A stretch of 64,000 bases of DNA from Thermoanaerobaculia bacterium (GCA_963816185.1 CAWFJJ010000030.1:416001-480000), one strand, 5' to 3'; counted from the stretch's first letter, positions 1 through 64,000 are shown. Notes: generated by a model from the letters alone, not told the origin. A program made the numbers and translations.

Positions 1-1072
1 GACTCATCGAGCCTCCCACCACGTGCAGAAGCTGCGGCAGCTCGTCGAGCCTCGTCCGCCTCAGAAACGCGCCGGTGCGCGTCACCCGGTCGTCGTCGGG
101 GCCGGACAGCGTGGGCCCCGTACGGGCCTCGGCGTCGGCCCGCATCGTGCGCACCTTCCACAGGAGAAATTCGCGGCCGCCCAGGCCGACCCGGCGCTGG
201 CGGATCCACGGAGCGCCCCGACTGCCGAGGGCGACCGCCAGCGTGACGAGAAAGAGAATCGGAGCTGCGACGGCGAGCAAAACGGATCCGAGGACGAGGT
301 CGAGCGCGCGACGCCATACGAACGCGAGGAAGCTCGCACCGCGTGTCGCGACGGGCGTCAACGGAAGATCCGCGAGACTCCTCGTGACCGCGCGCGACGA
401 CACGATGTCGGCGAGCCCGGGAAGGACCCAGAGGTCGAAGTCGCTCTCGAGGCTCCTCTCGAGAAGAGCGACGAGCGCGGGACGATCCTCGAACCGGTCG
501 GACGCGAAGACCACGTCCTCGGCCCCCTTCAGATCATCGATCGACGCGCTCTCGCTCCATCCGGCCAGCGTGTGGCCCGTGATTTCGCCGGCGCGCAAAG
601 CGTCGGCGGCGCGCCGGGCATCCTCTCCCGAGCCGAGCACGAGGACGGAGCGCGTGCCGATCGGCGCGAGCACCTCGGCGAGCGATCGCCAGAGCCCGAG
701 CGCGAACGACAGAACCGGCACGTAAATGAGGAGAACGGTCCTCGGCACGGCGCGGCCGGCGAAAAAGTACGCCGCGAGGAGCAGGCCGCCCGCGACGAGC
801 GCGGACACGAGCAGGCCGCCGCGCTCCTTCACCGAAGCGAGCGGCTCGTCGTACGTGCCCGCGAGCCACAGAGCCATGACGGCCGCGCAGCCCGTGAGCG
901 CGAGCCACGGAGCCTCCAGCGGGAGATTGGACGCCGGAAGCGTTCCGAGCGTTCCCGGCAGCGGGAGGACGCGGCGAAGCGCGACGATCAGCGCGAAGAG
1001 CCCCACCGCGACGGATGCGTCGCCGGCCGCGAGAAGCCACCCCCGGCCGGGCTTCTGCCCGTGGGGTTTCAC
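1..1072 (-). CDS. Undecaprenyl-phosphate sugar (priming glycosyl) transferase, WcaJ/WbaP family; 3' end runs off the window
   Basis: Own translation from GTG at 1072 (GTGA overlap with upstream stop): N-terminal TM helices, then RRALDLVLG...RQRRVG...KVRTM...DDRVTRTGAFLRRTRLDELPQL, the Bac_transf signature. Confidence 0.9.
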   Translation of the reverse strand, partial: MKPHGQKPGRGWLLAAGDASVAVGLFALIVALRRVLPLPGTLGTLPASNLPLEAPWLALTGCAAVMALWLAGTYDEPLASVKERGGLLVSALVAGGLLLAAYFFAGRAVPRTVLLIYVPVLSFALGLWRSLAEVLAPIGTRSVLVLGSGEDARRAADALRAGEITGHTLAGWSESASIDDLKGAEDVVFASDRFEDRPALVALLERSLESDFDLWVLPGLADIVSSRAVTRSLADLPLTPVATRGASFLAFVWRRALDLVLGSVLLAVAAPILFLVTLAVALGSRGAPWIRQRRVGLGGREFLLWKVRTMRADAEARTGPTLSGPDDDRVTRTGAFLRRTRLDELPQLLHVVGGSMS

Positions 1073-2223
1073 GCTCTCCCACCCGCCACGCGATAGGCCG
1101 CGGCCAATGCCGCGACGGAAGCGCGACGATCCGCGTGCGCCTCGGCGAACGCACGACAGGCCGCGCCGTCACGGGCAGCCCGCGCGGAATCCGTCAGGTA
1201 AGCCGTGATCTCCCGCGCGAACTCCTCGTCCGTGGTGGCGGCGCGCGCGGGAGCCGTCGCGCCGGACGAGCGGGCGCGCGCGATGACGCCCGCCGAGGCG
1301 ACGACCGCCGCCCCGGCTTCGAAGGCCTCGAAGACTTTGTTCGGTGTGCCCGTTCCGAGATCTACCGGAGCGACCACGACGCGCGCCCGCCTCAGGAACT
1401 CCGCCATGTCGGGAACTGGGCTCACGATCTCGACTCCTTCGCGCCCGTCCGATGCGCGGACCTCGCCGGGCGCGTCGGCCCCACCCACCAGAAGGCGCGC
1501 TTCCGGCACGGCGCGCTTGACGCGCGGCCAGATCTCGCGGAGCAGCCGTCGCGCCGCCAAGCGATTCGGACGGTACATGAGACGCCCGGTGAAGGCCACG
1601 ACCGGCGGGCGCTCCGAAGGCCCGGCCGGCAGCAGAGCCACGCCGTTCGCCACGGCGCGCGTGCCTGCGGGGAGATGCTCGGCATCGAACGGCGTCGTTG
1701 CGAGGAGAACTGCCGCGTCCTGGGAGGCCCGCACCTCGGCGCGTGCGAGGCGCGGCGCCTCGAGCGCCCAATATGCCCGACGCCACGGTGCCGGGTCATC
1801 CCGAGCTGCCTGCCGTGCGCCTTCGGCGAGCGCGTCGACGAAGTCGACGACGCGAGGGAGCTGCGGCAGCGGTCCAAGGTGCGCCAGCAGGCGCGGGAGG
1901 AGGACGCAGACGAGCAGGTCTGCCCCGCAGACCGCCTCTCTCAGGGCGGGGCCGAAAGATCCTGCGAATAGAGCGGATTGAAGGGGCTCGCCGGACGCGG
2001 CTGCCCGCGCGAGGGCCGCCGGAAGCCGCGAGCGATCGAGGCGTACGGGATGAACGGACACTCCGCCCGGCATTCGCGGAATCTCTTCTCCCCGGGCGAC
2101 CCCGCCTACGAGCACCGTCTCGTAGCCCGCCTCGTCGAGCGCGAGAAGGTGCAGCTCGGCCCGCAGGCGATCGCCCGTGAAGCCCGTCCCGGGAAGGCGC
2201 GGAACGAGAAGGACGGCTTTCAC
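1069..2223 (-). CDS. Glycosyltransferase family 4
   Basis: GTG at 2223 overlaps upstream TGA; motifs VDFVDA, FTGRLMYRPN, GTGTPNKVFEAFEAG are typical of GT4. Confidence 0.85.
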   Translation of the reverse strand: MKAVLLVPRLPGTGFTGDRLRAELHLLALDEAGYETVLVGGVARGEEIPRMPGGVSVHPVRLDRSRLPAALARAAASGEPLQSALFAGSFGPALREAVCGADLLVCVLLPRLLAHLGPLPQLPRVVDFVDALAEGARQAARDDPAPWRRAYWALEAPRLARAEVRASQDAAVLLATTPFDAEHLPAGTRAVANGVALLPAGPSERPPVVAFTGRLMYRPNRLAARRLLREIWPRVKRAVPEARLLVGGADAPGEVRASDGREGVEIVSPVPDMAEFLRRARVVVAPVDLGTGTPNKVFEAFEAGAAVVASAGVIARARSSGATAPARAATTDEEFAREITAYLTDSARAARDGAACRAFAEAHADRRASVAALAAAYRVAGGRA

Positions 2224-3569
2224 GCGAGAGGTCGAGCCCGGTGCCAGCGCGACGGCGTGAGAAGCGCACGGGCGATCGCGCGCGCCCACATCGAGAGGGA
2301 AGAAAGAAGATCGGCGAAGGTGACTGCGGGAACTTCGGGGGGATACCCGACGCGGGCGCGGAGCGCGACGAGCGAGAGCCACTCGAAGAGCAACGCAGAT
2401 TTTCCTAGAAGTGAAAGGGCGAAGAGCCAAGCGAGGAGCGCGATGGGTCGCGCCGACGCGCCTGCACCCCCGGCCGCGGCTTCGCCGCTTGCCCGCGCCG
2501 CGGCGGACCACGCGCCACTCGAAGAAAACACCACCATGACGACATCCGAAGCGATCGCAAGAAACGCGAGGGCCAAAAGCACGAAGAGTCGTGGCCTCAG
2601 CCAGAGATCGCACGCGAGAACGAACGCCCCTTTCGGGCTCCTCGCCGCGAGCCGCAGGAGGTCGCCGAAGCCCGTCGCGAGCAGCTTCAGATGCCCGCCG
2701 AGCCACCGCGCGCGCGATCGCGCCATCGCGGCGGCCGCGGGAGCAGGCTCGTCGAACGCGACGGGCGACTCGAGCGCGCGGACGCGGACGCCGTTCGCGA
2801 GAAGAGCGAGCGTCGCCTCCGAGTCCTCAGCCGTCGTCCGCGTCGCGACGGCCGGACCGACGCGAAAGGCCCGCGGTGAGAAGCCCATGGCTTTTCCGCG
2901 CAGCCGCACGGGCAGGCCCTCCGCGTCGCGCGCGAGATCGTCCGCGAGCGCGGCTACGAGAGAGAGCGCCTCGACGCGCGGCGCCCCGGCCCCGGGGACT
3001 CCAGCGGGCCTTACGGGCAGCTGGAATACCTCGGTCTCGTCGGGAACGTTCAGGTCGAGGAAGAATCCGTCCGGGAGGCGCATGTCGGCGTCGAAGACGA
3101 GGATGAACGAGTAATCGTCAAGCTGGTCGCCTAGTTGCTCCTCAAGAAATGCCAGCGCATGCCCTTTCGCAGGACCGGGGATCTTCTTAGAAAGGTATTT
3201 GACTCCGTCCGCTTTGAGGCGCGCCTCGGCACCCGGGTCGGGGCCGTCGAGGAGGACGAGAACGTCGACTCCAAAGGGGATTGCGCTCGCCTCTGCGCCT
3301 GCTGCGCTCTTCACCTTCGAAGAAATCTCTTTCTCGGACTCTCTCGTTCCCTCCCCCTCTCTTCTGAGATCTCCGGCGAGGTCCCCCACCCGCGCGCCCT
3401 CGGCGCGTGACGGGATCACGGCGAGGATCTTCCGGGGGGCGCGGCCGGGCGAAACCGGCGGCGCGCCTGCGCGCGGCGCCGCGAGGCGCCGCCACCTCAG
3501 GAAAGCGTCGTACGCGGGCCCCGCCGCCCACGCGGCGAGGAGACCGCACCCTGTCGTGAGGATGTCCAC
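2220..3569 (-). CDS. Membrane glycosyltransferase family 2
   Basis: VIPSRAE, KGHAL, FDAD, AEDSE and RARW (QxxRW-like) motifs plus C-terminal TM helices. Confidence 0.85.
   Translation of the reverse strand: MDILTTGCGLLAAWAAGPAYDAFLRWRRLAAPRAGAPPVSPGRAPRKILAVIPSRAEGARVGDLAGDLRREGEGTRESEKEISSKVKSAAGAEASAIPFGVDVLVLLDGPDPGAEARLKADGVKYLSKKIPGPAKGHALAFLEEQLGDQLDDYSFILVFDADMRLPDGFFLDLNVPDETEVFQLPVRPAGVPGAGAPRVEALSLVAALADDLARDAEGLPVRLRGKAMGFSPRAFRVGPAVATRTTAEDSEATLALLANGVRVRALESPVAFDEPAPAAAAMARSRARWLGGHLKLLATGFGDLLRLAARSPKGAFVLACDLWLRPRLFVLLALAFLAIASDVVMVVFSSSGAWSAAARASGEAAAGGAGASARPIALLAWLFALSLLGKSALLFEWLSLVALRARVGYPPEVPAVTFADLLSSLSMWARAIARALLTPSRWHRARPLA
2398..3374. repeat. Cluster 1 of dispersed AT-rich motif (inside the GT2 gene)
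   Basis: Reverse copies gattttcctagaagtgaaa (2398-2416) and gatcttcttagaaaggtat (3180-3198); forward copy ttcaccttcgaagaaatc (3310-3327); weaker copies near 3138 and 3358. Confidence 0.7.
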
Positions 3570-3612
3570 GCGGCCCGCATCGTAGCGGACGAGAGGGCCG
3601 CGTGTCGGAGGG

Positions 3613-5868
3613 TCAGCTCTTCCGCGACTGGGCGTCCACCACGCCGAATGCGGCCATGTTCACGATGTCCGAGACTTCGACGCCCCGCTGGAGGACGTGG
3701 ACTGGTTTCCCCATCCCCATCAGGATCGGCCCGATCGCCTCGGCCTTCGCGAGGCGCCAGACGAGCTTGTACGCGGCATTCGCGCTCTGGAGCTCGGGAA
3801 AGACGAGGACGTTGGGGGGGCCGGTGAGCGCCGTCCACGGGTACTCCTCCTGCAGGAACTCGGGCAGGACGGCCGTGTCGGCCTGCATCTCGCCGTCGCA
3901 CTCGAGATCGGGTCGCCGCTCGTGCACGATCTTCACCGCGGCGCGCACCTTGTCGGTCTCCGGCGAGCGTGTCGAGCCGAAGTTCGAGAAGGCGATCATC
4001 GCGACGCGCGGCACGATGTTGAAGAGCTTCGCCGTGTCGGCCGACCGAATGGCGATCTCCGCGAGGTCCTCGGCCGTCGGGTTGATGTTCACGGTCGTAT
4101 CGGCAAAGAAGAAAACCCGGTCCTTCAGGATGAGAATGTAGAGTCCCGAGACTTTCTTCGCGTCCGGGGCGACGCCGATCGTCAGCAGCGCCGGCCGGAT
4201 CGTCTCCGGGTAATACGTCGTCAGGCCCGAAAGAGCCACGTCGGCGTCCCCCTGCGCGACCATCATCCCGGCGAAGAAATTCCTCACGCGCAACATGTGC
4301 TGCGCGTCCTCGTGCGTGACGCCGTGGCGCTTCCGCTTCTCCCAGAAGGCTTCGACGTAAGCTTTGAAATTCGGATGCTCCTCCGGATCGACGACCATGA
4401 TGGGCGCTTTCACGTCGAGCGCCTTGAGGTCCGCCTCCGCCTTCCTGCCGCGCGAGAGGAGGATCGGCGAGGCGATTCCCTCCTCGGCGAGGATCTTGGC
4501 GGCGCGCTGGATCTTCGGGTGGTCCCCTTCGGCCAGGACGATCCGCTTCGGGTTCGACCTCGCCTTTTCGTGGATGACCTGCATGAACGAACGCGAACGC
4601 GAGAGCATTCCCTCGAGCTTCCGGCGGTACGCGTCCAGGTCTGCGATGGGCTGCTTGGCGACTCCCGTCGCCGCGGCCGCCTGGGCCACTGCGGGCGCCA
4701 CGTGCTGCAGCACGCGCCAGTCGAACGGCTTCGGGATGAGGTACTCGCGTCCGAACCGGAAGCTGTCGACGCCATACGCGCGGGCGACGGAGTCGGGAAC
4801 GTCTTCCTTGGCGAGATTCGCGAGGGCCTTCGAAGCGGCGAGCTTCATCGCCTCGTTGATCTGCGTCGCGCGGCAATCGAGCGCGCCGCGGAAGATGAAG
4901 GGAAAGCCGAGGACGTTGTTGACCTGGTTCGGGTAGTCGGACCGGCCCGTCGCCATCATGGCGTCGGGACGTGCGGCCTTCACCTCTTCCGGGGTGATCT
5001 CCGGCACCGGGTTCGCCATGGCGAAGATGATCGGGTCCCTCGCCATCTTCTTGATCATCTCCCCGGTGATGAGCTTCGCGGCCGAGACGCCGACGAATGC
5101 GTCTGCGCCCTCGAGCGCCTCGGCGATCGTCCGCTTCTTCGTGTCGCGCGCGAAGCGCTGCTTGTAGGGGTTCATGTTTTCGGTCCGGCCCTTCCAGATC
5201 ACGCCGGTCCGGTCGACCATCAGGATGTTCTCGAGCTTCACGCCGTATGTGATGTACAGGTTCGCGCACGCGTTCGCGGCGGCGCCGGCGCCGGCGAAAA
5301 CGACCTTCGCGTCCTCGAGCTTCTTGCCTGCGATCTCGAGCGCATTCAGGAACGCGGCGGCGGAGATGATCGCGGTGCCGTGCTGATCGTCGTGGAAAAC
5401 CGGGATCTTCATCCGCGCCTTGAGCTTCTCCTCGATGTAGAAGCACTCGGGCGCCTTGATGTCCTCGAGATTGATACCGCCGAACGTGGGCTCGAGCCGG
5501 GCGACGCACTCGATGAACTTGTCGGGGTCCTTTTCGTCGACCTCGATGTCGAAGACGTCGACGTCGGCGAATCTCTTGAAGAGGACGCCCTTTCCCTCCA
5601 TGACGGGCTTTCCGGCGAGCGGACCGATGTCTCCGAGTCCGAGCACGGCCGTGCCGTTCGAGATGACGCCCACGAGATTTCCCTTGCCCGTGTACTCGTA
5701 GGCGAGCTCGGAGTCCCGCGCGATCTCGAGACACGGGTCGGCGACTCCGGGCGTGTAGGCGAGAGAGAGGTCGCGGGCCGTGGCGCACGGCTTGGAGGGA
5801 ACGACCTCCAGCTTGCCCTTGCGGCCCGTGGAGTGATAGTCGAGAGCATCTTGCTTGGAAAGGCTCAC
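3613..5868 (-). CDS. maeB: NADP-dependent malic enzyme with C-terminal phosphotransacetylase-like domain
   Basis: [41 protein letters not shown]; C-terminal PTA-like domain (DGEMQAD, IGPILMG); GTG start after AAAGGA. Confidence 0.95.
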
Positions 5869-5938
5869 GCGTATTCCTTTCGTAGATCCCGCGGCGATTC
5901 TAGAATGGCGATTGGCGCGCCGTATTGATGCGAACGCA

Positions 5939-6772
5939 CTAACGAAGGCGAGCCACGAGCTGAGGGAGCACGATTCCAAGGCGAAAAAGAGGAAATGCGC
6001 GCGTCAATGCCGCGTGAGCATCCCCTTCCGTCCCGGACTCGAGGGCGCGCCGTACCGCGCTCTGGGCCGTGTCGAGGTACCGGAGCTGGTCTTCGACGCC
6101 CTCTCGGCCGCCGGCCGGCCCGTGCCCCGGCACGAGCATGCGGAACGGAAGGAGACGCAGACTTCCCAGCGCGGCCCGCATCCCCGCGACGTCCGCGTCC
6201 TCGAGGTTCGGGTGATAGCCCGTCGAGACGAGGTCTCCCGCAACGAGGACGCCGAGCGCTGGAGCGTGAACGCAAAGGTCGCCCGGCGTGTGAGCGTGAC
6301 CGGGATGGAGGATCTCCAGCCGGAGTCCTCCCGCCTCCAGGAGAAACGCGTCGGAGACGATTCGCGAGGGGACGTACGGTGCCGCGGATTCGAACAGGTG
6401 CGCGATCTCGGAGTTCCTCCGGCGTTCGGCGATGAGCCCGGGATGCTCTTGCGCCATCCGCGCCGCGGCTTTTTCGTGCGCGACGACCTCGGCGCCCTTC
6501 GCCGCGAAGTAACCCGCGCCGAGCGCGTGGTCCGTGTGGTGATGCGTGAGGACGACATGCGTGACCGGATCGGATGTGCGCGCGCGGAGAAGCGCTTCGA
6601 GCTCGGCCGCCTGCACCGGCGACACGAACGGGTCTACGAGGACGACAGCGCCCTCGCCGAAGAACACCACCGCGTTCGACCCGTAGCTCGTCGCGAGAGT
6701 CTCGCCGCCGTACGTGAAGACCGAGATGGCGTCGGAGAGACGATTCTCGGCGAGAGAAGCGGTGACGCTCAA
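5939..6772 (-). CDS. MBL-fold metallo-hydrolase (cyclase-like)
   Basis: THHHTDH motif, HAHTPGD, GDLV, VPGHG; TTG start overlapping the proS stop. Confidence 0.85.
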   Translation of the reverse strand: MSVTASLAENRLSDAISVFTYGGETLATSYGSNAVVFFGEGAVVLVDPFVSPVQAAELEALLRARTSDPVTHVVLTHHHTDHALGAGYFAAKGAEVVAHEKAAARMAQEHPGLIAERRRNSEIAHLFESAAPYVPSRIVSDAFLLEAGGLRLEILHPGHAHTPGDLCVHAPALGVLVAGDLVSTGYHPNLEDADVAGMRAALGSLRLLPFRMLVPGHGPAGGREGVEDQLRYLDTAQSAVRRALESGTEGDAHAALTRAFPLFRLGIVLPQLVARLR

Positions 6773-8547
6773 GCCGCCAGCGTCTTCGCTCCCGCCGCGA
6801 GCGTCTTCTTGACGAGGTCGACGACGCGGTCCGGCGCGATCTCGGCAGCTTTTCTCTCGCGACGGGTGGAGACCTCGACGACACCCTTCGCGAGGCCCTT
6901 GCCGCCCACGACGACACGCACGGGGAAGCCGATCAGATCCAGATCTTTGAACTTCACGCCCGGACGTTCGTCGCGATCGTCGTAGAAGACCTCGACCCCG
7001 GCAGCCTTGAGGCCTTCGTAGAGCCTGTCCGCCGCCTCGAGAACGTGGGCGTCGCGCTGCAGCGCAGCCACGACGCAGGCGAACGGCGCGAGCGGCAACG
7101 GCCAGATGATTCCGAGCTCGTCGTGGTTCTGCTCGATGGCCGCCGCCACCGTACGGCCGAGGCCGAGTCCGTAGCAGCCCATCGTGAGCGGCACCATCTT
7201 CTGGGCCTGGTCGGCGACCTCGCATTTCATCGCCTCGGAGTATTTCGTTCCGAGCTTGAAGATGTGGCCGACCTCGATGCCACGCCTGATTCTCAGCATG
7301 CCCTTGCCCGTCGGCGAGGGATCGCCCTCTCGCGCGGTCGCAACCTCGACGACGCCCTTGAAGGAAGGCAGCGACATCACGTCGCGCGAAATGCTCACGC
7401 CGGAGTGATGGAGCCCCTCGCGGTTGGCGCCGCACCAGAGGTTCGCGCCGTGTTGGAGGGAACGGTCGACGAAGAGAGGAATCGGATTCTCTTCGAAAGG
7501 AAGAAGACCCAGCGGCCCCACAAATCCGGGCCTCGTCCCGGATACCTTTCTAAGAATCTCCTCCGAAACCAGCTTCACGTGAAGAGCAGCGATCGCTTTC
7601 GGAAGCTTGACCTCGTTGATGTCGAGATCACCACGGATCAGGACGGCCGCGAGCCGCGCCTTGCCGTCCGTACCCACCGCTTCGTAGATCATCGTGTTGA
7701 CGATGCGCGCCGGCGTCGTCCCGAGGTGCTTGGCCTGCCCGTCGGTCGTCGTGATCCCCGGCGTCGGCGCGTTCGCCTCGCCGAACGGCTTCGCCTCTTC
7801 CCCCGCCCACGGCTCCGGCAACGGAGCCGTGACGGCCTTCTCGATGTTGGCGCCGTAGTCGCCCGCCTCCGAGAAGACGAGGGCGTCTTCGCCGGTGTCC
7901 GCCACGACCATGAACTCCTGCGAAGCCGAGCCGCCGATCGCGCCCGAGTCGGCTTCCACGAGCGCGTACTCGAGGTTGCAGCGCTCGAAGATGCGCCGGT
8001 ACGCCGCGTCCATCTTCCGGTAGTGAAGGTCGAGGCCCTTCTCGTCCACGTCGAACGAGTACGCGTCCTTCATGAGGAACTCACGGCCGCGCAGGAGGCC
8101 GAAGCGCGGGCGGATCTCGTCGCGGAACTTCGTGCGGATCTGGTACAGGTTGAACGGGAGCTGCCGCCAGGACGTGACGGAGCGGCGCACCATGTCCGTG
8201 ACGGCCTCCTCGGCCGTCGGCGCGAGCGCGAACTCGCCGCCCTTACGGTCCTCGAGGTGGAAGAGGATCCCGTCGTCCACGTAGCGCTGCCAGCGACCCG
8301 ATTCCACCCAGAGCTCTTTCGGCTGCAGGATCGGGAGGTCGACCTCCATCGCGCCGGTCGCATCCATCTCCTCCCGCACGATGTCGATCATCTTCTTGAG
8401 CGACCGGAATCCGAACGGGGTGAACGAGTAAATGCCCGCGGCAAGCCTGTGGATGAGCCCCGCGCGATAGAGGAGCTGATGTGAGACGACCTCGGCATCG
8501 CCCGGCACCTCACGGAGCGTCACGAGAAACGACTGGGACCAGCGCAT
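6769..8547 (-). CDS. proS: Proline--tRNA ligase with editing (INS) domain
   Basis: SHQLLYRAG, LAPTAEE, KFRDEIRPRFGLLRGREFLMKDAYSF, GIEVGHIFKLG, GCYGLG, anticodon domain DDRDERPGVKF. Confidence 0.97.
   Translation of the reverse strand: MRWSQSFLVTLREVPGDAEVVSHQLLYRAGLIHRLAAGIYSFTPFGFRSLKKMIDIVREEMDATGAMEVDLPILQPKELWVESGRWQRYVDDGILFHLEDRKGGEFALAPTAEEAVTDMVRRSVTSWRQLPFNLYQIRTKFRDEIRPRFGLLRGREFLMKDAYSFDVDEKGLDLHYRKMDAAYRRIFERCNLEYALVEADSGAIGGSASQEFMVVADTGEDALVFSEAGDYGANIEKAVTAPLPEPWAGEEAKPFGEANAPTPGITTTDGQAKHLGTTPARIVNTMIYEAVGTDGKARLAAVLIRGDLDINEVKLPKAIAALHVKLVSEEILRKVSGTRPGFVGPLGLLPFEENPIPLFVDRSLQHGANLWCGANREGLHHSGVSISRDVMSLPSFKGVVEVATAREGDPSPTGKGMLRIRRGIEVGHIFKLGTKYSEAMKCEVADQAQKMVPLTMGCYGLGLGRTVAAAIEQNHDELGIIWPLPLAPFACVVAALQRDAHVLEAADRLYEGLKAAGVEVFYDDRDERPGVKFKDLDLIGFPVRVVVGGKGLAKGVVEVSTRRERKAAEIAPDRVVDLVKKTLAAGAKTLAA
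7485..7558. repeat. Cluster 2 of dispersed motif (inside proS)
   Basis: Reverse copy gattctcttcgaaaggaag (7485-7503) followed by forward copy atacctttctaagaatc (7542-7558). Confidence 0.65.
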
Positions 8548-8584
8548 AGGCGCGCGAGAATAGCAGGCGGTAGACTGCGCCCCC
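8548..8584. promoter_or_regulatory. Putative bidirectional -10 promoter giving leaderless proS and aminotransferase mRNAs
   Basis: 37 bp between divergent start codons; TATTCT (minus, 8557-8562) 9 nt before ATG and TAGACT (plus, 8571-8576) 8 nt before GTG; no SD. Confidence 0.5.
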
Positions 8585-9901
8585 GTGAACGTCGCCCCCA
8601 CCTTCGATTCGCTCGAAAAGGGCGACGCCGGGCTCTCCGCGCTCGCCCGCGGCGTCGTGGGGTCGGAAATCCTGCGCATCGGCAGCGAGATCCGCGAGAT
8701 GCAGGCGAAGGGTCATCCCGTCTGCAACCTCACGGTCGGCGACTTCGACCCGAAATACTTCCCGATCCCGAAGGAGCTGCTCGACGGCACGCGGAACGCG
8801 CTCGAATCCGGACACACGAATTACCCGCCGGCCGAAGGCATCATGTCGCTGCGCGAAGCGGTCGTTCGCCTCTACGAACGGGACCTCGGGCTCTCGTATC
8901 CCGTGGAGTCCGTCGTCATCGCGGCGGGCGCGAGGCCGCTCCTGTACGGCGCATACCGCACGCTCGTCGATCCCGGCGACACGGCGATCTACCCTGTTCC
9001 GAGCTGGAACAACAACCACTACACGTACCTGTCGGGCGCGCACGGAGTCCCGGTGGTCGTCTCGGCCGCGTCCAACTTCTTCCCGACTCCCGACCAGCTC
9101 CGCCCGCATCTCGTTGAGGCGCGACTTCTCATCCTCAACTCGCCGCTGAATCCCACCGGCACCGTGATCGCGAAGGAGGCCCTCACGGCGATCACGACGA
9201 TGGTCGTCGACGAGAATCGGCGACGCGAGGCGACGGGGAAAAAGCCGCTCTACTTCGTCTTCGACCAGGTGTACTGGACGCTCACGTTCGGAAACGCCGC
9301 GCACCACACGCCCGTCGCGCTCGTGCCAGAAAGCGCGCCGTACGTGATCTTTCTCGACGCGATCTCGAAGGCTTTTTGTGCGACCGGAATGCGCGTGGGC
9401 TGGGGCGTCATGCCTCCCGCCGTGCGCCGGCGCATGTCAGACATTCTCGGCCACGTGGGCGCGTGGGCGCCGAAAGCCGAGCAGGTCGGCGTCGCGGCGC
9501 TCTTGAACCAGCCGGAGACCATCTCCGCTTACCGCGACTCCGTTCGCGACAAGCTCGCCCGGCGCCTCGAATCCCTTTATCGCGGCGTGATGGAGATGAA
9601 GAACGAGGGCTTCCCCGTGGACGCGATCGAGCCGCAGGGCGCCATCTACCTCTCGGCGCGCTTCGACCTTTTCGGCCGCAGGGTGAACGGAACCGTCGTG
9701 AAGACGAACGACGACGTGCGGCGCCTGCTCCTCGAGGCGGGCGTCGGCGTCGTGCCGTTTCAGGCCTTCGGACTCGCAGGCGATACGGGCTGGTTCCGGC
9801 TCTCGGCAGGCGCGGTCTCGATGGACGACATCGCCGCCGCGTTCCCGCGTCTGAGAGCGCTTCTCGCCGCCGCGTCGACGCCCGCGTCCGCGCCGCGCTG
9901 A
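8585..9901 (+). CDS. PLP-dependent aminotransferase class I/II
   Basis: NLTVGDFD, YPPAEGIMSLRE, LNSPLNPTG, DQVY, PLP-lysine motif AISKAFCATGMRVG. Confidence 0.92.
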   Translation: MNVAPTFDSLEKGDAGLSALARGVVGSEILRIGSEIREMQAKGHPVCNLTVGDFDPKYFPIPKELLDGTRNALESGHTNYPPAEGIMSLREAVVRLYERDLGLSYPVESVVIAAGARPLLYGAYRTLVDPGDTAIYPVPSWNNNHYTYLSGAHGVPVVVSAASNFFPTPDQLRPHLVEARLLILNSPLNPTGTVIAKEALTAITTMVVDENRRREATGKKPLYFVFDQVYWTLTFGNAAHHTPVALVPESAPYVIFLDAISKAFCATGMRVGWGVMPPAVRRRMSDILGHVGAWAPKAEQVGVAALLNQPETISAYRDSVRDKLARRLESLYRGVMEMKNEGFPVDAIEPQGAIYLSARFDLFGRRVNGTVVKTNDDVRRLLLEAGVGVVPFQAFGLAGDTGWFRLSAGAVSMDDIAAAFPRLRALLAAASTPASAPR

Positions 9902-9923
9902 CTCCAGGGGCTACACTCCGGGG

Positions 9924-10583
9924 GTGGAGCAGGACAAGAAGTCCGAGAAGAGCCGGGCGGCCATCCTCGAGGCGGCGCTGGATCTTTTCTCGAGCCAGGG
10001 TTACCGAGGCACGAGCATCCGTGAGATCGCACAGGCCGCCGGTCTGTCGACGGGAAACGTATACCACCACTTCCCCGACAAGGAGACGATCTTTCAGACG
10101 GTCCTCGCGCAGTATTGGAAGGCGATCGAGAGCCCCGACTTTCCGTTCAACCGGGCGCTCGCGTCGGGGACGTTCCCCGACAACCTCGAAGAGCTGGCCT
10201 TTGCCGCCCGCGACAGCGTGCGCCAGTACCGCAAGTACGTCGCGCTCATCTACGTCGACGTCGTCGAGCTCTCGGGCAGCCACATCCGCAAGTTCTATTC
10301 GGAGATGGCCTCACGCTTCGAGCGTTTCGTCGCGACGCATGGCCACGAGTCCTTCGCGCGAAACCTCAGGCCGGGCGTCCCGCCCACGACGGCCGTCATG
10401 CTCGCGAGCCGCATCTATCTCCAGTACTTCGCCGTCGAGATCGTGTTCGGCGTGCCGAACGAGTTCGGCAAGAACACGGATATCGTCGTGAAGGAGATCG
10501 CCGACATCCTCCGCCACGGGATGATGAAAGAGCCGGGGCTCGTGTCGGCCGCGGCGCCATCCCTCGCCCGCGCACGGCGCTGA
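9924..10583 (+). CDS. TetR/AcrR family transcriptional regulator
   Basis: HTH ILEAALDLFSSQGYRGTSIREIAQAAGLSTGNVYHHFPDKE; TACACT 6 nt upstream of GTG suggests a leaderless mRNA. Confidence 0.93.
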   Translation: MEQDKKSEKSRAAILEAALDLFSSQGYRGTSIREIAQAAGLSTGNVYHHFPDKETIFQTVLAQYWKAIESPDFPFNRALASGTFPDNLEELAFAARDSVRQYRKYVALIYVDVVELSGSHIRKFYSEMASRFERFVATHGHESFARNLRPGVPPTTAVMLASRIYLQYFAVEIVFGVPNEFGKNTDIVVKEIADILRHGMMKEPGLVSAAAPSLARARR

Positions 10584-10587
10584 GCCT

Positions 10588-11451
10588 TCAGCTCTTGGGA
10601 TCCTTCGAACCGAAGAACCGCCTCACCCGAGGCCAGAAGAGGTCGGGACGCTCGAGGTAGACGACGTGTCCCGAGCCCTCGATCTCTTCGTAGCGCGCGT
10701 GCGGAATGACGGCGGCGATCTTTCGCTGCTGGGAAGGGGGGATCGCGCGGTCCTCGGCGCCCGCGAGGACGAGCACCGGGCACGGGATCGCAGCGTAGCC
10801 GGGCGCATTCGCTTCGAGAGACGCGAAGAACGGGTCCTGCGCCTCGGTGAGACGCACGAGCGCCTCGATGCGATCCCGGTAGCGGTCGCGGAAGTTGCCA
10901 CGCATCGACTCGAGCTTCTCCCCGACGCGCGTCACGAACACCTCGCCGAAGATCTTCTCGTAGAGGTATCGGGTGTAGAGGTCGAAGAGGTCCGGTCCGC
11001 CCCGGTAGAAGCGCAGCGACAGGTCCTGGTACATCGAGAACAGCGTCTCTTTCGTGAGCAGGATTCCCGAGAGCGTGAGCGTGTGCAGCCGGTCGCCGTG
11101 GAGACGCCCGAAGTCCGCAGCGACGAAGCCCCCGTACGACACCCCGACCGCGTGGAGGCGGCCGAGAGCCGCGCAGTCGAGGATTCCCGCGAGCGCGTCG
11201 GCGAACGCGGGAATCGCTCCTCCACGCACCTCGGCGTCGTCGGACGAACCCTGCCCGAGGTAGTCGAAGAGGAGGACGTCATACGTGGGCGTCAGCTCCG
11301 GAAGGAAGGAGAGCCAGCTCTTCGTCGACATTGCGAGGCCGTTCAGGAGGCAGACCGTCTCGCGCCCGCCCGTGCCGTGCAGCTCCCAGTGATAGGCGTG
11401 GCCGCCGGAGACGTGGCGGCCTTCCCGGAGCTGAGGCGCGGCGGCGCTCAA
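10588..11451 (-). CDS. Alpha/beta hydrolase
   Basis: LNGL, DYLGQGSS, nucleophile elbow GVSYGG, GAEDRAIP, GSGHVV; TTG start overlapping the upstream stop. Confidence 0.88.
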   Translation of the reverse strand: MSAAAPQLREGRHVSGGHAYHWELHGTGGRETVCLLNGLAMSTKSWLSFLPELTPTYDVLLFDYLGQGSSDDAEVRGGAIPAFADALAGILDCAALGRLHAVGVSYGGFVAADFGRLHGDRLHTLTLSGILLTKETLFSMYQDLSLRFYRGGPDLFDLYTRYLYEKIFGEVFVTRVGEKLESMRGNFRDRYRDRIEALVRLTEAQDPFFASLEANAPGYAAIPCPVLVLAGAEDRAIPPSQQRKIAAVIPHARYEEIEGSGHVVYLERPDLFWPRVRRFFGSKDPKS

Positions 11452-12278
11452 CGCATGCCCGCGGGGTGGGCTTCCCCCGCGGTCCGCTCGAGGAACCTCT
11501 CGGCGATGTGGAGGAACTCGCCTTCCCTTTCCACACTCACGGCGTGCCCGGCGCCGGGCACGACCACGAGGTCCGCACCCGGAATCGCGCGGGCCACCGC
11601 CTCCGTGCGCCCGAGCGGCATCGCGGAGTCGTGCTCCGCGGCGACGACGAGAACCGGGCAGCTGATCTTCGAAAGGTACGGCTTGAGGTCCACCGTCACG
11701 AGCGCCCGGAGCAACCCGTCCAGGCCGGCGAACCATGCTTGCGGCAGGAGGCCGACCTGCCCCCGCCGGGCCGCGAGCTCGTCCCGGTGGGCTTCCTGCC
11801 ACGCGGGCGAATACGCGATCGCCACGATCTGGTCGTAGACCTTCGTCCGATCGCCTCCCGCGAGGGCCTCCCTCACGGCGGCCGCCAACGCCTCGCTCCC
11901 CTCGCCCATGCTCCCGTCGACGGCGTCGGTGACGGTGGCGGCCAGGACCGACGTGACGCGCCCGGGATGGAGCGCCGCGAGGAGAAGGCCGACGTACGCG
12001 CCGAACGAGGCGGCGACGACGTCCACGCGGGGGATCGACAGAGCATCGAGGAGCCGGACGAGATCCTCCGCGTGACCTTCCATGCGCTCGGGCGGAACCC
12101 CGGGCGAAAGGAGCTGACCCCGGAAGTCGCATCGGATGACGCGGTGGCGTTCGGCGAGCCGCCTCGCGACGGGCTCCCAGGCGCCGAAGGACATCATGCC
12201 GCCGTTCAGAAGCAGCAGAGGGCGACCCTCTCCGTCGACGCGGTGAGCCAGCCCTCCGGAAGCCCCCGCCGCGCTCAT
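11448..12278 (-). CDS. Alpha/beta hydrolase (PcaD-like fold)
   Basis: LLNGG, DFRGQLLS, AASFGA elbow, HDSAMP, GAGHAV. Confidence 0.88.
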   Translation of the reverse strand: MSAAGASGGLAHRVDGEGRPLLLLNGGMMSFGAWEPVARRLAERHRVIRCDFRGQLLSPGVPPERMEGHAEDLVRLLDALSIPRVDVVAASFGAYVGLLLAALHPGRVTSVLAATVTDAVDGSMGEGSEALAAAVREALAGGDRTKVYDQIVAIAYSPAWQEAHRDELAARRGQVGLLPQAWFAGLDGLLRALVTVDLKPYLSKISCPVLVVAAEHDSAMPLGRTEAVARAIPGADLVVVPGAGHAVSVEREGEFLHIAERFLERTAGEAHPAGMR

Positions 12279-12284
12279 TTCGAA

Positions 12285-14036
12285 TCAGTCCGAAGACGAA
12301 GAAGAAGAGAAAGACGAAGACTTCTTAGAAAGGTAAGAGGAGAGGAGGTCCCCCTTGACGACTTTCCCGTAGGGCGTGCGCGGGAGGCTCTCGACGAAGA
12401 CGAAATCCCGTGGGACCTTGTACTTCGCGAGGCGCGCCTCGACGAATGCGGCAAGCGCGCCGCCGCTTCGAAGAAATCCCCTTCGCCTTCCTCTTCCCCT
12501 TCAAGAAATCTTCTCTTCTCTTTCTTCTTTGCGGCGAACGACGAATGCGACGCCGACCTCTCCCCACTTCTCGTCCGGCACGCCGACGACCGCGACGTCC
12601 TTCACGCCCGCGTGCTGGAAGAGCACCCCTTCGACCTCGGCCGGATAGACGTTGACGCCGCCCGAGATGAACATGTCCTTCTTCCGGCCCGCGATCGTGT
12701 AGAAGCCGTCGGCGTCGCGCTTGGCGAGATCGCCCGTATGGAACCAGCCCTCCGCGTCGAGCGGCGGCGGCCGTGGCCTCGGGGTTCCGGAAATAGCCCT
12801 GGCAGACGTGAGGCCCGCGCAGGAGAAGCTCCCCGATCTCGTCCGTGCCCGCCTCGCGGCCGTCCTCGAGGAGGAGCCTCGCCTGAGTGAACATGAGCGG
12901 CTTGCCGATGGAGCCGGCCTTCCTCACGGATTCCTCGGCCGTCATCGCGAAACAGTTCACGCCCACTTCGGTCAGGCCGTAGCCCTGCTTCAGGACGACT
13001 CCTCGCGCCTGCCACGCCTCGATCAGATCGAGGGGCAGCGGAGCTCCCCCGCTGGCGAACCAGCGGACGCTCGAGAAGTCCGCGCCGGCGAATCCCTTCG
13101 CCTCGCGCAGCATCCGGAAGATCGTCGGAACGCCGAGCACGACGGTGCAGCGCTCGCGCGAGATGGTCGCGAGGATCTCTTCCGCGTCGAAGCCGGCGTG
13201 CAGCACGATGGTCCCGCCGATCGCGAAAATCGGCGTGAGGAACGCACCGAGCCCGCCTGCGTGGTAGAGCGGCGTGAAGATCGGGCTGACGTCGTCCTCG
13301 CGGAGCTGCCAGGAGACGGCGGTGTTCACCGCGTTCCATGCCACCATGCGGTGCGGCACCATCACGCCCTTCGGCTTGCCGGTCGTGCCCGAGGTATAGA
13401 GAAGGCAATAGAGATCCTCGGGCGACGGGACGAGAGAAGACGAAGATTCTGCAGCGGCGCCGGTAGGCGCCGCTGGAAGAGGAAGAGAGACGGAACAGAG
13501 GATTTCTTCGAAGGTGAATGAAGGAGAGTGCGCGCCCGCCGGCGGTGCGGTTGGCGCGGCCGGGGAGTCAAGTGCCGCGCCTTTCGAATCTCTTACCCTT
13601 CTAAGCAGGTCCTCTTCGGACCTCCCGGCGCGCTCCGCCGGCTCGTCGAGCGCGACGGGTTCCCGTGTTCCCCTTTTCTAAGCAAATCTCTGACCTTCTC
13701 TTCGAACCCGGCTCCGTAGATCAAGGCCTTCGGCTGCGCGTCTTCGAGGATTCCCGCAAGCTCCCCCGCCGTCTGCCGCGTGTTGAGCGGCACGAGCACG
13801 ATGCCCGTCTTGGCGCACGCGAAGAAGACGTCGAGGAACTCGACGCGGTTGTGGGCGAGAAGCGCGACCCGGTCGCCTTTCCTCAGGCCGAGGCCTTCGG
13901 TGAGCGCACGCGCCGCCGCTTTCGCGCGGGCATCCATCTCCGAGTAAGAGAACCGCCGCCCGGTTGCGACCTCGACGAGCGCCGTCTTGGACGGTGCGAG
14001 GCGCGAGCGCTCGCCGAGGACGTCGCCGGAAATCAC
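12285..14036 (-). CDS. Acyl-CoA ligase (AMP-binding, FadD/MenE-like); frame-disrupted in this sequence
   Basis: Pieces in different frames: GLRKGDRVALLAHN, LLYTSGTTGKPKG, QGYGLTE, GWFHTGD, GRKKDMFISGGVNVYPAEVE, LAKYKVPR, LPRTPYGKV; disruptions near 13660, 12770 and 12450-12520. Confidence 0.85.
12319..12510. repeat. Cluster 3 of dispersed motif with purine-rich low-complexity flanks
   Basis: Reverse gacttcttagaaaggtaag (12319-12337); forward cttcgaagaaatc (12466-12478) and ttccccttcaagaaatc (12494-12510). Confidence 0.7.
13501..13688. repeat. Cluster 4 of dispersed motif
   Basis: Reverse gatttcttcgaaggtgaat (13501-13519); forward ttacccttctaagcaggtc (13593-13611) and ttccccttttctaagcaaatc (13668-13688). 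Confidence 0.75.
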
Positions 14037-15007
14037 GGCGTCGGAGCCGCAGCGCGGGCGGGCGCGGCGACCGGCGGCGCCGAGACCGTCGGCGCCTGGA
14101 GGGGATCTTTGAGGACCTTCAGGAGCGCCTCCGTGAACCGGTCCGCACACTCGACTTGCGGGGCGTGACCGCAACGGTCGATCGTCGTGAGCCGCGCAGC
14201 GGGGAGCTGCGCGGCGAGGCGCTCGGCGTAAGCGATGGAGACGAGCTTGTCCGACGCGCCCCAGAGAAGGTCTACGGGCACGTCGAAGCCCGCGAGCTTC
14301 CCGTCGAGGAGGTACGCGCTCATGCTCTTCGATCCCGCCGCCAGCCGCCCGAGCGGCCCGGTCGCGGCGAGGCGGATGATGTCGTCGACGACGAAATCCG
14401 GAACCATCGGGGACGACGGGTCGCGCAGGGCCTGGAGCGTCCGGTCCGCCTCCGCGCGGTTCTTCGGCTGGAGCGTGAGGTCCGGCCGGTCGCCGAGGAG
14501 CGGCCCTCCGTTCACGAGAACGAGGTGCTCAACTCTCTCCTGGTGCTCGTTCGCCCACACGGTCGCAACCCAGGCGCCGAGCGAGTTCCCGACGAGCGTG
14601 ACCTTCCCGGCAGGGACCTCCCGCGCGAGGACGCCGTCGAGCCCCTGGAGGAGGACCCCGAGCGGCAGCGGACCGAGCGCCGGAGCGCTCTCGCCGTGAC
14701 CGGCGAGGTCGGGAACGATCAGAGTGAAGCTTCTCGCGAGGGACGGCGCCACGCCCGCCCACGTTCCCGCCTGGTCGCCCGCTCCGTGAAGCAGAACGAC
14801 CACGGGTCCGGAGCCGCCGCGGAAGACGCTTTGCAGCCCCACCGCCGACTCCACCTGGTGCTTCGAGCACCCCGCAGCCTCGAGACGGCGCCGGCCCCAC
14901 CATGCGAGCACGGCGATCGGCCTCTTCCAGAAGAGGATTCCGCCTGCCGCGACCAGGAGGACCACGAGAGCGACGGGTGCGAGGATGACCTTCGCGGCGC
15001 GCGACAC
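14033..15007 (-). CDS. Exported or membrane-anchored alpha/beta hydrolase
   Basis: N-terminal hydrophobic helix; LLHGAG, PDLAGHGES, GNSLGA, WGASDKL, CGHAPQ. Confidence 0.88.
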   Translation of the reverse strand: MSRAAKVILAPVALVVLLVAAGGILFWKRPIAVLAWWGRRRLEAAGCSKHQVESAVGLQSVFRGGSGPVVVLLHGAGDQAGTWAGVAPSLARSFTLIVPDLAGHGESAPALGPLPLGVLLQGLDGVLAREVPAGKVTLVGNSLGAWVATVWANEHQERVEHLVLVNGGPLLGDRPDLTLQPKNRAEADRTLQALRDPSSPMVPDFVVDDIIRLAATGPLGRLAAGSKSMSAYLLDGKLAGFDVPVDLLWGASDKLVSIAYAERLAAQLPAARLTTIDRCGHAPQVECADRFTEALLKVLKDPLQAPTVSAPPVAAPARAAAPTP

Positions 15008-15020
15008 GATTCCCCGAAGA

Positions 15021-16025
15021 CTAGACCATGCGAAAGGCGGCGCCCGCCATGTTGTAGCCCACGCCGGACGCCACGAACACGACGAGGTCGCCGGGCCTGA
15101 CCTTCCCGGCGGCGCGGGCGTCGTCGAACGCCATCGCGACGCTCGCGGAGCCCGTGTAGCCCCACTTCTCCATCACCATGTGCGTCCTCTCCATCGGCAA
15201 GCCGAGATCCTTCATGACGAGCTCGATCGTCGGCTTTCGCACCTGCGTCAGGAGGAGCATGTCGATGTCGGAGACGGCAAAACCGCCGTCGGCGGCCATC
15301 TGGCGCACGAGCTTCGGCCAGCCCTCGTTGTTGAGCTCGGGCGGGTAGCGCTCGACGAGCTTGACCGTCGTTCGGCCTGCGCGCACCGCCTCTTCGCTCG
15401 CCGGCTCGGCCGTGCCGCCGGAGAAGATCGCCCAGTTGCGGTTGTACGACCCGTCCGCGCGGAAGCCCGACGCCACGAAGCCGGGTTCCCCGGAGGGCTC
15501 GAGCACGGCCGCGCCCGCGCCGTCCCCGAAGAAGAAGATCATCGGGTCCTTCGGGTCCGTGAGCTTGTGCATCATGTACGCGCCGATCGCGACGACCGTC
15601 TTGAGCGACTTGTTCGTCGCGATGAGACCGGCCGCCGTCGCGAGGCATGTCGGAAAGGACGCGCAAGCGCAGCCGACATCGAACGTCCCGGCGTTCTTCG
15701 CGCCGAGCTTGTGCTGGACGACGACCGACGTGGCGGGCGTGATGAAGTCCGGCGAGTCGGTGCCGAGGAGGATGAGGTCGACGTCGAGGGGCGTCTTCCC
15801 CGCCGCGTCGAGCGCCTTTCGTGCCGCCCGGACCGCGAGATCGGACGTCGCCCAGTCGGGTGGCGCATACCAGCGCGTCTTGATCCCGCTGCCGGCCTCC
15901 ATCTTGTCGACGAATTCGGGAACCGCCGCATCGAAGCGGGCCCGGAGCGCGTCGTTCGACACCTCGATCTCCGGCACGTAGGCGCCGGTCGACACGATGC
16001 GCGCGTGGCGGCCGTTCGCGGTCAA
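15021..16025 (-). CDS. 3-oxoacyl-ACP synthase III-like (FabH fold) with atypical active site
   Basis: IVSTGAYVP, SGIKTR, FDVGCACASF, FGDGAGA, ASGVG; HQAN replaced by TQVR and GNT by GYT. Confidence 0.85.
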   Translation of the reverse strand: MTANGRHARIVSTGAYVPEIEVSNDALRARFDAAVPEFVDKMEAGSGIKTRWYAPPDWATSDLAVRAARKALDAAGKTPLDVDLILLGTDSPDFITPATSVVVQHKLGAKNAGTFDVGCACASFPTCLATAAGLIATNKSLKTVVAIGAYMMHKLTDPKDPMIFFFGDGAGAAVLEPSGEPGFVASGFRADGSYNRNWAIFSGGTAEPASEEAVRAGRTTVKLVERYPPELNNEGWPKLVRQMAADGGFAVSDIDMLLLTQVRKPTIELVMKDLGLPMERTHMVMEKWGYTGSASVAMAFDDARAAGKVRPGDLVVFVASGVGYNMAGAAFRMV

Positions 16026-16792
16026 GTCCCCACCACGAGCCCGCCGTCGACCGAGAGGGTCGTGCCGTGCACGAACGCAGCCGCGTCGGATGCGAGCCAG
16101 AAGTAGGCCTCGGCGATGTCTTCCGGCCTGCCCATCCGGCCCAGAGGCGTCCTCGCCACCATGCCCGCGATGACCTTCTCGGGCATGGCCTTCAGGATCT
16201 CCGTCGCGATGAAGCCCGGGGCCACGGCGTTCACGCGCACACCGAACTTTCCGAGCTCGCGCGCCCAGGTCCGCGTCATCGCGATGACGCCCGCTTTCGT
16301 GGCGGTGTAGTTCGTCTGGCCGAAGTTGCCGTAAAGGCCCACGACGGACGACGCGTTCACGACGACGCCCGCGCCCTGCCGGATCATCTGCGGAGCCGCG
16401 GCGCGAGTGCAGAGGAAGACCCCTTTGAGATTCACCGAGACGACCTTGTCGAAGTCGGCCTCCGACATGGTCGAGACGGGCGCCCCGTCCTTCCATTTCA
16501 CGAGCTGGGCGTCGCGGACGATGCCCGCGTTGTTCACGAGGACGTCGAGCCGCGAGAAGCGCGCGACGACTCCGGCCACGGCGCTCTCCACGCCCGCGGC
16601 GTCCGTGACGTCGACTCTGCGGCCTTCGGCGTCCGGCGCGCCCGCGGCCTTGAGCTCGTCGGTGAGCGCCGCAACGCCCTTTTCATCCACGTCCCAGGCG
16701 GACACGATCGCGCCGCCCCGCGCGAAACGGAGGGCCGTGGCGCGGCCGATGCCGGCCGCGCCGCCCGTGACGACGACGACGCGCGCGCTCAG
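16022..16792 (-). CDS. fabG: 3-oxoacyl-(ACP/CoA) reductase, SDR family; probable CTG start
   Basis: VTGGAAGIG, VNNAGIVRD, ASSVVGLYGNFGQTNYTATKAG, VNAVAPGFI, TPLGRMG. Confidence 0.85.
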   Translation of the reverse strand: MSARVVVVTGGAAGIGRATALRFARGGAIVSAWDVDEKGVAALTDELKAAGAPDAEGRRVDVTDAAGVESAVAGVVARFSRLDVLVNNAGIVRDAQLVKWKDGAPVSTMSEADFDKVVSVNLKGVFLCTRAAAPQMIRQGAGVVVNASSVVGLYGNFGQTNYTATKAGVIAMTRTWARELGKFGVRVNAVAPGFIATEILKAMPEKVIAGMVARTPLGRMGRPEDIAEAYFWLASDAAAFVHGTTLSVDGGLVVGT

Positions 16793-19587
16793 AACGACAC
16801 CCTCACGCCGAGCTGGACTTCACGCGACGGCAGCGTCGCCGAGAAGTTGCCGTAGTTGGGATTCGGCTTGTATGCGGCCGCCGGATTCGTGAGCGTCGGC
16901 CCGGAGATGAACTGCGCGTTGTCGATGCTCGTGACGTCGTAGTTCACGGTGTTGAAGAGGTTGAAGACTTCGGCGATGACGTCGACGCTGATCCCGGAGA
17001 GGGGCACCGCCTTGGCGACCCTGAGGTTCAGGCTGCTGTAGCGCGGCCCGTCCTGCCCGAAGCGGTCCACGCCCGGCAGGCGGTCGCCGGTCTTCCCGTC
17101 GCCGTTGAAGTCGTAGCCGAGCCGCTGCGTCCAGGGCTGGCCGGTGCCGTATTCGAAGACCGGCGCGACCGAGATCTGCCACGGCAGCCGGGCCACGCCC
17201 GACACCACGATGCGCACGCGCTCGTACGACCGGGCCCGCCCGTATTCGGCGTCCATGTTCGCCGGATCGCTCGGGTAGCCCGTCGGGAACTCGGGGCTGA
17301 AGTCGTCGTTCACGTTGTGCTTGCTCGCGAACGTGACCGACGCCGTGACGACGTGGCCGCCCCGGATGTTTCCGTTCAGGCTGAAGACCACGGCCTTGTA
17401 CTCGGACCGGCCGTCGTTCGTGTACTCGTTGACCTGGTCGTACGCCGTGATCGGGCGGATGTGCGTGGCGTTGCCGCTCCAGTTCACGTCGCGGACCGCG
17501 ATCTCGTCGCGGCCTTTCATGTAGACGCCCTCGACGTCCGCGAAAAGGCCCGTCCTCCCGAGGCGCGTCGTGAAGCCGAGAGTCGCCTGCGTGGACTGCG
17601 GCGCCTTCAGCTCGGGCGCGAGGAGCCCGATCGCGGGCTTGGACCTGATTCCGGTGTTCTGCGGGTTGTTTGGATCGAGCGTGAACTGCGGGAAGCCGAG
17701 CAGCGCTCCGTTCGCGTTCGTGTACGTGATGCGGCCCGTGATGCCGTTCTGCTGGAGCTCGGTGAAGAGCGGGACCAGCAGATAACGGCCCGTGAAGATT
17801 CCGGCGCCTCCGCGCGCGACGTACTGGCCGTTCCCGCCGATGTCGTACGAGAAGCCGAGGCGAGGCTGGATGTTCGTCGAATCCACCTTGCGCCCGTTGA
17901 TGCCGAGGACGGGCTGCTTGAAGTCCGGGTCGTTGGCGTTCGTGTCGAGGTCGTACCGCACCCCGAGACTCACGGAGAGGTTCGAGATCGGCTTCCAGTC
18001 GTCCTGAACGAACGCCGCGATCCGGTTCGTGTTCGCCGTGACGTCCGCGGAACCGACGCCGTAGAGGTACGCGAAGAGGAGGGCCTTCGTGTCCGTGAGG
18101 TAGTAGAAGAGCCCGGGCGAATAGACGTCGATGACGGACCGGTCCACGACGCGCTGGAACGCGGCGCCGATCTTCACGTCGTGCGTGCCCGTCTTGCCCC
18201 CGAGGTGGAGGTTGAACGTGTCGCGCAGCTCCCACTGGTCCCCGTCGCCGAGAAGGTCTCCGTAGAGGCTTCCGCCCGTCTGGAGCGTGTTGCCGCCCGA
18301 ATACCAGATGGTGGGAGACGTCGAGTTCGGGGGCTCGTCGTACTTGCGCTTCCCATACTGCGCGCGGAACTCGTTGACCGTCGTCGAGCCGAGGACCGCG
18401 GTGTCTCCGACGGTGATGTTGAGGTTGTCGCGGTTCAGCTCCTGCCCGTTCGACACGTCGGCCACGCCGCCGACGCGGAAGTTGTTCTCGCGATACCTTT
18501 CGTACTCGACCTTCGCCGTGAGCTGGTTCGAATCCGACAGCGTCTGGTCGATTCCCCCGTACGCGAGGGACTGGTGGAACGGGTGCTTGACGTCGGCGGC
18601 AAGCGACTTGAAAGCCCCTTGCGGCCTGAAGAGGATCGGCGTCGTGGAGTTGATCTGCTCGAACGACCCGAAGAAATGGGTTCGATCCATGACGATCGGT
18701 CCGCCCAGCGTGAAGCCGAACTGGTCGCGCTCGTAGGTGATGCTCGAGTCCTCCTCGAGGGCGCCTCGGGCGCGCAGCGAGTCGCCGCGGTAGAAACCGA
18801 AGAGCGACCCGGCGAACGTGTTCGTGCCGGTCTTCGTCAGGATCGACAGCGCGCCGCCCGACGAGCCGCCCACCTCGGCGTCGAAGCGGTTCGTCACGAC
18901 GCGGAACTCGGAGATCGCGTCCTGCGAGAACTTCGTCTTCGCGAGGCCGAGAGCGGGGTCCGTGAAGTCGACGCCGTCCACGAGGATCGTGGACTGGCTC
19001 GCGTTGCCGCCTCCGCCGATGACCGGGCCTCCCGACACGAAGCGGAACGCGCCGCGCTCGCGCTCGACGCCGGGCGCGATGAAGGCCAGCTTCTGGAAGT
19101 CGCGGTCGGGCGTCGGCAGGTCGCGGATCTGCTCGGGGGTGACGTTCGTGGAGGAGTCCGTCTTGTAGACGTCCACGAGCGGCACCGTCGCGACGACGCT
19201 CACCGTCTCGCTCCTCTTGCCCTGCAGCGTCGCGCTGACGCGCGCGCTCTGGCCGACGAGGAGGACGATGCCCTTCTGCTCGACGGTCTCGAAGCCCGCG
19301 AGCCTCACGGCGACGTCGTACGTGCCGGGCGGCAGCGCGGCGAAGGACGCGATGCCGGCGCCTCCCGTGACCCCCGTGCGCGTCAGGCCCGTCTCCGGGC
19401 GCTTCACCTCGACGGTGACCCCGGGCAGCGGCCCTCCTGCGCCGTCGACGGCCACGACGTCGAGCGTCGCAGTCGCCGTCTGAGCGGCGACGGGGGGCGC
19501 CGCGAGGAACGCCGCGACGACCAGGACCAGGACGGCGGCCGGCGCGAGAAATCTCTTCGTGCTCGCAAACCTCTTGCGATTCACCAT
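16789..19587 (-). CDS. TonB-dependent receptor, Oar-like, with N-terminal carboxypeptidase-regulatory-like domain
   Basis: Signal peptide; GGPLPGVTV, plug AISEFRVVTNRFDAEVG, QFGFTLGGPI, FVQDDWK, GVRYD, QPRLGFSYD, EVFNLFN, terminal VRVSF. Confidence 0.93.
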   Translation of the reverse strand: MVNRKRFASTKRFLAPAAVLVLVVAAFLAAPPVAAQTATATLDVVAVDGAGGPLPGVTVEVKRPETGLTRTGVTGGAGIASFAALPPGTYDVAVRLAGFETVEQKGIVLLVGQSARVSATLQGKRSETVSVVATVPLVDVYKTDSSTNVTPEQIRDLPTPDRDFQKLAFIAPGVERERGAFRFVSGGPVIGGGGNASQSTILVDGVDFTDPALGLAKTKFSQDAISEFRVVTNRFDAEVGGSSGGALSILTKTGTNTFAGSLFGFYRGDSLRARGALEEDSSITYERDQFGFTLGGPIVMDRTHFFGSFEQINSTTPILFRPQGAFKSLAADVKHPFHQSLAYGGIDQTLSDSNQLTAKVEYERYRENNFRVGGVADVSNGQELNRDNLNITVGDTAVLGSTTVNEFRAQYGKRKYDEPPNSTSPTIWYSGGNTLQTGGSLYGDLLGDGDQWELRDTFNLHLGGKTGTHDVKIGAAFQRVVDRSVIDVYSPGLFYYLTDTKALLFAYLYGVGSADVTANTNRIAAFVQDDWKPISNLSVSLGVRYDLDTNANDPDFKQPVLGINGRKVDSTNIQPRLGFSYDIGGNGQYVARGGAGIFTGRYLLVPLFTELQQNGITGRITYTNANGALLGFPQFTLDPNNPQNTGIRSKPAIGLLAPELKAPQSTQATLGFTTRLGRTGLFADVEGVYMKGRDEIAVRDVNWSGNATHIRPITAYDQVNEYTNDGRSEYKAVVFSLNGNIRGGHVVTASVTFASKHNVNDDFSPEFPTGYPSDPANMDAEYGRARSYERVRIVVSGVARLPWQISVAPVFEYGTGQPWTQRLGYDFNGDGKTGDRLPGVDRFGQDGPRYSSLNLRVAKAVPLSGISVDVIAEVFNLFNTVNYDVTSIDNAQFISGPTLTNPAAAYKPNPNYGNFSATLPSREVQLGVRVSF

Positions 19588-19622
19588 GTCGTCCTCCTCG
19601 TTGCCGCGTGTGCGGCAAGATC

Positions 19623-19675
19623 CCGAACAGTCGGTATGTTTTTGTAAACTAGCGCCGATCGCGCCAGGGTGTCAA
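19623..19675 (-). promoter_or_regulatory. Sigma70-type promoter and candidate TetR operator for the TonB-receptor operon
   Basis: Minus strand TTGACA (19675-19670), 18 bp spacer, TAGTTT (19651-19646); inverted repeat CCGA-N4-TCGG at 19623-19634 just downstream. Confidence 0.5.
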
Positions 19676-19697
19676 GCGGAAGATGGGGAAAAGAGGA

Positions 19698-19867
19698 GAT
19701 TTCTTAGAAGGGGCATAGGGCGCGCCCGGCGGCGAGCCTCGAGGCGCCAGGTTCCCGGCGCGCCGCGCGTCTATTCACCTTCGAAGAAAAGGTGCCTCTC
19801 CCGGGCTCCTGAGCCTTCTCGCCGCGCTCGGGCCGCCCCCGCGTCCTATTCACCCTCTAAGAAAATC
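19698..19867. repeat. Cluster 5 of dispersed motif (intergenic, three near-consensus copies)
   Basis: Reverse gatttcttagaaggggcata (19698-19717); forward tattcaccttcgaagaaaa (19772-19790) and tattcaccctctaagaaaatc (19847-19867). Confidence 0.85.
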
Positions 19868-19879
19868 TTCTCTCCTCTC

Positions 19880-21742
19880 TCACCGGCGGTCGCGCGCGCG
19901 GACCCGTCCCCTGTTCGCGAGCTTTTCGGTGAGCTGGAGATTCCGTCGGATCTGCTCGAGCATCTTCGCCTCGAGGCCGCGCCCGGCCGAGACGCGCGTG
20001 TCGCGTCGCTTCGCCCGCCCGAACGCCTGCCGCGCGGCGCGTGCGTCTCCGAGAGCGAGGTACGCGAGGCCGAGGTGCGTGAGAGAGGTCGGCGTCTCGC
20101 CGAGGTCCGTCGCGCGCCGCAGGCACTCCACGGCGCGGTCGTACTCGCGCCTCTTGTAGTGCACCCACCCCTTGGCCGCGAGCGGGAACTGCCGCATCTC
20201 CTTCGGCGAGAGCTTGAGCGAGAGGTCCGCGAGATCCAGCGCGGCGTCGAGGTCCTCTCCCATCTCCGCGAGCGCCGTGGCCCGCTGAAAGTACGCGATC
20301 GAGCGCGCATAGTTGGATTTCACGGCCCCGAGCATCTCCTCGGCGACGCGGCTTCCCTCGCGGAACTTGCCCTGGGCCTTGAGAGCCTCGAGAAGCGTCG
20401 TGTACGCGGCGGCGGCGACCATCTCGCCCGGCGCGCGGGAGAGGACGCGTCGCGTCGTGGCGACCGCGTCGGACGTCTTACCCACGGCCGAGCACAGGAG
20501 CGCATGCGCGATGAGGAGCGTGGGGTTCTCCGGGTCGAGCTTCAGCGCGCGGCGGTAGAGCGCCATCGCCTTCTGCGGGTCGCGCCCCGCGGCGGCCTCG
20601 GCCCTGCGGGCGAGCTGGGCCGCCTCCCCGGTCACCTTCGGGAGCGCCCGCGCCCCGGAGGGCGCGAGGAGCTTCGACGCCTCCTGGTACTCGATGCGGT
20701 TCGGGTTCAGCTCGAGCGCCGACTGGAACCGTTCGGCCGCCTTCTGCGTCCATCCGCGGTCGAGATAGCAGAGGCCGAGCTGGTAGAGCGCGTCCTCGTC
20801 GTCGGGATCCAGGCGAACAGCCTTCTGAAACGCCTCGATCGCCTCGGTGAGCCGGCCGCGCTCGTACGCGATCGTGCCGAGGAGCGAAAACGCCTGCGCG
20901 TTCTCGTCGAGCGTGACCGCCTTCTTCAGGAACGTCTCCGCGCGCGCGAGCTGGCCCTGGAGCGCGTAGAGCGCGCCGAGCGTGAAGTGAGGCAGGAAGG
21001 CGTCCGGCCGGACCGCGACCGCCTCCTTGAGGACCTCGAGCGCGCGATCCGTGCGGCCCGCCTCGTTCTCGAGGACTCCCACGTACACGAGCGCGTCGAA
21101 GTGCCTCGGCTCCTTCGCGAGAACGGCGTGCAGCATCGCGGCCGCGCGGTCCGTCTCCCCCTCGTTGAAGTACGTCTCGCCCAGAAAGAACGCGAGGTCG
21201 GCGTTCCCTTTGTCCAGCCGGTACGCCTCCTCGAGCACCTTCAACGCCTTGTCCGGGTCGAGCGCGTAGAACGCGAACTCGGCGTCGGTGAGGAGCGCCT
21301 TGAAGCGCTCCCGCCGTTCGCCCGAGAAGCCGCCGAGCATCCGCTCCTTGCGCTCGAGGAAGCGCTCGCGCTTCTCCATCGCGGTCATGTGGTGGTCGAC
21401 GCGCGTCTCCCAGAGGTCGAGCAGCTCCTCCTCGACGAGGAGACCCTTCCTCTCGAGGAGGTCCTTGAGAGCCAGGAGCCCGGTCTGGGCGACGAAGCCG
21501 TTCTTCTCCTGCCGGTTCAGAGCGTCGAGGAGCATCTTCAGCGTCTCGGCGCTTCGCTTGACGATCTCCTCGAGGATGCTGACGCGCTCGAGGAGGTGCT
21601 CGTCCATCGAGACGCCCTCCTCCTGCGGCGTCCCTTCCTCGTACGCCTCGGAGGCTCCCGAGACGACGAGGAGCTTGCTCTGGCACCTGAGGCAGTACTC
21701 GCGATCGAGCTCGTTCGTCGCCCCGCAGACCTGGCAGATCAA
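19880..21742 (-). CDS. TPR-repeat protein with N-terminal zinc ribbon and coiled coil
   Basis: TTG start overlapping the hbd stop; CQVC-x10-CLRC; many TPR units such as AIEAFQKAVRLDPDDEDALYQLG. Confidence 0.85.
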   Translation of the reverse strand: MICQVCGATNELDREYCLRCQSKLLVVSGASEAYEEGTPQEEGVSMDEHLLERVSILEEIVKRSAETLKMLLDALNRQEKNGFVAQTGLLALKDLLERKGLLVEEELLDLWETRVDHHMTAMEKRERFLERKERMLGGFSGERRERFKALLTDAEFAFYALDPDKALKVLEEAYRLDKGNADLAFFLGETYFNEGETDRAAAMLHAVLAKEPRHFDALVYVGVLENEAGRTDRALEVLKEAVAVRPDAFLPHFTLGALYALQGQLARAETFLKKAVTLDENAQAFSLLGTIAYERGRLTEAIEAFQKAVRLDPDDEDALYQLGLCYLDRGWTQKAAERFQSALELNPNRIEYQEASKLLAPSGARALPKVTGEAAQLARRAEAAAGRDPQKAMALYRRALKLDPENPTLLIAHALLCSAVGKTSDAVATTRRVLSRAPGEMVAAAAYTTLLEALKAQGKFREGSRVAEEMLGAVKSNYARSIAYFQRATALAEMGEDLDAALDLADLSLKLSPKEMRQFPLAAKGWVHYKRREYDRAVECLRRATDLGETPTSLTHLGLAYLALGDARAARQAFGRAKRRDTRVSAGRGLEAKMLEQIRRNLQLTEKLANRGRVRARDRR

Positions 21743-22614
21743 GGGAGCCTCTCGCCCCCCGGCCCGTTGTAGCGGTAAAAGCCGCGGCCTGTCTTCCGCC
21801 CGTACCAGCCCGCGTCGACCATCTGCACGAGGAGCGGGCACGGCCGGTACTTGTCGTCGCCGAGCCCGTAATGCAGGACGCGCAGAATCGCGAGGCAGGT
21901 ATCGAGGCCGATGAAGTCGGCAAGGACGAGCGGACCCATCGGGTGGTTCATGCCGAGCTTCATGATGCCGTCCACCGCTTCGGGTGTCGCGACGCCCTCG
22001 TGCACCGCGAAAAACGCCTCGTTCAGCATCGGCATGAGGATGCGGTTCGCCACGAAGCCCGGAAAGTCGCGGCACAGGAGCGGAGTTTTTCCGAGCTCCT
22101 TCGCGAGGGCGAGGACGGTTTCCGTCGTCTCGTCCGAGGTCGCAATCCCTCGGATCACCTCGACGAGCGCCATCACGGGCACGGGATTCATGAAGTGCAT
22201 CCCGATGAAGCGCTCCGGCCTCTTCGTACCGGCCGCGAGGCGCGTGATCGAGATGGACGACGTGTTCGTCGCGAGGATCGTGAGGGGCGGAACGAGCGAG
22301 TCGACTCGTGCGAGGAGGTCCCTCTTGACTGCCTCGTTCTCGACGATCGCCTCGACGACGAGCTCGGCCTCGGCGAGCCTCGAGAGGTCGGCCGTGGCGA
22401 CGATACGTTCGAGGGCGGCGTCCCGGTCCGAGCCCGAGACCTTGCCCTTTTCGACCTGGCGGGAGAGATTCTTCTCGATTCCCCGCAGGCCCTTTCCCGC
22501 GAGGTCGGGCGTCACGTCCACGAGCACGACCCTCTTGCCCGCGAGCGCCGCCACGTGCGCGATGCCCGCTCCCATCTGTCCGGCGCCCACGACGCCGATC
22601 GTTCCTTGTGTCAT
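21739..22614 (-). CDS. hbd: 3-hydroxybutyryl-CoA dehydrogenase
   Basis: GVVGAGQMGAGIA, EAIVE, ATNTSSISIT, GMHFMNPVP, GMNHPMGPL, DFIGLD. Confidence 0.93.
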   Translation of the reverse strand: MTQGTIGVVGAGQMGAGIAHVAALAGKRVVLVDVTPDLAGKGLRGIEKNLSRQVEKGKVSGSDRDAALERIVATADLSRLAEAELVVEAIVENEAVKRDLLARVDSLVPPLTILATNTSSISITRLAAGTKRPERFIGMHFMNPVPVMALVEVIRGIATSDETTETVLALAKELGKTPLLCRDFPGFVANRILMPMLNEAFFAVHEGVATPEAVDGIMKLGMNHPMGPLVLADFIGLDTCLAILRVLHYGLGDDKYRPCPLLVQMVDAGWYGRKTGRGFYRYNGPGGERLP

Positions 22615-22666
22615 CGGATCTCGTTCTCCTTCGCGGCCCTTCGCGAGGGCTCGCCGCCCGAGCCTA

Positions 22667-23643
22667 TCAGGAGGCTGCGAGCGCGAGGCGCCAGTCGCGT
22701 GAGGCCGCGGCTCCAAGCGACACGCCGATGCCCGCGAGCGAGGCGAGACCCCAGACGAGAGGACCCGCGACCGGAACGAGGGACGCGAGGCCGAGGAGGA
22801 GGAGGCCGATGCCGAGCGCAGCCGGATCGCCGAAAAGGAGATCGCCGCGCACGGCGCGGCGCGTCGTGCGGCGGCCCAGGACGACGAACAGAGCCGCGAG
22901 ACCGAAGATCTTCGCCGCGGCGAGAACCCCGAGCAGTGCGACGCCGAGGACGAGCGCGAACCGGGCCGGCAGGGCGGAGAGCGCGAACGCCTCGAGGAAG
23001 AGGGCGGTCAGGACCGCGGTCGCCCCGAGCGCCGCGAGAAACGCGAAGCGGCCTCGAGCTTCGTCCGCCGCCCGGAGGACCGGGCGGGGCGCGAAAAAGA
23101 GGAGGCCGACGGAAACGAGGAGCCAGCACAGGAGCAGAAACAGGCGGAAGGAGAGAATGAGCGGCGAGTTCTTGCCGGACGTCAGAGGCGACGTCTCGAG
23201 CTCGGAGACGACGGCCGCTTCGAGAGCGGTGATCGTCCGGATGTCGGCCCCCGACCTGCGGCGGGAACACGCTCGTCGTCGCGTTCGAAGAGCGGCCACC
23301 GGGGATTTCTTCGAAGGTGAGAGAACCGCCGACCGCAAGCACATCGCCATCGATGACGAGCGCCTCGTTTGATCGTCGCGTCCGCGCCGAGGAGGATCAG
23401 GTCGCGACGAATGTGGCCCGACACGACAGCCGTTCCTCCTCCGACGAGCACCGCGCTTCCTTCCAATTCACCTTCTAGGAAAACCTTCCTTCCGAGAGCC
23501 ACGACGTCGCCGGCGCGGATCGTTCCTTTCGGAATGGACAACGAGCCTTCCTCGGCCTTCGCGCGTGACGAGACTGCCGGAACGAGAATCAAAAGAAGAG
23601 CCAGAATCGCCCGGCTTCCGGTCGAGCGCGTCAAGCAGCTCAC
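22667..23643 (-). CDS. Membrane protein with N-terminal beta-helical (bactofilin-like) region; frameshift near 23360
   Basis: Signal-like segment, repeats GDVVALG/GSAVLVGG/RDLILLG/GDVLAVGG, then about 5 TM helices in the adjacent frame. Confidence 0.6.
23304..23485. repeat. Cluster 6 of dispersed motif (in CDS)
   Basis: Reverse gatttcttcgaaggtgag (23304-23321); forward attcaccttctaggaaaacc (23466-23485). Confidence 0.75.
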
Positions 23644-23656
23644 TCGGGTTCCCGCG

Positions 23657-24178
23657 TCAGCCGCGACGCGCGCCGGTAGGCAGGCGCGAGGGGCGCCGAG
23701 CCAGCCGACGTGCAAGAAGCGCGAACGCGCCTCCCGAGGCGAACAGGGCTCCGGCGAGCGCCGGCCGAATGCCCGGCGCGCTTGCGAGCGCCGCCGCGAG
23801 AGCGCTCGCGAGAGCGGGCACGGCCGCGAGAAGCGCCGGCAGGCCTCCCGCCGTTCCCGCCGCCATCACGCGCGCCCACGTCTCGAACGCCGTAGCGGGC
23901 CCGAGCGACCAGAGAGGAGCGAGGAAAATGGCGAGGCTCGCCGCGAGGAGCGTGCCCGCCGTCAAGGCCGGAATGCGCCACGCCCTCGCCCGGCGGACCT
24001 CCCAGGCTGCGAATGGACGTGCCGCCATGACCCGGGCCGTCAGCTCTGCCTCGAAAGGAGCGGCCGGCGACGCCATAACACACTCATCCAGAACGAGTTC
24101 CAGGCGACGATCCCTCTCCAGGTCTTCCGGAGAGGGCGGCAGGTCGTCCTGAGCGCGGGCGCCGGTCAACTCGTTCAT
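23657..24178 (-). CDS. Putative membrane anti-sigma factor
   Basis: Directly after the ECF sigma; PFEAELTARVMAA motif followed by hydrophobic helices; GAGG SD. Confidence 0.6.
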   Translation of the reverse strand: MNELTGARAQDDLPPSPEDLERDRRLELVLDECVMASPAAPFEAELTARVMAARPFAAWEVRRARAWRIPALTAGTLLAASLAIFLAPLWSLGPATAFETWARVMAAGTAGGLPALLAAVPALASALAAALASAPGIRPALAGALFASGGAFALLARRLARRPSRLPTGARRG

Positions 24179-24187
24179 CTCGTTCCT

Positions 24188-24769
24188 CTATACGATGTCC
24201 TTGGGCAAAAGATCTCGAAGCGCCTGTCGCGCCCGGAAGAGCTTGTTCTTGACCGTACCGAGGGGCATGCCTTTGAGCTCGGCGATCTCCTCGTAAGGCA
24301 TCTCTCCGTAGTGGCGAAGGCTGATGAGCTCGCGGTAGTCGTCCGGCAGACGTTCGATGGCCGCCGAAAGAGCCTCGCGAAGCCGGCGTCGGGTCAGGTC
24401 CTCGTGGGGATTCGGGCGCGTCTCGGGCGGATCCACGGCGCGAACCTCACCGTTCTCTCCGTGCGCGTGCTCGAGTGGCAGAGTCCGAACGCGTCGCCGA
24501 CGCAAGTGATCGATCGCCGCGTTCCCGGCGATCCGGAACAGCCAGGTCGAAAACTTGAAATGCGGGTCGAACGAGTCGAGGGCCCCGTACACTTTGATGA
24601 AGACGTCCTGAGTGACGTCGCGGGCATCCTCCACGTCATACGTGAAGCGCTCCACGTACCGTGAGACGCGCGTGCGATAGCGATTCACGAGGACAGCGTA
24701 GAGCTCCGCGTCGCCCGCGAGGACGAGCTTGACGATCTCGGCGTCCTCGCGCGTATCGGAGGCCGACAT
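24188..24769 (-). CDS. ECF RNA polymerase sigma factor (SigW/SigE-like)
   Basis: [52 protein letters not shown]. Confidence 0.95.
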
Positions 24770-24841
24770 GACGAGATGGTGTCATACCGTCCGGCATCGG
24801 GCAGAATACGCAGCCGGCCAGAGGCCTTCCGAGGAGGTACC

Positions 24842-26140
24842 GTGACTTTCAACCCCGAGTCCACGTCGGGCGTCCTGCACCGTCCCGCCCGCGGCGCGGC
24901 AATCAATCCCTTCGAGGAGATGGGGTCGCGCTTCGATCAGGCCGCCCGCCTCCTGAAGCTCGATGCCGGGCTCTGCAAGGTGCTGCGCGAGCCCATCAAG
25001 GAAGTGAAGGTGGCGATTCCCGTCATCATGGACGACGGAAGGATCGAGCTTTTCATCGGATACCGCGTGCATCACAACATCGCGCGCGGGCCCGCGAAGG
25101 GCGGAATCCGCTACGACCCGCACGTGACTCTCGACGAAGTGCGCGCTCTCGCCTCGTGGATGACGTGGAAGTGCGCCGTGATGAACATCCCGTTCGGGGG
25201 CGGCAAGGGCGGGGTCATCTGCGACCCGCGCAAGCTCTCGCGCGGCGAGCTCGAGCGAATCACGCGCCGGTATACCGCCGAGCTCATGGATGTCCTCGGA
25301 CCCGAGAAGGACGTTCCGGCCCCCGACGTCGGCACGGATTCCCAGACGATGGCGTGGCTCATGGACACGTACTCCATGCACATGCGCCACACCGTGACGA
25401 GCGTCGTCACCGGCAAGCCGATCACGATCGGCGGGTCGCGTGGCCGCGTCGAGGCCACGGGCCGGGGTGTCATGATCGCGGGCCGCGAGGCCGGAAAAGC
25501 CCATGGCGTGCCCCTGCAGGGCGCGCGCGTCGCTGTGCAGGGCTTCGGGAACGTCGGATCGATCTCGGCGAAGATGTTCTTCCTGCAGGGCGCCAAGGTC
25601 ATCGCGGTGTCCGACGTGGGCGGCGCCATCCAGAACAGGGCCGGGCTCGACGTTCCCGCGCTCCTCGAGCACGTCGCGAGGACGAAAACGGTCGTGGGCT
25701 TCCCGGGGAGCACGCCTCTCGACGCGGACGACCTCCTCACGATCGACTGCGAAATCCTCGTCCCGGCCGCCCTCGAGAACCAGATCACGACCGAAAACGC
25801 CAAGGACATCCGCGCGAAGATCATCCTCGAGGGCGCGAACGGGCCCACGACGTACGACGCCGACGAGGTCCTCCAGAAGAAAGGCGTCGTCGTCATCCCG
25901 GACATCCTCGCGAACGGCGGGGGCGTCACCGTTTCCTACTTCGAATGGGTGCAGGACCGGATGGGCTTCTTCTGGCGCGAGCAGGAGGTCAACGAACGCC
26001 TCGAGGAGATGATGGTGCAGTCCTTCGGCGACGTGCGCGACATGGCCGCGGCCAACGGCGTCTCGTACCGCATCGCGGCTTACATGGTCGCGATCCAGCG
26101 CGTCGCCTACGACATGCAGGTGCGTGGTCTCTACGCCTGA
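24842..26140 (+). CDS. gdhA: Glu/Leu/Phe/Val dehydrogenase (glutamate dehydrogenase)
   Basis: [56 protein letters not shown]; GAGGAGG SD before GTG. Confidence 0.93.
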
Positions 26141-26888
26141 CGGGACCGCCATCCCGTCGATCCGGTTCGACGGGGCGACCAAGAACTACGGCCGGAAGAC
26201 GGCGCTTAAGAGCCTCACGCTCGACGTGCCGGCGGGCGCCGTCTTCGCCCTCGTGGGCCCGAACGGCGCCGGCAAGACGACGGCGATCGGGCTCCTGACC
26301 GGACTTCTCGCGCCGACGGCGGGGCGCACGTTCGTGTGCGGGATCGACATCGCCCGCGATCCCGTCGAGGCAAAGAAGCACCTGGGTTTCGTGCCGGACC
26401 GCCCGTATCTCTGGCCGAAGTGGACGCCGCGAGAGACCCTGCGCTTCGTGGGAGCCGCGTTCGGGGGCCGCGCAGCGGCACTCGAGGAGCGCATCGAAGC
26501 CGAACTCGACGCGTTCGACCTGGCCGAGGTTTCCTCCGCGCGCAACGAAACCCTGTCCCACGGCACGCGGCAGCGTGTGGCCCTCGCGCAGGCGTTTCTG
26601 CACGATCCGTCCGTCCTCGTCCTCGACGAGCCCATGGTCGGCCTCGATCCGCTCGCCCAGCGCGGGCTATCCGAACGCCTGCGGGCTCACGCGGCGGGGG
26701 GCTCGGCGGTCCTCCTCACGACCCATCAGCTCGCGCTCGCCGAGGAGATCGCGACCGCCGTAGGCCTCCTCGTCGAAGGCCGGCTCGTCGCGAGCGGCCC
26801 TCCGCGGAATCTCGAGAGCGCCTCGGGCCGCGGAGGCGCGCTGTCGGACGTCTTTTTCGACCTCGCGGGCGGGCCGCCCAAGCCGTGA
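26124..26888 (+). CDS. ABC transporter ATP-binding protein
   Basis: Walker [10 protein letters not shown], signature LSHGTRQR, Walker B LVLDEP, H-loop TTH. Confidence 0.92.
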
Positions 26889-28537
26889 ACGCGACCTTCC
26901 GATGGAACTCCGCGCGGGCCGCGGGGCGGACGCTTCTGGCAGGCGACTCCCGCGGGCGCCTCGCCACCTTCGCGGGACTCGGCGCTCTCCTCGCGTTCAC
27001 CGGCCTGGAAACGGTCGGCCTGGAGGGTGCCCTCCGCGCCTCGCGCGCCGCCCTGGGCGAGCTGCCCGAGATCCGGCCTGCATTTCTCCTCGAGCGCCTC
27101 CTCGGGCTCGCGTTCGCGGCCGCCCTCGCCCTTGGATTCCTCGGATCGCTCACGACGGCGATCTCCACGCTCTTCCTCTCGGACGAGCTCGGCGCCCTGT
27201 GCGTCCTTCCCTTCGCGCACCGGCGTCTCGTCTTGAGGCAGGCGTTTCTCACGCTCGCCCTCGCGTCCGCGCCGGCGGTTCTCCTTTCGATCCCCGCCCT
27301 TCTCGTCGCCGCTCTCGCCACCCGCCGTCCGCTTCTCGCGTTCGCAGCGGGCGCCGTGCCGCTCGCCGGCGTGATGCTCCTCGCGGGCGCGACAGGGATC
27401 GCGGCGGCTCTCCTCCTCGTACGCCTCGTGCCCCCGAGGCGCGCCCGCCTGCTCGCGGCCTTCCTGTCGGCGACCGGCCTCGCCGCGGCCCTCGTCGGCT
27501 TCCGTGCCGCCCGGCCGGAGCGCCTTCTCGATCCGACCGAGGCTCTCGCCGTCGTGACGCGCCTGGGTGCCGTGCGCCCCTCTTCGCCGGGACTCCAACC
27601 GGCCGCGTGGGCCGCACGCGCAGCGACGCGCGGCCTCTTCGGCGACGCGGGGGGCCTCGCTCCAGGCGTTGCGCTCTTTCTCGCAGGCCTGGCCGTCTTT
27701 CTTCTCGTTCCGACCGCTCTCTGGCGCCTCCATCTCCACGTGCTCCGCGACTCGTGGCCGGGATCGGCGGCGACGGCTGGCCCGGCGGGCCGCGGCTCCG
27801 AGGCCCGTTCGCTCGGCGGGGTGCTCGTGCGCTCCGAAGCGGCGAGTCTTCTCCGCGACGCCTCGACGCCGGCGCAGCTCGGGTCGTTGGCCGCCGTGTT
27901 CCTGCTCGACCTGATGAACGTCCGGCTCCTGCCAGGGACGGACGCCGCCGCACGCGACCTCGTGGCGGGTTTGCAGACCGGCCTCTCGCTCTTCCTCGTC
28001 TCCGCGCTGTCGCTGCGCTTCGCCTATCCGTCGGTCTCGTCCGACGGCCGCGCGGCGCTCGTCCTCCGGACGCTGCCCCTCGACCCGCGGCTCCACCTCT
28101 TCGTCCGGTGGGCCGTCCGCGCCTTTCCGGCCGCGGGCGTCGGCCTCGCCCTGACCGGCGCCAGCCTGCTCGTCCTCCGGCCCGGAAAGACGATCTCCGC
28201 GCTCGCGCTCGTCGCGGCGTTCGCCGGGAGCCTCGCGATTCCGGCGCTCCACGTCGGCCTCGGCGCCCTTTTCCCGCGCTACGACGCGCCGAACGCGGTG
28301 AGCGTGGCGCTCTCCACGGGAGGACTTTTCGCCCTCGTATTCTCGACGGGGCTCTCGCTGTTCTCGACGCTCGTCGTATCCGCGGAGCTGCAGACGCTGC
28401 TCGGAACACTTCTGAAGATCCGGATGGGGCCCTTGCCGCTCCTCACTGCGTTCCTCATCCTGGCGGTGGCCGCTGCGATCGTCCCGCTGGCACTAGCCGC
28501 GCGGTCGCTCGCGACAAAAGACATCGCCATCGGGTGA
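26885..28537 (+). CDS. ABC exporter membrane subunit (about 12 TM helices)
   Basis: GTGA coupling to the ATPase; highly hydrophobic; LFLSDEL and RFAYPSVSSDG motifs. Confidence 0.8.
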   Translation: MNATFRWNSARAAGRTLLAGDSRGRLATFAGLGALLAFTGLETVGLEGALRASRAALGELPEIRPAFLLERLLGLAFAAALALGFLGSLTTAISTLFLSDELGALCVLPFAHRRLVLRQAFLTLALASAPAVLLSIPALLVAALATRRPLLAFAAGAVPLAGVMLLAGATGIAAALLLVRLVPPRRARLLAAFLSATGLAAALVGFRAARPERLLDPTEALAVVTRLGAVRPSSPGLQPAAWAARAATRGLFGDAGGLAPGVALFLAGLAVFLLVPTALWRLHLHVLRDSWPGSAATAGPAGRGSEARSLGGVLVRSEAASLLRDASTPAQLGSLAAVFLLDLMNVRLLPGTDAAARDLVAGLQTGLSLFLVSALSLRFAYPSVSSDGRAALVLRTLPLDPRLHLFVRWAVRAFPAAGVGLALTGASLLVLRPGKTISALALVAAFAGSLAIPALHVGLGALFPRYDAPNAVSVALSTGGLFALVFSTGLSLFSTLVVSAELQTLLGTLLKIRMGPLPLLTAFLILAVAAAIVPLALAARSLATKDIAIG

Positions 28538-28633
28538 CCTTCTAAGAAGATCTTCTTAGAAGGGTGAATGAGCGAGGCGCTCATGAGCAAGGCGTCGGCC
28601 TGGCAACCGGCACGGGACCTTCTAAGCAAAGAT
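28538..28633. repeat. Cluster 7 of dispersed motif: perfect 26 bp palindrome plus a third copy between convergent genes
   Basis: ccttctaagaagatcttcttagaagg (28538-28563) equals its own reverse complement; further forward copy accttctaagcaaagat (28617-28633). Confidence 0.85.
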
Positions 28634-28658
28634 ATTTGGTGCTCTTCGAACGCCGCAC

Positions 28659-29570
28659 TCAAGGGACGGCGTGTAGCGGCGGGTCGCCGCGCGCGAAGCG
28701 CGCGATCTCCTCGCACGCGAGGCGCGCCATCGCGAGGCGCGTCTCGACGGTGGCCGAGCCGAGATGCGGAAGGAGAACGACGTTGGGAAGGGAGAGCAGC
28801 CCGGCGTGAATCGCAGGCTCTTTCTCGTAGACGTCCAGGCCCGCCCCCGAAAGATGCTTCGAGTGAAGGGCCGCAACCAGCGCGCCTTCGTCCACGATCG
28901 GGCCGCGCGCGGTGTTGATCAGGATCGCTCCCTTCTTCATTCGCAGAAGCTCTTCCTCTCCGAATCTTCCGCGAGTCCCCTCGGTCAAAGGCGCATGGAT
29001 CGACAGGACGTCGAGCTTCGAAAGAAAATCTTCGAACTCCTCTTCCGTGCCATCCCTGTCGAAAGAGAGGACTCTCATCCCGAACGCCTCGCCTCGGCGC
29101 GCGGCGGCGCGGCCGATCCGGCCCATGCCGTAGATCCCGAGCGTCTTCCCCGAGAGAGAGATGCCGAGGAGCTCCTGCGGCTTCCAGCCGTCCCATGCCC
29201 TCGAGCGCGCCAGCGCCTCGCCTTCGCGAATCCGCCGCGCGACCGCGAGGATCAGCGCCCAGGCGAGATCGGCCGTGGCGTCCGTGAGGACGTCGGGCGT
29301 GTTCGTGACGAGGATCCCGCGGGATCGGCAGGCTGCGAGGTCGATGTGATCGACGCCGACCGAGTGGCTCGCGACGATTTGGACCCGCGGCGACGCGGCG
29401 AGGACCTCGGCTGTGATCGGCTCACGCGGCGTCGGAAGGAGTGCGTCGGCGTCGTGGAGGAGCGGCCACTCGGAGCGCGGCAGGTTCCCGCCGCCGGTGA
29501 CGACGGTATGCCCGGCGAGGATCTCGGTCGTCGAGGGCTCGACGAGAGGCTGACCGACGAAGACTTTCAC
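28659..29570 (-). CDS. D-isomer 2-hydroxyacid dehydrogenase (glyoxylate/hydroxypyruvate reductase)
   Basis: VGVDHID, TNTPDVLTDATAD, GIYGMGRIG, INTARG, GLDVYEKEP, PHLGSA. Confidence 0.92.
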   Translation of the reverse strand: MKVFVGQPLVEPSTTEILAGHTVVTGGGNLPRSEWPLLHDADALLPTPREPITAEVLAASPRVQIVASHSVGVDHIDLAACRSRGILVTNTPDVLTDATADLAWALILAVARRIREGEALARSRAWDGWKPQELLGISLSGKTLGIYGMGRIGRAAARRGEAFGMRVLSFDRDGTEEEFEDFLSKLDVLSIHAPLTEGTRGRFGEEELLRMKKGAILINTARGPIVDEGALVAALHSKHLSGAGLDVYEKEPAIHAGLLSLPNVVLLPHLGSATVETRLAMARLACEEIARFARGDPPLHAVP

Positions 29571-29740
29571 GGCGTCTTGAACGGGCGCACGAGAAGCCAG
29601 CCCGCGACAAAAATGCCGCCGCCGGCAAAGAACATGCGCTCCTCGTAACGGAGGTCGTTCCGCAGGAGTCCGATGGCGAGGCCGAGACCCACGAGCGCGA
29701 GGCCGACGAGCTGCAGACCTCGCCCGAGCGCAAATCTCAC
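29567..29740 (-). CDS. Small two-TM membrane protein (57 aa)
   Basis: GTGA overlaps at both ends; VRFALGRGLQLVGLALVGLGLAIG...FFAGGGIFVAGWLLV. Confidence 0.65.
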   Translation of the reverse strand: MRFALGRGLQLVGLALVGLGLAIGLLRNDLRYEERMFFAGGGIFVAGWLLVRPFKTP

Positions 29741-31910
29741 GGCACGGCTCCCGGCGGCCTGACCTCGCGCGGGCGGGATGTCACACGCACGGACACGAGA
29801 CGGTCGTCCTGCTCGATGCGGTCGAGGACCTCCCATCCCTCGAGGACGCGCCCGAACACGGTGTAGCCGCCGTCGAGGTGGGGCTGCGAAGAAAGCGCGA
29901 CGAACCACTGCGACCCGCCCGTGTCCGCTCCTGAGAGCGCCATCCCCACGGCGCCGCGCGTGTAGCGCACCGGGTTGATCTCGTCGCGAATCGCATAGGC
30001 GGGACCGCCTCTCCCTTCGCCGCGCGGGTCGCCCGTCTGGACGACGAAGTCCGGCACGACGCGGTGGATCACCAACCCGTCGAAGAACCGCTTCGCAGCG
30101 AGCGCGCGAAAGCTCTCGACCGTGAGGGGCGCGTCCTCGGCGAGAAGCTCCATTCGGAATGCGCCGCGCGCCGTCGCGACCTCCGCCTCGAAGAGCGACT
30201 CGTTCGACGCGCGCGCGACACGGTCGTAATCCTCCGTCGAGAGCCGCGTCGCAACCGGGATCGGCCGGAAGGAAGCGGCGGAAGCGCCGTATTTTTCGAT
30301 CAGGAGGCGCCGCGCCTTCTCGCGCATGACAGCGTCCGAGTCGTTCGCATGCGCGGCCACGAGGGCGTGTCCGGCCTCCCCCCGTGCCGCCGCGGCGTCG
30401 AGCGCCCCGACGGTGAAGTCCGGTTCGGCCGACTCGAACGCGCGTTCGAACGCGGCCGACCACACCCGCCTGAGTTTTGCGCTCCCTTTCTCGAGAAGCG
30501 GCGCGGCCGCATCGAGCGCCACGTCCCTCACTGCGGCGTCGCGGTCGATCAGGCCGGCGAGAAGATACGCGGAGCGCTTCGGAGAATCCTGCTTGGAAAG
30601 GGAAGCGAGGGCTGCGGCGCGGACGCGCGCGAACGGGTCGGAATGAAGGGCCGTCGCCACCTGCACGTCCAGGGCGCTCTCCCCATTCAGGAACTTGAGC
30701 GCTTCCGCAGCACCGAGCCTCAGCTCGAGTGAGTCGCTCGCGGATGCCGCATCCAGTCTCTTCGCCGCCGCCTCCGGTGCCCGCGCAGCGTCGAGGCGCG
30801 TCAGAGAGACGAGGGCCGTCTGCCCACGCCACCCCTTTCGAAGAAGGTTCTCATCGAGCGCCGCACGCGACGCGGGCGAGTCGGGCAAGACCCCGAGCAG
30901 ACGCAGGGCGGCGATTGCCACTCCGGGAAGGGGGTCGTTGGCCCGCGCGACGGCCACGTCGAGAGCGCTGCGAGTCAGCTCGTCACCGACGGAGACGGGG
31001 ATTTTCTTAGAAAATGAATGCAGCGCGGCCAAGGCCTGTACGGCAACCGAGATGTCACGCGCTCGACGCGAGGCGGATCAGGTCTCCGGTGCTCTCCTCG
31101 TCTTCGAGGATTCCCATTGCCGCGCGCGGCCCAAGCGACTTCCTCGCTCGACGGCGCAGCCGGATTCTCATGCCCCTCTCTAAGCACCGCGCGAAGCGCG
31201 GAAGGTTCCTCCTCCCCCGCGCGGAGCGCGGGAGGATCCCCGCTCCCCTTTCTGAGCACCGCGCGAAGCGCGGGCGCCGCCTCCGGCTGAGGCTTGCGAG
31301 ACAGGGCATAAACGACCGCTCGCCTGAGCGCGGGAGCAAGATCCTTCTCTCCGAACGCGGTGAGGAGCGCCGTCACCGTCCGCGCCTCGGGCTTCCGAAA
31401 GAGCGCGAGAGCGCATGCCGGCCTCGGACCGGCCGGTTTTGCGAGAGACGCGAGGAGCGCGTCCGTGGCGTCCTTCCCCCCGATCTTCCCGAGCGCCTCG
31501 GCGGCGTTCGCGGCGGTCTCGACGTCCGGGTCCCCGAGCGCCGCGACGAGAAAGCGCAGGAGGCGCGCGTCGCCCGAGAGCCCCGCGCCGAACGTGGCCG
31601 CGCGGCGCACGAGGGGCTCCGCGTCCTTCAGGAGCACCGGCAGGTACACGGACGCGTCAGGATCCTTGAGGCGGGAGACCGCGAGCGCGGTTTTCGCGCG
31701 CAGCCAGGGGTCGGGCGAGGCGGCTGCGTGGCCCGAGAGGAGCGGATCGTACGCGCGGCGGTCCTCCATGCGGAGGAGGTCCGCGAATCCGATGAGGCGC
31801 TCGCGGTACGTGCCTTTCGGCAGGCCCTTCTCGGCGCCGAATGTGACACAGCCCGCGAGGACGACGAACGCGACGAGCGCGGCGAGCGCGCGAGGGTGGG
31901 CGCTTCGCAT
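29737..31910 (-). CDS. Lipoprotein with HEAT repeats and C-terminal cyclophilin-type PPIase; frameshifts near 31040-31120
   Basis: Lipobox VLAGC; HEAT repeats (LLKDAEPLVRRAA); cyclophilin IHRVVPDFVVQTGDP, GMALSGADTGGSQWF, PHLDGGYTVFG. Confidence 0.85.
30830..31273. repeat. Cluster 8 of dispersed motif, including a 72 bp-period direct duplication
   Basis: Forward 30830-30850, reverse gattttcttagaaaatgaat (31000-31019); cccctctctaagcaccgcgcgaagcgcgg (31173-31201) repeated as cccctttctgagcaccgcgcgaagcgcgg (31245-31273). Confidence 0.7.
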
Positions 31911-31927
31911 CGCTCGGACCGACTCCT

Positions 31928-32686
31928 CTAGAGTCCGACGACGAGCCGGTCGCCGAGCACCGCGGGCAGCCCCGCGCGTTGGATCTTCCGGCGCGTGGCG
32001 CCCACGTCGTACGGCACGCGGTCGAAATGGACGACGCGGGCGTTCGCGTCGTAGATCGCGTACGCCGCACGGGGATTCCGGTCCCTCGGCTGGCCGACCG
32101 ATCCGGGATTCACGAGGTAACGCTTCCCGGGCTCGAGACGCAGCTTCGCGCGAGCCTCGCGCACGGCTTCCACGCGAATCCCGCCCGGCTCCAGCGTGAA
32201 AATCGAGGGGATGTGGCTGTGGCCGAAAAAACACAGGTCCATGCCCTCGGCGAAGCGGTGCATCTGGACGAAATTCAGGGACGCGTCGAAGTCCGAGAAG
32301 ATGTAGGCGTCTTCGTCGAGCGGCGACCCGTGGCACACGACGAAGCGCCCGTCCACGATCTCGGGCCCGATCGGAAGCTTCCTGAGGAACTCCATGTTCT
32401 GCTTCGAGAGGCGCTCTACCGTCCAGCGCACCGCTTCGAGAGCGGGCGGGTTGAACAGCAGCCCTTCCTCGACGCCCGCGACGACCTTGTCGTGGTTCCC
32501 ACGCACCGAGATCGTCGTCCGGCGCAGCTTCCGGAAGCGGTCCAGCACCTTGTTCGGATCCGCGGCGTAGCCGACGAAGTCGCCGAGGCACACCACCCGG
32601 TCGAACGTCTTTCGCTTCACGCGGCGCAAGACGGCGGTCAGCGCTTCGTCGTTCGAATGCAGGTCGGACAGGATGAGGTAGCGCAC
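31928..32686 (-). CDS. Metallophosphoesterase (calcineurin-like)
   Basis: SDLHSN, LGDFVGY, RGNHD, CHGSP, FGHSH, NPGSVGQPRD. Confidence 0.92.
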   Translation of the reverse strand: MRYLILSDLHSNDEALTAVLRRVKRKTFDRVVCLGDFVGYAADPNKVLDRFRKLRRTTISVRGNHDKVVAGVEEGLLFNPPALEAVRWTVERLSKQNMEFLRKLPIGPEIVDGRFVVCHGSPLDEDAYIFSDFDASLNFVQMHRFAEGMDLCFFGHSHIPSIFTLEPGGIRVEAVREARAKLRLEPGKRYLVNPGSVGQPRDRNPRAAYAIYDANARVVHFDRVPYDVGATRRKIQRAGLPAVLGDRLVVGL

Positions 32687-32687
32687 G

Positions 32688-33275
32688 TCAGCACCCGGCG
32701 TTCCCGGGGTCGAGCAAGCGGGCCAGCCGGCTGGCGACCTCGCCGGGAGTCGTCTCTTGGTCCACGTCCAGGGTCCGGTCCGCCATCTTATAGAAGGGGC
32801 GCCGGGCTTCCCAGAGGTTTCGGGCCGACTCGAGCGAGTCGAACAGCGGCCGGTCGGCGGCCTTCTCGGCGAGCCGCGCCGCGAGCACGTCGAAGGGCGG
32901 GTCGAGAAAAACGGAGACGCCGTGTTCCCTCACGAACCGGACGTTCTCGGGGAATGTGAACGTTCCGCCTCCGAGGGCGATCACGGCTTGCGTGAGCGAT
33001 GCCGTGCCGCGCAGAAGCTCCGATTCCCGTTCCCGAAAATAGGCTTCCCCGTGGGTTTCGAACGTCTCGCGGATGGTCCGCCCTGACATCGACTCGAACG
33101 TGAGATCGAGGTCCACGAAAGGCACGTCCCACCGGTCCGCGAGAATCCGCCCGCTGGTCGTCTTGCCGCTCCCCATGAAGCCGACGAGGTAGACCCGCCC
33201 CGGGACCCTGGACGCGGGACCCTCCGCGCGGCCCGTCAGAGGGGCGGGGCGTTCTTGAGCCACCGCTCGAGCCAC
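32688..33275 (-). CDS. aroK: Shikimate kinase (start GTG 33275 or coupled CTG 33239)
   Basis: [31 protein letters not shown]. Confidence 0.92.
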
Positions 33276-34606
33276 TTCGTGGAAACGCGGCCGCTGCGCA
33301 CGTCCGGGTCGTCGAGAAGCCTCAGGTGGAGCGGGATCGTGGTTTTCACGCCTTCCACGATGAACAGCTCCAGCGCGCGCTTCCCGCGGCTGAGCGCCTC
33401 GTCGCGGTCGCGACCGTGCGCGATGAGCTTCGCGATGAGCGAATCGTAGTATTGCGGGATCTTCCAGCCCGAATAGGCCGCCGTGTCGACGCGCACTCCG
33501 GGCCCGCCCGGCAGGTGAAGCGTCGTGATCGTACCCGGTGAGGGAGCGAACGTGACCGGGTCCTCGGCGTTGATGCGAAACTCGATCGCGTGTCCCTGCG
33601 GGCGCCAGCCGAGGCCGTCGCCAGGGGGGGTCGGCCCGAACGACAGCGGCTCACCCGCGGCGACCCGGATCTGCTCCTTCACGAGGTCGAAGCCGGTCAC
33701 CATCTCCGTCACCGGGTGCTCGACCTGGATGCGCGTGTTCATCTCCATGAAGTAGAACGAGCCGTCCTCGTCCACGAGGAATTCCACGGTGCCGGCCCCC
33801 ACGTAGTCCACCGCCTTCGCCACGGCGACCGCCGCGGCGCCCATTTTCGAGCGCAGGGCGTCCGTGAGCGCCGGCGAAGGCGATTCCTCGAGGATTTTCT
33901 GATGGCGTCTCTGGAGCGAGCACTCCCGCTCGCCGAGGTGGACGACGCGTCCGGACTGGTCGCCGAAGATCTGGAGCTCGACGTGCCGCGGCTCCGCGAG
34001 GTACTTCTCGAGATAGAGGCTCCCGTTGCCGAACGCGCGCTCGGCCTCCGACGTCGCGAGCTCGAAGGCCGCCGCAAGCTCCTTGTCCGAGCGCGCCACG
34101 CGCATCCCGCGGCCTCCGCCTCCGGCGACAGCCTTCAGAAGGACGGGATAGCCGATCCGCACCGCGATGTTCATTGCGTCCTCGATCGAGGCGAGCGGAC
34201 CGGGGCTGCCGGGAATCGTGGGCACGCCCACTTTTCGGACGGTCTCCTTCGCGACGGCCTTGTCGCCCATCCGCCGGATCGCATCCGGCGAGGGCCCGAT
34301 CCACTTCAATCCGACCTCCTCGAGGATCTCCGCGAAGTGCGCGTTCTCCGCAAGGAAGCCGTAGCCGGGATGCACGGCGTCGGCGCCGGTGATCTCGGCA
34401 GCCGCCACGAGCGAAGTGATGTTCAGGTACGAGCCTGCGGGCGCAGCCGGGCCGATGCACACCGATTCGTCGGCCGCCCGAACGTGGAGGGAGTCGCGGT
34501 CCGCCTCGGAGTGGACGGCGACCGTCGCGATCGAAAGCTCCTTACAGGCCGCGATGACGCGAAGCGCGATCTCCCCACGGTTCGCGACGAGAATCTTCTG
34601 AAACAC
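33236..34606 (-). CDS. accC: Acetyl-CoA carboxylase, biotin carboxylase subunit
   Basis: [63 protein letters not shown]. Confidence 0.97.
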
Positions 34607-34616
34607 GTGCCACCCG

Positions 34617-35108
34617 TCAGCGCTGCTGGATCGCGAAGAGCTTCTCTCCGAACTCCACCGGCTGTGCGTTCTGCGGGTAGATGGCGACCACCGTGCCTGC
34701 GATGTCCGCTTCGATCTCGTTCATGAGCTTCATCGCCTCGACGATGCAGAGGGTCTTGCCCTTCTCGACGACGTCGCCGATCTTCACGAAGGGCTCGGCG
34801 TCCGGTGTCGGGGAGCGGTAGAACGTGCCGACGATCGGCGCGGTGATGACGTGAAACCCCTCGCGCTCTCCCGAGCTCGGCGGCCCCGGGGGCACGTGCG
34901 GGGCGATCGTCGCGGACGGTGCGGCCGGAGGCAGCGCGGGCACCTCGGAGGTCGCCTGATCGGCGAGGGCTTGAGTGAAAGCGGGCGCGGGGCGATGCGC
35001 AGGCGCCCCTTCGATGCGGAGGCGGAAACCCGCCCGTTCGATCTCGAGGCCGGCGAGCCCCCGGCGCGACACCAGGTCGACGAGTTCCTTGATCTCCTTG
35101 ACGTTCAT
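34617..35108 (-). CDS. accB: Biotin carboxyl carrier protein
   Basis: [11 protein letters not shown], biotinylation motif [14 protein letters not shown]. Confidence 0.96.
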
Positions 35109-35148
35109 TGTTCCCTTTCGATTCCCGTGGCGCGTCCCGGGAGGCCTC

Positions 35149-36741
35149 TCAGCGAACCGCCGGGCGGAGGGCGCGCGCGGTTCGCGCCGCCTCCCACCGG
35201 ATCTCGCCAAGCGCCGCCTCGGGGTCGACCCGCAGGATGAGAGAGTAATCGGCATTGACGGGCGAGACGACGACCCCGCCATTCGGGCCCGCGACCGCGA
35301 GGGTCTCGAGCTCGCCCGTGCCGATCTCGGCCGTCGTGCGCCGGACGTTCTTCAGGAACGAGCTGAGCTCCGCGACGAGAGTCTCCATCGCGGCTTCGCG
35401 CGACGACGGTCCGGCCATCACGACGGGAAGCCCCTCGAGATCGGTGAGCGTCGCGGCGCGGATTCCCTCGGTCCGTTCGACGAGGTTCGAGAGAATCCCA
35501 TGCAGGTCGTCGACGGTCGCCTCGGGGCGCTTCGGGAAGCGCCGCGCGAGACGCCGAAGGCGGGGATGGTCCATCCGCTCGGCGGGAGGAAGCGCCGCGG
35601 CCTTTTCGAGCAGCGCGCGGGCGCGCGCCTCGTCGGCGGCCGTCTCGGCGAGCGTGCGATACGTCTCGCGGGCGTCGGCCAGGTGGCCTTGAGTGCGGTA
35701 GAGATCTCCCAGAGTCTCCGAGACGATGGGCTCTCCTTTCGCCGGCGCCTCGGGTATGACGTCGGAGACGTCGAACGGAGCCGTCTCGACGGGCCTGCTG
35801 GCGGAAATCGTCGCCGCCTCGGTCCGGTAGAGGTCCACCGGGAACGTGAACGGGGCCGTCGCCTCTTCCTCCGGAACGTCCGGCACCGCTTCGCTCTCGG
35901 CGAGCGAGAACGGCGCTTTCTCGGGCTCCGGTTGCTCGCGAACCGTCGCGATCGGCGCGGTGAACGGCGAAAGCGGGGGCGCCTCGGCAGGGACGGCGAC
36001 GACCGGTGAAGTCTCCACGGGAACGTCCAGGACCGGCGGCGGAGGCGGAAGAGGTGGCGGCGCCTCCAGCGGCGGCAGATGCACGGCCTCGACAGGCCTC
36101 GACGTCGCCGAGACGTCGTAGGAGAGCTCCATTGGGTCCGGCTTCGTCTCGGGCGGCGGGGGCGGAGGAGGCGTCGACTCGACGCGTTCCAGCCGCGGGA
36201 TCATCTGGGCCCGGCGAATTCCGCTCGTATAAGCGTGCGAGGGGCGCGGCGTCTCGGAAAAGTCGGTGAAAACGGGCTGGACGCCCGAGCGCGGGCGCTC
36301 GGCTGCCGCCGCCGACATCTCCTCCTCGAGCTTCTGGATGATCTCGTTCACGTCGCGGTCTCCGGCCTTGAGGCCGCGATAGAGCTTCAGCTTCTTGATC
36401 GCCTCGATCTTGTCTCCCCTGGCCAGGTAGACCTCGGCGAGCTGGCGGATTGCGACCAGGTTCTCGCGATCCAGGCGGAGCGCGTTCGTGAACGCGCGGA
36501 TCGCGTCCTCGAGGCGGTCGAGCTGCTGATAGGTCCGTCCGAGAGCGACGTGGGCCGCGACCGAGGTGGAGTGCAGTTGGAGCCCGCGCTCGAGAGTGAT
36601 GACGGCGTCGCGGTACTTCCCGTGACGGCGGTATTCCTCGGCGAGCGCCAGGAACTGGCGGGACGTGGGGTCTTTCTGGAGAAGCCTCTTGAGCTCCTCG
36701 AGACGGGACACCGGGGTGGAAGGACCGCCGAAAAAGGCCAT
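35149..36741 (-). CDS. TPR protein with Pro/Glu-rich linker and C-terminal Roadblock/LC7 domain
   Basis: N-terminal TPRs (FLALAEEYRR), linker, SETLGDLYRTQGH TPR, C-terminal EGIRAATLTDLEGL...ALGEIRW roadblock pattern. Confidence 0.8.
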   Translation of the reverse strand: MAFFGGPSTPVSRLEELKRLLQKDPTSRQFLALAEEYRRHGKYRDAVITLERGLQLHSTSVAAHVALGRTYQQLDRLEDAIRAFTNALRLDRENLVAIRQLAEVYLARGDKIEAIKKLKLYRGLKAGDRDVNEIIQKLEEEMSAAAAERPRSGVQPVFTDFSETPRPSHAYTSGIRRAQMIPRLERVESTPPPPPPPETKPDPMELSYDVSATSRPVEAVHLPPLEAPPPLPPPPPVLDVPVETSPVVAVPAEAPPLSPFTAPIATVREQPEPEKAPFSLAESEAVPDVPEEEATAPFTFPVDLYRTEAATISASRPVETAPFDVSDVIPEAPAKGEPIVSETLGDLYRTQGHLADARETYRTLAETAADEARARALLEKAAALPPAERMDHPRLRRLARRFPKRPEATVDDLHGILSNLVERTEGIRAATLTDLEGLPVVMAGPSSREAAMETLVAELSSFLKNVRRTTAEIGTGELETLAVAGPNGGVVVSPVNADYSLILRVDPEAALGEIRWEAARTARALRPAVR

Positions 36742-36788
36742 GTGCGTTTGATCCGACCCTCGAGTCTACGGCATCCGGCTTCGAGAAA

Positions 36789-36816
36789 GTTCGGGCCGCC
36801 CGGAGGCGGCCCGAAC
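36789..36816 (-). terminator. Rho-independent terminator after the pil/lipoprotein operon
   Basis: 12 bp stem gttcgggccgcc-cgga-ggcggcccgaac followed on the minus strand by TTTCT. Confidence 0.7.
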
Positions 36817-36839
36817 GGAAAGAGATTCTGGAAAGGAAA

Positions 36840-39087
36840 TCAGGGGTTGATGACGAGCGAGTAGGTCGTGGGATGCGGTTGCGGCCAAGGAGTCGGTCAC
36901 GGTCACGGTGACCGTCGAGTTCCCGGCCGCGGTCGGGAGTGCCCGAGATGACGCCGCTGCCCGAATTGATCACGAGGGCCGGCGGGCAATCCGGAGGCGG
37001 ACCACGATATAAGGACGGCGTACCCGCCACTCGCCGCCATCGTGACGGCTCGTACGCGCCGCCGTCAGTACCCGAAGGAAGAGACGGCGGTCGTGATAGT
37101 GAGCGCGGCATTGCAGGTCGGGTCGAGCGGGTGGTAGATGAGCACGTTCGGCAGGTCGACCGTGCAGTTCGTCGGCGCGCTCTTGCAGGCGGATCCCGAA
37201 CGACGTCGGCACGAACTTGACGCCGGTAGACCGCTCCGCCGAGGATGCAGTTCTGCTGGTTCAGGGCGGAGTTCGGCACCGCCGGCGCGACGAAGGTGAC
37301 GTCGTCGCGTTCGTGACGTTCGCGTTGTTGACGGGCGTGCCGAAAGACGACCGCGCCGTCCTTGACGAGCTGCACGGTCATCGGATCCGTGAAGTTGCCG
37401 CCGGTGACCGTGATCGTCGCCGGCGCGTCCGTCGAGGCGGAACGGCGAGCCGTCCTGGCTCAGGTTGTTCGGAGCCGCGCTCGTGGCGAACGGCGGGGCG
37501 GCGTGATACGTGAAGGGCACGGCGATCGGGGCGGCACGTGAGGCTCAGGAACGAGATGTTGATGTTGCCGGACACGTCCGCGCACGGCGGCGACCCGCCG
37601 AGGAGCTGGCTGAGCGGCGGCATCGTGAGAACGATCGCGTTCGACGACACGGACGTCACGCTCAACGGGATGAGCGCGCTCCCCGCGTTGAAGTTCGCCG
37701 TGATCGGCTCTTCGAAGTTCGCGCCGGAAATGACGACGGTCGTCGCCACCAATCCGTCCGCGGACGAAGGCGACGCAGTGCCCAGGGTCGGGCACGAGTA
37801 GTACTTGAAGCAGGCCGGACACGTATCGCCCAGGTTGGTGGTGGGATTCTTGATGACGATGTCCACGAGCTGGTTCGAGAGGCAGACGTTGCCGCCCACG
37901 GCGATCGGAGTCTTGAAGACGATCGTCGTCAACGTGATATCCGAAACAGCGGCCTCGACGAGCTGCTGACCGCAGGCGCCGCCGGTCAGGAAGACCTGCA
38001 TCGGGAACTGGAAGCCGGTGCCGAAGATCGAGACGCGGGTCGACGCGTCGTTCGGGCCCGTCTTCGGCGAAGTCGAGTAAATATGCGGGGTGAAAACACT
38101 ACGGTACGTGAACTGCTGCGGCGAGGTGGCCGACTGCTGCGAGACGAGGCCGAGGTCCCGCGTGACGACGACGTCGCACACTTCCAGCGCCAGCGGGCTC
38201 GCCGGCGTGGTGACCGTAACATGCTGGTCCGCCTGGTCCGTGATCTGCGCCGGCCGGCCGCAGAAGGTGACCCGCGTCGTCGCGATGTTGGAGCCGAAGT
38301 TGCCGCCGAGAATGTTGACGAGGTCGCCGCCCGCGGACTTCCCTTCGGTCGGATTGATCGACGAGACGAAGATCTTCTGACCGACCGGGATGCACGCGAA
38401 CGTGAACTGTTTCGGCGGTGACGACAATCCGCCCACGACCACGACGACGTCGACGGTCTCCGCCACGGCGGGATTCTTCAGCGTGCGAGCCGGCGTCGTC
38501 ACGGTGATCTCCGTGTTCGTGACGGTCTTCGTCGAGCCTCTCACGCCTCCGAAGAAAACGTCGGCCGTTCCGTTTCCGAACCGGCCGCCCAGAATCGTGA
38601 CCGTGTCGCCGCCTGCGCACGAACCCGTGTTCGGGGAGAGCGAGGAGATGAACGGGCCGACGTCCGGAACGCCGCCGAAATTCAAATTGATCTGCGCGTT
38701 CGCGCAATCGAAGATCGCCTTCACGTGCGCCGTGCCGCCGTTGTTGGAGAAGACGGTCACGTCGGCGACGCCGCCGCTCGTCGTCTTCGAGACGGTTGGG
38801 AGGCCGTTCTCCTCGAAGACGCCGAGGTCCGTCGAGAACTGCACGGAGCCGCCATCCGGAACCGGGACGCCTGCCCGCGTCACCGTGGCCCTCACGATGG
38901 AGGCCGACCCGACGAATGGACTCTGCGTCGTGGCCGACATCGAGACGAGCACCGTGCAGGAACCGCCGCTACCGCTACCGGGTCCGCCGCCCGCTGAGGG
39001 CGACGTCGGCGTCTCGCCGGAGCAGCCGCTGAGGAGCACGGCAAGGCCCGCGACCAGCGCGGCGCTCGGAATCTGGAAACGTCGCAT
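36840..39087 (-). CDS. Large Cys-rich lipoprotein with Ig-like, IPT/TIG and C-terminal putative Ig domains; several frameshifts in the 3' part
   Basis: Lipobox LLSGC; Big1-like VPDGGSVQFSTDLG; IPT repeats ISSLSPNTG/VSSINPTEG/IYSTSPKTG; terminal SGVISGTP...VTVTVTDS...YSLVINP in shifted frames. Confidence 0.75.
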
Positions 39088-39100
39088 GGAAGTCACCTCG

Positions 39101-39694
39101 TCACTGGGCACGCTTCGCCTCGATGCGCCCGGTGGAGCCGCAATAGATGAAAGTCATGCCGAAAGTCGCCACGTTCGAGACGACGGGCTGCCCCGAAAGC
39201 GTGTGGCCGTACCACGTCACGTTTCCGGCCTGGCGGATCTCCGCCCGCCCCGTCTCTTTGTCGATGCCGCCGTTGAACGGGAAGAGCTGGTCGAGCGGAG
39301 GCCGGATGAGGTCGTCCGCCGACATGAACTCGTAATTCGTCAACGTGGCCACCCCGTTCGGCGGGACGAGGCCGTTGCCGGGAAAGGTCTGCGAGGGCGA
39401 GGCCACCGTCCCGCCGTCGACGCGCTTCCAGACGACGACGTAGGTGTCGACCTGCGTGTCGAGAAACTGCGTCGCGGTCACGGTCGGGTTCTTGAGGCGG
39501 CTGTGGAGCGTGGTCGTCGCGAACTGAAGGGGTGTGTTGTCGTTCACGCACTTCTGGAGAGGCAGGAGCGTGAATTCGCCCGCGAGGAAAACCGGTGAGG
39601 CGCTGTCGCCCTGCGTGTTCGTCGAGCAGCCGGGCAGCGCGGCGGCGGTGACCGCGGCGAGCACGGCGGCGAGAGTGGAAAAGCGCTTCTTCAT
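39101..39694 (-). CDS. Uncharacterised lipoprotein downstream of pilQ
   Basis: MKKRF signal, lipobox LPGC, GAGGAG SD; beta-rich mature region. Confidence 0.75.
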   Translation of the reverse strand: MKKRFSTLAAVLAAVTAAALPGCSTNTQGDSASPVFLAGEFTLLPLQKCVNDNTPLQFATTTLHSRLKNPTVTATQFLDTQVDTYVVVWKRVDGGTVASPSQTFPGNGLVPPNGVATLTNYEFMSADDLIRPPLDQLFPFNGGIDKETGRAEIRQAGNVTWYGHTLSGQPVVSNVATFGMTFIYCGSTGRIEAKRAQ

Positions 39695-39705
39695 CGATTC
39701 GCTCC

Positions 39706-42621
39706 TCACCGAATGATCCGAGGTGTGATGAAAATCATGAGCTCGTCCGTACTCTCGGTCTGAGTCCGGCTCCGGAACAAGTTACCCAGGATCGGAATCT
39801 TCCAGAGGCCCGGGATCATCGACTGTCCGTCGTTCGTCGTGATCTTGAAGATGCCGCCGATCACGGCCGTGCCGCCGTCCCGCACCATGAGCCGCGTCTT
39901 GGCGTCACGGGTCGTGAGCGGGATGTTCTGGCCTCCCGCGATGTTGATACCGACCGCCGGCTCGCGTTTCTGGATCGTGATGTTCATGATCACGGTTCCT
40001 TCGTTCGTGATCTGCGGCGTGACATCCAGACGGAGCGTCGCGTTGATGTAGAGGACGGACGTCGTGTTGTTCACGGTGGTCTGGACCGGGATCTGGAAGC
40101 CCGACTGGATCGAGGCTTCTTCACCGGTCTGCGTCTGGACCTTCGGGGTGGAGATGACTTTGACGAGGCCGCGCGATTCGGCCGCGTGGAGCGAGGCGTC
40201 GAGCGCGAACGTGTCGAGGACGTTCGCGAGCGTCAGATGAAGGATCTGGGGCGCGCCGCTCGGCAGGGAGACGTTGCCGTCCACCGTTCCCGAGTTCGGG
40301 AACACGAGGCCGGTCGTGTTGCCGTGGCCCGCGTCGGCGACGCCGTTGAAGCCCCACACGATGCCGACTTCGTTCGAGAACGTGCGGTTCGCCTCGACGA
40401 TCCGGGCCTCGATCATGACCTGCGGGCTCGCGATGTCGAGGTTCTTGATGAGATCGAGGACGGTCGGGAGGTAGTCGGGCAGCTCCTTGATGATGAGCGT
40501 GTTGGACCGCGTGTCGATGAAGATGTCGCCGCGTGACGACATGACCTTGCGCGCCGTCGACGCGATCTCCTGCGCGTTTGCGTAAGAGATCTTCTGAAGC
40601 ACCGTGCGCAGCGGGCGGTTCTTGTCCTGCGCCTGGAGGAACGCAAGCCGCGAGTTCTCTTCCTGCGTGAGCTTGGCCGTGGACGCGATCCGCATGATGT
40701 TCCCCTCGAGCACGTACCCGAGCTGGTTGATCTTGAGGATCAGCTCGAGCGCCTGGTCCCAGGGGATGTCCTGCAGGCTCACGGTGACCGTTCCACGGAC
40801 GTCCGGGTCGAGGACGATGTTCAGCTGCGTCAGCTCGCTGAACCGTTGGAGCGTGTCTTTGATGTCCGCGTCCTTGAGGTTGAGCGTGATCGGCTCGCCC
40901 GTGTACTGCTTCTCGCCGGCTCCGAGAGTGCGCGTCTCGTAGGGATTCGCGATCTCGCGCGGGCGCGAAGAGCCGTCCTGCTGGACGAGAAGCGCCTCGG
41001 CCGCCTCGATCAGCGCCTTGTCCTCGGCCGACGCGACTTTCTTCCGGCGAGGTTCGGCGGAAGCCGACCTGGCGGGAGCGGCTGGTGCAGCGGATGGAAC
41101 CTTGACCTCGTGGATCTCGGGCGACGATTGCACGAGACGTGTCGCCGGAATCGTCGCGACGGCGATCGGGGCCGCTTGAGGAGCCGGGGCAGCGGGAGCC
41201 GCGTTGCCGGCGGCAGGAGCCGAGCTCGACGAATTCGTCGTCACGTCGAGCGGGTGGCCTTCGCTCACGACCGGCTCTCTCGGGTCGTCGACCTCGTGCT
41301 TTTCGTACGACGCGGCGGCCGGCACCGGCGGGGCGACGGCGATCTTCTCGGGCGCGGCGTGCACGAGTACGGGCTGTGTTTCGGGCGCCTTCTCCGGGGA
41401 GGGCGCGCGCACGGCTTCCGGAGCGGGAGCGGAGGCGCTGCGTGGCCGCCGGCGAGCGGAGGACGGGGCACTTCCGAACACGAGAGCCAGCGCCGAGGGC
41501 GAGACTCTTGCCGTGGGCTCGGAGGGAGACGGAAGGTCGAACACGACGCGCGTCACGGGCTCAGGCCCGGCCTTGAACTGCGAGACGCGCACGCGGTTCA
41601 CGGCGGCGTGCTTGACATCCTGCGCCCTTTTCGGCGTCGCGAGCAGGACGCCCGGGAGGTCCACGACGTAGCGCGGGGGGTTGTCGAGTGCGAACGTCTC
41701 GTACGTGAAGCTTCCGTTTCCGGCGAGAGTCGCGACGAGCTTTCCGTCCGAGACATGAACGTTGACGCCCGACAGACGTGTCGCGGCGCGGCCGGTGGCG
41801 GGGTGACGGACGGGCACCGGCGGAGCGTCTGGTGAGGAAGCCACGGCAGCTGACGCCGCTGGAGCGGCGGCAGAGGCGGTCGTGGCGGCCGGAGTCGCGG
41901 CCGGAACATCCTCGACCTTCACCGCCGGATCGGCTGGCGCGGGCTCTGGAGTCTTCCCGGCCTCCGACGCGGGCGAGGCCGCCACCGATGGAGCTGCGGA
42001 AGCCATCGTCGAGGCCGCCACCGCCGGAGCGCCGGCGGAGGCGTTCGTGGCAGTTGCCGGAGCGGCCTTTCCGAGCGCGATCGCCATAGCCGGCGAATCG
42101 GACTCCGAGGTGATGACGGGCTTGAGCGGCGACCGCCCCGTGAGCTCGAACTGGATGTGGGGCTTGCCCATCTCCGTGAACGACTTCATGTCGAGCCGCG
42201 ACAGGATCACGCCGTCCGCGCGCGGGGGCTCGAGGCCGGGGGAAACGACCGCGTTCGCGACGTCGACGACGACCTTCGTAGAGCCTTCACGGTTGTAGAG
42301 CGTCGGCGAGAGAGGACCGTTGCCGCTCAGGAGAAGCCGCGGCGTCTCTCCGTCGGTCAGGAGGGTGGCTCCCGTGAGCGTGGCAGGCGCAACGCCGTTT
42401 GCAGACATGCCGGTTGCAGACGGGTTTCCCGCGGCGACACGGTCGTTGCGCGAGGCGCACCCGCCGAGTACGGGGCCGACCAGCGCGAGCGCCGCGAAAC
42501 GGGACATGAATCCCCTTCGGTTCCGCCGCATGCTTCCTCCCCCGGACGGCACGAGAACTTGCGTGCCCTTCGAGTTTTCCGAGCCCATCAGCTTCGTCGT
42601 CATGGACATCCCTTCGCTCAC
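39706..42621 (-). CDS. pilQ: Type IV pilus secretin with AMIN domains and Ala/Pro linkers
   Basis: YTGEPITLNLKDADI, IPWDQAL, QVMIEARIVE, LDVTPQI, KIPILGNLF, ELMIFITPRII; AMIN LDNPPRYVVDL; exact start uncertain. Confidence 0.93.
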   Translation of the reverse strand: MSEGMSMTTKLMGSENSKGTQVLVPSGGGSMRRNRRGFMSRFAALALVGPVLGGCASRNDRVAAGNPSATGMSANGVAPATLTGATLLTDGETPRLLLSGNGPLSPTLYNREGSTKVVVDVANAVVSPGLEPPRADGVILSRLDMKSFTEMGKPHIQFELTGRSPLKPVITSESDSPAMAIALGKAAPATATNASAGAPAVAASTMASAAPSVAASPASEAGKTPEPAPADPAVKVEDVPAATPAATTASAAAPAASAAVASSPDAPPVPVRHPATGRAATRLSGVNVHVSDGKLVATLAGNGSFTYETFALDNPPRYVVDLPGVLLATPKRAQDVKHAAVNRVRVSQFKAGPEPVTRVVFDLPSPSEPTARVSPSALALVFGSAPSSARRRPRSASAPAPEAVRAPSPEKAPETQPVLVHAAPEKIAVAPPVPAAASYEKHEVDDPREPVVSEGHPLDVTTNSSSSAPAAGNAAPAAPAPQAAPIAVATIPATRLVQSSPEIHEVKVPSAAPAAPARSASAEPRRKKVASAEDKALIEAAEALLVQQDGSSRPREIANPYETRTLGAGEKQYTGEPITLNLKDADIKDTLQRFSELTQLNIVLDPDVRGTVTVSLQDIPWDQALELILKINQLGYVLEGNIMRIASTAKLTQEENSRLAFLQAQDKNRPLRTVLQKISYANAQEIASTARKVMSSRGDIFIDTRSNTLIIKELPDYLPTVLDLIKNLDIASPQVMIEARIVEANRTFSNEVGIVWGFNGVADAGHGNTTGLVFPNSGTVDGNVSLPSGAPQILHLTLANVLDTFALDASLHAAESRGLVKVISTPKVQTQTGEEASIQSGFQIPVQTTVNNTTSVLYINATLRLDVTPQITNEGTVIMNITIQKREPAVGINIAGGQNIPLTTRDAKTRLMVRDGGTAVIGGIFKITTNDGQSMIPGLWKIPILGNLFRSRTQTESTDELMIFITPRIIR

Positions 42622-43124
42622 GGCTTCTTCTGGAGTGTGAGCGCCTTGACCACTTCCCGGAATGGCTTCGGATTCGTCGGATCGTTCACGTTCTGTCGGA
42701 ACGTCACTTCCGTCGCCGATACGTCGATGACCTCGCCGTCGAAGAGCGTCGTCCCCTTGCGGACGAGGTGCGACTTGTTGTCCGGGCTGCGCATCATCGC
42801 GACCCAGCCCTGCTTGATCTTGATCGTGCCCTGCAGCTCGAGCTCGTCCACCATGACTCCCGCGAGACCCGGCGGGCGCACGCGGTCCCTCTCGGACGGG
42901 TTTCGCACGAGCAAGGAGCGGAAGGGATCGCGCCGGCCTCCGACCTCGTACGTATAGGTGGACGGGGTGAAGTCCTGCTCGGTGATCTTGCCGGTCGCGC
43001 CCGGGGCGGGCGTCACGGCCGGAGGAGCCGAGGTCGCCGGCGGGGCCTGAGCGAGCGAGGGCGCGCTCAAGGCCAGGAGGACGGCCGGCAGGGCGAGGGC
43101 GGCGAAGCTCGGGCGCGCGCTCAT
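42618..43124 (-). CDS. pilP: Type IV pilus assembly protein PilP-like
   Basis: RRDPFRSL, ELELQGTI, VRKGTTLFDGEV; position between pilO and pilQ. Confidence 0.8.
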   Translation of the reverse strand: MSARPSFAALALPAVLLALSAPSLAQAPPATSAPPAVTPAPGATGKITEQDFTPSTYTYEVGGRRDPFRSLLVRNPSERDRVRPPGLAGVMVDELELQGTIKIKQGWVAMMRSPDNKSHLVRKGTTLFDGEVIDVSATEVTFRQNVNDPTNPKPFREVVKALTLQKKP

Positions 43125-43792
43125 TGTTCGATCCCCGTCTTTTTTCCGCCGGCGGGTCGAGGACCGGATTTCTTCGGTGCGGTACCGGCGGGCGCGGCGG
43201 ACGCGGCCGAGTCCGTGTCGCCGAGGTAGATGAACGTCTTCATCGTGAAGTTCGCTCCGAGCGTGCGGCCTCCGGCAGCGTCGGGATAGCCGACCATGAC
43301 GAGATCCTCGATGTTGATGATCCGGGAGAACCGCGCCACCTTCTCGAAGAACAGGGCGAGGTTGTGGTACGTCCCGTCGATCTGCAGGTCGATCGGCCAC
43401 TCCGCGTAGAAGTCCTTGTTGATGTATTCCTTCGGCGTCCACTTCTTGAGGAAGAACTCGCCCTGAGCGGCCAGCGCCTGGATCTTCTTGATGAGCTCCT
43501 CGGCGTTGCGGGCCGTCGGCAGGATCTGAAGGAGCCGCTGCAGGTCGAGCTCGGTCCGACGAACCTCCTCGCGCAGCTGGGGCAGGCGGCGCTCGGCGGC
43601 CCGGCCCTGCGTGATCTTCTGATTGAGCTGGTCGAGCTCGTTCTTCTTGTTCTCCAGCGTCTGCTTCATCTCGTTGAAGTTGGGCAGCTGGTAGTAGGCG
43701 GCCGCGTAAAGCGCGAGGGCGATCGCCAAGCCAATCCCGAGTCCGTAGTACCAGGGCTTGCCTTCGAGTTGCTTGAGGTCGAGCGTCGCCAT
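43121..43792 (-). CDS. pilO: Type IV pilus assembly protein PilO
   Basis: TM plus coiled coil, ILPT, FYAEWPI, GTYHNLALFFEKVARFSRIINI. Confidence 0.92.
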   Translation of the reverse strand: MATLDLKQLEGKPWYYGLGIGLAIALALYAAAYYQLPNFNEMKQTLENKKNELDQLNQKITQGRAAERRLPQLREEVRRTELDLQRLLQILPTARNAEELIKKIQALAAQGEFFLKKWTPKEYINKDFYAEWPIDLQIDGTYHNLALFFEKVARFSRIINIEDLVMVGYPDAAGGRTLGANFTMKTFIYLGDTDSAASAAPAGTAPKKSGPRPAGGKKTGIEQ

Positions 43793-43800
43793 GGCTGCCC

Positions 43801-44457
43801 CTAGGCCTTCTTCCCGGCCGGTTTCGCGGACTCGGCCGGCTGCGGAGGCTCGGCCGGCTTCGCGGCGGCGCCGCTGTCGGGTTGCGTCCGGTCGATGTTC
43901 GAGAACCCGAAGTTCGTCTTGAAGCAGTAGAGCGACGAGCCGCCGGGCCCGCTGCAAGCCGTGAATTCCACCTTGGGCTCCTGGAAAGACGGAACGAGCT
44001 TGAGATTCGCGACGAAGTTCGCGACGGCCGGCGGATTGAAAGCCTTGCCGGTGATCGAGACCGCGTTCCCGTGGGATTCCATCCGCTCGAGCCAGACGAG
44101 GTCGGGCAGGGCTTTCGAGACCTCGTCCATGAGGCGCACGGGGCCCCGCTGGTTCTGCTTGAGCTGGTTGATGAGGTCGACCTTGCGCTGGACCCGGGCT
44201 TTCTTCGCCTCGTAGTCCTTCACTTCCTTGAGGACGGCCTCGAGGCGGGCGACTTCGACCTGCGCGATCCGGATCTTCTCTTCCTGGGCCTTGATCTGGG
44301 AACGGAGGACCCAGTAATGCACGATGCCGATGAGGATTGCGAGCCCGATCACGCCCCCCATGAGCAGCGTGTTGAGCCGTCCGGCGCCCCCGAGCGCCGA
44401 GACGCCCTTCTTCTTGCGCTGCGGCCGGGCCTCGGAGAGGAGGTTGATGCGAATCAT
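43801..44457 (-). CDS. pilN: Type IV pilus assembly protein PilN
   Basis: N-terminal IRINLL motif, TM, coiled coil, LPDLVWL. Confidence 0.92.
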   Translation of the reverse strand: MIRINLLSEARPQRKKKGVSALGGAGRLNTLLMGGVIGLAILIGIVHYWVLRSQIKAQEEKIRIAQVEVARLEAVLKEVKDYEAKKARVQRKVDLINQLKQNQRGPVRLMDEVSKALPDLVWLERMESHGNAVSITGKAFNPPAVANFVANLKLVPSFQEPKVEFTACSGPGGSSLYCFKTNFGFSNIDRTQPDSGAAAKPAEPPQPAESAKPAGKKA

Positions 44458-44461
44458 GCCG

Positions 44462-45517
44462 CTACTCCCCGATCTTTCTCACGCCGAGGCCGACGGCGAT
44501 CGCAAGCGCCGGCGACGCCTCGGAGAGCCACGCCGCGTCGACGGCGCGATCGTCCGTGAAGATCGACCGGAAGGGGTTGAGGACCTCGACAGGGAGACCG
44601 AACTTGTCCTTCAGAACGTCTTCCAGGTGCGCGGCCTTCGCGCCGCCGCCGGAAATCATGATCGAGTCCACGCGATCCGCGCCGGAGGTGGCCTGGAAGA
44701 AATCCAGCGTCTTCTGGAGCTCGGCGGCGGCGTCCTCGGCGACGCCCGTAAGGACGGGTTGGATCGTCTGGGCGGTCTGGCCAGCGACCGGCTCGCCCCG
44801 CTTCAGGGACTCGGCCTGCTCGAAGTTGAGCGAGTAAGCCTTCTGAAGCGCGTCCGTGAACTGGTTTCCGCCGAACGTGATGTCGCGCCAGAACACGGTC
44901 TGCCCCTGCGAGAGGATGTTCACGTTCATGACGGAGGCCCCGACGTTCACGAGCGCCACCACGCGGCCGGGGTCCGCCCCGTAGTTCACCTCGTAGCAGT
45001 TCTGGAGCGCGAAGGCGTCCACGTCGACGAGGGCGGGAGTGCGCCCGGCCTGCGTGACGACGTTCTTGAAGTCGTCCACCTTCTCTTTCTTGGCGGCCAC
45101 GAGGAGGACGCCCATCGTCTCGCCCACGGCGCCGGGGTCCAGGACGACGTAGTCCAGATAGACGTCGTTGATGTCGAACGGGACGTATTGCTCCGCTTCC
45201 CACCGGATGGATTCAGAGAGCTCCTCCTCCGGCATCGTGGGCAGCATGATTTTCTTGACGATGACCGAGTGGCCGGACACTGACACGGCCACGTTCGGGT
45301 TCTTCACGCCGGTCGACGAGAGGAGCCGCGAGATCGTCTCGACGACGAGGGAGGAGTCCATGATCGCGCCGTCGACGATCGCTTCGGGAGAAAGGACCTC
45401 GAGGCCCGCCTTGACGAGCTGGAAGGTCCCCTCCTTGCCTTCCTTCAGCTCGACGAGCTTGACGGCAGACGAGCCGATGTCGAGGCCGACCAGGTTTTTC
45501 GCCTTTCGGAACAGCAC
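44462..45517 (-). CDS. pilM: Type IV pilus assembly protein PilM
   Basis: VGLDIGSSAVK, EAEQYVPF, DVDAFALQN, ISGGGA, LNPF, AIAVGLG. Confidence 0.95.
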   Translation of the reverse strand: MLFRKAKNLVGLDIGSSAVKLVELKEGKEGTFQLVKAGLEVLSPEAIVDGAIMDSSLVVETISRLLSSTGVKNPNVAVSVSGHSVIVKKIMLPTMPEEELSESIRWEAEQYVPFDINDVYLDYVVLDPGAVGETMGVLLVAAKKEKVDDFKNVVTQAGRTPALVDVDAFALQNCYEVNYGADPGRVVALVNVGASVMNVNILSQGQTVFWRDITFGGNQFTDALQKAYSLNFEQAESLKRGEPVAGQTAQTIQPVLTGVAEDAAAELQKTLDFFQATSGADRVDSIMISGGGAKAAHLEDVLKDKFGLPVEVLNPFRSIFTDDRAVDAAWLSEASPALAIAVGLGVRKIGE

Positions 45518-45583
45518 GATAGGGTTGCCCTCCCTCGACCCGGTCCTCCGGGGGCGAGACGTGAAAAGGGATTGACTCGCCCT

Positions 45584-45612
45584 ATTTTGAAGTTCCCCCC
45601 GAGAGGTGTCAA
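45584..45612 (-). promoter_or_regulatory. Putative sigma70 promoter of pilMNOPQ
   Basis: Minus strand TTGACA (45612-45607), 17 bp spacer, CAAAAT (45589-45584). Confidence 0.45.
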
Positions 45613-45802
45613 GTCGTTAGGCCCGCGAGATTTCCCTTGATCCTGTGCAACGTTTTTGGTATAAGTCCGCCCCATCCCGCCGGAGCGGACGCGAGCGTAC
45701 GGGCGAAGCTACGCGCGGCGCGCGACGAGCGGCACCCACGGCGCCGCTCCAAAAAACAGCACGGAAAATCGCCAAAGTCCAGGTCCTGAGCCGGGAAGAA
45801 AT

Positions 45803-48001
45803 TCAGCCGGCTTCGGCGTCCGAGTCGCGAAGCCTGCGCCGCACGTCCAGCACGCCCGGCAGGGCACGAAGGGAGACGAGCAGCCGCTCGAGATGGCGGC
45901 GATCCCGGGTGGTGACGCTCGCCTCGATCGAGGCGATGCCGTCTTGGCTCGTGCGGGCCTCGATCGATCTGATGTTGGAGTTTGCGGCCGAAAGCACCTG
46001 CGTGATGCGCGCGAGCATCCCCTGGCGGTCCTCCGTGCGGATCTCGAGGTCCACGGTCACCGAGGCATCCTTCGCCGTGGCCCACTCCACGGGGATCTCG
46101 CGGCTCGGGTCGAACAGGAGCGAGCGCACGTTAGGGCAGGTCGTCGCGTGTACGGACACCCCCCGCCCGCGCGTCACGTAGCCCACGATGTCGTCGCCGG
46201 GCACGGGCTGGCAGCACCTCGCGAGCGTCGCGAGCAAGTCGTTCTCGCCCTTCACGCGAATCCCCGCGGCAGCCCCGAAAGGCAGAACCCGCCGGACGGC
46301 GCTCGAGATCGCCGCGACTTTCGACGGAGGGGGCGGCAAGGCTCCGGCGGCGGCCGCCGTCTCGGGCAGCAGTTTCGCGACGAGCGCGCGCGACGCGACC
46401 TTGCCGGACCCGACGTCCGCGATGAGGTCCTCGACCTTCCCGGCGCCGAAGTCGGCGAGCAGCGGGTCGAAGGCCTTCGCTTCGAGGAGCCTCTGGAGGC
46501 TCTTCTTCCACTTTTTGAGCTCCCGCTCGAGAAGGCGGCGGCCGATCTCGACCGATTGCTCCTTCTCGGCGATGTGGATGAAGGTGCGGATCTTGTTGCG
46601 CGCGCGCGAGGTGACCGTGAACGACAGCCAGTCCCGCGATGGCTGGGAAGAGGGCGAGGTGAGAATTTCCACGATGTCGCCGTTCTCGAGCGGCGTCTTG
46701 AGCGGAACGAGACGCCCGTTCAAGCGCGCGCCGACGCAGTGGTGCCCGACGTCCGTGTGGATGCGGTACGCGAAGTCCACGGGCGTCGCGCCTCGGGGGA
46801 AGGCATAGACGGCCCCCTTCGGGCTGAACGTGTAGACGTCGTCCGGGTAGAGGTCGATCCTCAGCGAAGACAGGAATTCACGCGGGTCGGAGACGTCCTT
46901 CGTCGTCTCGAGGATCTGCCGGAGCACGCCGACGTGCTCCTCGTGCCGCGTGTCCGAGCGCACCGGCTTTCCTTCCTTGTATTTCCAGTGCGCCGCGATC
47001 CCGTTCTCCGCGACGAGGTCCATCTCGCGCGTGCGGATCTGCACCTCGAACGGCGGCGCGCCTTCGGGGACGAGCGTCGTGTGGAGCGACTGGTAGAAGT
47101 TCCGTTTCGGCATCGCGATGTAGTCCTTGATTCGGCCGGGCACGGGACGCCAGGCCTGATGGACGATCCCGAGAACCGTGTAGCAGTCGGGAATCGAGTC
47201 CACGAGGACTCGGAACGCGAGGACGTCGTAAAGCTGCTCGAGCGGAATGGCCTGCCGGATGAGCTTCTGGCGGATCGACCAGTAGCGCTTCACGCGCCCC
47301 GTGATCTCGGCTTCGATGCCCATTCCTTTCGTCTTCGCGACGAGCTCCTGGCGGATCTTCTCGACGTTCGCCGCCGAGGCCGCCATCCGCTCGTCCACGG
47401 CGGCGCGGAGGGCGGCGAACTCCTCCGGGTGAAGAAAATGGAACGAGAGATCCTCGAGCTCGCCTTTCATCTTGCCCATGCCGAGCCGGTTCGCGAGCGG
47501 TGCGTAAATCTCCATCGTCTCGGAGGCCGTCGCCCGCTGCTTCGTCTCGGGAAGGTGCTCGAGCGTCCGCATGTTGTGGAGTCGGTCCGCGAGCTTGACG
47601 AGGATGACCCTGAGGTCGTCCGTCATCGCGAGAAGCATCTTGCGGAAGGTCTCCGCCTGCTGGGCCTCCCGCGACGTGAAGGCGTACCGGCCGATCTTCG
47701 TCACGCCGTCGACGAGGTGGGCCACATCGGGCCCGAAGAGCTCCGAGAGACGCTCCTTCGTGAGCGACGTGTCCTCGAGGACGTCGTGGAGAAGCCCGGC
47801 GGCGATCGAGGCGTCGTCGAGCTTCATCTCGGCGAGCGTCATGGCGACGGCGAGCGGATGGACGAGGTAGGGCTCGCCCGAGGAGCGGAGCTGGTTGCGG
47901 TGCCCGTGCGCCGAGACGACGTACGCCCGGCGCAGCAGGTCCTCGTCCAGGCCCGGGTGATAGGACTCGACTTTCTCGAGAATATCCTCGAAGCGCAGCA
48001 C
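45803..48001 (-). CDS. rel: Bifunctional (p)ppGpp synthetase/hydrolase (RSH)
   Basis: SGEPYLVHP, LLHDVLED, KLADRLHNMRT, YQSLHT, EVQIRT, AAHWKYK, TGS (ATPVDFAY), CCQPVPGD and ACT domains; start GTG 48001 or ATG 48049. Confidence 0.95.
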   Translation of the reverse strand: MLRFEDILEKVESYHPGLDEDLLRRAYVVSAHGHRNQLRSSGEPYLVHPLAVAMTLAEMKLDDASIAAGLLHDVLEDTSLTKERLSELFGPDVAHLVDGVTKIGRYAFTSREAQQAETFRKMLLAMTDDLRVILVKLADRLHNMRTLEHLPETKQRATASETMEIYAPLANRLGMGKMKGELEDLSFHFLHPEEFAALRAAVDERMAASAANVEKIRQELVAKTKGMGIEAEITGRVKRYWSIRQKLIRQAIPLEQLYDVLAFRVLVDSIPDCYTVLGIVHQAWRPVPGRIKDYIAMPKRNFYQSLHTTLVPEGAPPFEVQIRTREMDLVAENGIAAHWKYKEGKPVRSDTRHEEHVGVLRQILETTKDVSDPREFLSSLRIDLYPDDVYTFSPKGAVYAFPRGATPVDFAYRIHTDVGHHCVGARLNGRLVPLKTPLENGDIVEILTSPSSQPSRDWLSFTVTSRARNKIRTFIHIAEKEQSVEIGRRLLERELKKWKKSLQRLLEAKAFDPLLADFGAGKVEDLIADVGSGKVASRALVAKLLPETAAAAGALPPPPSKVAAISSAVRRVLPFGAAAGIRVKGENDLLATLARCCQPVPGDDIVGYVTRGRGVSVHATTCPNVRSLLFDPSREIPVEWATAKDASVTVDLEIRTEDRQGMLARITQVLSAANSNIRSIEARTSQDGIASIEASVTTRDRRHLERLLVSLRALPGVLDVRRRLRDSDAEAG

Positions 48002-48062
48002 GACCCCATTATCGGGCCGAGCGACCTTTCCGGTTAATCTCCGCGCCATCGAGGGAGCCCCG

Positions 48063-48722
48063 ATGGACCTCGTCAAGCAGCTCGTGGACGTCTTCCTGCA
48101 TCTCGACACGCACCTGGCCGAGGTGGTCCACGACTACGGGACGTTCACGAACGTCATCCTCTTCGGCATCATCTTCTGCGAAACCGGCCTCGTCGTGACG
48201 CCGTTCCTGCCCGGGGACTCGCTTCTCTTCACGGCCGGGGCGCTCGCTTCGCTCGGGACTCTGAACGTCTGGCTGTTGTTCCTCGTTCTTTCGTTCGCGG
48301 CGGTCCTCGGCGATACGGTGAACTACTGGATCGGAAAGCGGATCGGCCTGCGTGCGTTCGACGGCAGCGTGAAGTTCCTGAAGCAGGAGCACCTCCGGAA
48401 GACGGAGGAGTTCTACGAGAAGTACGGCCGGAAGACGATCATCCTCGCACGGTTCGTCCCGATCGTCCGGACGTTCGCGCCTTTCGTGGCGGGCGTCGGC
48501 TCGATGCGATACGGCGTCTTCCTGGCGTACAACGTGATCGGAGGCACGCTCTGGGTCGGGGCCGGCATTTTCTCGGGCTTCTTCTTCGGCAACATCCCGG
48601 TCGTCAAGAAGAACTTCTCCCTCGTCATCCTCGCGATCATCGCCGTCTCGATGCTGCCGCTCCTGTGGGAGACCTGGAGGGCGCGAAAGATCCGGCGCAG
48701 GCTCGGAGACGGGGCGACGTGA
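48063..48722 (+). CDS. dedA: DedA family membrane protein
   Basis: FCETGLVVTPFLPGDSLLF, GDTVNYWIG, LARFVPIVRTFAPFVAG. Confidence 0.95.
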   Translation: MDLVKQLVDVFLHLDTHLAEVVHDYGTFTNVILFGIIFCETGLVVTPFLPGDSLLFTAGALASLGTLNVWLLFLVLSFAAVLGDTVNYWIGKRIGLRAFDGSVKFLKQEHLRKTEEFYEKYGRKTIILARFVPIVRTFAPFVAGVGSMRYGVFLAYNVIGGTLWVGAGIFSGFFFGNIPVVKKNFSLVILAIIAVSMLPLLWETWRARKIRRRLGDGAT

Positions 48723-49966
48723 ACAGCCCTTCCCGCCGAAACCGGTGGCTGTCCTCCACGGCGCTCATCTTCTACGCTCTGATCCTCGGCGTCGCCCTCG
48801 GGCACCTCCTACCGGCCGAGACGTACCCACGGGCCTACGAGACGTTTCGGTTCCTGTCGAAGGCCTTCATCAGCCTCATCAAGATGCTCGTCGTCCCGCT
48901 CATCTTCGCGACGATCGTCCTCGGCATCGGAAGGACGGGCGACGTGAAGGCCGTCGGGCGCATGGGGGTGAAGGCGCTCATCTATTTCGAGGCCGCGACC
49001 ACGGTCGCCCTTCTGATCGGCCTCGCCTTCGCGAACCTCGTGAAGCCGGGCCTCGACCTCACGCTCCCGTCCACGGGCGAAACGGGCCTCGCGAAGCCGC
49101 AGACGCTCGTCGAGTCGCTGCTCCACCTCTTCCCGTCGAACGTGATCGACGCGATGGCCCGGCAGGACATCCTCCAGGTCGTCATTTTCGCGACTCTCCT
49201 CGGGATCGCGGCCGCGCACGTCGGAGACCGCGCGAAGCCGTTCGTGGACTTCTTCGAGTCCGCGGTGGCGGTGCTCTTCAAACTCACGGACTACGTCATG
49301 GCGCTCACACCCCTCGGCGTGTTCGGGGCCATGGCGGGCGCCGTCTCGCATCACGGCATCAGGGTTCTCAACAGCTACGCGAAGCTCGTCGGTTCGCTTT
49401 ACGCGGCCCTCGTCGTCTTCGCGCTGATCGTCCTCGTCCCGGCGCTGAAGCTCGCACGCGTGTCCGTGAAACGGTTCTTCGGGAAGATCCGTGAGCCCTT
49501 CCTCATCGCATTCTCGACGGCCTCGTCCGAGGCCGCCCTCCCCCGCGCCCTCGAGCGCATCGTGGAGTTCGGCGTCCCGAAGAGCGTGGCCGGCTTCGTC
49601 CTCCCCGCGGGATACAGCTTCAACCTGGACGGCTCGACGCTGTACATCGTCCTCGCGACGCTCACGATCGCGCAGGCCGCGGGCCGGCATCTCTCGATAC
49701 TCGAACAGGTCTCCATGTGCCTCGTCCTGATGCTCACGACGAAGGGCGTCGCGGCCGTGCCGCGGGCGGCCCTCGTCATCATCGCGGCGGGTTGCGCATC
49801 GTTCAACCTGCCGGGCGAGGCGGGCGTCGCCATGATCCTCGCCGTGGACGAGCTGATGGACATGGGCCGCACGTCCATCAACGTGGCCGGCAACTGCGTC
49901 GCCGCGGTCGTCGTCGCGAGATGGGAGGGCGTCCTCGGAGAAGAGGCGGCTTCACTCGAGCGGTGA
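48719..49966 (+). CDS. Dicarboxylate/amino acid:cation symporter (GltP/DctA family)
   Basis: FISLIKMLVVPLIF, AFSTASSEAALP, GYSFNLDGS, TKGVAAVP, DMGRTSINVAGN. Confidence 0.93.
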   Translation: MNSPSRRNRWLSSTALIFYALILGVALGHLLPAETYPRAYETFRFLSKAFISLIKMLVVPLIFATIVLGIGRTGDVKAVGRMGVKALIYFEAATTVALLIGLAFANLVKPGLDLTLPSTGETGLAKPQTLVESLLHLFPSNVIDAMARQDILQVVIFATLLGIAAAHVGDRAKPFVDFFESAVAVLFKLTDYVMALTPLGVFGAMAGAVSHHGIRVLNSYAKLVGSLYAALVVFALIVLVPALKLARVSVKRFFGKIREPFLIAFSTASSEAALPRALERIVEFGVPKSVAGFVLPAGYSFNLDGSTLYIVLATLTIAQAAGRHLSILEQVSMCLVLMLTTKGVAAVPRAALVIIAAGCASFNLPGEAGVAMILAVDELMDMGRTSINVAGNCVAAVVVARWEGVLGEEAASLER

Positions 49967-50023
49967 AGGGGGGAGGAAGGTTTTGACCGCGCAGCGGCCC
50001 GCGGGCTGATATGTTCGGGCGAA

Positions 50024-51244
50024 ATGAGCGACTTCTTCCAGGCCGGCTCGATCACCACGCTGACGCGGCTCGGAAACCGGCCGACCCGAGAGCTCGACGA
50101 GGCCATCGCGCGGAAGACGCGTCGTGAGAGCGCCGCGCTCCTCATCCCCTGTCTCGTCAGCGAGCTCGAGCGCCCCGCGCTCGCGCGCATCTGCGACGAG
50201 GTGTCCCAGCTCTCCTACCTCGACACCGTCGTGATTTCGCTCGACCGCGCAGACGAAGCGGGATACCGAGGCGCCCTGGAGTACTTCAAGAGGATGAAGG
50301 TCCGCACCGTCGTCCTCTGGAACGACGGCCCCGGTGTGACCGCCCTCCTCGCGAAGCTGGAGGCGAGCGACCTCAAGCTCGGGGAGCGCGGCAAGGGCAG
50401 GGCCTGCTGGATGGCGTTCGGATACCTGCTGGCGCTCGGCCACATCGAGCACATCGCGCTCCATGACGCCGACGTCATCGATTACGACCGGGCCGCGCTC
50501 TCGAGGCTTCTCTACCCGGTGGTCAACCCGATCTACAACTTCGACTTTTGCAAGGGCTACTACGCGCGCTTCACCGACCGCCTCAACGGACGCGTCGTAC
50601 GCCTCTTCGTCTGGCCGCTCCTTTCGGCGCTGCAGGCGCTGTTGGGATCGCATCCTTATCTCGAATTCCTGTCGTCTTTCCGCTATCCGCTCGCCGGCGA
50701 GTTCGCGCTGTCGGCGGACCTCGCGCGCCAGATCCGCGTGCCGGCGGACTGGGGGCTCGAGATCGGAGTCCTCTCGGAAGTGTTCCGGCACAGCTCGCCG
50801 CGGCGCGTCTGCCAGATCGACCTTGCCGACCAGTACGACCACAAGCACCAGGCCCTTTCGCCCGACGACCCGAACAGCGGTCTCCACCGCATGGCCTGCG
50901 ACATCGCCAAGCACCTGCTTCGCACGCTCGCCGCGGCGGACGTCGTTCTGTCCGAGGGCGCTCTCAAGTCCCTCCTGGCCTCGTACCAGCGGCGCGCCGA
51001 GGACGCGCTGAACGACTATTACTCTCTCTCGCGCTTCAACGGGCTCGTCTTCCAGCGCCACGAGGAGGAGTCGGCCGTGGCGACCTTCGCGAAGGCGCTC
51101 AAGGCCGGCGTCGAGCAGTTCCATCTCGACCCGCTCGGTGTTCCGCTCATTCCGAACTGGGCCCGCGTTCTCGCCGCCATCCCGGATGCGGGAGATCAGC
51201 TCCTGGAAGCGATCGCGACCGAGGGCGGCGTCCTCAAGCCCTGA
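50024..51244 (+). CDS. gpgS: Glucosyl-3-phosphoglycerate synthase-like glycosyltransferase
   Basis: MSDFFQAGSITTL, GKGRACW, HDAD, KGYYAR, GRVVRLFV, YPLAGEF, WGLEIG, YDHKHQ. Confidence 0.75.
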   Translation: MSDFFQAGSITTLTRLGNRPTRELDEAIARKTRRESAALLIPCLVSELERPALARICDEVSQLSYLDTVVISLDRADEAGYRGALEYFKRMKVRTVVLWNDGPGVTALLAKLEASDLKLGERGKGRACWMAFGYLLALGHIEHIALHDADVIDYDRAALSRLLYPVVNPIYNFDFCKGYYARFTDRLNGRVVRLFVWPLLSALQALLGSHPYLEFLSSFRYPLAGEFALSADLARQIRVPADWGLEIGVLSEVFRHSSPRRVCQIDLADQYDHKHQALSPDDPNSGLHRMACDIAKHLLRTLAAADVVLSEGALKSLLASYQRRAEDALNDYYSLSRFNGLVFQRHEEESAVATFAKALKAGVEQFHLDPLGVPLIPNWARVLAAIPDAGDQLLEAIATEGGVLKP

Positions 51245-51267
51245 GGAGCTTCTCCCCGTGCCATTCG

Positions 51268-51948
51268 TCAGACGTGGTGGATGCCGCTGTCCTCCTCCTC
51301 CGCGCGCAGGCGCTTCTCGAGGTAGCCCTTCGCGAGGTCGCGCGCGCCGAGACCGAAGGCGAGGGCGAGCGCGAGGACGAAGCCGCCCGCGACGATCGAG
51401 AAAGCCGCCACGAGGATCGACCGTGCCACGCCGAGGTTGTCGAGGGCCATGGCCACGAAAAATACGAGGACGGCGGCGTGCACGAGGCGCGAGCCCTGGC
51501 GCGCCCACGGCAGACCGGAGTTCACGGCCGCCAGGAGAACGCTCCGGCGCGCCAGCGCGGCCAGACCGAACCCGAGGAGGACGATGAGCGCCGACGTCAG
51601 GAGCCGCGGCAGGAACGCGACCATGTCCGCGAGAACGTTCCTCAGGGCCCCCGGCTCGAGTGCGTTCACGCCCACGGCGAGCGCGACGAGGACCGCCGCC
51701 CAGAACGAGATGCCGGCCGCCAGCGAGGAGGGCGCCGTCTTCAACCCGGCGGCACGCAGGAGCGGGCTGGAATCGCCCCCACGCGCCATCCGGAAGACGA
51801 GGTTCAGGGCGAGCCGGATGAGGACCCCGACGATGAGCCCGACGAGAAGGGCCCCCACGAGGACCACGAACGCGGGAATGACCGAGAGAAACGCCTCCCC
51901 CAGCCTCAGAAACGCGTCGCCGATCTGCCTCCCGAGGTTCTCGAGCAT
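51268..51948 (-). CDS. Small-conductance mechanosensitive channel TM-helix (CmpX-like) protein
   Basis: Hydrophobic; VAFLPRLLTSA and ALALAFGLGARD motifs. Confidence 0.75.
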   Translation of the reverse strand: MLENLGRQIGDAFLRLGEAFLSVIPAFVVLVGALLVGLIVGVLIRLALNLVFRMARGGDSSPLLRAAGLKTAPSSLAAGISFWAAVLVALAVGVNALEPGALRNVLADMVAFLPRLLTSALIVLLGFGLAALARRSVLLAAVNSGLPWARQGSRLVHAAVLVFFVAMALDNLGVARSILVAAFSIVAGGFVLALALAFGLGARDLAKGYLEKRLRAEEEDSGIHHV

Positions 51949-51961
51949 CACGGACCTCCTT

Positions 51962-53260
51962 TCAGGGGTTCGTCGCGTCCTTTCCGCTGTCCCAGGCCAG
52001 GACGATAGACGTTTTTTCGCTCTCGTAGACGCGCGCCAGCGTCTCGAGCCGCGCTTCGGCCTCCGCGGCCTCCGCCTCACGCGTCTCTTCCACGAACGTC
52101 GCGACTTTGCCGAGGTAGAGGGGGATCAGAGAGCGGATGAGCGTTTCTCTCGGCAGACTCTTCCGCTTGTACCCGGCCGCCGCGCCGTAGACGATCCGCA
52201 CGAACAGCTCGTCCGAAAGCGAAGGGGGAGCGCCCGCCGCCGCCTCCTGGATACCCCGCAGCACGTCCTCCGGCAGGAAGCTCTTCCAGACCGTCTCCAG
52301 CTCGGCCGCGCCCTGCCGGAATAGGGAAACCAGCCTTTCGATCTTGACGGGCACCGGCTCCAATCCGACCGCGTACGGCAGGCCGAACACACGGACGTCC
52401 TGGGAGCCTTTGATCCCCTTCCAGGCGTCCGCGTAACGGCCCATCAGATCGAAAAGGGTCGAGACGACCTGGACGAGCATGTCCTGAAGGTCGGCCCCCG
52501 GGTCCTTCGGATCGTGGAGCTTGGCGCCGAGGAAGGACTGACACACCCGGTGGCTCTCGGCGAGCGCCGTCGTCGTCATGAAGATGTCGATGCCGTATCT
52601 CGCGACGGGACCTTCCCAGCCCTCGTATTCCAGAAACCGCTTCGCGAGGCGGCCCGAGAAGCCGAAGTCTCCGCCGATGGGCTGTCTGACCCGGTGCCCG
52701 TAGAGCGCACGGGTGAGCGGATACACGATCGTGTTCGTGATCGTGCCGTCGTACCGGTGGCGCGCGTACAGGGGCGCGACGAACTCGTAGCCGTGGTCGA
52801 GAACCGGGCTCAGGAGCAGCTCGACCCATTCCGGCGTGATGCTGCGCAGGTCGCTGTCGACCACGCAGCACGCGGAAGCCTCCAGCTCGGCGGCGATGCG
52901 GAAGATCGTGCGGAGCGCGCTCCCCTTCCCCGGCAGCCCGGAGTACGGCGTGACGATGCGCGAAAGGGGCGAGGACGGGACCGCGTCCACCAGAATCTCC
53001 GTGAGGTCGCCGAGCTCCGTCTTCACCACGACGTCGCGCGTCCCATCGGTCGAGCCGCCGTCGCTGTTCACGAGAACCGTCTTCGCCTCCGGGAAATGGC
53101 GGGCGAGGCCCGCCGCGACGGCTCGCACGACGTGTCCGATCGTTCGGGCGTTGTTGAACGACGGGATCCCGACCAGGAGATCGACGCGGCCCAGCGTCTT
53201 GAGCCGGGTCATCACGCCGGCGTCGAGCTCAGGCGTTGCGATCAGCGCCATCTCAGGCAC
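51962..53260 (-). CDS. Glucosylglycerate/mannosylglycerate synthase-like GT2
   Basis: VGIPSFNN, DGGSTDGT, GKGSA, DSDLRSITPEW, RHRYDGTITN, RQPIGGDFG, YGIDIFMT. Confidence 0.78.
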   Translation of the reverse strand: MPEMALIATPELDAGVMTRLKTLGRVDLLVGIPSFNNARTIGHVVRAVAAGLARHFPEAKTVLVNSDGGSTDGTRDVVVKTELGDLTEILVDAVPSSPLSRIVTPYSGLPGKGSALRTIFRIAAELEASACCVVDSDLRSITPEWVELLLSPVLDHGYEFVAPLYARHRYDGTITNTIVYPLTRALYGHRVRQPIGGDFGFSGRLAKRFLEYEGWEGPVARYGIDIFMTTTALAESHRVCQSFLGAKLHDPKDPGADLQDMLVQVVSTLFDLMGRYADAWKGIKGSQDVRVFGLPYAVGLEPVPVKIERLVSLFRQGAAELETVWKSFLPEDVLRGIQEAAAGAPPSLSDELFVRIVYGAAAGYKRKSLPRETLIRSLIPLYLGKVATFVEETREAEAAEAEARLETLARVYESEKTSIVLAWDSGKDATNP

Positions 53261-54017
53261 CGCTCTTTTCGTCGCCCACGAGGGCCATCACGGCGGCGCT
53301 CCAACCCGCCCCCCCTCCCGCCGGGGCGACGGCGGCATTCGGAAGGGCGGCCCGAAGTCTCGCGTCGACACCCGTCTTCTTCGGAACGAGGACGGGATGA
53401 TCCACGGCCCTTAGGAATACGGCGTCATTCGGCGCATCGCCGAGTCCGATCGTCCGCGACGGACGAAGAAGCTCGACGAGCCGACGTACGGCGTCCGCCT
53501 TGTCGTGCCGGCCCATGAGGTGAACGAAGCGATCTCCCCGCGTCAGCCGCGTTCCCGGTCGGCGCGCGAGAGCGCCGGAGATCGCTTCTTCCGCGCCCTC
53601 GGGCGCGGAAAAGGGAAGATCGAACTCGCGGGCACGCACCAGGGCAACCTCCGACAGCGGAAGGCTGGTTCGTTCGGCCAGCTCCTCGTCGGACATCTCC
53701 TCGACCGTCCGGATCGCGAGCCGCGTTTCGTCTCTCACGTCGCGGAGAATGCCGCGAAGGAGGGGAACCGGAATCGCGCCCGGGAGGATCTCGATTCCGG
53801 AGGGCGTCACCAACCCCGCTCCGTTCTCGAAGGACCCCCAGCGTTCTCCGCCGAGCTCCTCCAGCCATCGGCAGAGCTCGAGGCGCGTCTTGCTCGTCAG
53901 CGGAACGACGCGGATTCCTCGCGTCGCGAGATCGCCCACGGCCGTTCTGGCTTCCGGCGAAAGCGTGCCGTCCTCCTCGAGGAGGGTGCCGTCCAGGTCG
54001 GTGAAGATCACCAGCAC
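53253..54017 (-). CDS. Mannosyl/glucosyl-3-phosphoglycerate phosphatase (HAD-IIB)
   Basis: FTDLDGTLL, TSKTRLE, ENG, REF, DKADA, GLGDAPND. Confidence 0.85.
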   Translation of the reverse strand: MLVIFTDLDGTLLEEDGTLSPEARTAVGDLATRGIRVVPLTSKTRLELCRWLEELGGERWGSFENGAGLVTPSGIEILPGAIPVPLLRGILRDVRDETRLAIRTVEEMSDEELAERTSLPLSEVALVRAREFDLPFSAPEGAEEAISGALARRPGTRLTRGDRFVHLMGRHDKADAVRRLVELLRPSRTIGLGDAPNDAVFLRAVDHPVLVPKKTGVDARLRAALPNAAVAPAGGGAGWSAAVMALVGDEKSGA

Positions 54018-54107
54018 GTACGGATTCCTCCGGCCGGAATCATGCAAGAAGGGCGCCCTGCGCCCCTCCTGGCACCTTCTACCGCAGCCTGGTTGCCCCC
54101 ATGCCCG

Positions 54108-55337
54108 TCAGGACCTCGCCTTCGCGGCCGCCTTGCCGCCCTTCGTGGGTGCGGGCGCGGGCCGGGGCTGCTTTTCCGCGCGCTTCTGCTTCCACTCTTC
54201 CCACACGATCACGAGGGGTGCGGCGATGAAGATCGAGGAATACGTCCCGACGATGATGCCGATGATCATCACGAACGAGAACCCGCGCAGGACCTCGCCG
54301 CCGAGGAAGAAGAGCACGACGACGACCAGGAACGTGAGGACCGACGTCAGGACCGTCCGCGAGAGAGTCTGGTTGATGGAGTGGTTCACGAGCTCGACGA
54401 GAGGCGTGCGCTTCGACTTCTCGCGGTTCTCACGGATCCGGTCGAACACGACGACGGTGTCGTTCACGGAGTAGCCGATCAACGTGAGGAAGGCGGCGAC
54501 GACCGTGAGGGAGATCTCGACGTTCAGGATCGAGCAGAGGCCGAGCGTCGTCCACGTGTCGTGGATGAGCGCGACGACGGCGGCGGTGCCGAAGGACGCG
54601 GAGCGGAAGCGCCACGCGATGTAGATGAGCATCGCGGCCCAGGAGAAGAGGATCGCCCACATGCCCTTCTCGCGGAGGTCCTTCCCGACCTGGGGACCAA
54701 CGTTCTCGGCCGAGAGAAGCGTGAAGGGGCCGGCGAGAGTCTTCGCCTTCAACCAGTCGGACACCGCGGGGGAAACGCCCGGCGTCTTCGCGGCATCGTC
54801 CACGGACGCGAACAGTCCTTTCTCCGAGCGCGCGGAGATGATCGCCTGCGCCTCGCGGCCGTACTCCACTTTGGGGTCGGCGTTGGGCCGCGTGGCGAGC
54901 TTCTCGGGGTCGTCCGCGATCAGCTTCCCGAGAAGGACATCGCCCCCGTTCAGGTTCAGGTCGAATGCCGCGGCGTCCGCCCCCGCCGGAAAGAGAGCTT
55001 TCGTGAGAGCCGTCGTGACTTCCTTCGAGAGGTCGCGCCCTTCCTTCTTCTCGAGCGGGACGCGCAGAAGGACCTCGTTCTTCTCCGCCTTGTCGAAGCG
55101 CTGGACGGAGACGACCTTGACGTTCGCGGCCTCGACGATCCTGCGGACCTGATCTTCGTCGGGAGTTTTCGAGAACGCGTAGACGATCTGCGCGCCGCCT
55201 GTGAAGTCGATCCCGAGGTTCGGTCCGCCCTTGAGGACCAGCGAGACGGTCCCGATGAGGATCGAGACGACCGACAGCGAGATGCAGATCCACTTGATCT
55301 TGAGGAAGTCGATGTTCGTCTTGTGGAAGAGGCGCAC
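54108..55337 (-). CDS. secF: Protein translocase subunit SecF
   Basis: NLGIDFTGG, VGPQVG, HD, IGYSVNDTVVVFDRIRE, SINQTLSRT, GTYSSIFIA. Confidence 0.97.
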   Translation of the reverse strand: MRLFHKTNIDFLKIKWICISLSVVSILIGTVSLVLKGGPNLGIDFTGGAQIVYAFSKTPDEDQVRRIVEAANVKVVSVQRFDKAEKNEVLLRVPLEKKEGRDLSKEVTTALTKALFPAGADAAAFDLNLNGGDVLLGKLIADDPEKLATRPNADPKVEYGREAQAIISARSEKGLFASVDDAAKTPGVSPAVSDWLKAKTLAGPFTLLSAENVGPQVGKDLREKGMWAILFSWAAMLIYIAWRFRSASFGTAAVVALIHDTWTTLGLCSILNVEISLTVVAAFLTLIGYSVNDTVVVFDRIRENREKSKRTPLVELVNHSINQTLSRTVLTSVLTFLVVVVLFFLGGEVLRGFSFVMIIGIIVGTYSSIFIAAPLVIVWEEWKQKRAEKQPRPAPAPTKGGKAAAKARS

Positions 55338-55355
55338 GTTCTCTCCGGTCGGTGG

Positions 55356-56987
55356 TCAGATGGAAAGGATCTCGACGCGCTCCTTCGGCCCGTAGATCAG
55401 GTCGAAGAGGAGGTGCGAAACGAAAACCGCGGTGAAGACGGACGCGAGGAGTCCGATGACGAGGGTGACGGCGAAGCCCTTGACGGGCCCGGTTCCGAAC
55501 TGGAACAGAAAGAGGGCGGCGGAGATCGTCGTGACGTGGGTGTCGACGATCGTCCCCCACGCGCGCTTGAAGCCGAGGTCGATGGCCGCCTTCGGCGCCT
55601 TGCCGTTGTCCATCTCCTCGCGAATGCGCTCGAAGATGAGGACGTTCGAGTCGACCGCCATGCCGATCGTGAGGATGAAGCCGGCGATGCCCGGCAGCGT
55701 GAGCGTCGCGTTGATGTAGGCCATCGCCCCGAGGAGGATGAGCGCGTTCAGGACGAGGGCGAGGACCGCATTCACGCCGGAGAGGCGGTAATAGAAGACC
55801 ATCGCGACGAACACGCAGATCATGCCCACGACCGAGGCGAGGACTCCTTTCTTGATGGAGTCGAGCCCCAGCGACGGCCCGACCGTGCGCTCCTCGAGGA
55901 TGATCATCTCGGCCGGGAGCGCGCCCGAGCGGAGAACGAGCGAGAGCGCGTCGGCTTTCTCGGCCGTGAAGTTTCCCTCGATGATGCCGCTCTCCTTGAT
56001 CTGGCTGTTGATCACCGGCGCGGACTGAACCCGCTTGTCGAGCACGATCGCGAGGTGCTTGTTGATGTTCTCGCCCGTGACTTTCGCGAACTTCACGGCG
56101 CCCGTCGCGTTGAGGAAGAACATGACCGCCGGCTGGTTGAACTTGTCGCGGTCGACGCGCGCGTTCTTCAGGTCGCGCCCCGTGACGGCGGCGGCGCGCT
56201 TCAGGACGTACCAGACCGGAGTGCGCGTGCGGGCGTCCGCATCCTCGCTGAAGCCCTCGACGATCTCGAGATCCTCCGGCACCGTCCCGCCGTACGCGGC
56301 CCGGGCGGCATCCATCGACGGGTACGGCCCGCCGCGGTCGTCCACGAGCTTCAGCTCGAGGAGGCCCGTCGTGCCGATGATCTCCTTGACGCGGCTCGGG
56401 TCGTCCACGCCCGGGATCTCGACGACGATGCGGTCGGTGCCCTGCCGCTGGATGACGGGCTCGGCGACGCCGAGCGCGTCGACGCGGTTTCGGATCGTCT
56501 CGACGGCCTGGCGCGTCGCCTGGTCTTCGATCGTGATTCGCTCGGGGTCCTTGTACGAAATCTTCCACTCGCGGCCGCGCTGGTCTATGGACCACGCGTT
56601 CGGCGGGAGGACGCTCGTCACGAGATCCTTCAGCTTTGCGGCGTCCGTCTTCTCGTCGACGGCGAGCGAGAAGCCCGTACCGTCGGCCGGGCCCGTCGCC
56701 ACGACCGCCACGCCGCGCTTTCCGCCTTCGTCCTTCAGGCGTTCCAGCGTGTCCTGGGCCTCGACACGCAGGGCGTCTGCAGTCTTGACCTGCATGACGA
56801 GGTGGATGCCGCCGCGCAGGTCGAGTCCCAGCTTGAGCCCGTTCCTCAGAACGTCCGAGGTCGTCGGGTTGGGAGGCGCCGTCGGCGACTTCTTCAACGC
56901 CTCGTGGCCACGCCACCAGTAAGCTCCGACCGAACCGAGAAGGACGGCCAACGTCACGCCGACGCGCCATCCGGTGGGCTTGTTCAC
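55356..56987 (-). CDS. secD: Protein translocase subunit SecD
   Basis: LGLDLRGG, RVDALGVAEP, LRSGALP, VGPSLG, LTLPGIAG, GMAVDSNVLIFERIRE; GGAGG SD before GTG. Confidence 0.97.
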   Translation of the reverse strand: MNKPTGWRVGVTLAVLLGSVGAYWWRGHEALKKSPTAPPNPTTSDVLRNGLKLGLDLRGGIHLVMQVKTADALRVEAQDTLERLKDEGGKRGVAVVATGPADGTGFSLAVDEKTDAAKLKDLVTSVLPPNAWSIDQRGREWKISYKDPERITIEDQATRQAVETIRNRVDALGVAEPVIQRQGTDRIVVEIPGVDDPSRVKEIIGTTGLLELKLVDDRGGPYPSMDAARAAYGGTVPEDLEIVEGFSEDADARTRTPVWYVLKRAAAVTGRDLKNARVDRDKFNQPAVMFFLNATGAVKFAKVTGENINKHLAIVLDKRVQSAPVINSQIKESGIIEGNFTAEKADALSLVLRSGALPAEMIILEERTVGPSLGLDSIKKGVLASVVGMICVFVAMVFYYRLSGVNAVLALVLNALILLGAMAYINATLTLPGIAGFILTIGMAVDSNVLIFERIREEMDNGKAPKAAIDLGFKRAWGTIVDTHVTTISAALFLFQFGTGPVKGFAVTLVIGLLASVFTAVFVSHLLFDLIYGPKERVEILSI

Positions 56988-57091
56988 GAACGCAACCTCC
57001 GGGCGCGGGCCCGTCCGGAGGCGGCGCGGAGCCACCGGGGCGACGGGAAGACCGCGGGATGCGCCCGGGCAACTCCCGGGCGAACCGGCGA

Positions 57092-57100
57092 AGTCTAGCA
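57092..57100 (-). promoter_or_regulatory. Candidate extended -10 promoter (TGnTAGACT) for secDF
   Basis: Minus strand TGCTAGACT just after the ATPase stop and about 105 nt before secD. Confidence 0.35.
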
Positions 57101-57113
57101 GAACCCCTGTGCC

Positions 57114-60023
57114 TTACGTCCTTTCGGGTCCGGGAGCCCCTGGGCGCGAGGAGTAAGGAGCCAGCGAGACGCGGGTCAGCTTTCGCACGTCCTCGGGGGG
57201 AAGAGACTCGAGGAGCCGCTCGTGCCGCCAGCCGTGGCAGGACACGACGAGGACGGGTCGCTCGCCCAGTACGTCCGTGGCGAGGAAACGCATCACGGCG
57301 AGAAATCGCTCGTCGTCGGCGCCGACGAGCGGGTCGTCGAGCAGGAGCGGTACCCCCGACGACCCCGTGCCGAGATAACGCAGCGCCGCGAGGCGCGCCG
57401 TGAGGTGCAGCTGCTCGCGCGCACCGGTGGAGAGGCTCGACTGGATCTCCGCCTTCGTCGCGACACGTCCTCCGCGCAGCAGCGCGGAGAGGGAAAGATC
57501 GTCCCCGAACTCGAGCCCTTCGTACGGCGTCTGCCACGTCGCGAGAATCTCGCGCGAGGCGCGTTGCAAGCCGCGGCGAAAGTCGCCGTACACCGAGGAT
57601 GCCGCCGCCGCCAGCGTTCCGCGCGCGAGGTCGAGCGCGTCGCGGAAGAGGACGGCGCGGGCGAGGAACGATTCGGCGGTGGCGAGATCCTCCTCGACGG
57701 CGCGCGCCGTCTCTCCGCCGTCGCGCGCGGCATCCGCGAGCTCGCGCTCCACCGAGGCGCGCGCACGCTCGGCGGCCGTCACCGCCTCCCGGGCGGCGTC
57801 GCCCTCGCGCCGGGCGGCCTCGGGAGTGTCGGGGAGGACGAGGCCCTGCGGGTCGACTCCGAGACGCTCGGAGAGTCGCGCGATCTCTTCGTCGAGACTC
57901 GCGAGGCGCGACGCGAGATCCGACTCTTCGCCTTCGCCCGCGCTCTCGCGCCGCGCCGGAAGCTCGTGGTCGAGAAGCCTTCGAAGGCGCGCCGCTTTGC
58001 GGCGCCCTGCTTCCACGGCGAGGAGACTCTCGGCCAGGGGGAGGGAGACGGGAACGCCCATCCGGCGCACCGCGTCTCGGAGCCGCGCCTCGATTTCGCT
58101 GAGATCCGCCTCCTCGCGGTCCAGGCGCTCCTTCTCGCGCTCGAGAACCTCTTTGCGCGTTCTGGACTCCTGTTTCGCGCGGGCGAGATCGGCGAGCACG
58201 GAGAGAGCGCGCTCGGCCTCTTCCGGGGTGGGAAGCCCCTCGGGAAGCGAGAACATCGCGCGATGCGGACGGAGGGCCTCTCCGAGCGACTGCAGGCGTT
58301 CTCTCGCGTCGTCGCGGCGCGCCGTCACGGCGACGAGCTGCCGCCTCGGCTCCTCGGCGGCGCGTGCGCGGCGATGCGCCTTGAGCAGCGACGACGTGTC
58401 CCGATAGCCCGCTCCGCGCGCCAGGCGGTCGAGCTTCAACCGCACGCTCGAAAGCCTCTTGCGCAGGTCGACGGCCTTGCGCCGGCTCACGGACTCCTCC
58501 TCGTGTGCTCGGGCCTCGTCCCCGACCCGGTAGCGGATCGCGCGGGCCCAGGCGATGCCTCCGAAGAGCCCCAGCGACAGGACGAAGACCGCGAAGGAGG
58601 CCGTCAAATAGATCGGCACGAGAGCGGAACGCCAGGAGAGCCACGCGACGAGCGGCACGAGGAGCCCGGCGGCGAGAACGAGCGACCGCGCGAGCCTCAC
58701 CCGCACCGCCCGCTCTCCGGCGGCGATCGCGGCGGTCGCCCCCGCGTCGGCGACGCGCCGATCCAGCCTGACGCCTTCGAGCTCGAGGGCCGCACGCTCC
58801 TCCTCGGCCCCGGCGAGGAAGCTCCGTTCCTCGGGAGGAAGAGCCTCGAGCCGTACGAAGTCCTCCGCGAGACCGTCCCGGCGGAGGTTGTTCCACCGCT
58901 CCTCGACGACTCGCTCGGCGTCCACGAGATCGCGCGACGTCGCCAGCTCGGCGCGAAGCATCTCCTCGAGGCTCGCACGTTCCGCGTCTCCGAGGCGCGC
59001 GGAGGGCCCGAAGCGGCGTCCCATTTCCTCCGCCTCCCGCGCGGCGAGACGAAGGCTTTCGGCGTAAGCGGCTTGCGCCGCCTCGAGGACCTGCGGACGG
59101 TTTCCGCGCTCTTCGCGCAACCGGTCCACCGCGGCCAGGGCGGCGTCGGAGAAAAATTCGGCCTCCGGCGCGAGCGCCTGCACCTCGCTCTCGGCCTCCC
59201 GCTGCTTGGCGAGCGCCGACGCGAGCGTCTCGCGCCGCCTCGCGAGCGCACGGCGGTGCGCGAGGACCTCGGCGAGAGCGGCGATCTCCGCGGCCCGCCG
59301 CGCTTCGTCGTGCGCCCTTACGCATCGGGAAAGGCGCGCCGACGCCTGCGCCGCGACCGCGCGCCGGGCCGCCAGCTCCGCTCGCCGCTGCTTCAGACCC
59401 TCGACGCGCTTCCCGAGCCGCGCGATCTCCGTGTCCACGGAGATCTTCATGCCCGCGGCGGGCTCGGGCATGTCCAACAGCACGGCGTCGAGAGTCTTCA
59501 GCGCGCGCACGACCGAGGCCTCGCCGCCGCCCGAGTCGGCGATGCGAGCCAGCTCGACGGTGAGGCCGGCGTCCAGCGAATCACTGTCGAGGATGTTCTG
59601 CGACACGTAGGCCGTCGCGCGAAACAGCTCCTCCGTGAGGCCTCCCGTCACGGTCTCGCCGAACGCGTCCCGTCCGCCCGGGCGCAGGAACTCCTGCGTC
59701 CGGTCGAGCCCGTGGTCCCGGTCCACGACACGGATCGTGCCGGCCTCGAGATCGCGGTCGACCGACCAGCGAGTTCCGCCCGCGAAAACGTCGAGCCCCA
59801 CGCGCAGAGGGGCGCCGCTTCGCGGCCTCCGCACCTCTCGGACCCGCCCCGCCGCGCCGCGGGTTTTCGGCAGCCCGTACAGGGCCGTGACGATCGCTTC
59901 GCAGAGCGTCGTCTTGCCCGTCTCGTTCGGGTCGACCGCGAGGAGCAGGCGCCCCTCGGGCCATGCGAGATCGAGATCGCGAAGCGCACCAAATCCCTCG
60001 ATGCGGATGCGCTCGATCTTCAT
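57114..60023 (-). CDS. Rad50/SbcC-like (YhaN-type) coiled-coil ATPase with internal TM hairpin
   Basis: IRIEGFG, Walker A-like DPNETGKTT, long coiled coils, signature LSTGAREQ, Walker B LLLDDP, terminal VSCH. Confidence 0.85.
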   Translation of the reverse strand: MKIERIRIEGFGALRDLDLAWPEGRLLLAVDPNETGKTTLCEAIVTALYGLPKTRGAAGRVREVRRPRSGAPLRVGLDVFAGGTRWSVDRDLEAGTIRVVDRDHGLDRTQEFLRPGGRDAFGETVTGGLTEELFRATAYVSQNILDSDSLDAGLTVELARIADSGGGEASVVRALKTLDAVLLDMPEPAAGMKISVDTEIARLGKRVEGLKQRRAELAARRAVAAQASARLSRCVRAHDEARRAAEIAALAEVLAHRRALARRRETLASALAKQREAESEVQALAPEAEFFSDAALAAVDRLREERGNRPQVLEAAQAAYAESLRLAAREAEEMGRRFGPSARLGDAERASLEEMLRAELATSRDLVDAERVVEERWNNLRRDGLAEDFVRLEALPPEERSFLAGAEEERAALELEGVRLDRRVADAGATAAIAAGERAVRVRLARSLVLAAGLLVPLVAWLSWRSALVPIYLTASFAVFVLSLGLFGGIAWARAIRYRVGDEARAHEEESVSRRKAVDLRKRLSSVRLKLDRLARGAGYRDTSSLLKAHRRARAAEEPRRQLVAVTARRDDARERLQSLGEALRPHRAMFSLPEGLPTPEEAERALSVLADLARAKQESRTRKEVLEREKERLDREEADLSEIEARLRDAVRRMGVPVSLPLAESLLAVEAGRRKAARLRRLLDHELPARRESAGEGEESDLASRLASLDEEIARLSERLGVDPQGLVLPDTPEAARREGDAAREAVTAAERARASVERELADAARDGGETARAVEEDLATAESFLARAVLFRDALDLARGTLAAAASSVYGDFRRGLQRASREILATWQTPYEGLEFGDDLSLSALLRGGRVATKAEIQSSLSTGAREQLHLTARLAALRYLGTGSSGVPLLLDDPLVGADDERFLAVMRFLATDVLGERPVLVVSCHGWRHERLLESLPPEDVRKLTRVSLAPYSSRPGAPGPERT

Positions 60024-61228
60024 CTGTCCTCGGCTTCCGGCGGCCTGACGGGTCTGCCCGCGAGTGCGTCCCGGCCGAGCCGAAGAGCGAGGTCAGCGAC
60101 CCGGCGCCTTGCGTCGTCCGGGGCCGCCGCGCGGTATGCGAGCAGGTCCGACGCGAAGCGGCCCTCGGCGGAACGCGGCCCCGGCTCGGGCGCGGGCGGC
60201 TCGGTCTGGTCTCTCACTGCGAGATGCTTGACGCGCGCGGCGAGAGGCCTGACGACCTCCGCCGGGCGCGCGCCGAACGCCTGCGTTCCCGTCAACGTCA
60301 CGCGCACGAGGTCCGGCGATTCCACGCCGGCCTCGGCGAACGCGGCCTCGACCCGCTCGAGGAGAGGGCCTGCCTCGAGGTCGCTCACGTTCACGAAGAC
60401 GTCGCGCACGGTGCGCGCGTCGGCCGGGATCGTCTCGACTCGGGCCGGCCCTTCGGCCGGCAGAGTCACTTTGAGGAAGACCCGCGGGCCCGCCTCGTCG
60501 AGCCCCCGTCCGGTCGGACAGCCCGCGTAAGCTCCCAACGGGCGGCCCTGCTCGTCGGAGACGACGTGGACGTGATGGTGGTGCCCGAGCGCGGCCCACG
60601 AGAACCCTGCGTCGGCGATCTCGCGCGCGGAGAACGGCGCGGTGCGCTTCGTGCCCCGCGGGGAGTCGGGTCCCGCGTAGGATTCGAGAGAGCCGTGCAG
60701 AAGGAGGAGCGCGTGAGGCGTCGAGGGGCGAGACGGCGCCGGCGCGAGCGGGCGCTCGACGACCATCGCCGGCGACAGGAACGCGCGCCCGACCACCGTG
60801 ACGTCGTCGCGCCCGGGAAACGACACGGCCGTCCATTCCGGGGCGCGAAACACCACGACGTTCCCCGGCCACGGCCTCATGCCGAGGGCGGCGAGAAGCG
60901 CCGGGTCGTAGTAGCCACCCGGCCCAGCGAAATCGTGATTCCCCGGGGCCACGTACACGGGGCGCGGCGCGAAAGACGCGAACGCCTCGAGGAGCCGGTG
61001 GATCGTCGCCGCCGGAACGTTCTCCGCATCCCAAAGGTCGCCGGGGACGAGCAGCGCCTCGGCGCCGCAGGCCGCCGCCGCCGCCACGGCCCGCTCCGCG
61101 GCCGTGTCCACCTCGTCGCGGCGCGCGGCGCGCGCTTCTCCCGTCAGAGACAGGCCGCCGCTCGTGAGGGCGGAGCCCAGATGCCAGTCGGAAGACTGCA
61201 AGAACGTCAGGGGGCGCCCGGACGACAC
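60020..61228 (-). CDS. Mre11/SbcD-like (YhaO-type) metallophosphoesterase nuclease
   Basis: SDWHLG, PGDLWD, PGNHD, LHGS, ALGHHH, YAGCP; ATGA-coupled to the ATPase. Confidence 0.88.
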   Translation of the reverse strand: MSSGRPLTFLQSSDWHLGSALTSGGLSLTGEARAARRDEVDTAAERAVAAAAACGAEALLVPGDLWDAENVPAATIHRLLEAFASFAPRPVYVAPGNHDFAGPGGYYDPALLAALGMRPWPGNVVVFRAPEWTAVSFPGRDDVTVVGRAFLSPAMVVERPLAPAPSRPSTPHALLLLHGSLESYAGPDSPRGTKRTAPFSAREIADAGFSWAALGHHHHVHVVSDEQGRPLGAYAGCPTGRGLDEAGPRVFLKVTLPAEGPARVETIPADARTVRDVFVNVSDLEAGPLLERVEAAFAEAGVESPDLVRVTLTGTQAFGARPAEVVRPLAARVKHLAVRDQTEPPAPEPGPRSAEGRFASDLLAYRAAAPDDARRRVADLALRLGRDALAGRPVRPPEAEDR

Positions 61229-61242
61229 CCCCTAGTTTCGCA

Positions 61243-61566
61243 TTACGCGGCCGATTCCTTCGAGTCGGGCTCTCCGCTCGTACCCGCGATCGCGCTCCGG
61301 TTGATCTTGATCTTCACGGTGTCGGCGATCTTCAGCCACACGATCTGATCCTCGACCTGTGCGATCGTGCCGTGGATGCCACCGGACGTCACGACGCGGT
61401 CGCCCTTCTTCAGGGCTGCGAGAAGCGCCTTCTGCTTCTTCTGCTGCTTGCGCATGGGCGCGAGCAGCACGAAGTAGAAAATCACGAACATGGCGATGTA
61501 GGGAACCATCTGCACGAGCGGCGAGGTCGCCGCCGCCGGCGCCGCCTGAAGGAAGGTCGGGTTCAT
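61243..61566 (-). CDS. yajC: Preprotein translocase subunit YajC
   Basis: FYFVLLAPMRKQQK, LKKGDRVVTSGGIHG, RSAI; ATGA overlap with tgt. Confidence 0.95.
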   Translation of the reverse strand: MNPTFLQAAPAAATSPLVQMVPYIAMFVIFYFVLLAPMRKQQKKQKALLAALKKGDRVVTSGGIHGTIAQVEDQIVWLKIADTVKIKINRSAIAGTSGEPDSKESAA

Positions 61567-62699
61567 GTCGAGTCCTTTCCGATCGATCGCGACCACCTCG
61601 GGAGCGTTTCCGCCGCCCACGCCGCGTACCGTTTCGCGTCGAGAGCCTCACGGATTCCCCGCATCAAGTCAAGGATCGCCGTCAGGTTGTGGACGGTCAG
61701 GAGCGTCGCGGCCGTAGGCTCGCCCGCGACGAAGAGGTGTCTGAGGTACGCGCGGGAGTGGCGCCGGCACGTGGGGCACGAGCAGGCCGGGTCCGGCGGC
61801 GCGCCATCCTCGCGATAGCGCGCGTGCTTGATCGCAAGCGTGCCCTGCGCCGTATAGAGGAAGCCGTGGCGCGCCGCACGCGTCGGGAGCACGCAGTCGA
61901 AGAGGTCGAAGCCCCGGGCGACCGCGTCGAGGAGGTCGTCCGGGCGTCCGACCCCCATGAGGTACCGTGGTTTCTCCGGCGGAAGAAGAGGGGCCGTGCG
62001 AGCGACCGTCGCCCGCATCTCCGCCTTGGGCTCGCCCACCGAGAGGCCCCCGCACGCAACGCCGTCGAAGGGCAGCGACGCGACAGCCGCCGCGCTCTCC
62101 TCGCGAAGGTGCGCGAAAACCCCGCCCTGCACGATCCCGAAAAGCGCGCCGCGGTCGCCTCCGAGCGCGAGCCGTCGTTCGAAGGAGCGCCGCGCCCAGC
62201 GGTGCGTGAGCTCCATGGACGCGCGCGCGGCCTCTTCGGTCGCGGGATATGGAGTGCATTCGTCGAGGACCATCGCGACGTCGACCCCGAAATCGCCGAG
62301 CTGAAGGTCCACCGCCCGTTCCGGCGAGAGGAAGTGCGCCGACCCGTCGACGTGGCTCCGGAAGAGAACGCCCTCTTCGGAGAGCTTGCGGCTCCCCGAA
62401 AGAGACATCACCTGATACCCGCCCGAGTCCGTGAGGATCGGCCGGTCCCAGCCCACGAAGCGGTGGAGGCCGCCGAGGCGCCTGATCACGTCGCTTCCCG
62501 GGCGGAGCATGAGGTGGTAGGTGTTCGCGAGGACGATCTCGGCGCGCGCGGCCTCGAGGTCGCTCCAGCGCGCGGCCTTGACGGTGCCCGCGGTGCCGAC
62601 GGGCATGAAGGCGGGCGTCTCGACGACTCCGTTGTCGAGCGTGAGACGCCCGCGCCGCGGGCCGTTACCGTCCCCGCCGAGAAGCTCGAAGCGCAGCAT
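61563..62699 (-). CDS. tgt: tRNA-guanine transglycosylase
   Basis: TPAFMPVGT, LANTYHL, TDSGGYQ, GIVQGG, GGLSVGE, RYLMGVG, FDCVLPTR, CSCPTC. Confidence 0.97.
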   Translation of the reverse strand: MLRFELLGGDGNGPRRGRLTLDNGVVETPAFMPVGTAGTVKAARWSDLEAARAEIVLANTYHLMLRPGSDVIRRLGGLHRFVGWDRPILTDSGGYQVMSLSGSRKLSEEGVLFRSHVDGSAHFLSPERAVDLQLGDFGVDVAMVLDECTPYPATEEAARASMELTHRWARRSFERRLALGGDRGALFGIVQGGVFAHLREESAAAVASLPFDGVACGGLSVGEPKAEMRATVARTAPLLPPEKPRYLMGVGRPDDLLDAVARGFDLFDCVLPTRAARHGFLYTAQGTLAIKHARYREDGAPPDPACSCPTCRRHSRAYLRHLFVAGEPTAATLLTVHNLTAILDLMRGIREALDAKRYAAWAAETLPRWSRSIGKDST

Positions 62700-62700
62700 C

Positions 62701-63894
62701 CTAGAGACCGACGCGGGCCGTTGCCGTCACGCCGAGCGCGCTCTTGTCCGTCCGGTACCACCCTCCGACATCCACCTTCGCAGGGCCGAGGACCACGCCC
62801 GCGCCGCCCGTGAAGGCCGGCGAGCGGTCCGGGGACTCGAGGTTCACCGAGACGCCCGCGCGCACCGCGACGAGGAGAACCTCCCACTCGACGCCGCCTC
62901 CGACCTGCCGGGCGCGCAGACCCGGTACGAGCGTGTCGCTCACGGTGAGGTCGTAATCCGCGGCGACGAGAAGGCCGACCCCCGGGATCTTCACGGACGC
63001 GCCAACACGGGCCTGCTGGCCGTATGTGACCGAGCGGCCGCGATCCGCCGCCGGACCGTCCTCGGCGAACGGAAAGGAAGGTTTGTTGATTCCTCTCCAG
63101 ACTCCGCCGACCTTCAAGATTCCGAGCGACGCGAGCCCCCCGAGGTCGAACGACCAGTCTGTGTGGGAGCGCGCCGTTCCCGTCAGGGCGCGCTGGGCGA
63201 GGCTGAAGGGATCGGCGACATCCACCGTGAAAACGGACTCCTCCTTCGTATACGTCGTGCCACGGAGGGCATGAACCGCGGCGCCCACGGTGAGCCGGCC
63301 GAGGAAGAACGACATCGATTTCGAGAGCGCGAGATCCTTGAGCTCGAGTCCGCGGAACGAAGCCGCTGAATCGTTGAGCGCGATCGACGTCGCGGGGTTC
63401 GCGCCGAGCGCCGTGTGCACGAGGTCTGCGCGAGCCGACAGCCCGCTGGCGCCCCAGTCCGTGAACGAGAGCTCCCAGCCCCCGTGCGCGATCGCGAGGC
63501 CGACACTCCCGTTGCCGACGAGCCCGTTTCCGGGATCCGAGAGCGTGCGGAGCGCCCGAAGGACGTCCGCGTAGCTCTGGGCCTCCCGGCCCGAGGCGAG
63601 AGCGACCGGGTTGTTGCCCGAGATGAGCCGCGCCGGAGAAAGAAAGTCGCCGCTCTCCCGTGTGAGGAGGCCGGCGGAGATCGTGAACGCGAACTTCCGA
63701 TCCGGGACCGCCGCGGGGTTGTCGATCGCCCCTGCGACGTCGGGGCCGAGGCCCATCGACGCGCCTCCGAGCGCGGCGGAGCGGCCGCCGAAGGGGGCGA
63801 ACGGCATCTGTGCGCGCGCGGCGCCGGAAAGGAGAAGAGCCGTCCCGCAGACGGCGAGGGCGAAGTTCCCGCGAAGCGCGGAGGGCGCCGGCAT
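62701..63894 (-). CDS. Outer-membrane beta-barrel protein, TraF/FadL/PorV-like
   Basis: Signal peptide ending AARAQ; GGRSAALGGA and NPAA N-terminal motifs; alternating beta-strands; start uncertain. Confidence 0.6.
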   Translation of the reverse strand: MPAPSALRGNFALAVCGTALLLSGAARAQMPFAPFGGRSAALGGASMGLGPDVAGAIDNPAAVPDRKFAFTISAGLLTRESGDFLSPARLISGNNPVALASGREAQSYADVLRALRTLSDPGNGLVGNGSVGLAIAHGGWELSFTDWGASGLSARADLVHTALGANPATSIALNDSAASFRGLELKDLALSKSMSFFLGRLTVGAAVHALRGTTYTKEESVFTVDVADPFSLAQRALTGTARSHTDWSFDLGGLASLGILKVGGVWRGINKPSFPFAEDGPAADRGRSVTYGQQARVGASVKIPGVGLLVAADYDLTVSDTLVPGLRARQVGGGVEWEVLLVAVRAGVSVNLESPDRSPAFTGGAGVVLGPAKVDVGGWYRTDKSALGVTATARVGL

Positions 63895-64000
63895 CTGCGC
63901 CCGAGTGTACGGTCCCGAGGCGCGTTGACCCTGAAAAACCAAGGATGTTATGTTCCGGCCCCCTTGGCAGGAGGCGCATTGCCGGACCTCGGATTCAAAC

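Follow-up and report, generated by a model that had tools for sequence, protein, structure and literature searches.

The AT-rich motif scattered through the DNA analysed here (a stretch of 64,000 nucleotides, hereafter the window) consists of oriented arms of ca. 26 nt that face each other in convergent pairs, and these pairs may be, with a probability of roughly 40%, the recognition sites of a putative lineage-specific DNA-binding factor. Each arm reads RRRR(A/T)T-TTCTTMGAA-GGKGAAnRGGG and carries a purine-rich flank of ca. 20 nt on its outer side, with GGTGAA on the inner side; the core, TTCT-T-AGAA, is near-palindromic and the arm as a whole is asymmetric. The original prediction had described a dispersed motif, a picture that gives way here to oriented arms arranged as convergent pairs. 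Literature searches found no description of the motif strings, nor of Acidobacteria in connection with the term "uptake sequence", and the element is undescribed as far as these searches reach.

Arms and clusters in the window

The window contains 13 copies of the exact word TTCKAAGAA, whereas 100 dinucleotide-preserving shuffles yielded 0.60 on average and never more than 3, in agreement with the over-representation of the AT-rich core initially reported. A position weight matrix (PWM) trained on the genome's own copies was run over the window with a cut-off of at least 14 bits. Together with one exact core match (12467), it recovered 20 of the 22 positions first listed, shifted by 2-8 nt because the listed coordinates begin upstream of the core, while the other two correspond only to degenerate copies. 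Further matches were found at 4270, 28940 and 38548, the last being weak and the sole one between 32 and 64 kb. The 21-mer as first written proved too strict, since it finds only two sites with up to 3 mismatches allowed. The eight clusters first proposed are real. The features are as follows.

2394..2424, + strand: weak single sense arm (core 2402-2410; 15.8 bits) inside a glycosyltransferase ORF
3176..3332: convergent pair, cores 3184-3192 (+) and 3316-3324 (sense on -), 132-nt spacing
7481..7564: convergent pair inside proS (gene on -), cores 7489-7497 and 7548-7556 (23.0 and 23.5 bits)
12314..12516: > < < cluster, cores 12322, 12467 and 12499 (core count and PWM scan)
13496..13692: > < < cluster, cores 13504, 13599 and 13676 (PWM scan)
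19687..19880: > < < intergenic unit, cores 19701, 19780 and 19855 (core count and PWM scan)
23299..23489: convergent pair, cores 23307-23315 and 23473-23481 (TTCTAGGAA), 166 nt apart (29.4 and 28.8 bits)
28526..28644: < > < cluster, the arm with core 28540 abutting the sense arm with core 28553
28926..28956, - strand: single arm absent from the first list, core 28940 (20.1 bits)
30823..31202: < > < cluster, cores 30837 and 31004 plus a degenerate partner

The location of these features relative to genes and their retention in related genomes vary. The weak arm at 2394..2424 is conserved in G011 and degenerate in G014, G007, G003 and G017. The pair at 3176..3332, with exact cores of 24.8 and 34.3 bits, lies between malic-enzyme and glycosyltransferase genes; its cores are retained in G011, G014, G003 and G007, and its flanks have diverged with indels. 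The two proS arms are translated as EEILRKV and PFEEN and lie in the region of the editing domain. The cluster at 12314..12516 overlaps both the 3' end of an acyl-CoA synthetase-like (AMP-binding) gene and the spacer preceding a hydrolase gene, and its arms are found in G011 and G014 with CT-rich flanks of different length. The same AMP-binding gene contains, in a variable linker, the cluster at 13496..13692, the arms of which occur in G011, with that at 13676 also in G014. Around this second cluster the gene occupies more than one reading frame, and contigs from each of the four runs compared speak against one extra base at 12762/3. The unit at 19687..19880 is flanked by the stop of a TPR gene on one side and by the promoter region of a TonB-dependent receptor gene on the other; the cluster at 28526..28644 has an ABC-type gene and a gene for a 2-hydroxyacid dehydrogenase as neighbours, and that at 30823..31202 lies around the point where a HEAT-repeat gene meets a cyclophilin gene. 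The degenerate copies missed by the PWM belong to the last two: the convergent partner of the 28553 sense arm (TTCTAAGCA, 28620-28628) and the partner at 31178-31186 (CTCTAAGCA).

Genome-wide excess and phyletic range

The genome to which the window belongs (G000; 5,088,052 bp) contains 624 core copies and about 816-817 arms of at least 18 bits, grouped in 445 clusters, whereas the reversed-sequence control gives 90 arms; the excess seen in the window is thus genome-wide. The word TTTCTTAGAA is the top 10-mer of this genome after poly(A/T), with 239 copies or 396 times the base-composition expectation, and the motif word occurs 147 times on each strand (6 and 10 times for the control). A 14-mer was found in all 29 genomes of the genus (18-122 copies) and, at low copy number (2-11), in 6 of the 8 sister-genus genomes, but in none of 26 genomes from 8 other genera of the family; the reversed 14-mer gave no match in any genome scanned. 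Each of 18 further genomes of the genus has 105-392 copies of the motif word, against 1-10 in 12 genomes of other families. A short lineage-specific word in strong excess on both strands, as in the DNA uptake sequences DUS and USS, is therefore what is observed. Arms occupy orthologous places in species with 77-91% identity to one another. An assembly artefact is excluded by the presence of the motif in all 29 genomes of the genus, 28 of them other than G000, and in the sister genus; a soil-metagenome contig (run X1, record 8), independent of the assembly, also spans window positions 19625-19872. The host genus is acidobacterial, from soil and, as far as genome records show, uncultured. No viral contig had more than one copy of the motif.

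Pairing rule and independence of the arms

In G000, 259 of 277 pairs of convergent neighbouring arms are at most 400 nt apart, as against only 16 of 270 divergent ones, and the cluster patterns are '><' (175), '>><' (31), '><<' (25) and '<>' (2). Pairs converge at 45-250 bp with a commonest spacing of about 76 bp, for which no robust helical periodicity was found, a point against sites on DNA. Even the apparent single arms have a weak convergent partner in 73 of 173 cases and a divergent one in only 4.

The two arms of a pair vary independently. At position M, A is favoured and C is the sole substitute; the choice made in the left arm does not predict that in the right one (odds ratio 1.10, p = 0.76), and no arm-to-arm covariation was detected in 248 pairs, in which all variable positions agree at chance level only, although compensatory changes do occur in another repeat of the same genome (12 of 44 pairs). 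C is found at M in precisely those two frames in which an A would create an in-frame stop (TAG or TAA; 15/15 and 15/15 copies). Pair interiors were not more structured than controls. When three units were folded against shuffles, 12314..12516 and 19687..19880 gave long hairpins (z = -2.6 and -2.7) and the third did not (z = +0.46); an inverted doublet is present and folding exceeds that of shuffles in two of the three units, yet the arms do not covary. The lack of covariation would also be compatible with an RNA or ssDNA stem formed by two consensus-constrained arms.

Across a pair the strand is purine-rich, then pyrimidine-rich. Relative to transcription, core copies are on the coding strand in 191 cases and on the template strand in 179, and single arms deep within strong genes show no transcribed-strand bias (38 vs 29).

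Copies inside genes

As initially proposed, copies lie within ORFs in several frames and on both strands and make use of rare codons. In proS (26-27 orthologues), A/T accounts for a share of 0.53 and 0.69 of the third codon positions in the two arms, and of 0.09 in the other 578 codons. The exact core is retained in 19 of 27 proS sequences of the genus (hand count from the alignment) with an AGA/CGA toggle, and turnover is seen in some orthologues, where ATT CTT is replaced by ATT CTC. The interior of the proS pair aligns with outgroup ProRS, with no insertion at arm 1. In hisS, the silent changes TTC>TTT and TCC>TCT create the motif relative to the sister genus, and comparison with four other genera indicates that the hisS and aspS arms were likewise built by substitution. 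In these three genes the arms thus stem from point substitutions, including silent changes to rare codons, and not from insertion. The variety of frames and strands, the third positions of proS and the silent changes in hisS all support the earlier view that the constraint is on the nucleic acid rather than on the protein. Outside genes, units can be gained or lost as a whole.

Overall, 57 of 250 pairs lie in frame within open ORFs. Among 160 genes reading into a pair, 77 read through it and 62 stop near or within it; an intrinsic terminator, with a GC-rich stem and a U tract, was rejected in view of this read-through and of the unstructured interiors. Pairs between co-directional genes number 40 of 250 (16%), compared with 8.8% of random placements.

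The copies had been described as not tied to one function, which does not hold for pairs inside genes. Their host ORFs belong to the translation apparatus in 15 of 55 cases, against none of 40 length-weighted control genes, and comprise aminoacyl-tRNA synthetases, tRNA/rRNA modification enzymes, RNase R and an ABC-F factor. Genome-maintenance hosts (ComEA, MutL, an AddA-like helicase, XseA, PcrA/UvrD and DnaE) represent 6 of 55 cases against 1 of 40 controls, so that the strongest functional bias is towards translation rather than maintenance genes.

Possible function of the arm pairs

A tentative model can be drawn in which each arm would be a separate, oriented site of ca. 26 bp for a sequence-specific factor confined to the two sister genera, most probably a DNA-binding protein that would sit on the core as a dimer. 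Two facing arms with 45-250 bp of any sequence between them would form the functional unit, an arrangement expected of a factor whose two bound copies have to come together over the interior (by bridging or looping) or have to act on the DNA in between. Selection or a steady bias would keep such sites wherever the local sequence tolerates them, even in essential genes, where they would be made from silent and conservative substitutions. The bound pair might serve in chromosome organisation, in topology or in the control of recombination. That the arms would be read by a protein, and as DNA rather than RNA, is favoured by the pairing rule, the independence of the arms, the absence of any strand logic tied to transcription, an A/C specificity at position M typical of protein recognition, the selection or bias at DNA level and the lineage specificity. 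A DNA code read by a protein, one of the ideas in the original prediction, is still the best fit, but no candidate protein reading the arms was found, which counts against it. An asymmetric site of ca. 26 nt with a purine-rich flank of 20 nt is long for one DNA-binding domain; the flank has no role in the proposed model, nor does the model predict the enrichment in translation genes.

That enrichment, together with a resemblance of the arm to the 16S 3' end, leans towards a function in RNA. A transcript over a pair would carry a GA-rich arm (Shine-Dalgarno-like or Hfq ARN-like) followed by a CU-rich arm resembling the 16S 3' end; the two might pair mutually or be bound by the ribosome or an RNA-binding protein, tuning translation, processing or stability, chiefly of translation-apparatus genes. 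We consider this rather unlikely. The pairing rule would directly give the strict arm order in every transcript, with its purine-then-pyrimidine asymmetry; the several arm positions at which either A or G occurs would be compatible with G-U wobble, and the over-representation between co-directional genes, the translation-apparatus hosts and the hairpins of two intergenic units would agree with it. The arm aligns, with a score of 23, to the reverse-complemented 16S 3' end and start of the spacer; 0.5% of random 70-nt windows score as high, most of these being estimated to be true arm copies, but this resemblance was spotted post hoc and the best-conserved core bases (TTC, 0-2) are precisely those that mismatch the 16S complement. 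Moreover, the arms lack compensatory changes, the interiors are unstructured, the third unit folds no better than shuffles, single arms follow no transcribed strand, sense arms are not placed ahead of start codons (81/624, against 97/624 for antisense) and no Rfam family matches within the window at gathering score. About as doubtful is a signal comparable to DUS/USS or the Neisseria NTS, which would be connected with transformation or recombination and spread by biased uptake and recombination. The hundreds of lineage-specific copies equally shared between strands, the low-copy version in the sister genus and the presence of comEC, dprA and a comEA-like gene speak for it, as do the 62 of 160 genes ending near or within a pair; in-gene copies made by substitution at tolerant positions are also known for USS/DUS (Findlay and Redfield, PMC2817400, in part), and the maintenance genes among the in-frame hosts recall the bias of uptake sequences towards such genes (bioRxiv 10.1101/2025.10.24.684340, in part). 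Against this, comEC and dprA are near-universal (10/14 and 11/14 control genomes), the genus has no cultured members as far as genome records show, and the functional bias is strongest for translation genes. Above all, known uptake sequences act singly, and their inverted pairs are tight terminator stems in the portion of that preprint consulted, whereas here the arms are strictly inward and 45-250 bp apart; given the pairing rule, a single copy is not the functional unit. The uptake-like signal first proposed is thus possible but leaves the obligatory pairing unexplained.

Arms of about 26-40 nt facing inward, with a minimum unit of ca. 45 bp, have the size and orientation of terminal inverted repeats, and the pairs could be a non-autonomous MITE-like or REPIN-like family, most copies being old with diverged interiors; REPINs are indeed inverted REP doublets with a spacer (PMC3116915, in part). 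The entire unit of ca. 190 nt at 19687..19880 is present in G000, and the orthologous sites of G011 and G014 lack it entirely; 27 of 195 interiors have matches at other places in the genome, and 30 of 46 copies of a 130-nt repeat have an inward-facing arm within 250 nt (hand count from a table). This origin is nonetheless quite improbable. Comparison with the empty G011 and G014 sites, the one clean presence/absence case, reveals no visible target-site duplication; 168 of 195 interiors are unique and about half of the 27 matching ones are Ser/Thr kinase paralogues (table reading); in proS, hisS and aspS the sequence between the arms is native coding DNA alignable to outgroups, and the arms result from substitution rather than insertion. 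In addition, arm positions are orthologous across the genus, viral contigs never carry more than one copy, and no transposase was found among 19 ORFs checked between long-range convergent arms. Terminal inverted repeats are present as in MITEs, whereas a common interior and a parent transposase with the same ends were not found. The MITE-like origin suggested earlier suits some intergenic units only and fails for in-gene copies. A REP family with its RAYT fails as well: Y1 transposase (PF01797) is absent from G000 (94.9% complete) and, among the 28 other genomes of the genus, found in only 4, while it occurs in 17 of 17 genomes of the motif-free genus g17. Whole-unit indels and the subset with common interior sequence do look like mobility. 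Least credible is a by-product, with no function of its own, of biased mutation or repair favouring the word in the manner of very-short-patch repair. The motif does arise by point substitution, is lineage-specific and turns over in proS, but repair bias yields neither an oriented 26-nt word nor strict inward pairing at 45-250 bp, nor conservation at orthologous places against strong GC3 pressure, and Xu et al. made the same argument for HIP1 (PMC5861425, in part).

Comparison with known repeats

Recognition by a lineage-specific factor recalls, by functional analogy only, the convergent CTCF sites that anchor loops of kilobases to megabases in animals through cohesin extrusion: in both cases an oriented site needs an inward partner, looping being here a proposal. 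Rickettsia palindromic elements are in-gene MITEs with inverted repeats inside ORFs, insertions that add a peptide segment, whereas the arms described here swap codons one for one around a native interior.

DUS of Neisseriaceae and USS of Pasteurellaceae are likewise lineage-specific words with hundreds to thousands of copies on both strands, in-gene copies made by tolerated substitutions, "dialect" levels in sister lineages, many copies at gene ends and a housekeeping or genome-maintenance bias (PMC2817400; bioRxiv 10.1101/2025.10.24.684340; both in part). They differ from the present element in its two inward arms of ca. 26 nt with a purine-rich flank and in its strongest bias, towards translation genes. 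REP/REPIN sequences share the inverted spaced doublets, the hundreds of copies per genome and the long vertical inheritance (PMC3116915, in part), but REPINs are extragenic, hairpin-forming and RAYT-dependent, whereas here 57 of 250 pairs are in frame, the arms do not covary and most interiors are unique; REP/REPIN-RAYT was rejected because pairs lie inside proS, hisS and aspS and a cognate RAYT is absent.

The NTS/SRM repeats are also found by the hundreds, oriented, around genes, and are read by Ssn, a lineage-associated GIY-YIG single-strand nuclease that modulates transformation; SRMs are hairpins of ca. 30 nt, usually flanking ssn (PMC11893778, in part), whereas the present arm forms no hairpin, its core being too short. 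An Ssn/SRM system was rejected, as the sole GIY-YIG (PF01541) match in G000 is a 616-aa UvrC-like frame and no Ssn nuclease is present. Finally, HIP1 of cyanobacteria (GCGATCGC) is a hyper-abundant lineage-specific word conserved, as here, within and between ORFs; it has been argued to be kept by selection for a role in chromosome or nucleoid structure, its function being still open (PMC5861425, in part). HIP1 is a single-site palindromic 8-mer tied to DNA methyltransferases, whereas the arm described here is asymmetric, longer and paired.

Abundance of the motif in the window and in the host genome

Thirteen exact copies of the core TTCKAAGAA are present in the window, all of them between 3184 and 31012, whereas 100 dinucleotide-preserving shuffles contained 0.60 on average and never more than 3, which bears out the original prediction. 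A weight matrix trained on copies from the host genome itself (Thermoanaerobaculia bacterium GCA_963816185.1), together with an exact core at 12467, recovered 20 of the 22 positions that had been listed, while at the other two, 28620 and 31178, the copy is degenerate (TTCTAAGCA and CTCTAAGCA, respectively). The proposed consensus was too strict as a full 21-mer, which matched only two sites with up to 3 mismatches.

Genome-wide, 624 exact cores were counted and 817 copies scored at least 18 bits, versus 90 in a reversed-sequence control. Once poly(A/T) is set aside, TTTCTTAGAA is the most over-represented 10-mer of this genome, with 239 occurrences or 396 times the expectation from base composition; over a maximal-order Markov expectation the excess is small (at most 1.95-fold for any single 10-mer), as would be expected if the shorter sub-words are themselves over-represented. 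The poly(A)/poly(T) 10-mers number 1076 per orientation in this 67% G+C genome, so that long homopolymer runs must exist. Copies are unevenly distributed: the first half of the window carries eight clusters and positions 32000-64000 a single weak copy (38548, 16.5 bits), and when clusters are counted over the genome in 25-kb bins they show over-dispersion (mean 2.3, variance 4.1), 34 bins being empty versus 18 expected. An artefact of assembly, an objection raised with the original prediction, or of adapters is excluded by the presence of the motif in 28 other genomes and in one independent contig.

Arms occur as inward-facing pairs

When every copy was turned to read TTCTTMGAA (M, A or C), the logo of this ca. 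26-nt word, hereafter the arm, proved strongly asymmetric, with purines at -6 to -3, (A/T)T preceding the core and G(0.59) G(0.96) K G A A n R G G G on its 3' side. A purine excess extends from about -22 to +19, the opposite strand being therefore CT-rich.

Among 816 merged arms, neighbours lay within 400 nt of each other in 259 of 277 convergent, 16 of 270 divergent and 96 of 247 tandem cases, and 315 neighbour distances were of 200 nt or less versus 25 under a Poisson model. The 445 clusters include 175 simple convergent pairs ('><'), 31 '>><', 25 '><<', 174 singles and only 2 divergent pairs ('<>'); when a weaker partner was sought within 320 nt of 173 singles, it was convergent for 73 and divergent for 4. 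All eight clusters that had been noticed in the window follow this inward-facing rule. Core-to-core spacing in pairs starts at ca. 45 nt, is most often 74-78, and has its median at 100 and its 95th percentile at 232. No claim of helical phasing is made, the weak peak at 9.25 bp hanging on the 74-78 mode and on a set of kinase paralogues whose arms are 93 nt apart (see below).

The two arms of a pair behave as independent copies, apparently not as halves of one selected stem: when left arms were compared with reverse-complemented right arms in 248 pairs, agreement at each variable position was at chance level, and the A/C choice at M is uncorrelated (odds ratio 1.10, p = 0.76). Nor was extra structure found in the DNA between the arms (the interior), with mean z of -0.41 outside genes (flanking controls, -0.24) and -0.09 inside genes (controls, -0.21). 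Selection for a hairpin appears unlikely in view of this lack of covariation and of surplus interior structure. Two intergenic units form long GA:CT hairpins that are better than shuffles (z = -2.7 and -2.6); a third folds no better (z = +0.46).

Placement relative to genes

Genes were called with a crude codon log-odds model that missed some genes and extended others through stop-free flanks, so the counts in this section that depend on it (intergenic share, frames, pair placement, read-through and strand bias) are approximate. Called-intergenic DNA contains 254 of the 624 cores although it makes up 15% of the genome; the remaining cores occur in ORFs, on both strands, in all frames and evenly along gene length. 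Among 250 convergent pairs, 57 are in frame in open ORFs and another 14 are in phase but interrupted by a stop; 40 are flanked by co-directional genes and 10 by convergent or divergent ones, while 108 have coding sequence on one side and 21 on neither. The in-gene share under random placement is 42.5%. Of 160 genes heading into a pair, 77 read through it, 55 end before the first core and 28 end within or just past it; annotators should be aware that ORFs run on through the stop-free GA/CT-rich flanks of the arms. Arms are not linked to the transcribed strand (191 versus 179 for cores in genes, 38 versus 29 for single arms in strong genes). A ribosome-binding site or 5' leader, an idea that came from GGTGA-ATG after some copies, was rejected: a good ORF start lies within 40 nt of 81 of the 624 copies in sense and of 97 of the 624 in antisense.

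Arms within genes are built by substitution

The prolyl-tRNA synthetase gene proS carries two arms:
proS arm 1: GAG GAG ATT CTT AGA AAG GTA, encoding EEILRKV
proS arm 2: 59 nt beyond arm 1, encoding PFEEN

The segment between them (SGTRPGFVGPLGL) can be aligned to ProRS of Thermoanaerobaculia, Gammaproteobacteria and others, and comparison with outgroup ProRS reveals no insertion at arm 1 and 2-6 extra residues at arm 2. By hand count from the alignment, the exact core is retained in 19 of 27 genus sequences, in which the A/C alternation at M corresponds to AGA/CGA toggling. A or T occupies a fraction of 0.53 of third codon positions in arm 1 and 0.69 in arm 2 versus 0.09 in the other 578 codons, and the arm 1 value is unmatched by any other 6-codon window (maximum elsewhere, 0.40).

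In hisS and aspS, the cores of all four arms align without gaps to a genome of the sister genus (G050); in a second one (G049) only one of the four could be aligned and both hisS arms were out of frame. The same sites can also be aligned to one genome each from three motif-free genera, the differences being point changes that include silent TTC>TTT and TCC>TCT. According to these alignments, arms in genes arise by substitution. M is A except in two frames where A would create an in-frame TAG or TAA, and there it is always C (15/15 and 15/15), from which it follows that a reader of the motif apparently takes A or C at this position and not G or T. For in-frame pairs, the frame of the gene scores best in 37 of 53 interiors, and the coding score per codon is 0.08 in interiors, 0.33 in flanks and -0.23 in the arms.

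Arms exactly 93 nt apart were also observed in Ser/Thr protein kinase paralogues of the host genome (for example at C24:602899, 605666, 616381 and 620204, C28:51683, and C23:2635 and 5304), where they encode LPEEFFEGEE and SFEEIPG around the conserved N-lobe of the kinase; such 93-nt pairs are found in the sister genus as well.

Functions of the genes that carry in-frame pairs

The 57 in-frame pairs fall into 55 host ORFs. With functional classes assigned by reading family names (NCBIfam, E<=1e-20), 15 of the 55 belong to the translation apparatus and 6 to DNA maintenance or competence.

Host ORFs of in-frame pairs in two functional classes
Translation apparatus: ProRS, HisRS, AspRS, LysRS, AlaRS, IleRS, PheT, GluQRS, QueA, MnmA, MnmE, RimO, RsmH, RNase R, ABC-F factor
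DNA maintenance/competence: DnaE, MutL, AddA-like helicase, XseA, PcrA/UvrD, ComEA

Forty length-weighted random control genes, for which the threshold was E<=1e-40, gave no translation gene and one DNA maintenance gene (UvrA); all 15 translation matches and 5 of the 6 DNA maintenance matches also pass 1e-40, the exception being ComEA (1.6e-33). A hand-computed one-sided hypergeometric test of 15/55 versus 0/40 gives ca. 1e-4.

Phyletic range

TTCTTMGAAGG is present in 294 copies in the host genome (control, 16) and in 105-392 copies in 18 other genomes of the genus (controls, 2-13), versus 1-10 copies in 12 genomes from two other families of the order (controls, 1-12), a range that includes two unpublished genomes (G019 and G024) and holds equally for the other 10. 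The 14-mer GATTTCTTMGAAGG, with a control count of 0 throughout, was counted 18-122 times in every one of the 29 genus genomes; among the 8 genomes of one sister genus, 6 carry it 2-11 times, and it was not found in 26 genomes of 8 other genera. Arms of the sister genus likewise form convergent pairs, e.g. 80 and 102 nt apart. The arm is conserved over at least 29 species, and the motif may serve as a marker for binning or classifying this genus.

Searches of the literature with the motif strings returned only unrelated primers among the matches listed, and the sole match joining 'Acidobacteria' and 'uptake sequence' concerns Neisseria. The motif is real, genus-wide and paired and, as far as these searches go, undescribed.

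Intergenic units and mobile elements

A 190-nt unit at 19687-19880 of the window is missing at the orthologous site of two other genomes of the genus (G011 and G014), and no target-site duplication is visible in comparison with them. These alignments indicate that whole intergenic units can be gained or lost; at other sites cores are retained and the GA/CT-rich flanks vary in length. Interiors are unique in the host genome in 168 of 195 cases, the others being mainly those of the kinase paralogues, of duplicated contigs and of a 130-nt repeat (see below).

Several candidates were rejected. Distant convergent arms of the host genome enclose ordinary genes only, with no autonomous element and no transposase. 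The REP-like reading offered in the original prediction finds no partner, and a RAYT is rejected, since no Y1/RAYT transposase was found in the host genome and Y1 transposases (IS200/RAYT-like) were matched in 4 of the 28 remaining genus members. The sister genus has them in 7 of its 8 genomes and a motif-free genus of the same family in all 17; across the 63 genomes of this family, the Y1 transposase is nearly lost from the motif-rich genus. An Ssn nuclease was discarded as well, there being no small GIY-YIG protein in the host genome. No viral contig had more than one copy, and the 34 single matches of an 18-mer to viral sequences look like chance. No strand-changing joint was listed in public-run contigs of relatives, a type of sequence that cannot show RNA ends, rare inversions or excisions, and the contig skips seen at 13400-13634 and 19679-19905 stem from relatives or paralogues. 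No Rfam family matched within the window.

Putative role of the paired arms

Hyper-abundant lineage-specific words such as DUS, USS, REP, HIP1 and NTS have led to uptake receptors, RAYT transposases and Ssn nucleases, HIP1 being still unsolved. The present motif belongs among them and adds one from Acidobacteriota, a phylum of major importance in soil for which genetics is scarce. The motif differs from these words in that an oriented arm would work only as an inward-facing pair, an architecture undescribed for any of them.

We tentatively propose, with a probability of roughly 0.4, that the arm is a putative site for a sequence-specific DNA-binding factor acting in pairs across the interior. 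This reading is based on the strict orientation, the independence of the arms, the minimum spacing and the lack of a link with the transcribed strand, together with the A-or-C specificity at M, the lineage restriction and the conservation against codon bias, the arms being strong enough to override this bias in aminoacyl-tRNA synthetase genes. A chromosome-wide system, in which a lineage-specific factor would read ca. 400 inward-facing pairs and the pair rather than the single site would be the signal, either for two-site uptake or recombination or as a bacterial counterpart of oriented loop anchors, is a speculative reading that we regard as doubtful. If true, evolution would have introduced such pairs one base at a time, both between genes and within essential genes of translation and genome maintenance.

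A DUS/USS-like or NTS-like role in transformation, for which the motif has its way of spreading and its bias to certain genes in common with those sequences, is considered unlikely; uptake sequences known so far are single sites. We consider equally unlikely a role of the arms at the RNA level, where the GA-then-CU order in every transcript and the bias to translation genes would be explained while the lack of covariation, of strand bias and of placement ahead of start codons would not. A similarity between the arm and the complement of the 3' end of 16S, noticed after the fact, also speaks for an RNA role: the arm in its inward-facing form (TCACC-TTCTAAGAAATCTC) is similar to the 3' end of 16S with the start of the spacer (TCACCTCCTTTCTAAGGGATCTC; C1:445515-445585 of the host genome, locus L001), with an alignment score of 23 that 0.5% of random windows reach, most of these being, by our estimate, true arm copies. 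A MITE/REPIN-like origin, which would concern some intergenic units only, is the least probable of these alternatives. With its 26-nt site and its clear-cut phyletic distribution, the motif offers a testable handle on a putative DNA-binding factor.

Host genome and other observations

The host assembly comprises 5.09 Mb in 30 contigs (67% G+C, 94.9% complete, 3.4% contaminated), the window being C30:416001-480000, and the nearest named records to its ProRS are from uncultured Acidobacteriota MAGs, followed by Thermoanaerobaculia at 52-57% identity. A 412-nt stretch is 100% identical between C14:41559-41970 and C24:143158-143569, and further stretches of these two contigs are 94-98% identical, pointing to contig redundancy or to the presence of a second strain in the bin.

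Two other features of the window were observed:
9905-19878: ca. 10-kb block with a TetR regulator, hydrolases, an AMP-binding gene, KAS III, an SDR and a TonB-dependent receptor
12325-14174, minus strand: AMP-binding (acyl-CoA synthetase-like) gene, broken across several frames

The block is present in the host genome, G011 and G014 and missing from two other genomes of the genus (G007 and G003); its boundary on the right falls at the arm cluster of 19701-19863. In the AMP-binding gene, contigs from all four public runs compared lack one base at 12762/12763, so that at least this frameshift is an indel error of the assembly and not the mark of a pseudogene. Elsewhere, a short ORF containing part of a PIN domain (C1:421596-421826; L197:197-427) lies between two distant convergent arms and adjoins a gene with a ferredoxin/metallo-beta-lactamase fold.

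Finally, a second dispersed repeat of ca. 130 nt occurs in 46 copies in the host genome, none of them seen in the window:
C24:143333-143477 (L180:334-478): copy of the 130-nt repeat
C25:104955-105069 (L182:256-370): copy of the 130-nt repeat

It is predicted to fold into a 10-bp hairpin and a long composite hairpin, and compensatory changes in 12 of 44 predicted pairs mark it as an element structured as RNA or ssDNA. Its copies matched no Rfam family, with a sub-threshold miRNA match only. An inward-facing arm lies within 250 nt of 30 of the 46 copies (counted by hand), and GATTTCTY, which equals the left half of the arm, is found upstream of many of them.
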